Shown here: one piece after another, positions 1 through 64,000 of the stretch
Layout of the letters: every line of letters begins with the position of its first letter
Numbering within the stretch: position 1 is the first letter of the stretch
From: Leucoraja erinacea
Lineage: Eukaryota
Assembly: GCF_028641065.1 (NCBI RefSeq)
Contig: NC_073381.1
Coordinates: forward strand, 59,830,001 to 59,894,000
DNA length: 64,000 nt
Direction of reading: 5' to 3'
Position numbers and translations under genes: made by a program
The notes under the pieces: model-generated
The model's input: only the letters and a program-made list of their open reading frames with translations
Told to the model about the DNA's origin: nothing
Database searches by the model: none

Positions 1-159
1 TTATCAAAACAGTGTTGTTTTGTTGGCTCTAGAATCTGCTTATACTTGTTTGTAGATTTCTGAATGTAAAATCTGCCAAGAACGAATAAAATTTGGTGCT
101 ATATTTGATTTAAAAAAAAATTATGTTGGCAGGAGGGGAAAGGAACTCTGTATTTAAGC

Positions 160-999
160 GTGTAGGAAGGAACTGCAGATGCTGGTTTACACCGAAGATG
201 GACATAAAAATTTGGAGTAACTCAGCGGGTCAGGCAGCATCTTTGGAGAAAAGGAATAAGTGACGTTTTGGGTTGAGACCCTTCTTCAGACTGAGTCGGG
301 AGAGGGAAACAAGAGATAATGAAAAGGTACATGGAACACATGAATGAAAGATATGCAAAAGGACAAATTAAAGCCAGCTGCGACGATCAAGTATAAGGTG
401 AAGCCCACAATGGTCCATTGTTGGCTGTGGGGATGGTGATAACTAGTGATGAAAATGGACAATCCAGAAGGACGGCAGTGAAAGTAGGACTAGGATGGGT
501 GAGGGAAGGAGAGAGGGGGATTTAAGGGTTGTTTGAAGTTAAATCAATATTCATACTATTGGGTTGTAAACTGCCCAAGCGAAATATGAGGTGTGTAGGA
601 AGGAACTGCAGATGCTGGTTTACACCAAAGATAGACACAAATTGCTGGAGTAACTTAGCGGGCCAGGCAGCATCTCTGGAGAGAAGGAGTGGTTGATATT
701 TCGGAAGGGTCTCGACCTGAAACATCACCTATTCCTTCTCTCCAGAGATGTTGCCTGTCCCACTGAGTTACTCGAACATTCTGTGTCTATCTTCAAAATA
801 TGAGGTGCTTTTCCTCCAATTTGCATTTGGCCTCACTCTGACAGTGGAGGAGGCTCAGCCCAGAATGGGAGTTAAAGTGTTTGGCAACCAGGTGATCGAG
901 TAGGCCAAGGGGGACTGAGCGAAGGTGTTCAGCGAAACGACTGCCTTGTCTGCACTTGGTCTTGCCAATATATAGGAGTCCACACCTTGAATAGCAGAG
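160..999 (-). mobile_element. Penelope-like retroelement 3' relic (GIY-YIG endonuclease C-terminus plus terminal repeat with degenerate hammerhead motif)
   Basis: Minus-strand translation CGLLYIGKTK..RFAEHLRSV..VAKHFN..LEEKHLIF (793-1017) continues as HLIFRLGSLQPNSMNIDL (~535-592), typical of a Penelope GIY-YIG domain; terminal region has CTGAAGAAGGGTCTCAACCCAAAACGTC (- strand, 262-289). Confidence 0.85.
594..795. mobile_element. Short fold-back (palindromic) Penelope-terminal-repeat element nested in the Penelope relic
   Basis: ~75-bp inverted arms; flanked by 12-bp direct repeat AAATATGAGGTG (582-593 and 796-807). Confidence 0.85.
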
Positions 1000-1140
1000 T
1001 TTTGATGTGATGCTCATGACCTATGCAGATGAAGTCGGATTCATCACAAAATAAATCGCAAAGTCTAGTCTAATACGTGTATAACTATTATAAATAATTG
1101 TGAATGACTTATAGAAGCAAAACTATATGTTGCCATATAC

Positions 1141-1550
1141 TAGTTTATTTAGTTTATTGTCACATGCACCGAGGTACAGCAAAACTCTTTTGTTGCATGC
1201 TAACCTGTACCTGAATCTGGTGGTATGCATTTTCACACATCTATACCTTTTGCCTGATGGGAGAGGGGAGGGGCAAGTGGCCAGTGGCCAGGGTGTGACT
1301 CATCCTGGCCTTGCCGAGGCAGCGTGAGGTTTAAATTGAGTCAACAGAAGGGAGGTTAGATTGTGTGATGGTATGGGCTGCATCGCTGCAATTTCTTGCG
1401 GTATTGGATGGAGCTGTTCCCAAACCAAGCTGTGATGCATCCTGATAAAATGCTTTCGATGGTGCATCTGTAGAAGTTGGTGAGAGTTGTTGGGGACATG
1501 CCAAACTTCCTAAGCCATCTAAGGAAGTAGAGGCGTTGGCTAGTTTCTTT
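1141..1550 (-). mobile_element. Rex1/Babar-type LINE 3' fragment, internally deleted
   Basis: Minus strand encodes degenerate ESILSGCITAWFGNSSIQYRKKLQ; ends in GTGACAATAAA plus (CTAAA)-type tail. Confidence 0.7.
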
Positions 1551-3067
1551 GGTACAATCATCTTTTCAATAAATGAACATCAACTTCCAAAACATGCCCA
1601 TTAGGACTTTTGTGGCTTAAAAAAGTCTTAATTGTAATAGCTACTTCCAGGGCTTTCAGATCAGAATGGTATTCACAGATTTGCTCTTGGATCTGGTAGT
1701 GTTGTGTTAAACCCCTGTCTCACGGTGCGAGTCGACCCACGAGTGACCCAGAGTTTAGAACAAACTCGTAGTAATCACGTACAATTAATGTAGTGGGAAC
1801 GTCGGAACACATGGACGCAACTTAGCGACTCGTGGCGCTAACGGCAGGTACCCGTGAAACTTGTTAACTCTTGAAAAATTTCAAACATGTTTAAAGTTTT
1901 CCACAAGCCAAATTTACTCTTGAAGTTAAAAATGTAAACATTTAAACTCGTTGTAAGAACGCAATGGCCCGTGAGTTTACCGTAGTGACTCGTGAGTAAC
2001 TCATGGGTTTGGCCTGAGTGCCAGAAGTGAAATGTTGAAGATTAGTCAGATCTTAATGGAAAATTTTCAGTGAAGGAGCAAAAAGCACTCACCGGGGATC
2101 TGAGCGAAAAGAATGAACCATGCAGTGGGGGGAAAACCCGCATTGTGAGAGGTAATTAGTTCCCTTCAGAACTTTAACTTTTCACGTTGAAACGGTGCCA
2201 TGAATCCTTGTTAGATTAATGCACTTTTTATGGAGAAGCAGATATATGGGACAGGTGTCCCGTCTCAGGATATATATCCGAAAAATGTTATGCGTTTAAA
2301 TAGGGGGTTTTCTCAGGCAGCACTTTCCACCCAGTCTGTTCGCGTTAAGGAGGCTTTCAGTTGTGAGACCAGACTGTAGCCACTTGTGAAGTACACTTGA
2401 TGCCCTGATGGTGAATCATTTCCTTTCAAGCGACAAGGTGCCTCCTACCTTTTCAAGGTGTGTAGGATATCTGTTGGTTCACACATCACCCAGCCTGCAG
2501 TCCTAGCCCACCGCAGTTCCAGGGAGGCCCCGTGAAGCCGGCTGGTTGGTCTGTCTTGTGTTCGCAAGCCCATTGCATGCAGCAGCTGAAATTACTGCTG
2601 GGGTCCATTCCACTTGGTTTCCTCAAGTAACCAGTAAATTACTATTAAACCTTGACATGCTTTACATAGTGACATATTCTAACATCCAGGCAAATTGTGA
2701 AGATTGCGTAATGAAACAAATAATTGAACTACCACAGGTACAAGACCCATTGACCAAACAGTGCTTCAGCAGTGAAGTACAAGAAGGGCTGGTAAACAAT
2801 AATTTTCAAAGTGATTTCTTCCAAAAGAAGCCATCTAGAAATAATGCGAGGGAAAGAAGGGGTGGGAGGATGGGGTGGGGGGAGAAGGGGAAGGGTGCAT
2901 GGGTGAGCTGCACACTTTCCCCTCTGTGGCTAACAGCAGCCTCCAAGCCCTACTGAAGGTGGCTGGAGCTGGTGGTGTCAGTAACCGTGTGGAAAATTGC
3001 CTCATTGTTTTTCAGGCTTCAGCAGCGTGGATGCGGTATGGATCCTGCAGTTGGTTTGCCTGGGAAC

Positions 3068-3400
3068 GATGGCGCAGAAGGTTGCACATGGTCCTCTCAC
3101 AGCTCCAGCGAACAAAAGGTTCGATCCTGACCTCCGGTGGTGTCCGTGTCAGGGTTAGACCTTTTCCCTGTGACCCAATGGGATTCCCCCGGCCGCTCTG
3201 GTTTCCTCCCACATCCCCAAAGAACGTAGGCTAATCTGCCGCTGTAAATTAACCCGAGTGTGTCGGTGAGTAATGGAATCTGGGACAGTTGACGAGCATG
3301 TGAGAGAGAATAAATTGCAGGGAAATGAATGGGGAATGTGATTGATGGGATTGCTGTCAGAGCTGGCATCGCCTTGATGGGCCAAATGACCTCCTTCCAT
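3068..3400 (+). mobile_element. tRNA-derived SINE (HE1-like), diverged
   Basis: A-box-like TGGCGCAGAAGG, B-box GGTTCGATCC, core GGTTTCCTCCCACATCCCCAAAGA, CR1-like 3' tail. Confidence 0.75.
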
Positions 3401-4009
3401 GTTGAAAGAATAATAAGCCAGAAAGTCAGCTCTCTGACGTTGATTTACGGGATATTCATGAAATATCATGCGCCGGCCGATAGCATTTGGAGAGTTTATG
3501 ATGCAATGATGTAACCAGTTGTAATTATGATATCAATTATGGTGTCTACACCGGATGATAGTCTACCATACAATATAGGAAAACATTCTCATATTTACAA
3601 TTAAGGGCCAATTGTATTTGGGTTTTTAATACAAATTCAGTTTTCCTGAGTTTAAATTAAAACTTGGGCCAGGCGCTGGGAAACTCTGGGACGCCACTGC
3701 TGAAGAGAACATTTGAGTTTTGTCTTTCAATCGGAGGTTCGTGGGCGGGCTGGGGTGACTGTAGGGCTCTGAAAACGTTGTTTCCCAGGGCTGGGGTGAG
3801 TGTGAAAGGGGTGGTTTCTGGGCAGATCTGCCCAATCAGCAATGTTTTGAGCCGCTGCTTTATAGAGAGACACACACTGCTATCCCTCCAGTCTACGGAC
3901 CTTGCTGTCCAGAAAAAAATAACGTTAATGTACAATTTACTTCATCTTTTTGTTAGAAGTTTACCAACTTTTTGATGAGAGATGAATTAAGGGAATAAAA
4001 CAATCTTAC

Positions 4010-4212
4010 TAGACACAAAAAGCTGGAGTATCTCAGCCAAGCCGGCAGCATCTCTGGGGAGAGGGTTGAAACATTTTTTCAGTCTGAAGAAGGGATTCGA
4101 CCAGAAACGTCACCCATTCCCTCTCTCCAGAAATGCTGCATGTCCCGCTGAGTTACTCCAGCATTTTGTGTCTATCTTCGGTGTAAACCAGCATCTGCAG
4201 TTCCTCCCAACA
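4010..4212. mobile_element. Penelope-derived fold-back element with hammerhead-like core
   Basis: Inverted arms around CTGAAGAAGGGATTCGACCAGAAACGTC (4084-4111); a further half copy at ~4327-4452. Confidence 0.8.
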
Positions 4213-4760
4213 AAAAAAAAATAGCCTATGATTGATGCCAGACTTTGAACAAATGCAGTTCAAATGGACTTTTGAATGCAATTTTGGAAGGATTGTTTCT
4301 TGAAACAAACTGCTCTAAATGAATGAAGGAAGGAATTGCAGATACTAGATTAAACCAATGATAGACACAAAATGATGGACTAACTCAGCTGGTCAGGCAG
4401 CATCTCTGGAGAATAGAAATAGGCGATGTCTCGGGTCGAGATCGTTCTTCAAGCTGGATCTTTTTATAGTGAAAAAAAACTGCTTGACATCACTCCATGT
4501 GATGATTTTTCCACACGTCGGTAGACGTTGTTGGCTCAAGAGTAACTCGGGAGAGGAACTTGCTACATCGCAGAAATAAGAAGTAAATGGCAAACTTAGA
4601 CATACACGTGGGAACTCGGTTAAACTCTTGAATATAAACTTGGAATCTCATACACAACCACGAGTCTGATTTTTTTTCTTTCACTTGGGGTCACTGGTGG
4701 GTGGACTCGCCCCGTGAGACAGGGGCTTAAGGTTGTTCTTCCAGGTGTGTTTCTTTTCAT

Positions 4761-5235
4761 TATAACCATATAACCATATAACAATTTACAGCACGGAAAC
4801 AGGCCATCTCGACCCTTCTAGTCCGTGCCGAACACATATTCTCCCCTAGTCCCATATACCTGCGCTCAGACCATAACCTTCCATTCCCTTCCCGTCCATA
4901 TAACTATCCAATTTATTTTTAAATGATAAAAACGAACCTGCCTCCACCACCTCCACTGGAAGCTCATTCCACACAGCCACCACTCTCTGAGTAAAGAAGT
5001 TCCCCCTCATGTTACCCCTAAACTTCAGTCCCTTAATTCTCAAGTCATGTCCCCTTGTTTGAATCTTCCCTACTCTCAGTGGGAAAAGCTTTTCCACGTC
5101 AACTCTGTCTATCCCTCTCATCATTTTAAAAAAAACCTTTATCAAGTCCCCCCTTAACCTTCTGCGCTCCAAAGAATAAAGCCCTAACTTGTTCAACCTT
5201 TCCCTGTAACTTAGTTGCTGAAACCCAGGCAACAT
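4761..5235 (-). mobile_element. CR1 LINE 3' end
   Basis: ORF 4846-5235 LSYRERLNKLGLYSLERRRLRGDLI..RGNFFTQRVVAVWNELP; short tandem-repeat tail (TAACCATA on + strand). Confidence 0.92.
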
Positions 5236-5649
5236 TCAAGTAAATTAGGTAAAAGATTGCATAATATTAATTTATGGTTGGTTCGTGTTTCAAAATGTTC
5301 AGTCTTTTGGTTTGACTGCCCGTTATAAAATTTTCTTTGGGTGCCTTTGCTAAATATATATTATAGTAACTATTACTATTTGTTCTTGGCATCCATAATG
5401 TGGTCCCTTTGACTGGATTGCCTGAAAGGATTCTGGCTATCCCAAATGGCATCCCAACCTAATCTGTGAAGCCCACAGCCACCTAACCCGCTGTTATTCA
5501 CTCCTTAAACAAAATGGAAAGGGGTGGTCAATTTAGTTTTATATACGAACTTACCAACAGGTTGGTAATTCATACCGATTGTACAGTTGCTGGGGAAGTC
5601 GAGGATCCATTTGCAAAGGGATGCACAGAGACCCAGTTCTGAAGGTTTC

Positions 5650-6178
5650 TTAACTGAACACAATACTCTAAATGCGGCCTCACTAATGTCTTACGCAATT
5701 GCAACATGACCTCCCAACTTATATACTCAATACTCTCACTGATGAATGCCAATGTACCTGATCCACCAGCGACTCCACCTTCAGGGAATTATGCACCTGG
5801 AGTCCTAGATCCCTCTGCTCTACAACACTACCCAGAGCCTACCATTCACTGAGTAGGTCCTGCCCATGTTAGACTTCCCATTTTCTGCATTAAATTCCAT
5901 CAACCGTTCCTCAGCCCACCTGGACAATCAGTCAAGATCCTGCTGCAATTTTCACAAACATCTTCACTATCTGTAAAACCGCCCAGTTTTGTATCATCTG
6001 CAAACTTGCTAATCTTGCCGTATATGTTCTCATCCAAATCATTGATATAGGTGACAAACAGTAACGGGCCCAGCACCGAACCCTGAAGCACACCACTAGT
6101 CACAGGCCTCCAGTCTGAGAATAACCTTCCACCATCGCCCTCTGCTTCCTTCCATGAAGCCAATTTTCTATCCATTCA
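5650..6178 (-). mobile_element. CR1 LINE reverse-transcriptase fragment
   Basis: VTSGVLQGSVLGPLLFVTYINDLD..SKFADDTKLGG and LVRPHLEYCVQ motifs. Confidence 0.9.
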
Positions 6179-7460
6179 TAAAATTGAATATGTTGAAATA
6201 CAAACTTTGCCAGTGGGTTTTGCTGGACATGCGTAAATGTTGTTTGGTTACTTGCCTTAATAAACAGCATTGCACAGCAGATCCATTAATGCAATATAGG
6301 TGATCAATTTGGGATCTAGCTGCTGAGGAAGTGGCAAGACCATATTCAAGTGTAAGAGAAAAGACAATGGGCTTTTCCAGACAGTCTAATGATGGCAGGC
6401 ATTAGATATGCTGACAAAGTATGCATGCCATTTGCTCAGCATGCGGAATGAGTGATGGTATTCCTGACATCAAACACATGCTTGATTGTACATGATAGAA
6501 CATCACAGCCATGGGGGAGAATAAAAGATAATGTTACAACTAGTGGCATGATTGAATATGTATATAACACTGGTAAATTTATTAGGAGCAACATCTGCTG
6601 AATAGAATGTGTTTATTGTCATTGGGTAGAGCAAATTGCATTCTGAAATCTGAGAGCAAAGAACTGCCACAAACCAATCCATCATTGGCCAAAATGTGCA
6701 ACTGTGAATTGATACACAAGACATTGTAGATGTTGGAAACTGGAACAAAAAAAGAACAAACAACTCAAGAAAACTCATTGAGCCAACCATCATCTGAAAA
6801 TTCCAGATGAAGTGTCCTGACCTGGAATATCAACATACATTCCCCTCCACTGGTGCTGCCTGACGCACAGAATTTCTCCAGTAGTTGTGTTATGCACTGT
6901 GAATAACGGCTGATCTAACTCTCCTTCCTAACCCCATTCTCCTGCCTTCTCCCCATAACCTCTGACACCCGTACTAATCAAGAAACCACTGGGTATCAAT
7001 TGGATCATGACATGAGTTAAGAGGAATAGATAATAAATACATTTATACTTGGCTGGAGTTATAACTGTTAACTCTCATATATTGTGTTTAGAATTATTTG
7101 TAAAATATTGAGTCCACTTTAATTGGCAATTACAAAAAGTTTATATAGATATTTATTGTGTTACTTTTCAGTTAAGGCACCGTAGTATGTAAATTGTGCA
7201 TGTCTAGAATGTTTCAGTTGCTGTAGAGTATTTATTAGTAATAATTAAAGGATGTTTGGCTGGAAGTTCTCTCCTATGTCCGGAGTTCCAAAACGGCAAT
7301 GTCGAAAAGGATCTATTATGATTACAACCAGAAAATCATGTTATTTATTGAGTAAAATGCCATTTTGGAAGTCATTTGTTCATTCATGAGGTTATTTTTG
7401 TAAAATTCTTTTCCATATAGCCTGCAACGTATTTTGAAATGACATACTTAATTGCAAATA

Positions 7461-7757
7461 GTTTAGTTTAAAGATACAGAATGGAAACGTGCCCTTTGGC
7501 CCACTGGGTCTATGCCAACCTTTGATCACCTGTTCACATAGTTCTATGTTATCCTATTTTCTCACTCACTCCTTGTACTGGCGATTTAGCGAGGGTTTTC
7601 TAAAAAGCCCTCATGTCTTTGCGATATGGGAGGAAACCAGAGTACCCAGAAGAAACCCGTGCGGTCACAGGGAGAACATACAAGCTCCACACAGACAGCA
7701 CCCAAGGTTAGGATCAAACCAGGGTCTCGGGCACTGTAAAGCAGTAGCTCTACCGGC
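7461..7757 (-). mobile_element. tRNA-derived SINE (HE1-like)
   Basis: Reverse complement shows tRNA-like head, SINE core and (CTAAA)n tail shared with other copies. Confidence 0.8.
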
Positions 7758-8213
7758 TAAAGGTGGACTAATGAAGATATGGAGGGTTTCCATCATGTAA
7801 TGATTTGTACCTGCTGGTCTCCTTGCACCGTCTCAGTTCCAGTCACAGTTCTGGTGAGGGTTGCTAAGATGTGCAGCGACTGAGCTCACATTCAGACCTC
7901 TCGGCTCCACATCCCCCATTTATTGCAGCAAAGCATTTAACAGCTTCTCTCCTTACACCATCATTAATTATGCAACTTTCATTTGCTCATATATGGCACA
8001 AATTCTCTGCTCCATCTAGTTTTCAGCAATTTGGTTTGCATGTGAAGGTCAAATAATTCAGGTTTTAGTTCAATCAATTGAGGAACCAATGGGCAAATAT
8101 ATGAAGTGGAAGGAGGATAAAGGTTTCCATTTTGGCTTATGCTATTCTTTCAATAAATACAAGTAGCTTGGATGGAGTACTTCATTCATGATAGCTACTG
8201 CAATATTGACAAT

Positions 8214-9063
8214 AGGCGGCGGTAGGCGGCGCGGCTCTAGCCAGCAGCGGCCTCTGCAGCCTGTCTGCGTTTTTATTATTTTTTGTCTGTGTTTTTATGT
8301 AGTTTTTGTTATTTTATGGAATACCCAGTGTGAAACCCGTGCGGGCGGGGTGGGGAGGGGGGGGGGAAACTTTTTGAATCTCTCCCACACTGACAGCACC
8401 CCAGGTTTTCAGGATCGGGGGTCTCAGGTGTCTCAGGCCGCAAAGGAGCGGCTCTCCAACAGGAAGCCGGGGACTCAGGTGCCGACTCACCATTGCCGTC
8501 GCGGAGCTGGCCGAGTCCGGAGCGGGTGGAGCGGTGGAGGAGCGCTGCTGCTGCTGCTGCTGCTGCTGATGCTGCTGCTGTTGCGGGGGCTGCTGCTGCG
8601 GGTCTGCGGACGACGGCACCGGGAGCCCGCGACTCCCTGGAGGGAGACCGCTTTTCGGGGCTCCTGCAACGGCGAGTTCTCCCCCATTTATTGCAGCAAG
8701 AGCTCCTGGAGCGGGGCTTCACTACACCGCCCCCATCGGCTGGAATTATGCACTTTCATTTGCTCATATATAGGGCACAAATTCCAAGACCCATGTGCGA
8801 CCTTTCAGCACCCGGCGTGGCTTTAATGGCTGCGGGACAATCGCCATCGCCAGCCGGGGCTTTGACTTTGACTTTGACATCGGGGGGGAGAGAGTGCAGT
8901 GGAGAGATAAGTTTATTTGGCCTTCCATCACAGCTATGTGATGGATGTTTATGTAAAATGTAATTATGTTGTGTCTGGGGTCTATTTGTGTGTAATGTAT
9001 GGCTGCAGAAACGGCATTTCGTTTGGACCTCCAGGGGTCCAAATGACAATTAAATTGACTCTC
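8214..9063 (+). mobile_element. GC-rich non-coding retroposon with Rex1/Babar-like 3' tail
   Basis: 5' GGCGGCGCGG..CAGCCTGTCTG + T-rich tract + G-run; 3' hairpin then ATGACAAT and short repeat; candidate TSD TTGACAAT (8206-8213, 9064-9071); contains a (CTG)n run at ~8545-8600. Confidence 0.7.
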
Positions 9064-9414
9064 TTGACAATGGAATATCTCTTCAGGATTGCTCATTTCT
9101 CATTTCTCAGGGCTATAGAAGAGTGACTGACCATCCAGTAGCTGAGCCTGTGATGATCCAGCCAAAAAATATTATTTATGGAATCAAGAATCAAAGGGCA
9201 TAGGATTAAGGTGATAGGGGAAAGATTTAATTGGAACCTGAGGGGAACGTTTTCATACAGGTCATAAGTGGAAGTAGAATTAGGCCATTCGGCCCATCAA
9301 GTCTACTCCGCCATTCAATCAAGGCTGATCTATCTCTCCCACCTAACCCCAATCTCCTGCCTTCTCCCCATAACTTCTGACACATCTGACACCTGTACAT
9401 TTTTACATTTGTCA

Positions 9415-9607
9415 AGGGAATGTACCTACATACCTGTACATCTTTGGAGTGTGGAAGGAAACCAAAGATCTTGGAGCAAACCCATGCAGTCACGGGGAGA
9501 ACGTACAAACTCTGTTCAGACAGCACCTGTAGTCGGGATCGAACCCGGGTCCCTGGCGCAGCAAGCGCTGCAAGGCAGCAACTCTACCATTGCGCCACTG
9601 TGCCGCC
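9415..9607 (-). mobile_element. tRNA-derived SINE (HE1-like)
   Basis: Minus strand GTGGCGCAATGGTAGAGTTGCTGCC...GGGTTCGATCCCGACTAC (A and B boxes). Confidence 0.85.
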
Positions 9608-10040
9608 CGATGTTATGGGATGTACATAGAAATGATATTATAGCCATCGGAAACTTGATTGAGCGAGCACGGCACTGGTAGCTCAATGCTTCTGGTTATC
9701 AAGGCTTCAGATTTGACAGAGGGGTGTGTAAAGGTGGTGGGGGAGCTACAGTGCTGATTAGGGAGAATATCACACATGCACCAAGAGAGGACTTTTGAAA
9801 GGCTCATCCTATAAGGGTACATGGGTAGAACTCGGGAATAAGAAAGGTGTGATCAATTTTAATGCTAGATTCTATAGATTCCAGATACATAGGCAGATCA
9901 TGGAAATATGTAAATTTAGCAGGAGAGTTGTAACAGGTGATTTTATCTTCCACAGTATTCCACAGTATTTTTTAGTAAAGGGTGGTAAATAATGCGCACC
10001 GCATGCTTGCCTTCATCATTTGTAGCATTGAGTATAAAAC

Positions 10041-10484
10041 AGGATGCATCACAGCTTGGTTTGGGAACAGCCCCATCCAAGACCGCAAGAATTTGCAGTA
10101 TATTGTGGACTCAGCCCAAACCAACCTCCCTTCCATTGATTCAATTTATATGCAAGGCCAGCAGCATTATCAAGGACGAGTCGCACCCTGGCCACTCTGT
10201 CTTCTCCTCTCTCCAATCAGGATATTCAGGGACAGTTTCTTCTCAGCTCTTATCAGGCAACTGAATCATCCTACAACAACTGAAAGCAGTCCTGAACTAC
10301 TATCTACCTCATTGGTAACTACTATCTTTGATTGGACCTTACTGGCTTTACCTTACACTAAGCATTATTCCCTAAACATGTATCTGTACACTGTGGATGG
10401 TTCGATTGTAATCATGTATTGTCTTTCTGCTGACTGGTACACAATAGCTTTTCCCTGTACCTCGGTACATGTGAAAATAAACTA
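10041..10484 (+). mobile_element. Rex1/Babar-type LINE 3' fragment inserted in CR1
   Basis: CITAWFGNSPIQDRKNLQYIV..LPSIDSIY..RDSFF; tail GTGAAAATAAACTA; CR1 text (RPHLEYC) resumes immediately after. Confidence 0.75.
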
Positions 10485-11130
10485 GGCCTCATTTGGAGTA
10501 TTGTATGCAGTTCTGGGTATCACACTATAAGAAGGATGTGGGGGCTTTGGAGAGGATGTAGCTGAGGTTCACCAGGATGCTGCCTGGATTGAAGTGCATT
10601 AGGAATAGGAAGCTATAAGGAGACTCAGATTATTTTCCCTGGAGTGTCAGAGGCTGAGGAGCGATGTGACAGTACGTAAAATGATGAGAGGCATAAATAG
10701 GATAGACAGTCTTTTTCCCAGAGTGAAAAAGTTAAAAGCCAAAAATTATAGCTTTAAGCTAAGTGGGGGAAAATTCTAAAGAGATTTGCAAGGCAATTAA
10801 AAAAAAACATGGAATGCCCGAGCCCTAGAAATTGCTGCCAAGGAACAAGATTGAATCAGATGTTATAGCAATATTTAGGACGCATTTAGACAGACATGTG
10901 GGGAATAGTGACCACTTGCAGGCAGTACCGGATTTACCTATAGACTTGTGAGGCTGAAGCCTAGGGCCTCAAAATCTAGGGGGCCTCCCGCCAAGGTGTA
11001 TAATATTTTTGACACTGTCATAGGCCTTTCTTACATATGCTGTCACAACACACTGTAGTGTCTAAACAACCTTTCCTTTCTTGCTAATCTGACCGCATCT
11101 AAGCAAGAAATTCAGCAAGGTGTTGAACTG

Positions 11131-11518
11131 TTGATGGAGGCATACCCAGAAGATGTTAACCTGAAACTTACTGATGAACATTTGCACTTTCACCGGTACG
11201 TGAGACAAAACCATAGGCCTACAGAAGAGCAGTCTCTGTCTCATACAGACCTTTATCAAATTATATACAAGGAAAAAATTCAGATGGCCTTCCCTAATGT
11301 GGAAGCAATCTTGCGGCTGTTTCTTAGCTTAATGGTCACTAACTGCTCGGGAGAGAGGTCTTTTTCAAGACTCAAAAGAATTAAAAATGAATTAAGGGCC
11401 ACAATGTCTCAAGAGAGGTTGTCGGCACTGAGCATTCGGTGACAAACTTAGACAAACAAATTTTGATGAACTTCTGGATGATTTTGCAATGAGGAAGGCT
11501 AGAAAAAAACTTTTTTAG
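11131..11518 (+). pseudogene. hAT transposase C-terminal dimerisation domain remnant
   Basis: FPNVEAILRLFLSLMVTNCSGERSFSRLKRIKNELRATMSQERLSALSI, frameshifted into FDELLDDFAMRKARKKLF*. Confidence 0.9.
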
Positions 11519-11840
11519 TCTCAAAGTATTTGATGATTGTAATTTATTTATTTCGTAACATGTATTTTAAAACCAACTGTTTAATGACAATATACAGTAG
11601 GATCTAAAAGTGTCACACTGTCACTGTCAGGTAATCATGGTCTTCTTATTAACACTTCCCAGGCAAAAAAAAGCTCACGTTTTTTTTTGTTTGTTTATTT
11701 TAATATAACAGTAAACCTACAATTTTATTTTCCTAAAAATTCCTGCTTATTCCACGAAATGCTTACAAAGTTTGGTTATAGCAAAAGTTTTTCACAGTTA
11801 ATTTTAACATTTATGCTTTTTTTTCAATCACTATGATATT

Positions 11841-13045
11841 TAGACAATGGACAATAGGTGCAGGAGTAGGCCATTTGGCCCTTCGAGCCAGCACCGCCAT
11901 TCAATGTGATCATGGCTGATCATCCCCAATCAGTACCCCGTTCCTGCCTTCTCCCCATATCCCCTAACTCCGATATTTTTAAGAGCCCTATCTAGCTCTC
12001 TCTTGAAAGCATCCAGTGAACCGGCCTCCACCGCCCTCTGAGGCAGAGAATTCCACAGTCCCACCACTCTCTGTGAGAAAAAGTCTTTCCTCATCTCCGT
12101 TCTAAATGGCTTACTCCTTATTCTTAAAACTGTGGCCCCTGCTTCTGGACTCCCCCAACATCGGGAACATGTTTCCTGCCTCTAGCGTGTCCAAGCCCTT
12201 GACAATCTTATATGTTTCAATGAGATGCCCTCTCATCCTTCTAAACTCCAGAGTGTACAAACCCAGCTGCTCCATTCTCTCAGCATATGACAGTCCCGCC
12301 ATCCCGGGAATTAACCTTGTAAACCTACGCTGCACTCCCTCAATAGCAAGAATGTCCTTCCTCAAATTAGGGGACCAAAACTGCACACAATACTCCAGGT
12401 GTGGTCTCACCAGGGCTCTGTACAACTGCAGAAGGACCTCTTTGCTCCTATATTCGATTCCTCGTGTTATAAAGGCCAACATGCCATTCATTTTCTTCAC
12501 GGCCTGCTGTACCTGCATGCTTACTTTCATCGACTGATGTACAAGGACCCCCAGATCCCATTGTACTTCTCCTTTTCCCAACTTGACGCCATTTAGATAG
12601 TATTCTGCCTTCCAGTTTTTGCTATCAAAGTGGATAACCTCACATTTATCCGCATTAAACTTCATCTGCCATGCACCTGCCCACTCCCCCAACCTGACCA
12701 AGTCACCCTGCATTCTCATAGCATCCTCCTCACAGTTCACATTGCCACCCAGCTTTGTGTCATCTGCAAATTTGCTAATGTTACTTTGAATCCCTTCATC
12801 CAAATCATTGATCTATGTTGTAAATAGCTGGGCTCCCAGCATCGAGCCTTGCGGTACCTCACTAGCACTGACTACACTAGCCTGCCATTCTGAAAGGGAC
12901 CCGTTAATCCCTACTCTTTGTTTCCTGTCTGCCAACCACTTCTCTATACATGTCAGCACTCTACCCCCAATACCATGTGCCTTAATTTTGCCCACTAATC
13001 TCCTGTGTGGGACCTTATCAAATGCTTTCTGAAAGTCCAGGTACA
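11841..13045 (-). mobile_element. CR1 LINE, 5'-truncated, nested in the hAT element
   Basis: YLDFQKAFDKVPH, SKFADDTKLGG and RPHLEYCVQFWSP motifs; short-repeat tail (GACAAT on + strand). Confidence 0.95.
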
Positions 13046-14399
13046 ATAAAAATGTACCAATAAAATGTTATGTCATTTAGAGAAGGAATTGCGAATTGCG
13101 GAATTTTAAACACCCGTCATCATCCTTGGCTTTACTCAAATGATTTAAAACACTCTTCCATCTTTCTCTAGTCATTGGGGATTGAGAGGGGCCTCACAAG
13201 TTGAATAGCCTAGGGCCTCTCTTCATCTAAATCCGGCCCTGTTTGCAGGCATATGAGATTATTTTAGTTTGGCATCATGGTTGCTGCAGACATAGTAAAC
13301 AGAGGAGCCTGTTCCTGTCCCATACTGTTTAATTCAATGTTCCAACCTAACCTACGGCAGGTTTAACAGGCAGTTTCCACCTCCTGGAAATAATCAAACC
13401 GATTTCTTGAGGCTAGAGCACTGCTGGTATGATTTTCTGGTGTTTTGTCAAAATTATTTTGTCAGTTTTATTCATCGTGAAGTGTCTCTTCCTACTGTTA
13501 CCTGTATTTATCTTTAGTTATAATGGGAAAAATAGGCAAACGGTCACTCAGCGGGTCAGATGGCATTTGTGGAAGGAGAAGTGGAGTTGACGTATATGTT
13601 TAAACCCTTCATCAAAACAAGGAAAGGGAGAAATAGGCTGTTTTTAATTTGCAGAGAAGGTGGGAGAGAAAAGGCTAGGACAATGAGAGCCGACATTACC
13701 CATAGAGTCACACAGTGTTGAAACAGGCCTTTTGGCCCAACTTGCTGTGGGAGTAAGTTGTAAAGGTCATCTATTCAATGGGAAATGGGAGCAATGAGAA
13801 AGAGAAAATAAATGGAACAAAAGGTACCTCTGTCAGCCAAGACAGAGATAAATTGTTATTTGGTAAAACACAGCAATCCCAATGCTTTTATAATTTTCAG
13901 TCAACAGTAACTGGATTTTTTTTAATTTTCATCACTTTCCTAAACAGTCAAAACTCATAAATTGAAGTAACTGATATATTAACTGACATCTGGAGTTGAA
14001 CAAAATGTAATGATGATGTAAGAGGATATGCATGATGAGACATCCATTCCAGTCAATAAAATGAAACATGCTCATATCATCAGTTTTAGGTTTAGGTTGA
14101 TTATTTTCATGTGTGCTAAGGTAGAGTGGAATGATGGTGGATGTTTGCGGCATTGACGGAAGTAAGTAAGGCATGTTACCTTACCTTTCTTTGGCATCTG
14201 GCTGATGATGGCCCACTTAAAACAGTTTGGGACCTCAAATGGAGCAGTGAACGGTTAAAGGAGTGTGAATATCTCTGCCAGCTGTTACGCACAGGTCCTG
14301 TGGACACGACTGGGATCTCCACCTGGGACAGATACTTTCCATGGATTCACACTCAGGAAAGCCAGTCCTTAAGTCTGCCACAGTAACCATTGGCATAAC

Positions 14400-14950
14400 C
14401 CAGGATTGACAGTTCTGACACAGACTGAAGGTGGTATTTTAGCTCTGAAACTCTCCCACTGCTGGAGATGACCGTTGTCTGATACTTGTGTACTGTGAAT
14501 GTTACTTACCACTAATCAACTCATGCCTGAATATTGTCTAGGTCGTGCAACATAGAAAGGCCGACTGCTTCATTTGTTGGGAAATTGAAAGTTATTTGAA
14601 AAATATGCCATCATCTGCGAGTATTCTCACTTCTGAAACTACGGTTAGAAAGTCATTAATGAAGCAGCTGAAGATGTTTGGGCCAAGACACTGCTCTGGG
14701 AAACTCCTGCAATGATGTCCTGGGGCTGGGACGATTGACTTCCAACAAGTGCAACAATCTTCCTCGGTGTATAGTATGAATCCAGTCATTAGAGTGTTTT
14801 CTACTTGATGTCCATTCACCAATTTTACCAGGGCTCCTTGATACCACACTTGGTCAATAGCCACCTTGATGAGAAGAGCAGTCCCTTTCAATTAACCTCC
14901 AGAGTTAATCATTTTGACTTCTGTTGGCTCAAGGTCTGGGGATAAATGGT
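14400..14950 (-). mobile_element. Ancient CR1/L2-group RT fragment
   Basis: DQVWYQGAL..LGPNIFSCFINDFL..RILADD. Confidence 0.6.
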
Positions 14951-15082
14951 TATCACTGAGCAGTTTTCCATAAACTACTACATTCTGCTTCTTACAACTC
15001 CAGCCTTGTTGTCGTCTACCACCTTTGTTCATCTCCCTTTAAAAAAAAAACTCCTCCATACAGATCAGCTATGATTAATGGA

Positions 15083-15740
15083 TAGAAACATAGAAACATA
15101 GAAATTAGGTGCAGGAGTAGGCCCATTCAGCCCTTCGAGCCTGCACCGCCATTCAATATGATCATGGCTGATCATCCAACTCAGTATCCCGTACCTGCCT
15201 TCTCTCCATACCCTCTGATCCCCTTAGCCACAAGGGCCACATCTAACTCCCTCTTAAATATAGCCAATGAACTGGCCTCAACTACCCTCTGTGGCAGAGA
15301 GTTCCAGAGATTCACCACTCTCTGTGTGAAAAAACAGATATTCATCACCCTCAGCTCCTTCACCCTGTAGTCCTAAACACACTTGTTTTCTTGTTTTACT
15401 TCTCATCAACCTGCATTGTTAACAATAGACAATAGATAGCTATGATTAATGGATAGAAACATAGAAACATAGAAATTAGGTGCAGGAGTAGGCCATTCGG
15501 CCCTTCGAGCCTGCACCGCCATTCAATGTGATCATGGCTGATCATCCCCAATCAGTACCCCGTTCCTGCCTTCTCCCCATATCCCCTGACTCTGCTATTT
15601 TTAAGAGTCCTATCTAGCTCTCTCTTGAAAGCATCCAGTGAACCGGCCTCCACCGCCCTCTGAGGCAGAGAATTCCACAGATTCACCACTTTCTATGAGA
15701 AAAAGTGTTTCCTCGTCTCCGTTCTAAATGGCTTACTCCA
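15083..15740 (-). mobile_element. Two adjacent CR1 3' ends (15083-15333 and ~15421-15740)
   Basis: FFTQRVVNLWNSLPQ; (TAGAAACA)n tails on + strand. Confidence 0.9.
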
Positions 15741-15885
15741 TTATTCTCTCTGCAGATACTGGCTGATCTGCTGAGAACCTACAGATGTTCCATTTTTACT
15801 TTGGGTTTCCACCATCTCTAATATTTTGCTTCCTAATTTAGACATGGACTAAGGTGGGCTGGGAATTACTTTGCTACATACACAG

Positions 15886-16082
15886 GCCGTCACGGTGGCG
15901 CAGCGGTAGAGTTGCTGCACCCACAAAATGCAGCGCCCATGACCCGGGTTCGATCCCGACTACGGGTACTGTCTGTATGGAGTTTGTACGTTCTCCCCGT
16001 GATCTGCGTGTGGTTTTCTCCGAGATCTTCGGTTTCCCCCCACACTCCAAAGGCCTACAGATTTGTAGGTTAATTGGCTTGA
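15886..16082 (+). mobile_element. tRNA-derived SINE (HE1-like)
   Basis: A box TGGCGCAGCGG, B box GGTTCGATCCC, conserved core. Confidence 0.88.
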
Positions 16083-16619
16083 TTAAAAAATGTCAAAATT
16101 GTCCAAGTTGGCGATATGCAGAGTACTGCCCTGCTGACTACAAAATTTACAAGGTTCAGGTGCTAGTCAGCATAAACAACAGAGAAAGCTGCCCAGTCTC
16201 ACAACCACTGGATTTGGTCAAAGCTCAGCAGTCCAGTCACATCTTAATGATGGTGGGTAGTTAAACGGCTAATGGGAGGAGGTAGCTCTGAGTATAAAGC
16301 GTTTCTGTCAGTGTAAAGGAGTAGTTACGGACATGCTGTTCACGTTTAAAATGGTGACAATGAAGTACATTGTCTGTGGGCGTGAAACAGTCAGACAGGC
16401 CTGGCCTCTGACTGCATCCTTCACTAATGTATCTGAAACCGAAACAAAGTCATGGAGTGAGTTTGAAAAAAAAATACAAACTTACAGCTGACAAGTGGTA
16501 GAGTAACCTTCAGGGGATTTTTGTCCGCTCTAGTATATTCGTGTGGTATTAACCCTGAATGCAAGCAAAATGTATCTATCATTTTAATCTAATTGCTGGC
16601 TCAATCTGTCAATGCCCAG

Positions 16620-16781
16620 GTCCTGATGTTCCACATGCAGGATGGGTTCCAGGTTGTGAAGCAGGGTGGCCAGTCTCCACATCATTGACCAGTGGTCAGA
16701 ACATCACCAGCAGAAGATTCAGTGCTGCTTCTGATAGTGGAGACACTGGAATAGGCACTTCAAGTTCAGATAGCATTGAAG
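16620..16781 (+). CDS. CEP85L: Internal coding exon of centrosomal protein 85-like (orthologue of human CEP85L exon 2)
   Basis: CCCAG| acceptor and G|GTGAGT donor, 162 nt, phase 1-1, open frame (G)[53 protein letters not shown]; resembles recalled human GPDYSSAWLP...[23 protein letters not shown]. Confidence 0.9.
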
Positions 16782-17067
16782 GTGAGTGAGACTTTGACAT
16801 AGCTGTGTGTGAATGCTTCCTTTAATATTGGACAGTGCTGTTTATAGTTATGGGTGAGAGTCGATCTTTCATGTTGTCGCCACTTGATTCTCGTGGCAAT
16901 AAATATGGATGCATTACTTAAAACCCGCTACACATGAAATCTTAAAATGGGTTTTATTTTGGAGTTATGGATATATCTAGATTATCAGATACGTTTGCTG
17001 TTATGGTTATAAATCATAGTGATGATTTACAGCATAGTTAAGTTTACCTGTGTTTGTCTGTGTTTGC

Positions 17068-17802
17068 TGTAACTAGTGGGGTGCTGCAAGGCTCAGTGCA
17101 GCGACCGCAGTTATTTACAATATATATTAACGATTTAGACGAGGGAATAAAATATAACATCTCCAAATTTGCAGAAGACGGAAAGCTGGGTGGCTGTGTG
17201 GGCTGCAAGGAGGATGCTATGAGGCTGCAGGGTGACTTGGATAGGTTGGGTGAGTGAACAGATACATGGCAGGTGCAGTAGAATGTGGATAAATGTGAGG
17301 CTATCCACTTTGGTGGCAAGAACAGGAAGGCAGATTATTATCTGAAATGGTGTCAGATTAGGGAAAGGGGAGGTGCAACAAGACCTGGGTGTGCTTGTAC
17401 ATCAATCACTGAAAGTAAGCATGCAGGTACAGCAGATAGTGAAGAAAGCTAATGGCATGTTGTCCTTCATTAAGCATGCAGGTACAGCAGATAGTGAAGA
17501 AAGCTAATGGCATGTTGTCCTTCATTGCGCAAGGATTTGAGTTTAGAAGCAAGGAGGTCCTACTGCAGTTGTACAGGGCACTGGTGAGACCGCACCTGGA
17601 GTATTGTGTGCAGTTTTGGTTTCCTAGTTTGAGGAAGGACATTCTTGCTATTGAGGGAGTGCAGCGTAGGTGTACAAGGTTCACCAGGTTAATTCCCAGG
17701 ATGGCGGGACTGACATATGATGAAAGAATGGGTTGACTGGACTTGTATTCACTGGAGATTAGCAGGATGAGAGGGGATCTTATAGAAACATATAAAATTC
17801 TT
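17068..17802 (+). mobile_element. CR1 LINE RT fragment
   Basis: VTSGVLQGSV..YINDLDEG..KF, RPHLEYCVQFW; contains a 55-bp tandem duplication. Confidence 0.92.
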
Positions 17803-17867
17803 CCTGTGAATATTGGAGAAAAAAAAATTGTACAGTTGTACAATTGCTGTACAGTTTCAGATGTGAT

Positions 17868-18004
17868 NNNNNNNNNNNNNNNNNNNNNNNNNNNNNNNNN
17901 NNNNNNNNNNNNNNNNNNNNNNNNNNNNNNNNNNNNNNNNNNNNNNNNNNNNNNNNNNNNNNNNNNNNNNNNNNNNNNNNNNNNNNNNNNNNNNNNNNNN
18001 NNNN
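17868..18004. other. Assembly gap
   Basis: Run of N. Confidence 1.
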
Positions 18005-18189
18005 AGCCAAGGTGAAGCAGACACACACTACGATGAACAGGAAGGTTGGCGCTGTAAAAAGATGGTAAAGCACAGTGTTTGGTAAGTCTTTTAAGAGAGG
18101 GGGGAGAAGGAGTGGGGACAACGTTTAAGAAGCCAGAGATACATGGCTGTGAAGCTCGGCGGACATTTAACATCACTGGTCGGTTATCC

Positions 18190-18620
18190 TTGGTTCTGAA
18201 AACTACTGCTTACCTTTTTTTTTCCAATGAACCAATTCACCGGTCAGCACCGGCTACAACCTACAAGAACCTCCTTTGGCCCCCTCGCAACCCAACTCCT
18301 GGCGACCCATCTATGGCACGAGAATTCTCGCTACTCCATGGCGGCTTCATTCTAGTCACCGCTAATTTCTCAACATGTTGAAAAATTTGCGCCGACCATA
18401 ATGAGGCCGCAACTAGTTCCCAGAATGCGGGAACTCCTCAAGAACCTCAAGCACGGACTAGAAGGGCCGAGATGGCCTGTTTCCGTGCTGTAATTGTTAT
18501 ATGGTTATATGGAACCATGAAGGCAACTTCCAGTCAACTACCCGCGAACATGTGGTGACCATGTGGTGACTGCATAGTCTCCTGCAGTCGCCTAAAAAGT
18601 CGTGGAAAAGTGGACAGGCC
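18190..18620. mobile_element. Right half of a non-autonomous TIR element (same family as 20531-21650), with a ~65-bp CR1 tail inserted at ~18450-18511
   Basis: High similarity to 21193-21530; ends AAGTGGACAGGCC. Confidence 0.8.
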
Positions 18621-18766
18621 AGATTCTGCATTTAATTGACCCATTCTAATTCCTTCTTTGTTCCAAGGTGTCCTTTTGTCCCTGAGATGATTATCAGCTG
18701 ATCTTTCCAACAACTTTCCGGATGCATTTTCACCTGTGTGTCAGAAACCTCATAGGCTCAACTTTA

Positions 18767-18983
18767 ATGTGCGGGAAAGAACAGCAGGTGCTGGCTTAAA
18801 TCCAAGATAGATACAACATGCTGGAGTAACTCAGCGGGACAGGCAGCATCTCTGGAGGAATGGGTGACATTTCGGGTCGAGACTGCTTTGATTCTGAAGA
18901 AGGTTCTTGTCCCGAAACACCACCCATTCCCTCTCTTCAGAGATGTTGCCTGTCCCGCTGAGTTACTCCAACATTTTGTGTCT
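18767..18983. mobile_element. Penelope-derived fold-back element
   Basis: Inverted arms around CTGAAGAAGGTTCTTGTCCCGAAACACC. Confidence 0.8.
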
Positions 18984-20530
18984 GGCTCAATTTTAATACT
19001 GGATAAAACAGATATCCAATTTGTTTTTTCACAGATGAAGTTCTTGAATATCCACTACCTCACAGTTGAAGTGAGCTTAGAGTCTATTGTGTATTGTGTG
19101 TTCATTATCATTGTACCGCTGCTGACAAATTCATTTCACTTGCACTCTATGTGCAATGTGACGAATAAAACCGTATTGTATTGTAACCAAAAGAGCATAA
19201 TGTGAAATTTTCATTCCTGTATCACTGAATCAATGAGCTGTAGCCAATCATGGTTGTTGTTGGAAATGGGTCTGGAACAGCACATTTTCTCCACATGGCA
19301 GAAATTTGAGCTTTTGGGCAAAAAAATCCTTGCAACTGTGGTTACTTATTCACAACAAAACCAGGATCAGTATAAGGCAGTATTTAGGAATGAGTCCGCA
19401 TCTAAAGGGTCATCACAGTCATATCAATGTCTTCCACCTTGCATTCTTCCAGCCTTGCTTTACAATGGTGAGCACAATGTGAAATCATTCATTGCAGCTC
19501 CTCTCACTGATTGTAAATGAAATATTGTAGGAATCACATGATCTGCTTCTGGTGATCATCCCACACGCTGCAGTGGCTTGGGGCCTGCCAGGGCATTGGA
19601 GCTAATCACGCCAGTTCCTCAGCTATACTAAAGTATGCTTTGTCCGCTTTCCTCTAGCTTCATCACCTCCTGAGCAAATGTTTTTCTGCTGTCGTACTGT
19701 GACCTCAACCTAAAAGTCCTTGAAAAAGCTTGATGATCAGCATGGCAGTTGCCAGCTCTGTATTGGGATCCTAATGTGAAAAGCAAAGATCCTGTCTGAG
19801 TACACTAATCCATGTGCTAAATTCCACTGCACTATTGCAATTCACAATATTTCTAAATGTCTTGGAAATGAGATGAGAATTAGAGGCACCACTTGGCAAT
19901 TCTTGGCAATTTATGTTCATGGTCTGGTAAGAACTGATGTGTATCTGTCTCCTGGAGAATGTAGTATTTGGAAAAAAATAAATTATTATTTATTTTTGCA
20001 GCCCCAATAAGCAGTTCGACAGCTGTATCAGAGATGTACTGCTGGTAGGGAAAATGACACTGGCAGTGAAAGACAGAGTGGGAGACATTTCCTTATCCTC
20101 TTTGCTCTTAATGGATGCATCTTAATGCTGTTTGTACATTTTTTTTTAATTCTTGAATACAATGCAGTTTTTATAACCCAGTACAAATTGATGTGTTCCT
20201 ATTGATTTTGTATTTTGTGATACATTGTATTACTTTGCCAGTTTACACTGTACAGGGTGAGCACTGCAGAAGTTTTAGTTGTCAGGCTGCAGAGCCAAGG
20301 TTATGCAGAGGATGCAAGCAAGATAATATTTCACTAAAAGGTTACATGTTAACTTGAGCAGTGTCGACAACAGGATGGCACCAGGACTGCTAAAGTGAGA
20401 TACAGCATTACTTTAGTTACAGTTTTTCAGATATTATTACCTTCAGGATGGCAAGAAAAATAAATACCAGGAATGATAAAATTAGCTAACTCCCATCCTT
20501 TGATGTTGAGAGAATTTTTGCAGTTACTAA

Positions 20531-21650
20531 AGGGCCTGTCCCACTATGGCGACCTAATTTGCGAGTTTGCCACAAACTCGCAGCATGGTCGACACGTGGT
20601 CCTAGGAGGTCACTGTAACTCTCCTTTATGCTCGAGAGAAGTTCCCGCATACTCGCGGCCTCAGTTTGGTCAAGGAAAATTTCTCAGCATGCTGAAAAAT
20701 TTTCGCGAGTAAAAATTGGTTGGCATGGTTCTTTTGAAGTCGTAGTGCAGTGGTAGTGGGGCCGCCATGTAGTTATAGCCAGTTGAGGTAGCCGTAGGCA
20801 ATCTCCTTTGCTGACCGGGCATTTTAATTGGCTCATTGGAGTTTTCAGAACCAAGGAAAACCGACCAGTAATGTTAAATGCCCGCTAAACTTTATTAAAA
20901 GTTGGCTGGCTTCTTAAAAGTGTCTCCACTCCTTCTCCCCCCCTCCCTCCTTCTCTTCCCTTCTCTTCCCTTCTCTCCCCCTCTATCTCTTTCTCTTCCC
21001 TTCTCTCCCCTTCTCTCCCCTTTTCTCTCTTTCTCTCCTCTTTCTCTCCCCTTCTCTCCCCTTCTCTCCCCCCCCCCCCCCCCCCCCCCCGCTCTCTAAA
21101 GGACTTACTGTACACTGTGCCAGCCGTCTCTTACCTTCCTGTTCATCACGGGTGTGAATTTCAGACAGTGCTCCCCTGCAATCCCTGGCCCCTGAAAACT
21201 ACTTCTTACGGTTTTTTTTCCCAATGAGCCAATGAAATCCACCGGTCAGCACCGGCTACGACCTACGAGAACCTTCGACCTCCTGACAACCCACTAGGAT
21301 CTCCTGGCGACCCACCTACGGCACGAGAATTCTCGCTTCCCTCCATGGTGTCTTCATTCTAGTCGCAGCTAATTTTTTAACATGTTGAAAAATTTGCTGT
21401 GACCATAATGAGGCCACGACTAGTTCCCAACTCCTCACGACCATGAAGGCGACTCCCCGGCAACTGCCCGTGAACATGTTGCAACCATGTGGCGGCTGCA
21501 TAGTCTCCTGCAGTCGCCTAAAAAGTCGCCGAATTGGGAGTGTGTGCGTGTGTGTGTGTGTGCGTGTGTGCGTGTGTGCATGTGTACGTGCGTGTCCAGC
21601 TTGAAGATCCAAGACAGTTGCTGAAAAGTCGCGTTAGTGGGGCAGGCCCT
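20531..21650. mobile_element. Non-autonomous TIR DNA element (MITE-like)
   Basis: TIRs AGGGCCTGTCCCACTA / TAGTGGGGCAGGCCCT; flanks CTAA / TTAA; internal polypyrimidine tract 20930-21095 and (TG)n at 21540-21595. Confidence 0.8.
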
Positions 21651-21669
21651 TTAATTGCAAGACAAGATT

Positions 21670-21822
21670 CCAAAGACGCACATGTATGTAGGTTAATTGG
21701 CTTGGTATCATTGTAAATTGTCCCTAGTGTGTGTAGGATAGTGTTAATGTGCGGGAATCGCTGGTCGGTGTAGACTCGTTGGGCCGAAGGGCCTGTTTCC
21801 ACACTCTATCACTAAACTAAAG
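21670..21822 (+). mobile_element. SINE 3' half (HE1-like)
   Basis: Core plus CR1-like tail GGGCCGAAGGGCCTGTTTCC..CTAAACTAAA. Confidence 0.8.
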
Positions 21823-24800
21823 TAACCAATTAAGCACAATTAGAATCTGGGATTGTGAATTTTTGAAAAAGTGGCATTTCCATACTATGTAATATCACTG
21901 AGAATCGATCGTCATTATGTTCAGCCTGTGCCACTTTAAAAATTATGTGACATGGGCCTGTCCAACTTAGGCGATTTTTCAGGCGACTGTCAAGTTGCCG
22001 GCAGTTGCCTGAAAATCCGCAACTGGAATGGCAACGGTAATATGCTCATTCTGCGTAATTTTGCGATGATGGCCATTGAAGTTATAAAATCCCCTGTATG
22101 TGCCTGGCATAAAGCTTGCTTACTCTTCTGCTGATGTACCAATGCTTTATGTGAGATCAACTGCAGTGCAACGCAGAGTCATTGCTTTTTAATGTTGAAA
22201 TCTTCAATTTGGATTAACTTTAATACCTGTAGTTGAAATGAGTTGATGCTTTAGGGTATTATTCCAATATATTCCTCGTACTTCACTGTGCAATAGATTT
22301 TCTTGGTATAGAGTTTTTGCTTTGTAGAAGCCGTAATGAAATTCAATATGTTGAATGTCTGGTGTTGTAGCAACCCCTGAGGTTATACGGGAAAATCACT
22401 CTGTTTTATGTACTACTATATATCCCAAGGCCTCTTGTGATTTCCTGACTTTGAAAATTGATATTATAATTAACAGACCAAGGTTCATACCATAAAAGTT
22501 TTTCTTTTAACTGCAGAAATTTAAACATCATGTTAAATAAGAATAACATGTAGTGTAGAACATAATTTAACAAACTAAAGTTCAAAGAGCTTCTTAGAAT
22601 CATAATGGACAAACATTTAAAGCATCTCCTCGTGATGTTTTTGCAGAGATGTAAGGAAATACGCCATGAGGTACCGGAGAAGAGAAAATGGGAGAATTTG
22701 AGGGATTTATTCAAGGTGAAAGTGAATTCCTGATACCCGCTCTTAAGCAGATGTAGTGATACTTGGCAATTATTGGATTTAAGGAGGAGATGCATATTAG
22801 ACTGAAGGTACATACATTTGGGATGGACGGGAATAGAGGGAGATGCACGGGATCTGAGGAATTAATTATTTCAATGTAAATTTAAGTCTTTGAGTGATTG
22901 GAAGATGCTATAAATGGATGGGTAAGTATGAACGGCAAGTTTATCTTGACATGAATTTGTGTGAACAGAACAGCAAGTTGGTTTAATTGGGTGAATGATA
23001 TCAGGCTATCCAGGCAAGAATGAAAGGAAGCAGTAGAGATGCGTATAATTATGACTATTGAAAGATACTTGAATTGGTGCGGACAGAAAAGGTATAGAGG
23101 GATATGGGCCCAGCATGGGCCAATGGGACTAGTTTAGTTAAGCTAACTTGGTCAGAATGGAAGGATTGGGCTGAAGAGATTGTTTCAGTGTCGTGTATCT
23201 CAATGACTCTGTCCTGGATTCTGCTTCATTCTTCTGTAGGGCATGAAGCTGAACAATTTGGAATCAGGCCCTTTGGCTCACTGCCCATATCAGTCAACAA
23301 GAACTGATCTATAATAATCCTAATTTCTAGCTGACTCAACCCATTATCTCCAATGGCATTGCATTTCAAGTAGTTATCTAAGGGTTATTAAATTTTGTGT
23401 AACCATCAAAAAGGATGAAATTCAATATGTTGGATGGTGGGAGGAGAGTGATAATTTTGTATCCCTAATATTTGGGTGGATGAAGTTGGAGCTCATGCAT
23501 GTTTGGAAATTAATCAGGCAGCCTACTAACTAACACAAGGGAAACATTAACGCAAGGGAAGGTAACACCAGGAGTCCTTATCGCGAATGCAGAGGGTGAT
23601 TTAATGATGGTTGAATCAATGTTACAAAGAGGGAATAAATAGATGAGATCAATCCAAGGAAAAAAATATTGGGACATTGTGATGGTGATGTAAGAATGAA
23701 TCTCTCGATAGTCTGTGGGTTGGATTATTTAGAAGACGGTGGGAATCAAGCAAGGGCAGGCTTCTAAAACTAAAGATCGGCTGCGGAAAGGAGGAATATG
23801 TGGTTTTAAAAAACAATTCTCTTAATGGTTACTTATAATGTGCATGCTTTTACCATTTAAATTGTGACCAGATTCCAGTGGGGTTAGTAAATCTCTACTT
23901 AGTGATTATGATGCTGCCAAAAAAGATGACAGGAATGTTAACTCTAAATACCCTACAGGATAGCTGGAGTGGGTAATAGAAAATGTCAGGTTGGTCTGAG
24001 GCACATTGGCATGATTGAATATTCTATGCCAAGAGAGAAATATGCCAGCACTTCTGGTTGAGTGCATTATCTGTAGAAAGCATATATAGGAAATAAGTTG
24101 GGCAGCCTGGCTTATTAATACAGAATACTGGGAGAAATGCAAATCTGCTTGTGTTATTTAAAATGGGGAATGCTGGAAATACTTGGCAATATCTGTGGAG
24201 AGAGAGGAACAGTTGTTTCAGTTGCTCCCCCTACATCAGAACTCTGATTTAATTAGTAGCTGCAGAAGCTGAAATCTAATACAATAAACAAGCTGCTGGA
24301 AGAACTCAGCAGGCAACATCACTGGAGGGAAATGGACTGATGACATTTCTTGTCGGGATACTTCGGACTGGCTAATTGGTCTGAAGAAAGGTCACGATCT
24401 GTTCTGTCCACGTTCTCCAAAGATGCTGCGTTCCCCGCTGAGTTACTTCAGCAATTTGTGTCTTTCTTCGGCTTAATTGCTCATCTTATGTTAGAGCATA
24501 AGTTTATGTGATAAGAACAATATTAAGCCATTCAACCCATCAAGTCTACTCCGCCATTCAATCATGGCTGATCTATCTTTCCCTCTTAACCCTATTCTCC
24601 TGCCTTCTCCACTGACACCCGTACTAATCAAGCATATTCTAAGCACATTGTCCTGGGATCTTTTTGATATCAAACTGGTCACATCTGCCCCTCACAATGG
24701 CGGACATTAATCATGTTGTTAGGCAATAGTCAAGTCAACCCGAGTTTATTGTCGTATGCTTAAATACAATCAGGTGCAGGTACAATTACAATCGTGCATG

Positions 24801-25079
24801 CAGCAGCATCACAGGCACATAGACATAAATAGATAAAGGGTGGCTTTAGCTCCTGCTACGGTTCACCTGACTTCTCATGAGTAGAATGTTGTACATGAAT
24901 TAATGGGTCAGCACCATCTTTTTGATCACTGTATCGGAGTCCAGTCCAAATTGAGGATCTTAAAACAAAATACAATGAAGAACTGCGTACCAAAAACCTG
25001 CTACCACATGCCATGATTTTGTTTAGGTTAGAGCCACAGTGCAGGAACAGCCCCACTAGGAACAATTGAAATATTTTTT

Positions 25080-25258
25080 AACTGAAGCCAATTAACCTAC
25101 AAACCTGTCCGTACGTCTTTGAAGTGCGGGAGGAAACTGGAGCACCCAAGGGAAAACCCACAAGGTCCCAGGGAGAACAAACAAACTGTACAGACAGCAC
25201 CCAGAGTCGGGACCGAACGCAATAAGGTAGCAACTCTACCATTGCGCCACAGTGCCAC
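25080..25258 (-). mobile_element. tRNA-derived SINE (HE1-like); an older + strand copy follows at ~25340-25620
   Basis: Minus strand GTGGCGCAATGGTAGAGTTGCTACC and SINE core. Confidence 0.8.
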
Positions 25259-25643
25259 TCCTGATGCAAGACAGAAACCACTTCAAAAGCATAAAAGATA
25301 TTTCAGATCAAGAAATAAATGTTAACTTAAGTTAATTAGGGGCATCACAGTGGTACAGCTACTAAAGCTGCTGCTTCACAGCTGTTTGTTCCTGAATTCT
25401 GGTGCTGTTTATGTGCAGCTTGCAATTTGTCAATGTGATTGTGTGTGTTTTTCCCCAGGTGTTCCAATTTCCTCTTACATCTCCCAGACATGCAGATTGG
25501 CAGGTTATTTGTTGTTGTGCAATTCTCCTAGTGTGTAGGTTAGTAGTGAAATCAGAGGAGATTTCAAGGCGATTGGAGGAGAATAAAATGAGATGCGTGT
25601 GAAAGGTGTGCTTTATTATTGAAATGGACAGTCAAAATGAGTT

Positions 25644-25840
25644 GGAAGGAACTGCAGATGCTGGTTTAAACCAAAGATAGACACAAAATGCTGGAGTAAT
25701 TCAGCGGGACAGGCAGCATCTCTGGAGAGAAGGAATGGGTGACGTTTCGGGTCGGGTCTGAAGAAGGGTCTCGACCCGAAATGTCACCCATTCCTTCTCT
25801 CCAGAGAAATTGTCTGTCCCGCTGAATTACTCCAGCATTT
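25644..25840. mobile_element. Penelope-derived fold-back element with well-preserved hammerhead-like core
   Basis: Inverted arms; CTGAAGAAGGGTCTCGACCCGAAATGTC at 25758-25785. Confidence 0.85.
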
Positions 25841-26824
25841 ACAGGTAGTATCTATCAATGGGCTGTTGAGCCTGTTTCTGGGCTGTATGACTGTGTATAT
25901 TCGATATGTCTCCTCATACTTTTCTCAGTCTACATTGTTTTGGTGCTGAAGTTTGCAGACACAAGAAGCTGCAGTTCAGTGTCTTTGAGCATATTGTAGC
26001 ATGTTAATATGGCTATGTGTAGCATATTAATATGGCTGTAAAAAGGAAGCCGCCGCTGGCAATGAAAACTGTGTGGAAAGAATATAAAAGCTCTGATTGC
26101 AGTGTGGTAACAGAAAGTGAAAGGTCCACAGCGCTCATAACATTAATAGCTACGTTTTTCAAAAAAGAATTGATCATGTACACTGCACTATGTATTAGTA
26201 CATTATTCCTGGATCATTACAGCTCAGCCTAATAGCAGATGACAATATTATAAGTGAGACAATGTTTTGTAATGCCACATTTCGGAGCCAGCTCAAATTT
26301 TGGAAGTAATTATAGTGACATAAATAGGCCTATATATCAATGATTCCTCTGGTGCAGAACAGATTTCGTAGAATGGATTCAGGGATGAGGAATTTCAATT
26401 AAAGGGTTAGACTGGAGAAGCTGGGGTTTGCTACATGAAGCAGTGAGTTGAGATTTGATTATAGTGTCCTGGATGGTGACTGGTTTAAACAAAGTAAACA
26501 GTGAAGTTGTTCTCAGTAACTGATGGTTCACCGACAAAGATGCACAGATATAAGATCCTGGTCAGGTGACACAATGAAAGTGAAAGTTTAATTTATTTTT
26601 AAATGGAGAGTATGGTTGGATCTAATTGTAACGGAAGCTTTCGACTGTACCAAAGTATATGTGACAAATAACTAAACTAAACTAACATTCAATCTCAGTA
26701 AGGGTAATAGAAAGGCACTTAAAAGAGAGAAATTTGCAAGGCTAAGTGGAAAAGGTAAGGGAATTAGGCTGGGAGAAACTCCTTGGGCTGAATAGCTTCA
26801 TTTTTAAATTTTACATGGCTATAG

Positions 26825-27040
26825 ATTCGACCCACCGACTCTGCGCTGACCAGCGGTCACCCTGTACACAAACACTATCCTACACACTAGGGACAATTTT
26901 TAATTTTAGCACAGCCAATTAACCTAAAAACCTGTACGTCCCTGGTGTGTGGGAGGAAACCGGAGCTCCCAGAGAAAACCCACGTGATCAGAGGGAGAAT
27001 GTACAAACTCTCTACAGACATCACGTGCAGTCAGGATCGA
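26825..27040 (-). mobile_element. tRNA-derived SINE, interrupted by a GC-rich retroposon
   Basis: SINE core on minus strand, truncated at the B box where the next element's tail begins. Confidence 0.75.
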
Positions 27041-27042
27041 AT

Positions 27043-27680
27043 CATAATCATATTTTATTAACCAAGTATGTTTTGCAACATACGAGGAATTTGATTTGCC
27101 ATACTGTCAAACCAATAAAAAGCAACAAGACACACAAAATAAATTTTAACATAAACATCCACCACAGCGACTGCTCCACATTCCTCACTGATGGAAGGCG
27201 AAAAAAAGATCAATCTCTTCCCTTATTTGTTCTGTGGTTGTGGGCCTCGAACCTTACGTTGAAGGGACGATCTTGGCTCCCCGCGCTGGGCGATCGGACC
27301 CTGGGTCGGGGCTAGTTGAACCTCCTGCGGCTTTGATGCATCCTGACATCTGTCTCTACCCGAGACTGCGAGCTCCTCGATGGTGAAATCCACAGGCTGT
27401 GTTTGGAATGACGATCCCAGGCAAGGGATCACAGGCTCCTATGGTAAGTCCATGGCCCCGCTGTGGGCTCAAAGTCAGTCTCGCGCAAAGCTTCCAGCTC
27501 CATGATGTTAGGCTGCAGAGCAACCAGAGATACGATCCGGAAAACCATCACATCTCCAGCAAGATAAGAGATTGAAAAAAAGTTTCCCCCACATAAAACA
27601 AACCAGAGAGCATTAACACAAATTTTTAAAACACATTAAAAATAACAAAGAAGACAAAAAGACAGACAGACCATTGGCAA
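27043..27680 (-). mobile_element. GC-rich non-coding retroposon; a second, 5'-truncated copy at 27841-28157
   Basis: Same 5' T-rich module and 3' double-hairpin/AATAAA/(ATCATA) tail architecture as 8214-9063. Confidence 0.7.
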
Positions 27681-30600
27681 GTACTTTGTACTGTAATAAA
27701 CCATAGTCTCTTGCGAAGTTAGTCAGCATGTCTACTGCCTTGCCACTGTGCTGCCCACAGTATTTTGTACTATAATAATTAAAAAATTAAAAAATGAAAT
27801 AATAGCAAGTAACTGCACACATAATCCTAAATCACAGCTCTAATCATAATCGTAATTTATTAGCCAAGTATGTTTTGCAACATATGAGGAATTTGGTTTG
27901 CCATACAGTCATACCAAAAATGAAACAAGACACAACCACATACAAATTTGACATAAACATCCACCACAGGCTCTCCTCCACATTCCCCACTGTGATGGAA
28001 CGCAATAAAGTCTTATCTTCATTCCTCCTTTTCTCCCGCGGTCGGAGGAGTTAAACCATCCACAGCCGGCGATCGAGCTCTCACGTAGGGGTGGTCTGAG
28101 CTCCCGCATTGGGACGGTCAAACCTCCTGCGACTTGGAGTCCCCGAAGTCAGTCCCTAAACCCACGCAGGTCACGGGGAGAAGGTACAAACGCAATACCG
28201 ACAGCCCCCATAGTCAGGATCGTGCTTGGGTCTCTGGCGCTGTAAGGCAGGTGTGTTGCAGGAACAATTAAATTGGGCCTAATTTCTGTATTTCTTCGAA
28301 AAGGACTGAGGTCCACACCAAAGGCATTCAAATGAAATTCAAAATCTGACCTTTACTATAAAAACAGGAAAAAATCTTTTTAAGAATGAATTTGAGATAA
28401 CGGGTTGATTCCATTCCTGAAACTGTCAAATGTAAGAAATTCCTTAATGTGGCTGAAGAATGTTAGTTGTGAGGGTAATGTATTTGCTGCTGTAGACAAT
28501 TGACCCATTACTTGCATTTTCTGTACTTTAAAAAAATTGGGATTGTGTAGAAGTGATCTGTGATATCACAATGATCACCAACAGATAGAAAGAAAGTGTT
28601 TTCCTTATGCCACTCACTTGGATAAATCACATCTTTAATTAACCACATCATTTGCTTTGTTAACAATTTAGAATTGATGTAAGGGCAACATTTATCACGT
28701 ACATTCAACACACTTATATCTCCATTTATATGTGTACGTAAAAAAGGGTCTCGACCTGAAACATCACCCATTCCTTCTCTCCAGAGATGCTGCCTGGCCC
28801 GCTGAGTTACAGCAGCTTTTGTGACACCATTGTAACTTGCAAACATAATGCCATATATTCATCCATCGTTACCTGAAATGTCCTGAACAACAGTACTTCA
28901 ATAGTTCATCAAAAGGACACGAGCAGTCGAAGAAGGTAGTTCACCTCCAACTTTTCAAGGACTGTTAGCAATGGGTATTAAATTCTGACCTTTCAGTTAA
29001 GTTTTATGAAAGATTGGAGAATTGTTCTTATGTTAATTTGACACAACTACTGATTTACTGAGTCTCTATTGTTACTGAACCACAACATTCCACTATAAAT
29101 GCCATCTCTGAATTAAACACAACCAAAACAATATTTGAATTGTTCTGCCAATTTTCCCCCCCTCATTTCTTTCAAGCAATCATATTACACATTCATTGAT
29201 ACAGATGAAGTTTCATAGTGCTGAGGTAGACCACAGTATTGATTTACATCCTGAATAAGAATGTAATATTAAAAATTTCAATATGCTGGGGAGATCCACA
29301 TCCGCAATTTATCTTCCATTTCGGAATTATCGAACGCTTAAGTGCATGTGGTCTGAGCCTTGAGTTTGCTTCTGGGATTTGCAGTAGCTATTGGGTTGCA
29401 AAAGCAATCAGTTTACAGCCAAGCTGGTGCAATTTTGACCTCTGCAAGAACAGTGTGTTGCGTCAATATTTCATCGTCAAGGAGTATTGCCTTTTACAGT
29501 ATTGTGCGCTCTTACCAAAAGTCTCACTAATTCTTGGGGTATTAATAAACATCCTGGGCCATTTGTAATGAGAAGTGTCTCAGGACCCTACTTGGTGTTC
29601 AGCTGGGCTATTTTCTCAGTAGTTTGCAGATTTTTGCACTTCCTGGTAAGAATTAAAGAGCATTTATCACAAAGATATTTGGACAGTTGATGACATGTTG
29701 GACCAAAATGAGATGAATACTCTGTGATTAAAACTCTGTAATTATTCCACATTTCCCCATCTGTTTTCCAATATATGTTTGCTTGGCAATGACCAAATAT
29801 TCAGACAGGAGACTAAAAGTTTTATCAAAAAGATCAATTTTAAGATAATTAAAAATGGAAGAAGAGGGTGAATCAGCAAAATAAATATATTTTTTTCCAT
29901 TTAATAGCATGTGATTTGAGGATACATTTATTTGATGAAGATGTCGTCTGCTAAGCCCTCTTTTATAGACCACCCTATGTATACATGTGCTTTAAAAACT
30001 TAAGATAGAACAATCATTTTTATACCAGGATATGGCTTTACATATTTCTCTGGACTCAGTCCTCAACTCGAACATCATGATCTTCTTGCTATCATTACAA
30101 GTGGGGATATTAGCGGATGATTCTGCTACATTCAAATCCATTCCCAACTCCTAAGTAAATGAAGCAATCTGTGGCAACATTCAGGCTCGTGCTGATAAGT
30201 GGCAGGTAACATTTGTGCTGCACGTGCCAGGCATTGTCGGTCTCCAACAAAGGGAATCTAGCTAGGTCCATTTTGACATTGTCCCTGAATTTCTCCAATA
30301 TAAATGCTCTTGGGTTTATTTGTGACTGGAATTTAAATGGACCACTAGCATAAATGTTGTGGCTACAAGTGTCGTTCAGAGCCTTGATATACTACAACTA
30401 TCATTTCATGCCCTGGCTCTCCATAGCCTTTCCGCCATCTATGTGACACATCAGGAGGGTTACAGAATATTTACAAGGGCACCTGCAAAGAGGATGAGTG
30501 ATGGATGCATGCGAAGTGGTCCTGCATTTTTTGCCTCTCCAAGTTGTGCACAGTTGGAATTACATTAGCATACTTATTGAGGCAGAACAATGTATTTGGC

Positions 30601-31110
30601 AGCTTTGTGGAAGAATCTTCATAAGCACTACAGATGTTCAAATAGGAGGTTTACAGTTTGAAATCTTGTTTTAAGGGAAATTATGAACAAAATATCCTGC
30701 TGGCGCTAGGGCAGGTTAACAGAACAAGAGGGCTTTGGCTATGAAGGGTTTTGGAGGAAATATTTATTTATGTAGGGGATAATGAAATGTTGCTGCAGTT
30801 GGCAGGAAGGGTAACTGGAGCTGGAACAGTGCTTCATTTCTCACAGTGGCAAGAGGAATTGAAACCTGGAAATGAGTAAATGGGCTGCAGGAGCATTCAT
30901 TTTAGACTCTGGAAGTTCATCATGACATACAGCTGTTGCAGTTTGCGGATGACACGAAGCTGGGGGACAGTGTTAGCTGTGAGGAGGATGCTAGGAGGCT
31001 GCAAGATGACTTGGATAGGCTGGGCGAGTTGGCAAATGCATGGCAGATGCAGTATAATGTGGATAAATGTGAGGTTATCCACTTTGGTGGCAAAAACAGG
31101 AAAGTAGACT

Positions 31111-32117
31111 GGAAGTGGCGGCGCCTAACGGCAGCGGCTCGACTACAGTTGTCTGTTAGCTTTCATAGCAAAAGGATTTATTTTTTGTCTTGTTAAATGT
31201 ATGCCTTTGAGACCACAGTTTATTGCGTATTTTTTTTAAATCTGTGTATACGTGTGGGGGGGGGAGTGCAGAGACGGTGGGGCCAAACCGTGTCTTATCT
31301 CTTCCCTGTGCGGGGGGACCTTATATTCCCTGGGGTCGGGTCTAGATGCAGGAAGATCGTTTAGGGCCAGGACAAACAGCTTAAGGTGGGGGAGCCGGCA
31401 GCGACCTCCAGCACACAGAGAGTGGTGACTCTGGGGGCTCCAGTTAGCAGAGCCTGCGGAATTGACATCGCGGAGCTGGGCAACTTCGGAGCGGGAAGAG
31501 CAGTTACGGGTGGCGCGCGGGCTGCGACCCCGACTTTTGGAGTTCGTGCAGGCACCGGCCGCAGACCCGGTGGACGGGTTAACATCGGGAGCTCGCAGGT
31601 CCCTGGTGGGAGACCGCTTTTCCGAGCTCTTCGCAACGGCGACTTCTCCCTGCTGGAATCGGGGTTTCGTTGGGACATGGAGCCGGGGCCTAACATCGCC
31701 CGGCATGGCTTAAACGGCTTCAGGACTTACCATCGCCCGCCGGGGGCTTTAACATCGGAGCCCCAGTTCGCCTCGACACTGCAGTTGGACTGCTGGACCA
31801 CGGGAGAAGGAACAAAGGGAAGAGATAAAGACTTTGCCTTCCATCACAGTGAGGAGATGTTGGAGACTCACTGTGATGGATGTTTATGTAAACTGTGTTA
31901 AATGATTCAATTTATTGTCATTGTCAGTGTACAGTACAGAGACAACGAAATGCATTTTTAGCATCTCCCTTGAAAGGGAGACACAGGGCGTCGCGGTGTG
32001 CCCGCGCCTGCCGCCATGTGGGTCTTGTATTGTGTTTGTAATGTAAAAAAAAACTGTAGAAATGGAATTTTGTTCAAACCCAGGTTTGAATGACAATAAA
32101 TAGCATTCTATTCTATT
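31111..32117 (+). mobile_element. GC-rich non-coding retroposon, apparently full length
   Basis: Starts GGAAGTGGCGGCGCC, ends TTCAAACCCAGGTTTGAATGACAATAAA + (ATTCT)n; cleanly interrupts the CR1 reading frame. Confidence 0.8.
31902..32017 (-). mobile_element. 116-bp mini-retroposon with the same termini as the GC-rich family
   Basis: Minus strand ATGGCGGCAGGCGC...TCTCCCTTTCAAGGGAGA...CATTTCGTTGTC...GACAATGACAATAAA. Confidence 0.7.
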
Positions 32118-33660
32118 CTATCTGAATGGTGGCCAATTAGGAAAAGGGGAGATGCAATGAGACCTGGGTGTCATGGCACACCAGTCATTAAAAGTAGGCA
32201 TGCAGGTGCAGCAGGCAGTGAAGAAAGTAAATGGTATGTTACCATTCATAGCAAAAGGATTTGAGTATAGGAGCAGGGAGGTTCTACTGCAGTTGTACAG
32301 GGTCTTGGTGAGACCACACCTGGAGTATTGAGTACAGTTTTGGTCTCCTAATCTGAGGAAAGACATTCTTGCCATAGAGGGAGTACAGAGAAGGTTCACC
32401 AGACTGATTCCTGGGATGTCAGGACTTTCATATGAAGAAAGATTGGATACACTCGGCTTGTACTCGCTAAAATTTAGAAAATTGAGGGGGGATCTTATAG
32501 AAACTTACAAAATTCTTAAGGGGTTGGACAGGCTAGATGCAGGAAGATTGTTCCCGATGTTGGGGAAGTCCAGAGCAGGGGATCACAGTTTAAGGATAAA
32601 GGGGAAATCTTTTAGGACTGAGATGAGAAAAACATTTTTTACACAGAGAGTGGCGAATCTCTGGAATTCTCTGCCACAGAATGTAGTTGAGGCCAGTTCA
32701 TTGGCTATATTTAAGAGGGAGTTAGATGTGGCCCTTTTGGTTAAAGGGATCAGGAGGTATGGAGAGAAGGCAGGTAACAGGATACTGAGTTGGATGATCT
32801 GCCATGATCATATTGAGTGGCGGTGCAGGCTCGAAGTGCTGAATGGCCTCCTCCTGCACCTATTTTTCTATTTTTCTATGTTTCTATCTCTGTTTATATC
32901 GTGTTGATGCAAGCATTTGAAAGGCTTTTCCAGTTTATTTACTAATTTTAATGGTAATCGTAATAATGTTTAGTGGGTAGTATTTGATTAATATAATATT
33001 CATAAACAAACTGTCCTCCTGTCCCTTTGATACTGTTATTTGTGTAAAAGTTTACAAGTCACGGCCAGCTCTTGGCTTTGTCCGCAACTAGCTTACATAA
33101 TGTTTGCTTGTTTTGTGGACAAATAGTGGCTCCAACCTTTACCACCCAAAAATAACAATATTCTTGCAGTTCTCAATTTCTAATCCAATGTTTCTTGAAG
33201 ATTACATCAACAGCCATGTTTCACAGTCTGACTTTCAAAAAAATCATTGCCAGAGACTTGCATTCAATGTACAGTAAAACGAGCTAATCGATTTAGACAT
33301 CCTAATGGTTGATCCTGTAAACCATGACCTTCATCCATCCCCCAAACTTCCTGTACTCCCTTTAAACTCAGTTTTCTTTCCTGCTCACTCTGAGTAACAT
33401 CTAAAATAATGTGAAGTAAAAATGTGTTCGGGTATAAGTAGGTGTCAAATACAGTATTCCGGAAAATCTGCCAATCCCAAGAGTACCAGTTTATTGGAGT
33501 TGGCATGTTATAAAATAAATATGTTTTTACATATTGATTTATTTGAACACAAAATAGCTACCGGCAAATAGATAGCTTACACTTAAAGGTACATATATTT
33601 TACATTGAAAATAAACAAATTTAGAAGCCTTATTTTTTTTTGTATTACTGTGCTCACATT

Positions 33661-33965
33661 TTAGTTTAGTTTAGAGATATAGTGTGGAAACAGGCCCTTT
33701 GGCCCACAGAGTCTGCGCTGACCAAAGTCCCCTGTACACTAGCAGTATCCCACACACACTAGGGACTATTTACAAATTTTACTGAATCCAAATTAACCTA
33801 CAAACCTGTATGTCTTTGGAATGTGGGAGGAAACCGGTGCACCCTGAGAAAACGCACACGGTCACAGGGGGAACGTACAAACTCCGTACAGACAGCACCT
33901 GAAGTCAGGATCAAACCCTGCCGCTGTAAGGCAGCAACTCTACCGCTGTGCCAGTGTACTGCCCC
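33661..33965 (-). mobile_element. tRNA-derived SINE (HE1-like), full length
   Basis: Head GGCACAGCGGTAGAGTTGCTGCC, core, (CTAAA)n tail. Confidence 0.88.
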
Positions 33966-34031
33966 ATTTGCCACGTGAAATTCTTCTGATTCCAACTTTT
34001 CCATTTCAGATAGTGTGATGTGGAATGGTCT

Positions 34032-34282
34032 CTTTTCACACAGAGAGTGGTGAATCTCTGGAACTCTCTGCCACAGAAGGTAGTTGAGGCCAGTTCATTG
34101 GCTATATTCAAAAGGGAGTTAGATGTGGCCCTTGTGGCTAAAGGGATCGGGGGGTATGGGGAGAAGGCAGGTGCGGGATACTGAGTTGGATGATCAGCCA
34201 TGATCATATTGAATGGCGGTACAGGCTCGAAGGGCCGAATGGCCTACTCCTGCACCTATTTGCTATGTTTCTATGTTTCTAT
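34032..34282 (+). mobile_element. CR1 LINE 3' end
   Basis: FTQRVVNLWNSLPQK..; (TATGTTTC)n tail. Confidence 0.9.
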
Positions 34283-35775
34283 GAATAGATTACATTTTTT
34301 TTTTAAATTCTGCTGACCCAGCAGATCTGCAAAGGCATTTTTGTTGGCTTTTGGACTTTACCAGAAGAGCTAAAGATATTTATTTAAGCAAACATTAATA
34401 ATCTAAATAAACTTTGGCAATATTTTAGTGAGTCATTATCGCTCACTTTGCTGGGAATATTTTATTCTCTAAAATTATAGGGACATGCATTGCCCTTTAT
34501 GCAATTGATTAGTTTTAGTATAGTTTATTGTCATGTGTACTGAGATACAATGAAATGCTTTTGTTGCGTGCTAAACAAATAATTAACTGATTATAGGTGG
34601 TAGGGATTCAGTGGGAATGAAAATGTTCCATTTATTGTCCAGCATTTCTTTTAGGGCTTCAAAAGTAAATAAAAGACTGGGTCGCAAATTGAAATGAACA
34701 GAAATTCTGCTTTGTTCATAGACAGATGAATATGCATTGTTGGTATATTTTTTAACCAATTATAGATTGCAGCCATTATCTATTATCTGTTGATAAAATA
34801 AGCAACATTTTTTCATTATTTTCAGACTATTCGAACAAATGCAATTTTTTTTCAAATATGATCCTTGTGATGAAGTATGCTGTGTAGTGGATCTTGGTTG
34901 AACCAATTTCCTACTAACCTTGCACAGCATGTGAGTGTGTGATATCCATTACAATTATATTGAATGGTAGCTTGGGTTCTTATTTTCCGCTTCTCTATGC
35001 AGAAATTAAAGTATCGTTGTCCTGTAATGGAGCATGGAATGCAGGAATCAGCAAAACATCATTACCCATTTATTCCCACAGCTTCTTAAATGCGAATTTT
35101 CTTTTAATTTTCTAGTTTCATGGACCAGCTTTATATTTGTCATGTCTGCAATCTTTTGTTGTCATTTCCTATGAGAGAGCCATAAGGAATGAAACAGGAG
35201 GCCCTTCGACCCGACTTGCCCAAGTCGACCACATTGCCCCATCTACATTTGTCTCATCCAAATGCATGGTCATTTCAACTGATGAAAATATACACTTATT
35301 AAAATATCTGGTCTGTATTTTACCCACGATAAACCAGACCTGCTTGGAATCACTGCTTGTAACTCCCCAAAACCCATGCTCATCCAGACTGAGTATTAGG
35401 GGCCAATATTATTGCACCCCAATGTGCTCAAGGGAGATTGAGATGACAACTCATCCCCAAGTACAGAGGTCATACCCTGATATTCTTTGACTGCTGACAA
35501 TTTGGAGCAGAGGCTTGTCTTAAACCTATTAAGGATTTTTAAAATGGGTCTGCATTCAGAGACTTAGAACTTATTAAAAATCTAATAAATAATCAAAATC
35601 AAACAATTTAAAAACAGCAACTAGAAGTAAGTTTAAAAATTAAATAAAATAATTAAAATAAATTTCCTCTTCCTTTTTAATTTCCTAAAGTGGAGGCCAA
35701 GAATCCCCACTGTGGACACCAGGCTGTTCCAGGTCTGACCTGATGTTGGACTGAGGAATCAATATTTCCCAATGG

Positions 35776-36223
35776 TGGTAGACACTAATTGCTGGAGTAA
35801 CTAAGCGGGACGGGCAGCATCTCTGGAGAGAAGGAATGGGTGACGTTTCGGGTCAAGTCAGGAGAAAGGGAAATGAGAGATCTAGACGGTGATGTGGAGA
35901 GATAAAGAACAATGAATGAAAGATATGCAAAAAAGTTACGACGATAAAGGAAACAGGCCGTTGTAAGCTGTTTGTAGGGTGAAAACGAGACGCTAGTATG
36001 ACTTGGGTGGGGGATGGATAGAGAGAGATGGAATGTCGGGGCTACCTGAAGTGAGAGAAATCAATATTCATACCACTGGGCTGTAAGCTGCCCAAGCGAA
36101 ATATGAGATGCTGTTCCTAACCAGTCAGAAGTAGGGTCTTGACCCAAAACGTCAACGCTGAGTTACTCCGGCTTTTTCTGTCTATCTTAGGTTTAAACTA
36201 GCATCTGCAGTTACTTCCTACAC
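35776..36223. mobile_element. Penelope 3' fragment with inverted terminal repeat
   Basis: Minus-strand EQHLIFRLGSLQPSGMNIDF (36058-36117) between inverted terminal repeats; 12-bp TSD ATTTCCCAATGG (35764-35775, 36224-36235). Confidence 0.88.
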
Positions 36224-36896
36224 ATTTCCCAATGGAATCTCAGCAATTAGAATCCCTAAGGAGCCTAGGAGAGGAGAATAGTGACAGATGTGGTGCCGTC
36301 TGCCATTCATTACTCACAGATTAATGTGCCTGACGACATGTGCAGTAAGTTCTAGACTTGCTCAAATATTAATGGCTGAGTACCAATAGTTCCGATTAGA
36401 ACTACCAACTCCAGCAAACAGTATTGGATTGAATGCTGTTTTGTGAATCCAGTGAATCAAAAGGATGAGCAAGTCGTGTGTGTCAATCCATTTCATGGTG
36501 TTGATTCCATCATTTTTCTTTCAATATCACCTTAAAGCTTCAGGATCTTATTTTGCTGAATGTTACTGAGTATTTAACTTGGGGGTTCTGGGGCTGGTGG
36601 TGTTCATCTTTAAATGTACACATTTGGAAGGTCTTGATCTCATCTTACAGCAGATGCTGCTTGGTCAACTCTTTCATTCAAGTTTTGTTTTCAGAGGTGA
36701 GACTAAAAGCTTTTAAGGTCTGAATGATTTTCAAAAATTAACTGATGCATGGAAATTCAGTAACGCAGATTGCGTTTTACTTCATTTAACTGGGTATCGT
36801 AATTTTAGATGGAATGTGAATTCACTTGTTGCCTGCTCTTGGATATTGAAGTGATATAGGTACTGATGTATTTTGCTCACTTTTACATCAGAGGAG

Positions 36897-37010
36897 AGTC
36901 TGAAGAAGGGTCTCGACCCGAAACATCGACTATTCCTTCTCTCCATAGATGCTGCTTCACCCGCTGAGTTTCTCCAGCATTTTTTTGTGTATCTTCGATT
37001 GTTCCAGCAT
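36897..37010 (+). mobile_element. Solo Penelope terminal repeat beginning at the hammerhead-like motif
   Basis: CTGAAGAAGGGTCTCGACCCGAAACATC at 36900-36927. Confidence 0.8.
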
Positions 37011-37059
37011 CTTAAACATCGTACTTGTCTCTTGACCACTTGTATCCACATGAAAACTG

Positions 37060-38200
37060 AAATCAGGAGATGCCCATTCAACCTTTCAATCCATCTATCA
37101 GATTATGACTGATCATGTACCTCAGAATCACTTGTTCTAACACTATATCCCTTGATATTACGAACGATGTATTAGTTGCAGGCTTGAATGTACTCAGAGT
37201 AAATGTCCAGAGGTTCCTTGGTAAGGAATTCCAAGAAGTTAACTATCCTTTAGGTGAAGAAATATCTTCTCATTTCTGTCCTAAATAGTCAACTACTTCT
37301 GACTAAAATTGTGATCTCTGGCTCTTAAGCCCAATAAGGGTGTTGGACATTTCAATGCAATCACCTCTCCTACAAAGTCAAGAGTATCTGCCACTTTTCC
37401 TTCTGTAGCATTACGGCCAGTGCACGGATAATTTGGCCACATTTCACTGCGCTCCCTCAATGATAAGTATGTTTTTTCCTGGATATTGAGACTCAACAGG
37501 TAAACGGGTATTCTAATACTCAACAGTATTCTAAATACATTATGTAATTAGCTCAAAGCATCTATAATTTGTATTCAAATCCACTTGCCACTTAGTTAAC
37601 TTCCAGTGATTCCTGTCGAAGGATCCCAGGTGTCTCTGAACATCAGCACCTTTCAAATTTGCACCATTTCACAAATATTTTGGCTTTTGTCTATCAAATG
37701 GGATTACCTCACATTTTTCCATTTTATATCCTAACTTCCATGTCCTTGTCCATGCTCTTAACCTGTCTATCTCCTGGCACCTCTCTGTAGTCTCCACATA
37801 ACTTGCATGCCATCCTGCATTTCATCAACTGCAGATTTGGATAAGTTACACTTGATCCCCTCACCCACATCATTGATGTAGTTTGTAAACAACTATGGTC
37901 CCAGCACAAACCCCAGTTCTAGCTGCCAACCCAAAACCAACCTGTTGGTTTTTTGTCTGTTAGCCAATGCTAATCCGTGTCAGTATAGTCTGCTCTGATT
38001 TTTGTTTCGTAATCTTGCTTTGCATCTTACCAAAGCCATTAGTAAGTCCGAGTGCACCATATTGACTGGTTCATCTTTTTATTATCTGTTTGTTAATGGA
38101 TTTGTTGAAACATCATTTCCCTTTTATAAATTTATGTTGGGTCTGCCAAACTCCATTATTATTTTTCACTTACCCTGTTATCACTTTAATAACAAATCCA
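37060..38200 (-). mobile_element. Ancient degraded CR1 LINE
   Basis: Residual VLGP.LFTNYINDV..SKSA and CR1 3' UTR-like sequence. Confidence 0.6.
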
Positions 38201-38660
38201 AATAATTTTCCTACAATTTACAAATCTGAATAAGATGCTTCTATCCCAAAGTGTATCATGTGTATGTCTTCAATATATTCAATGTCAAAAATACATCAAA
38301 GAATACATTTTTCTTTCATCCCATGAGTGGTAATCTTTTGTACCCCCCCCCCCTCCCCCCCTCCACGCCAATCCATTGAAGTAAGTGGTATGAAAATCAA
38401 TCAACTGTGCCAGACCACCACATTGGTTAAGACAACATTTGCTCCATTTGCTCCACTGAGCGAGGGCTATATGGATATATGTATGTAGTTTGTTTGTTTA
38501 TACAGGGGGTACTATTCTTATAACAATTGTAAAGCACTTTGGCCAACAAGAGTTGTTTTTTAAAAGTGCCATATAAATAAATGTGACTTGACTTGACTTG
38601 ACTTAAGGTATGTTAACAGACATGAATCTCTAATTACACAACAAGTAAACATAGAACATA

Positions 38661-38950
38661 TGGCAGCACAGTGGTGTTGTGGTAGAGCCTTAGAGCAGTA
38701 AGGTGTACAGCTTTACAGCTCCAGAGATCCGGGTTCGATCCTGACTATGGGTGCTTGTCTGTACGGAGTGTGTATGTTCTCCCTGTAACCTGCGTGGGTT
38801 TTCTCCGAGATCTTCGGTTTCCTCCCACACTCCTAAGACATACATATATATGTAAATTGTCCCCAGTGTGTCTAGGATAATGTTAATGTGTGGACTCGGT
38901 GGGCCACAGGGCCTGTTTCCGTGCTGTATCTCTAAACTAAACTAAACTAA
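38661..38950 (+). mobile_element. tRNA-derived SINE (HE1-like)
   Basis: B box GGTTCGATCC, core, (CTAAA)n tail. Confidence 0.85.
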
Positions 38951-52585: not shown

Positions 52586-53855
52586 TGGTTCTTCTTATTA
52601 TTACTAAGCAGATTTATTAATTTTTATTTTTATTTATATTTAAATCATTTAATTTCCTTTAAATGTCTCTGACTGTCATATTTAAAACCAGTGATATGTT
52701 GTTGGCAAGGAGCTGGGAAAGGTGTGTTTCTGGGCAGCAGTAGTGGTGGGATATCAGGGTCTGCTGTCTAAGACTTGGTCTCCAAACATGGCTCACATAG
52801 ATAGGGTCTTGAAAGGTTTGTACAACTGTTGGAACATGCAGGTGAAGAACAAAGGCATGGTTTAAGTCAAGCACAATCTGACCCATAGTCTTGAGTGATT
52901 TAACAATCAACAATATAATTTACAGCTGGTGTTACATAAGTATGTTGATCTATCCACACATTAAAAAAAGTACTAATGGATCTAATCTCTAGGTTTAGTT
53001 TCCATAACAATTATAATGGAGACACTAAAATTTGAAAGCAGTACTTATAAATAATAACTGCTCATCTCCTGATTCTGAAATATAAACCTAATTTTGGACA
53101 TGAAAGGAATGTAATTTGAAGTGCTTTCCAACAGATTAATTTATATCTGTCTTTTTACTGAGCAACAATGTTTTGTGCAGGCTTAATTACAGTTTTGGCT
53201 GTTTCTTCTGTCGCCCAATAAAGTTAGTGGAATGTAAATGTGAGAAGTTGTTGAGCAATCAGCTTACATGGAACACTAAATTAGATGGATCTGTCAGAGG
53301 GATGTTCTGAGCCACACTGAATAATTTCCAAGCTAAGAGATTGGATATTTCATTAGCCTCCAAAACTAATTTATCAGCTGTAATCAGTAAAATAAAGAAT
53401 TAGAATAAAAGGAATTTTGTAATGTGAAGAGTTTCATTTGAGGGGAAAAGATCACTGACCATTGTGTGAACTAATCACTTATCAACATGTTCTGCTATCA
53501 ATTTGAAATCGGACCAGGCATCCAATAAAGTCTGCCTGTTCCTCCTTGATCTTCAAGCTCTCTAAGGTAATGTCTGATTCGTATTACCTGAATAATTTTG
53601 CACCTGCGGGTTTATTGAATATCCATAAAATAGAATTGTTGTGGTAATATGCATATTGAGAAGTCCAGTCATTAGTATTTGTGGCGGCATTGTTAATTCT
53701 TGTATTCAAGATTGTATTCAAAACTGTCTTACATATTGATCGGGGGATATTCTTTGTGCCTCTCATGAACCAATAGGCCTCATTCTATGCCATATCTCTG
53801 TGCACGGTAAAAGGCTCTTTGGCCCAACTTGCCAGGATGCCCCATCTGTTTGTTT

Positions 53856-54737
53856 GGCGGCGCGACTCACCCGTTGCAGCGGCCCCTACAGCCTGTCTGT
53901 CTTTTTTTTATTTTTTGTCTAGTTAAATGTAGTGTTTGGTGTTTTTTAATAGTATTTTTAAATGTGTAAATGTGGGGGGCGGGGGGGGCGGGGAGGGGGG
54001 GAAACTGTTTTAAATCTCTTCCCTGTCCGGGAGACCCGACTTTTTCCCTGTCGGGTCTCGGCTGTCGTTGGGGCCTAGCACCGTGGAGCGGCCTCCAGCC
54101 TGAACGACCCGGGGGCTCGGGAGACTGCGGAGCTGCGGACTACTCACCATCGTGGGGCTGGCCGGCCTCGGAGCGTGGGGAGCGGCGGTGACTCGCTGCT
54201 GCGACTCGACTCCTGGGGCTCGGAGGCTCCAGCAACGCAGCCGCAGGTCCGGTGGACTGGGACATCGGGAGCTCGCGGGGTCTGGGAGGAGAGAGAGAGA
54301 CCGCTTCCCGGAGCTCCCGCAACGCGACTTCTCCAGCCCGTGTCGCGGGGTTGGAACAACCCGGACCGGGACAGTACATCACCCGGCACGGCTTCATGGC
54401 CGTGGGACTCACCATCGCCCGTGGGGGTTCCAACCTTGGACTTTCAGACCGGGAGCGGGGCCGTAAATCGCCCCGCGCGGCCTAAAATGGCCGTGGGACT
54501 CATCATCGCCCGCCTGGGGCTTGGACATCGGGAGAGACACGGAGAACAGGGGAGAGAAAAGACTTGCCTTCCATCACAGTGGCTTCACTGTGATGGATGT
54601 TTGTGTGAATTTAATTATGTGTATGTCTGTAAGACAGTGTCTTTGTTTGTATGGCTGTGGAAACAACATTTCGTTTGAGTCTCACTGGGGCTCAAATGAT
54701 AATAAATTTGTATTGTATTGTATTGTATTGTATTGTA
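53856..54737 (+). mobile_element. GC-rich non-coding retroposon, apparently full length
   Basis: GGCGGCGCG..CAGCCTGTCTGTC + T-rich tract + G-run; hairpins CCATCACAGTG/CACTGTGATGG and TTTGAG/CTCAAA; ATGATAATAAA + (TTGTA)n. Confidence 0.8.
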
Positions 54738-55660
54738 CCTGCCTCAACTACTTCCTCTGACAGCTTGTTTCATATAGTACCCTCTATCTTCGGAATTAAA
54801 AATGTTGCCCGTCAGGTTCCTATTAAATAATTCTCCTCTAAAATCCATATCCTCAGATTCTTGATTCCCCTACTCTGGGTAAAGGACTTTGGGCATTCAC
54901 CCTAACTATTCCCTTCATGATTTTATACACTTCTCTAAGATCACCCCTCACCCTCCTGTGCTTCAAGGAATAAAGTCCTAGTCTGCCTAATCTCTTCCTA
55001 TAGCTCAAGCCTTCAAATCTGAATAACATCCTTGTAAATCTTCTCTGCACTCTTTTCAGTTTAACAACATCCTTCCTATAGCAGGCTGACAAAAACTGAA
55101 CACAATACTCCAAATGCAGCCTCACCAATATCTTGAACTGTAAATAAACTTTCATACTCAATACTCTGACTGGTGTACTCTGAAGGCCAATGTACAAAAG
55201 GACTTCTTGACCACCCCATCTACCTTTCAGCTAATTATGTACCAGCATTCCTTGACCTCTGTGCTCTCTAACACTCCCCAGGGTCCTGTCAATCACTGTG
55301 ATGGTCCTGCCCCACATTGACTTCCCAAAGTGAAATACCTCACACTTATCTGCATTAAACTCCATCAATCATTGCTCAGCCCACTTGTACAGCTGATCAA
55401 GATCCTGCTGTAATTTTTGACAACCATCTTCGCTATCTACGATACCACCCACTTTAGTGTAATCTGCAAACTTAATACCTGTGCCTAGTACGTTATCATC
55501 CAAATCATTAATATGAACTACAGACAGAAAATGGTCCAGCACTGATCCTTGAGGCACACCATTAGTCACAGGGCTCCAGCCCAAATAACAATCTACCACC
55601 TCAACCTCTGTTTCCTTCCATGAAACCTTCTATATCCAATTGACTAGCTCTCTCTAGCTC
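54738..55660 (-). mobile_element. CR1 LINE RT fragment
   Basis: VTNGVPQGSVL..INDLDD..KFADYTK; LEYCVQF..GLYSL. Confidence 0.88.
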
Positions 55661-55830
55661 CATGGAGGATTATTTGAGACCATCTTGGGCATGTCTTATC
55701 TACTGGAGCTGTTTGTTAATAACTACACCTTAACGAACCCTAACTCTAATGCATTTTCAAACCACCCATTCATCTACAGGGAGATTGTCCTATTGTTCAA
55801 GAGCTGTCCATATCCTCAAAGAAAAATGAT

Positions 55831-56032
55831 TCTGAATAATAGAAGAATTTTTGGAGAAAAAGTACTGTGGATTAATCAATTTTGTAAGAATTTAAGTAGA
55901 ATAAAGCTATTAATTTTTTTTTAAACATAGATCAATGTTTAAAAAAAAATTAATAGCTTTATTCTACTTAAATTCTTACAAAATTGATTAATCCACAGTA
56001 CTTTTTCTCCAAAAAATCTTCTATTATTCAGA
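55831..56032. repeat. 202-bp near-perfect palindrome with no spacer
   Basis: Two 101-bp arms symmetric about GA|TC (55931/55932); two mismatched pairs by manual alignment. Confidence 0.95.
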
Positions 56033-56616
56033 GCTGAAATCCGCGATGTGTGTGACACCATTGTTTTATCAGACTGCAAAGCATGCTCAAAATCTCATCA
56101 AAGTCAGTAAGTGAATTTGTGCTGTTTACAATGTTAATGATGGAGTGCTCATTGAGAAATATTCGGGCCACAGCTGAGCCGCACAATGCACTTTTATTGA
56201 CAGCTCATTTGTGGGTAGGAAGGAAAAAAGACATATGAGAAATGACGGTACACTTTTAACCTCTACTGGCGCCACAGTTTAGGAGGCGAGCCATCCGCCA
56301 TTATAATCTAACTAAAGATGAGCCATGGAGTTGATGGATGCGTCATGCTGTAATCAATAAATGCCAATCCACTGAGATAGAGACTGAAGAATTAGAGAAT
56401 TCAGAGACATTTTTTGTTTGGTTTTCATTGCGGAAATGTATATTCTCACTGCAGGTGAGGCCTCAGCAAATGTTATGTTGTGTTTGACTCTGGTTTGTAG
56501 AGAACATTTCAGAACTCTGCCAATCGCAGAGCTACAAATGGGAAGTGTGAGTTTTAATTGCTCTGTAAACCTTGGTCTGTGATATGCACCTTATTTTTCA
56601 CAACATGTAATATTGT

Positions 56617-57310
56617 TTTAGTATTGTCACGTGTACTGACATTTAGTGAAAAAACTATGTTTGCATGCTATCTCCACTACTCATATCTTACACGAGTACA
56701 GTACAAGCAAGAAATACACAAGTACTCTAGGTAGTACAAAGAAAAAATAACTAGAGTGCAGAATGTGGTGTTATAGATACAGAGAAAGAGCTGATTAAAA
56801 AAAGATCTAAAGGCCGCAACGAGGCAGGTTGGGAAGCAGGGACTACACCTTTAGCATAATAAAGGTTGGTTTAGTAGCCTGATAACAGCAGGGATGAAGC
56901 TGTCCCTGAATCTAGCGGTATGTGCTTTCAAGCTTTTGTATGTTCTGCCCAACAGGAGAGGAAAAGAGGAAATGTGTAACTAACTGGTCCTTGATTATGT
57001 CCTGAACTACTAGCTACCTCATTGGTGATCCTCAGACTATCTTTGATGAGACTTTACTGGCTTTATCTTGCACTAAACATTATTCCCTTATCATGTATCT
57101 GTGCACTGTGAATGGCTCGTTTGTAATTTTGCATTGTCTTTCCACTGACTGTTTAGCACGGAACATGTGACAATAAACTAAACTGAACTGAACTGGTTGT
57201 TTCCCAGAGGCAGCATGAAGTGTAGATGGTGTCCATAGCGGAGATGCTGGTTGGTATGGTGGACTGGGCTGCATTCACTACTCTGCAACTTCATGCAGAC
57301 TTGAGCAAAG
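56617..57310. mobile_element. Rex1/Babar-type 3' fragments in both orientations; continues at ~58735-58950
   Basis: Similar to 1141-1550 and 10290-10484; GTGACAATAAACTAAACTGAACTG tail. Confidence 0.65.
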
Positions 57311-57312
57311 TA

Positions 57313-58735
57313 AACATAGAAACATAGAAAATAGGTGCAGGAGTAGGCCATTCGGCCCTTCGAGCCTGCACTGCCATTCAATATGCTCATGGCTGATCAT
57401 CCAAAATCAGTATACCGTTCCTGCTTTCTCCTCATATTCCTTGATTCCATTAGCCCTAAGAGCTATATCCAACTCTCTCTTGAAAACATCCAGTGAATTG
57501 GCCTCCACTGCCGCCTGCGGCAGAGAATACCACAGATTCACAACTCTCTGGGTGAAATTTATTTTCCTCATCTCAATCCTAAATGGCCTACCTTTTATTT
57601 TTAAACTGTGCCCCTGGTTCTGGACTCCTACAACATCGGGAATATTTTTCCTGCATCTAGCCTGTCCACTCCCTTAATAATTTTATATGTTTCTATAAGA
57701 TCCCTTCTTATCCTTCTGAATTCCTGTGAATTCCTGTGAATATGTCCAGTCGATGCATTCTTTCATAGAAATATAGAAAAATAGGTGCACAAGAAGGCCA
57801 TTTGGCCCTTCGAACCAGTATCGCTATTCAATATGATCATGGCTGACCATCTAAAATCAGTACCCCCGTTCCTGCTTCTTCCCCATATCCCTTGTGTCCT
57901 TTAGCCCTATGAGCTAAATCTAACTCTCTCTTGAAAACATCCAGTGAATTGGCCTCCACTGCCTTCTATGGCAGAGAATTCCACTGATTCACAACTCTCT
58001 GGGTGAAAACGTTTTTCCTCATCTCAGTTCTAAATGGCCTACCCCTTATTCTTAAACTGTGACCCCTGGTTCTGGACTCACCCAACATCGGGAACATTTT
58101 CCTGCATCTAGCCTGTCCAATCCTTTAAGAATTTTATATGATTCAATAAGATATCCTCTCATCCTTCTAAATTCCAGTGAATACAAGCCCAGTTGACCCA
58201 TTCTTTCATCATTTGTCAGTCCCGCCATCCCGGGAATTAACCTGGTGAACCTACGCTGCACTCCCTGAAAAGCAAGAATGCCCTTCCTCAAACCAGGAAA
58301 CCAAAACTGCACATCATACTCCAGGTGTGGTCTCACCAGGGCCCTGTACAACCGCAGTAGGACCTCCTTGCTCCGATACTCAAATCCTCTCGCTATGAAG
58401 GCCAACATGCCATTTGCTTTCTCCACTGCCTGCTGTACCTGCATGCTTACTTTCAGTGACTGACGTACAAGGACGTCCAGGTCTCGTTGCACCTCCTTTT
58501 TTCCTAATCTGACACAATTCAGATAATTATCTGCCTTCCTGTTCTTGCTACCAAAGTGGATAACCTCACATTTATCCACATTATACTGCATTAGCTATGC
58601 ATCTGCCCACTCACCCAACCTATCCAAGTCACCCTGCAGCCTCAGTATCCTCCTCGCAGCTCACACTGCCACCCAGCTTTGTGTCATCCGCAAACATGGA
58701 GACATTACATTTAATTCCTTTGTCTAAATCGTTAA
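57313..58735 (-). mobile_element. Two tandem CR1 LINE 3' fragments (57313-57765 and 57765-58735)
   Basis: ORF 58052-58591 RT C-terminus, FADDTKLGG; two 3' UTR/tails. Confidence 0.93.
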
Positions 58736-61700
58736 TATGCCTATACTGCCTTGTAACTACCATACAAGCAGTGATCCAATCCTTACAAGATGCTTTCTGT
58801 GGTACATCTGTAGAAAATGATGAGTAATTGCGACATCTCAAATTTCCTTGGCCTTCTGAGGAAGTAGAGGCATTGGTATGCTTTCTTGGCAGCAGCATCA
58901 ATATGGTTAGACCCGTACTATTGGTGGTGATATTTATGCCCAGGAATAGAAGAAGTGGGATTATGTTTAGTTTAGTGATGGGAATAGGATCAGGGCAAGA
59001 TATTTTAAAGCTTGCTTTTAGCTGCAGCTGGAGAGTATGAAGTATTGACATCACTGCCCTACTGTCATCTCTGCAGTGGAATGATAAGCCTTGTCAGCCT
59101 GGACTAATGATGTTTCTCAAACAAAGCTGACAGGAGCTGGGTTACTAGGTATGAAAGTCATAAGGTCAAAAATCATAAGTATTAGGATTAGGATTAGGCC
59201 TTTCGGCCGATCACTTCGACTCCGCCATTCAATCATGGTTGATCTAGCTCTCCCTCCTAACCCCATTCTCATGGTTTTCATGCATCCAATGCTCATTCCA
59301 AACTTTCTTCCTGAATTCATATAACATGACAGAAATCCTTTCTAACAGATATACAGTAAATGTTCCCACTTTGGAGTGATACAAATCAGAGAGCACTTAC
59401 CAATACAATCGGGTTGTATCAACCCAATGACTTAATTAAACTTGCCTGGAGGATTGTAAGGGAATAAACAGAAATCTAATAAAAAATAAATAAAAAGATC
59501 ACATCTAAAATCCATCCAAGGTCAAAATTGGTGTTACCAGTTATTACAGTTCCCGTTATTGGTAACCTCTCCAGTGGTGATAGTTTAGTGCTGGTGAACA
59601 CGACGAGCTGGATGTATGCTCAAGTCATTCTTCATCTGCAAGTTTTGAACTCTGACTCTTGGATACATTTTTCAATGCTTTAGGTCTTTAATTATAAACC
59701 GTTGTTTCGATTGTGTTTAACAAATCATAGGATCAAAGATACAACCTGATGCACAGAAAACAATGATAGGGATGAATTACATATTTTGTGGCAATCTGTT
59801 ATTAGTCTCCTGATCCACATCCATCTTTGAACCGACATCATGGAAAATGGATTAATTTTATTACTGCTTCTGCAGGTACAAAACTACAGGCACTTAAAGT
59901 GATTTGTTGTGTGTGAAGTGCTTAGAGCTGCCTCTGTGAGATTGATGAAGTTTTGTATAAATTCAACCCTTGCAGTACATTATAGAGTAGAGGTCTCTCT
60001 GCATTGCAAATGTTTTCCTGATGTAAGGTTGCATAACAAACAATGAGTTCGCCTGTATCCAGATTGCTCAGCTGTTAGTCACATTGCTAAATTTATGGGG
60101 TCCATTTAATGAGAACCTTATGTTAGTAGGGATCTAATATCTCAGTGTGTCAGTGTCTTTCCCCTTGGGATTCTTGATCAATCAACAAAAGCAATGTTTG
60201 TGAATTATTTTATGAATATCTTCACTTGTGCCAGGATGTGCAAGAGTGCTCCCATAGCTCCACAAACACCACCATTGCTCCTACCCACCCCTCCCATACC
60301 ATGCCGAATGGGGGGATGCTTTCAGCAAGGCAGATTGTGCATTATTACCAACTCCTTTCCTAGCTCAAGCTGGCTTTGGTGGTGTGACAATTGCAGCCAC
60401 AATTTATGCTAATTGTGCTGATGTGGTCTGCAAACCAATTATCAATTAAACATGGCCTCTTTGTTAAAGGATGAAGTTCCAGCAAGGCAGTGGGCCAAAT
60501 GTAGATCTGTGCAGATTTTTACTTGCTTATATGAATACTAATGAAATATAGCTCATTATTTTGTAATTTCTCAATTTTGGAATGCAGGTTTAAATTGTTG
60601 GTAGGTTTTGAGGAACAAGATTTCTCGTCTGCTAACTGTTAAAATATTGAAATAAATCTATTTTAAAAAAGCTCAGGATGTTTTAGACTGGCGCCCTGCC
60701 AAGAATGGGTTCTCCAAGCACTGAGTTGCACTTGTGATGCTTGGAGAAATATAAAGATGGGTTCTCTCCTATTATTGCAGTCAAGGACGGAAGGCAAGCT
60801 TCAGTTGGGAACTGGATGTCCTGCAGTTGCTCCAGGATGCCTCAAAACGGACTGGATGGAGAAAGAGGAAAGTATTCTGTTGCCACACATAGGGCTCATC
60901 TGTCTTAACAGGTGCTGGGCAAATGCCACAACTCATGGTATGGTACTTTCTTTGTCACATGAACCGAGGTGCAGTGAATAAGCACAAAAGTAGAAACTAC
61001 ACCTTTCTTTTAAATCCTGCAACAGAGCACCTCGACACTGAAAATTTCCATTTGCAATCCGGGTGCTATATGATTGCCTAATACTTAATTTTCATGGTAT
61101 TTGGAGCAAGTACTAACTCTGAAAATGTTCAATTTTGAGTTGGCCAGTCCAACGGGATGTGAATGTTGTTGGGGCTGGTCCAGGATGAATGCATTTATTG
61201 TCAACATGTATGGGTAAAATTGTGTTTTAATTCTTCAAAACAATATTATCCAAAGAAAAGGCTCTGTTGCAAGCTTCCAAAATGCAAGGACTCAAATTCC
61301 ATGTGTTGTGGCACATCCTGGTATAAGTACCAGCATGTTACAACTGTAGATTATTGAACCCATTGCTAATGGGTTTTGTAGGATGATGAGATTTAAGCAT
61401 TTTAAGCATGTACCATTTACGCATGTCCTGGTGTAAGTGCCAGCATGTTACTACTGTCGATTATTGGCACAATTTCTGATGGGTTCAGAGGGGTGACAAG
61501 GGTCCATTTCAGGAGGGCTTCCACCTTGGGATATATGGCAGTGATGGAACTGCCCAGCATCTTCAACTACTGCAGTTAAATCCCCTAACTCTGTCCATCA
61601 CTTAAAAGAATAAGGAAGGACGGGGTGGTGTTGCAACTGCTGCCTAACAACTACAGTGACATGGTTTCGACACTGACCTCCAGTGAAGCCTGTGCTGAGC

Positions 61701-62585
61701 TTGCAAAGACATTTGGGTTCATTAACTTCTATAAATTGCTCCCATAGTATAGATGAATGGTAGATTGTGGGGGAGTGGATATGATGACTCTGTGAGCCAG
61801 CCTGGGCATGATGGGCAAAATTTTCCATGAGAAATTTGAAATTGTTCATATTGTATGGTACTCCAACTCAGAAATAAATGGGACCTCCTGGAGGGCCTCT
61901 TGTGATGATTTAGTTGATGTGACTCCAGAGTGAGTGAGTCAGCTGCCGGCCTTGTTTCTAGACTGAGCATATGATAACTCCAAGCACAGTGAGACCCAAA
62001 CACTACCCTGCTCAAGCAGTTGAGTTTGTAGAGGACAAGAAGGGGCCATGCCAAGTTTTAAAATGCTAGCTAACTCCAAGCTAAGCCTAGAGGCAGGTGG
62101 AACTGAAATTCTGACTCTCTTGTGAGTTATGTACGGAAGTCCTCTGAAAGGAACATGATTTTCTTTTGTGTTCCAATAGCGACTGTGTATTTCATCTTTA
62201 CCAATGACCAATAATCAATTTAACTGTCATAGAAACACCATTATAGAAGTTCTACAAAGGCCAAGGTTCACCATGATTGGATAACTTGGGATAGGCCATG
62301 TGTATGAACATTCTCGTGGTCTGATTAAAAGAAACACTACTCCAGTAGTTTATTCTCATTGGTTTTAACATTAGCTGGAACTTAGTTTATCTATATTTTG
62401 GTAATGAAAGGTCCTGAATAAATTTGAACCTAACAAAGCCCTATTTTAATGTTGGTACTTTTTCATGAGATATTTTATCATTAGCATAGTTTCATAGTTA
62501 TACCATATGTATCACAATTAAAAAATGATTAATTATCAATGGCGTTCTTTATCTATCATAATTATAATATGGTAATGAGTGCTAT

Positions 62586-62982
62586 GTCACCCATTCCTTC
62601 TCTCCAGAGATGCTGCCTAAGTTACTCCAGCATTTTGTGTCTAGTTTAGTTTAGTTTAGAGATCGCTTAGTTTTAGTCAATCGTCGGTTTAAACCAGCAT
62701 CTGCAGCTCCTTCTAACACAGTTTCTAAAGTTTGCCATTAACTATATTTTCTACAACCCTGCATCTCAGTCCTGAGAGTAAAATCTCTTTGATTCTGAAA
62801 CAGAATGGCCTGTTTTAAATGAAGATAGGTGTTTAAGAAGGAACTGCAGATGCTGGAAAATCGAAGGTAGACAAAAATGCCGGAGAAACTCAGTGGGTGA
62901 GGCAGCATCTATGGAGCGAAGGAAATAGGCAACGTTTCGGGCCAAAACCCTTCTTCAGACTGATGTGAGTCTTCAGTCTGAA
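62586..62982. mobile_element. Two Penelope terminal-repeat fragments (62586-62720 +; 62829-62982 -)
   Basis: Family sequence; minus-strand CTGAAGAAGGGTTTTGGCCCGAAACGTT at 62931-62958. Confidence 0.8.
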
Positions 62983-62984
62983 GA

Positions 62985-63268
62985 TGGCAAGGGATCTGCT
63001 CTAATGTTAACTCCGCTCCCCACGGTGGGGCTCACGACAGTCCGAGGCGGCTTCCAACTCCAGCGATGGTAGGCCGCAGAGCCCGGAGAATGTGATCCAA
63101 AAAATGATCTAATCTCTGTGAAGGTAAGAACCTGAAAATAGCTCCCCCTAATCCTCCCCCCTCCCCCCACATAAAACAAACCAAAGTACATTAAATCAAA
63201 CTTTTAACAACACTAAACATAACAAAAAAACAGACTGCCGGCAGGGCTGGCCATCTCCCCGGCGCCCC
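62985..63268 (-). mobile_element. 5' part of a GC-rich retroposon
   Basis: Same 5' module (GC head, GTCTG, T-rich tract, G-run) on the minus strand. Confidence 0.6.
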
Positions 63269-63809
63269 TGGTGGTCAAACACCACCCTTCCTTTGACACT
63301 GCACCATTCCACCTATGCAGGGTTAGTCCTTCCATTCCGTGACAAATTGTGTTCTGACGACTATTGATGTGTTGGGAGAAGTACATCCATCTCTATGTCA
63401 ATGCGATCACAAATGAACATTGGCTATAGGCGTGATGTGCAGGCAGCATCCTGAGACAAAAAAAGTAAAAGGTCCTCCCAACGTATGCGAGTGAGCTTGT
63501 CTAAATGTAAACCAGCATCAGGACATTTTATTCAACAAATTGTTGATATTTCTATTTTGGAACAATAATCGCAAAGTTTTCTTCGCAACTGACAGTTGAA
63601 TTGCTGCTGTAAAATATTCAAGAAGCCAACATACAAAGGTGGTGTTTTAGACAAAGCTGCATTGTCAGAATTTAAATTGCCTTCTATACTGGAATGAAGT
63701 GCATTAGATATCAGCGGCTAAGTTAAATTACATTTTCCTGCCTGGAGATTCTCACTAAAGAAAAAATATACCAAAAAGACACTGGAACAAACCTCTAAAT
63801 GGTTAAGAG

Positions 63810-64000
63810 TATTAACTATAAGGCAAGCCTGGACAAACTTGAATGTTTTCTCTGGAGCATCAGACTCTGAGGGGAGACCTCATAGAAGCGTATAAAATTA
63901 TGTGGAATAGATAGCAGACAGTCTGAACCATTTTCCCCAGGGTGGATATACCAAGGGCTAGAGAGCATTGCTTTTAAGGAGAGGAGCAAAGTTTAAAGGA
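63810..64000 (+). mobile_element. Degraded CR1 fragment running off the window
   Basis: SLEHQTLRGDLIEAYKI-like translation. Confidence 0.7.

What the first reader, a model, noticed from the sequence alone, without database searches (positions are those of the whole stretch)
594..62982. Family of ~200-bp fold-back retroelements centred on a minimal hammerhead-ribozyme motif
Seen: at least 6 palindromic copies (594-795, 4010-4212, 18767-18983, ~24290-24470, 25644-25840, 48289-48476) plus longer or solo relatives (160-999, 35776-36223, 36897-37010, 40146-40536, 62829-62982). They carry intact or decayed CTGA(A/T)GA-A-GGGTC-TC-GACCC-GAAAC-(G/A)TC, i.e. hammerhead core boxes CUGANGA and GAAA around a helix II, ending in a UH site. 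One copy keeps helix II through G-U pairs (GGGTT-TT-GGCCC, 62931-62958). Three copies have 10-12-bp target duplications, so they inserted as units. Known: Penelope-like elements carry minimal type I hammerheads that lack helix III and can act as dimers. Inference: these are non-coding, retrozyme-like parasites or recurrent fold-back insertion products that form long dsRNA hairpins in the cep85l pre-mRNA. Caveats: extra A after CUGANGA and only ~2 bp of evident helix I.
Basis: partly seen in the sequence, partly recalled or inferred. Interest (0 to 1): 0.8.

Follow-up and report, generated by a model that had tools for sequence, protein, structure and literature searches.

The report
Fold-back stubs of Penelope retrotransposons
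The hairpin-shaped repeats are real, but they are the ordinary truncated, head-to-head insertion products of a Penelope-like retrotransposon whose end carries a known minimal hammerhead ribozyme motif, not a separate self-copying family.

Summary
In detail: palindromes, hammerhead boxes and 10-14-bp target duplications lie where stated. Both arms are the terminal ~60-135 nt of a Penelope-like element (PLE); longer copies run upstream into GIY-YIG and RT coding sequence, and one near-full-length copy was fetched. In 80 x 10 kb of this genome, 62 of 292 insertion clusters are head-to-head fold-backs (5 tail-to-tail). Among 67 fold-backs (62 plus 5 from the window) 64 junctions are distinct and 29 keep a target duplication (shuffled control 0.7%). 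The optional 37-nt PLE tail sits on exactly one arm in 48 of 61 (30 expected). This is the published PLE 'inverted pLTR plus tail' insertion at extreme 5' truncation, so a recurrent by-product, not a retrozyme-like family; the only thrice-repeated junction is a passenger in a MITE-like element. The hammerhead core is invariant across six subfamily consensuses, and its extra A and 2-bp helix I have precedent. Fold-backs put the two ribozymes on opposite strands, and copies do not start at the cleavage site. Likeliest mechanism (inferred): priming on both nicked target strands from the two PLE start sites. The scan noted the same thing before in two other genomes.

The parts
594..795 (.). Head-to-head PLE fold-back: left arm ref 830-942 (tail), right arm ref 817-907; 12-bp TSD AAATATGAGGTG; inserted in the GIY-YIG part of an older PLE copy
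160..991 (-). 5'-truncated PLE copy (ref 349-941: endonuclease 3' part, 3' UTR, hammerhead, tail), split by the 594-795 fold-back
4010..4212 (.). Fold-back: left arm ref 847-902 (no tail), right arm ref 808-933+ (tail); no TSD found
4329..4457 (-). Solo PLE end, ref 807-935, decayed hammerhead
18768..18983 (.). Fold-back: left arm ref 822-935+ (tail), right arm ref 811-901; 14-bp TSD with one mismatch
24290..24475 (.). Decayed fold-back; both arms align weakly to the PLE end
25638..25840 (.). Fold-back: left arm ref 826-935+ (tail), right arm ref 810-894; arm duplex buries GAAA and the cleavage site; no TSD found
25758..25787 (+). Minimal hammerhead motif in the right arm: CTGAAGA, extra A, GGGT-CTCG-ACCC, GAAAT, GTC
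28741..28820 (+). Solo PLE end, ref 815-894
35779..36224 (.). Long-arm fold-back: left arm ref 546-902 with the GIY-YIG C-terminus (EQHLIFRLGSLQPSGMNIDFSHFR*), right arm ref 802-942 with internal deletion and tail; 12-bp TSD ATTTCCCAATGG
36897..37012 (+). Solo PLE end of another subfamily, ref 809-924, intact core boxes and helix II
40145..40536 (.). Long left arm ref 549-906 plus a short inverted arm ref 804-831 (40509-40536); no shared variants with the 35779 copy, so an independent event
45536..45628 (-). Solo PLE end, ref 812-904
48287..48474 (.). Fold-back: left arm ref 810-902 (full core, CTGATGA), right arm ref 847-942 (tail); 10-bp TSD TACTTTTTTA
62586..62720 (+). PLE end split between core (ref 837-902) and tail (ref 902-942) by a GTTTA-repeat insertion
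62830..62962 (-). Solo PLE end with tail, GGGT-TTCG-GCCC/GTT subfamily; the only window arm with core, helix II and the C15.2-G16.2 pair all intact

Best explanation
These are dead-on-arrival insertions of an endonuclease-bearing Penelope-like retrotransposon, cut short to the pLTR. SHOWN: each arm is the element's terminal segment (hammerhead 5' edge, ref ~808, to one of two 3' ends, ref 905 or ref 942 = plus 37-nt tail); arms face head-to-head; the pair is flanked by one 8-18-bp target duplication; both arms tend to come from the same subfamily; one arm carries the tail; junctions differ. INFERRED: the PLE RT-endonuclease makes a staggered cut, and both target 3'-OH ends prime cDNA on the element RNA, one at each of the two start sites that bound the tail. 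Both cDNAs stop within ~60-135 nt, most often at the hammerhead's 5' edge, and their ends are joined by microhomology or end-joining. The hammerhead is a constrained part of the parent element's pLTR and is a bystander in the stubs. Confidence about 0.93 for the identity (PLE by-product) and about 0.55 for the two-strand priming step.
For: Element continuity into GIY-YIG (PF01541, E 1.8e-4, 22.2 bits, just under the 22.6 cut-off) and RT (PF00078, E 8.2e-6 and 3.5e-4, under the cut-off). Near-full-length copy L126 has pLTR-body-pLTR, its upstream tail running on into the 5' region. Adjacent arms: 66 head-to-head, 8 tail-to-tail, 12 tandem of 86 pairs. TSD score >=8 in 29 of 67 vs 0.7% of 1321 shuffled pairs. 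One tail only in 48 of 61 vs 30.1 expected, p 3.4e-6. 64 distinct junctions of 67. Arm-arm identity 86.7% (n=59) vs 81.4% between insertions (n=3951), p 8e-11. No polarity at the centre: core arm longer 23, tail arm longer 15, equal 10 of 48 (p 0.26). Literature: a PLE protein cleaves and extends both strands and starts at two sites bounding the tail, without need of hammerhead cleavage (PMC11167929). Inverted pLTR, one-sided tail and 8-10-bp TSD are described (PMC3846280; PMC8557442).
Against: 13 of 61 fold-backs break the one-tail rule (10 with none, of which 3 are MITE passengers; 3 with both), and long copy L117 has tails at both ends. 38 of 67 have no TSD at score >=8. Both Pfam scores are below the curated cut-offs, 3 of 4 element ORFs, 62 other than those cited gave no hit, and the PDB had no RT match. 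Junctions were read from BLAST ends in copies about 10-25% diverged, so overlaps and 'insertions' are fuzzy. Same-subfamily arms could also reflect one subfamily being active at a time, or arm-to-arm conversion. The sequence cannot separate two-strand priming from self-priming.
Confidence: 0.8

Rival explanations
1. Same PLE origin, but the inverted arm arises by self-priming: one strand (antisense RNA or nascent cDNA) folds back at a short palindrome and is copied on itself, as proposed in PMC3846280.
For: Junction overlaps of >=3 nt in 14 of 64 non-MITE fold-backs vs 6.7% under an exact-match null (p 7e-5), often at the hammerhead's own palindromes (helix II, ACGT, CAGTCTG, GAC/GTC). Arms share subfamily variants.
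Against: 40 of 64 junctions show extra bases rather than overlap. A first strand that carries the tail must be the longer arm at the centre, yet this holds in 15 of 48, against 23 the other way. BLAST overlaps tolerate mismatches, so the null is too low.
Confidence: 0.3
2. An independent non-autonomous, retrozyme-like family of ~200-bp fold-back elements that copies itself by hammerhead cleavage and circular RNA.
For: Units have TSDs; core boxes are invariant across six subfamily consensuses, 0 of 15 vs 22 of 66 downstream positions varying, p 0.008; 54 junction classes at +-2 nt include 7 with 2-4 members.
Against: 64 of 67 junctions are distinct, and the one triple lies inside a shared ~700-bp TIR element. 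Only 12 of 67 have two full cores, always on opposite strands. The arm duplex buries the cleavage site. 3 of 124 arm starts fall at ref 838-842, the cleavage site. Only 45 of 168 arms keep core plus helix II. Fold-backs span several subfamilies.
Confidence: 0.04
3. Two separate PLE stubs, the second inserted later next to or into the first in inverted orientation.
For: PLE ends are dense (292 clusters in 800 kb), nested insertion occurs (594-795 inside 160-991), and a PLE protein can cut at its own pLTR junction (PMC11167929).
Against: One TSD encloses both arms in 29 of 67; orientation is 66 to 8; arms share subfamily variants; the tail is on one arm far more often than independent draws give.
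Confidence: 0.03

Closest known systems
Complex insertions of canonical EN+ Penelope-like elements: inverted 5'-truncated pLTR, optional 30-40-bp tail at one end, 8-10-bp TSD (PMC3846280; PMC8557442 Fig. 2 legend)
   Same: Head-to-head inversion at the 5' end, 37-nt tail on one arm, TSD around the whole unit, palindromes at some junctions, tail continuing into the element's 5' region in the full copy.
   Different: Here most units have no ORF between the arms: both arms are cut down to the pLTR, and they are very abundant (about 170,000 by extrapolation from 62 in 800 kb).
Minimal type I hammerheads (min-HHR) of metazoan PLEs (PMC4209133)
   Same: CUGANGA, extra nucleotide between A9 and G10.1, G10.1-C11.1 pair, palindromic C15.2-G16.2 without loop 3; mostly single motifs, and dual motifs 100-700 bp apart on opposite strands already reported.
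   Different: Helix II is 4-5 bp (paper: 7-8 bp in Schistosoma) and helix I only 2 bp (paper: 4-5 bp, but 2 bp in D. virilis); activity untested here.
PAc, Poseidon PLE of Anolis (PMC11167929)
   Same: Hammerhead at the pLTR-5' region junction, two 3' ends bounding a tail, no sign of ends at the cleavage site.
   Different: No ATG in stem II here; the two ends lie about 66 and 103 nt after the cleavage triplet; clade membership not tested by a tree.
Non-LTR retrozymes of animals (PMC7229834; bioRxiv 10.64898/2026.07.22.740005)
   Same: Short, non-coding, PLE-related, type I hammerhead.
   Different: Retrozymes are same-strand tandem repeats with a ribozyme in each unit; these are inverted pairs with unique junctions.
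L1 5' inversions by twin priming (recalled, not read)
   Same: Inverted 5' portion inside one TSD, with microhomology or extra bases at the junction.
   Different: In L1 the two parts copy different stretches of the RNA; here both arms copy the same stretch.

Membership tests
EN+ Penelope-like element | RT followed by a C-terminal GIY-YIG endonuclease in the parent element | tested here: met
   PF00078 E 8.2e-6/3.5e-4 upstream of PF01541 E 1.8e-4, both under curated cut-offs; order seen
EN+ Penelope-like element | pLTR made by a partial tandem copy | tested here: met
   L126: ref 791-942 upstream, ref 1-907 downstream
EN+ Penelope-like element | Optional 30-40-bp tail, often at one end only | tested here: met
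   37 nt; one arm only in 48 of 61; 3' ends pile at ref 899-907 and 937-942
EN+ Penelope-like element | Variable 5' truncation with adjacent inverted copy and TSD | tested here: met
EN+ Penelope-like element | Spliceosomal intron in the pLTR | tested here: inconclusive
   Pyrimidine tract and YAG precede TCTGA in several subfamilies; no spliced copy in the loci held; no GT..AG joint among 15 of 96 joints shown
Penelope/Poseidon clade | RT phylogeny | not tested
   No tree built; no reference RTs were fetched
Minimal type I hammerhead (PLE type) | Core boxes CUGANGA and GAAA, NUH, helix II with G10.1-C11.1, extra nucleotide after A9, palindromic 15.2-16.2 | tested here: met
   invariant in six subfamily consensuses
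Minimal type I hammerhead (PLE type) | Compensatory changes in the helices | tested here: inconclusive
   Only one-sided changes: helix II U-A 124 / U.G 25 of 168; helix I U-A 92 / U.G 28 / C-G 7 of 168
Minimal type I hammerhead (PLE type) | Self-cleavage after H17 | not testable with these tools
   No assay; polyA reads show no pile of ends but cannot show cleavage
Non-LTR retrozyme | Same-strand tandem repeats with a hammerhead in each unit | tested here: not met
   66 of 86 adjacent pairs head-to-head, 12 tandem; two full cores in 12 of 67, on opposite strands
Non-LTR retrozyme | Unit copied with fixed structure | tested here: not met
   64 distinct junctions of 67; the triple is carried by a TIR element
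Non-LTR retrozyme | Abundant linear and circular RNA of unit length | not testable with these tools
   No small-RNA or circular-RNA run was available

The most novel reading that the evidence does not exclude
The stubs are a mass fossil record of a PLE 'strong-stop' step: the element RNA begins right at the hammerhead's 5' edge, a dimeric RT-endonuclease primes both target strands on that one uncleaved RNA at the two start sites, each cDNA runs off the RNA 5' end after 100-135 nt, and a longer insertion needs a template jump to the repeated 3' end. That would explain in one model the pLTR, the tail, the one-sided tail (48 of 61) and the pile-up of 5' ends at ref 804-816 (37 of 65 reference-type arms vs 4 in ref 700-803; 10 of 16 TSD-bounded solos). 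I did not find this model in searches; subscription journals, Repbase and Dfam were not searchable.
Probability: 0.3. Interest if true: 0.6.

Novelty: new member of a known kind. Interest (0 to 1): 0.22.

Why it matters
As a finding it is ordinary: every structural trait is in print for Penelope-like elements. Its use is as material. With roughly 170,000 fold-backs and 800,000 PLE-end loci (extrapolated from 62 and 292 in 800 kb), the genome offers enough events to test how inverted pLTRs and tails form, a step the papers read here call undefined. It also means long intronic double-stranded RNA is a genome-wide background in this host, not a feature of one gene, and that hammerhead motif searches here will mostly return dead stubs.

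Tried and rejected
Rfam scan of the window at E<=10: no hammerhead family among 15 matches. Cleavage-defined template ends: rejected, 3 of 124 fold-back arm starts at ref 838-842 against 46 at ref 804-813. The 5' pile-up as a pure alignment artefact: partly true, 21 of 94 solo copies share upstream sequence of other subfamilies, but 73 have unique flanks and 10 of 16 TSD-bounded solos start at ref 804-816. An intron from ref 619 to 810: no spanning copy in the loci held (two short hits are another subfamily's 3' UTR) and no GT..AG joint among the 15 of 96 joints shown: unsupported, not excluded. A shared origin of the two long-arm copies (35779, 40145): rejected, no shared variant in 333 sites, and none of the other top hits spans that junction. 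Tail arm as first strand of a snap-back: no polarity. Run search: no RNA holder listed. Laid polyA reads of a related organism (X23, most reads under 95% alike) cover the hammerhead-to-end segment about 3,200-fold on each strand against about 20-360 upstream, with no pile of read ends; this fits passive transcription and cannot test cleavage. PDB searches with RT pieces gave nothing relevant. The cep85l label: no support from the Atlas or Pfam; it remains a recalled motif match.
Full report
Observation. Six short fold-backs and two with one long arm are head-to-head, 3' ends outward. Target duplications flank four of them (12, 14 with one mismatch, 12 and 10 bp). Two fold-backs folded as RNA give z -19.2 and -13.8 against 200 shuffles. 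Rfam has no hammerhead match among 15 hits at E<=10.

What the arms are. A search of the own genome with the 40146-40536 copy returned 42 matches from 40 scored of 5,446 candidates. The 30 loci fetched extend upstream to different lengths and share two 3' ends 37 nt apart. Upstream lie a 3' UTR, a GIY-YIG domain (PF01541, E 1.8e-4, 22.2 bits against a cut-off of 22.6; 1 of 3 ORFs) and an RT (PF00078, E 8.2e-6 and 3.5e-4, under the cut-off; 2 of 4 element ORFs). The window's own 35779-36224 copy carries the endonuclease C-terminus. Of 16 longer loci, L126 is near full length: an upstream pLTR (ref 791-942) whose tail runs on into the 5' region, about 3.6 kb of body, and a downstream pLTR ending at ref 907. 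L117 has an inverted pLTR against its truncated RT. 'ref' is a 942-nt coordinate reference made in a script: stop codon at 622, CUGAAGA 812-818, GAAACGTC 832-839, core end 905, tail 906-942. This is an endonuclease-bearing Penelope-like element. That the host is a cartilaginous fish is my recollection of this repeat type and comes from no call.

Family or by-product. I sampled 80 stretches of 10 kb at round coordinates on contigs C1-C36: 378 alignments in 292 clusters, of which 62 head-to-head, 5 tail-to-tail, 222 single-orientation and 3 complex. Extrapolated, that is about 800,000 loci and 170,000 fold-backs (rough). With 5 window fold-backs added (the nested 594-795 copy, the decayed 24290 copy and the 40145 copy did not enter this set), 29 of 67 have a TSD score >=8, against 0.7% of 1,321 shuffled flank pairs. 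Junctions are distinct in 64 of 67; at +-2 nt they form 54 classes. The one triple (a perfect palindrome on CAGACTG, no tail) shares its flanks: it sits inside a ~700-bp element with terminal inverted repeats and was copied with it. The fold-backs belong to several subfamilies, and the two arms of one insertion are more alike (86.7%, n=59) than arms of different insertions (81.4%, n=3,951; p 8e-11). These results fit repeated, independent insertion events.

The tail. Among 61 classifiable sample fold-backs (1 of 62 dropped as ambiguous), 48 have the tail on one arm, 10 on neither and 3 on both; independent draws predict 30.1, 19.0 and 12.0 (p 3.4e-6). All 5 window copies in that call have one tail. 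Neither arm is consistently longer at the centre (core arm 23, tail arm 15, equal 10; p 0.26). Of 64 non-carrier junctions, 14 overlap by >=3 nt (exact-match null 6.7%), 6 by 1-2, 4 are blunt and 40 hold extra bases; these calls come from BLAST ends in diverged copies and are approximate.

The 5' ends. Starts pile up at the hammerhead's 5' edge: 46 of 124 fold-back arms at ref 804-813, 3 at the cleavage site (838-842), 2 upstream of 800; 37 of 65 reference-type arms at 804-816 against 4 in 700-803; 10 of 16 TSD-bounded solos at 804-816 (16 of 152 solos scored; control 1.1%). Part of the pile is an artefact of other subfamilies' 3' UTRs (21 of 94 solos). The templates were therefore mostly not cut at the ribozyme site (inference). 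Why solos show TSDs far less often than fold-backs (16 of 152 vs 29 of 67) is only partly explained by hidden long arms.

The hammerhead. The motif is CUGAAGA, extra A, GGGU-CUCG-ACCC (up to 5 bp), GAAAC, GUC or GUU. In the dead copies it decays like other invariant positions (0.93 vs 0.94 for the better half of the flank, 0.86 for all), and 45 of 168 arms keep core plus helix II. Helix changes are one-sided only. PMC4209133 (parts 1-2 of 4 read; supplements not seen) lists the extra nucleotide, G10.1-C11.1, the palindromic 15.2-16.2, a 2-bp helix I in D. virilis, weak dimer-dependent cleavage, and dual motifs on opposite strands. In a fold-back only one arm is sense, so no dimer forms in cis, and the arm duplex covers the cleavage site in both copies folded.

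Mechanism. PMC11167929 (parts 1-2 of 4; supplements not seen) shows a PLE protein cleaving and extending both target strands, starting at two sites that bound the tail, with hammerhead cleavage protein-assisted and not required. Priming from both nicked strands, one start site each, predicts head-to-head arms, one TSD, one tail, one subfamily and free junctions, as seen. This step is inferred. PMC3846280 (12 of 13 passages) describes the same architecture and proposes self-priming on an antisense template; the junction microhomology supports it, the extra bases and lack of polarity count against its simplest form. PMC8557442 (9 passages) and PMC8969392 (8 passages) give inverted pLTRs and one-sided tails as standard PLE traits. 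Retrozymes are same-strand tandems (PMC7229834, 12 of 35 passages; bioRxiv 10.64898/2026.07.22.740005, part 1 of 5 and 10 passages; its supplements closed). L1 twin priming is recalled, not read.

Expression and host gene. No listed holder of the stretch is on record as RNA. One polyA run of a related organism shows strand-symmetric coverage of the short end and no pile of read ends. A frame at ~16640-16783 (+) holds a motif I recall from CEP85L-type proteins; Pfam and the Atlas add nothing.

Verdict. Real, abundant, and explained: truncated head-to-head insertions of a Penelope-like element with a known minimal hammerhead. Searches listed no paper whose title or abstract start describes these stubs in cartilaginous fishes, but I did not open those papers, and Repbase and Dfam could not be checked. 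Two earlier notes of this scan on other genomes reached the same reading; my reading was filed before I saw them. What may be new is the quantification (one-tail rule, 5' pile-up at the ribozyme edge) and the strong-stop model it suggests.

Noticed in passing
L032:2475-2665, L040:8419-8612, L096:6664-6855: One perfect, tail-less PLE fold-back sits in the middle of a ~700-bp element with terminal inverted repeats (beginning AAGGGCCTGTCCCACTT, TAA/TTA-like flanks; Harbinger/Tourist-type MITE is a recalled label) and has been amplified as a passenger: 3 of 62 sampled fold-backs.
   Followed up: partly
ref 810/811 of the element, e.g. L126:1380-1400 and window 62955-62965 (-): A pyrimidine tract and YAG precede TCTGA in several subfamilies, like the intron end that abuts helix I in D. 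virilis Penelope; no spliced copy or RNA joint was found.
   Followed up: partly
window ~16640-16783 (+): Exon-like frame with SDSGDTGIGTS, recalled as CEP85L/CEP85-like; not confirmed by Pfam or the Atlas.
   Followed up: partly
window 55831-56032: AT-rich perfect palindrome, arms 101 nt, 98% complementary, no spacer; not matched by the PLE end.
   Followed up: no
window 20786-21274, 18341-18410, 37212-37626: Other inverted-repeat pairs (54, 39 and 34 nt) not matched by the PLE end, probably MITE-like.
   Followed up: no
window 593/796, 36118, 40506: Three separate events fall at ref 546-565 of the endonuclease region (one insertion site, two truncation points), next to CAGCATCT, an 8-mer also in the tail; the genome sample shows no hot spot there.
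   Followed up: partly
window 62586-62720: A GTTTA-repeat stretch has inserted exactly between the core end and the tail of a PLE stub.
   Followed up: no
ref 859-866 and 920-927, e.g. window 48379-48474: The tail's CAGCATCT can pair with AGATGCTG in the core, closing a stem around the shorter 3' end; a candidate RT-binding structure.
   Followed up: partly
window 12111-12812 (-), 32332-32907, 44006-44776, 48788-50754, 58052-58594: Several LINE RT/endonuclease-like frames (CR1-type by recalled motifs); 11059-11439 (+) looks like a hAT dimerisation region (recalled).
   Followed up: no
L117 (element orientation 2985-5327): Long 5'-truncated copy with an inverted pLTR and tails at both ends, an exception to the one-tail rule.
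   Followed up: partly
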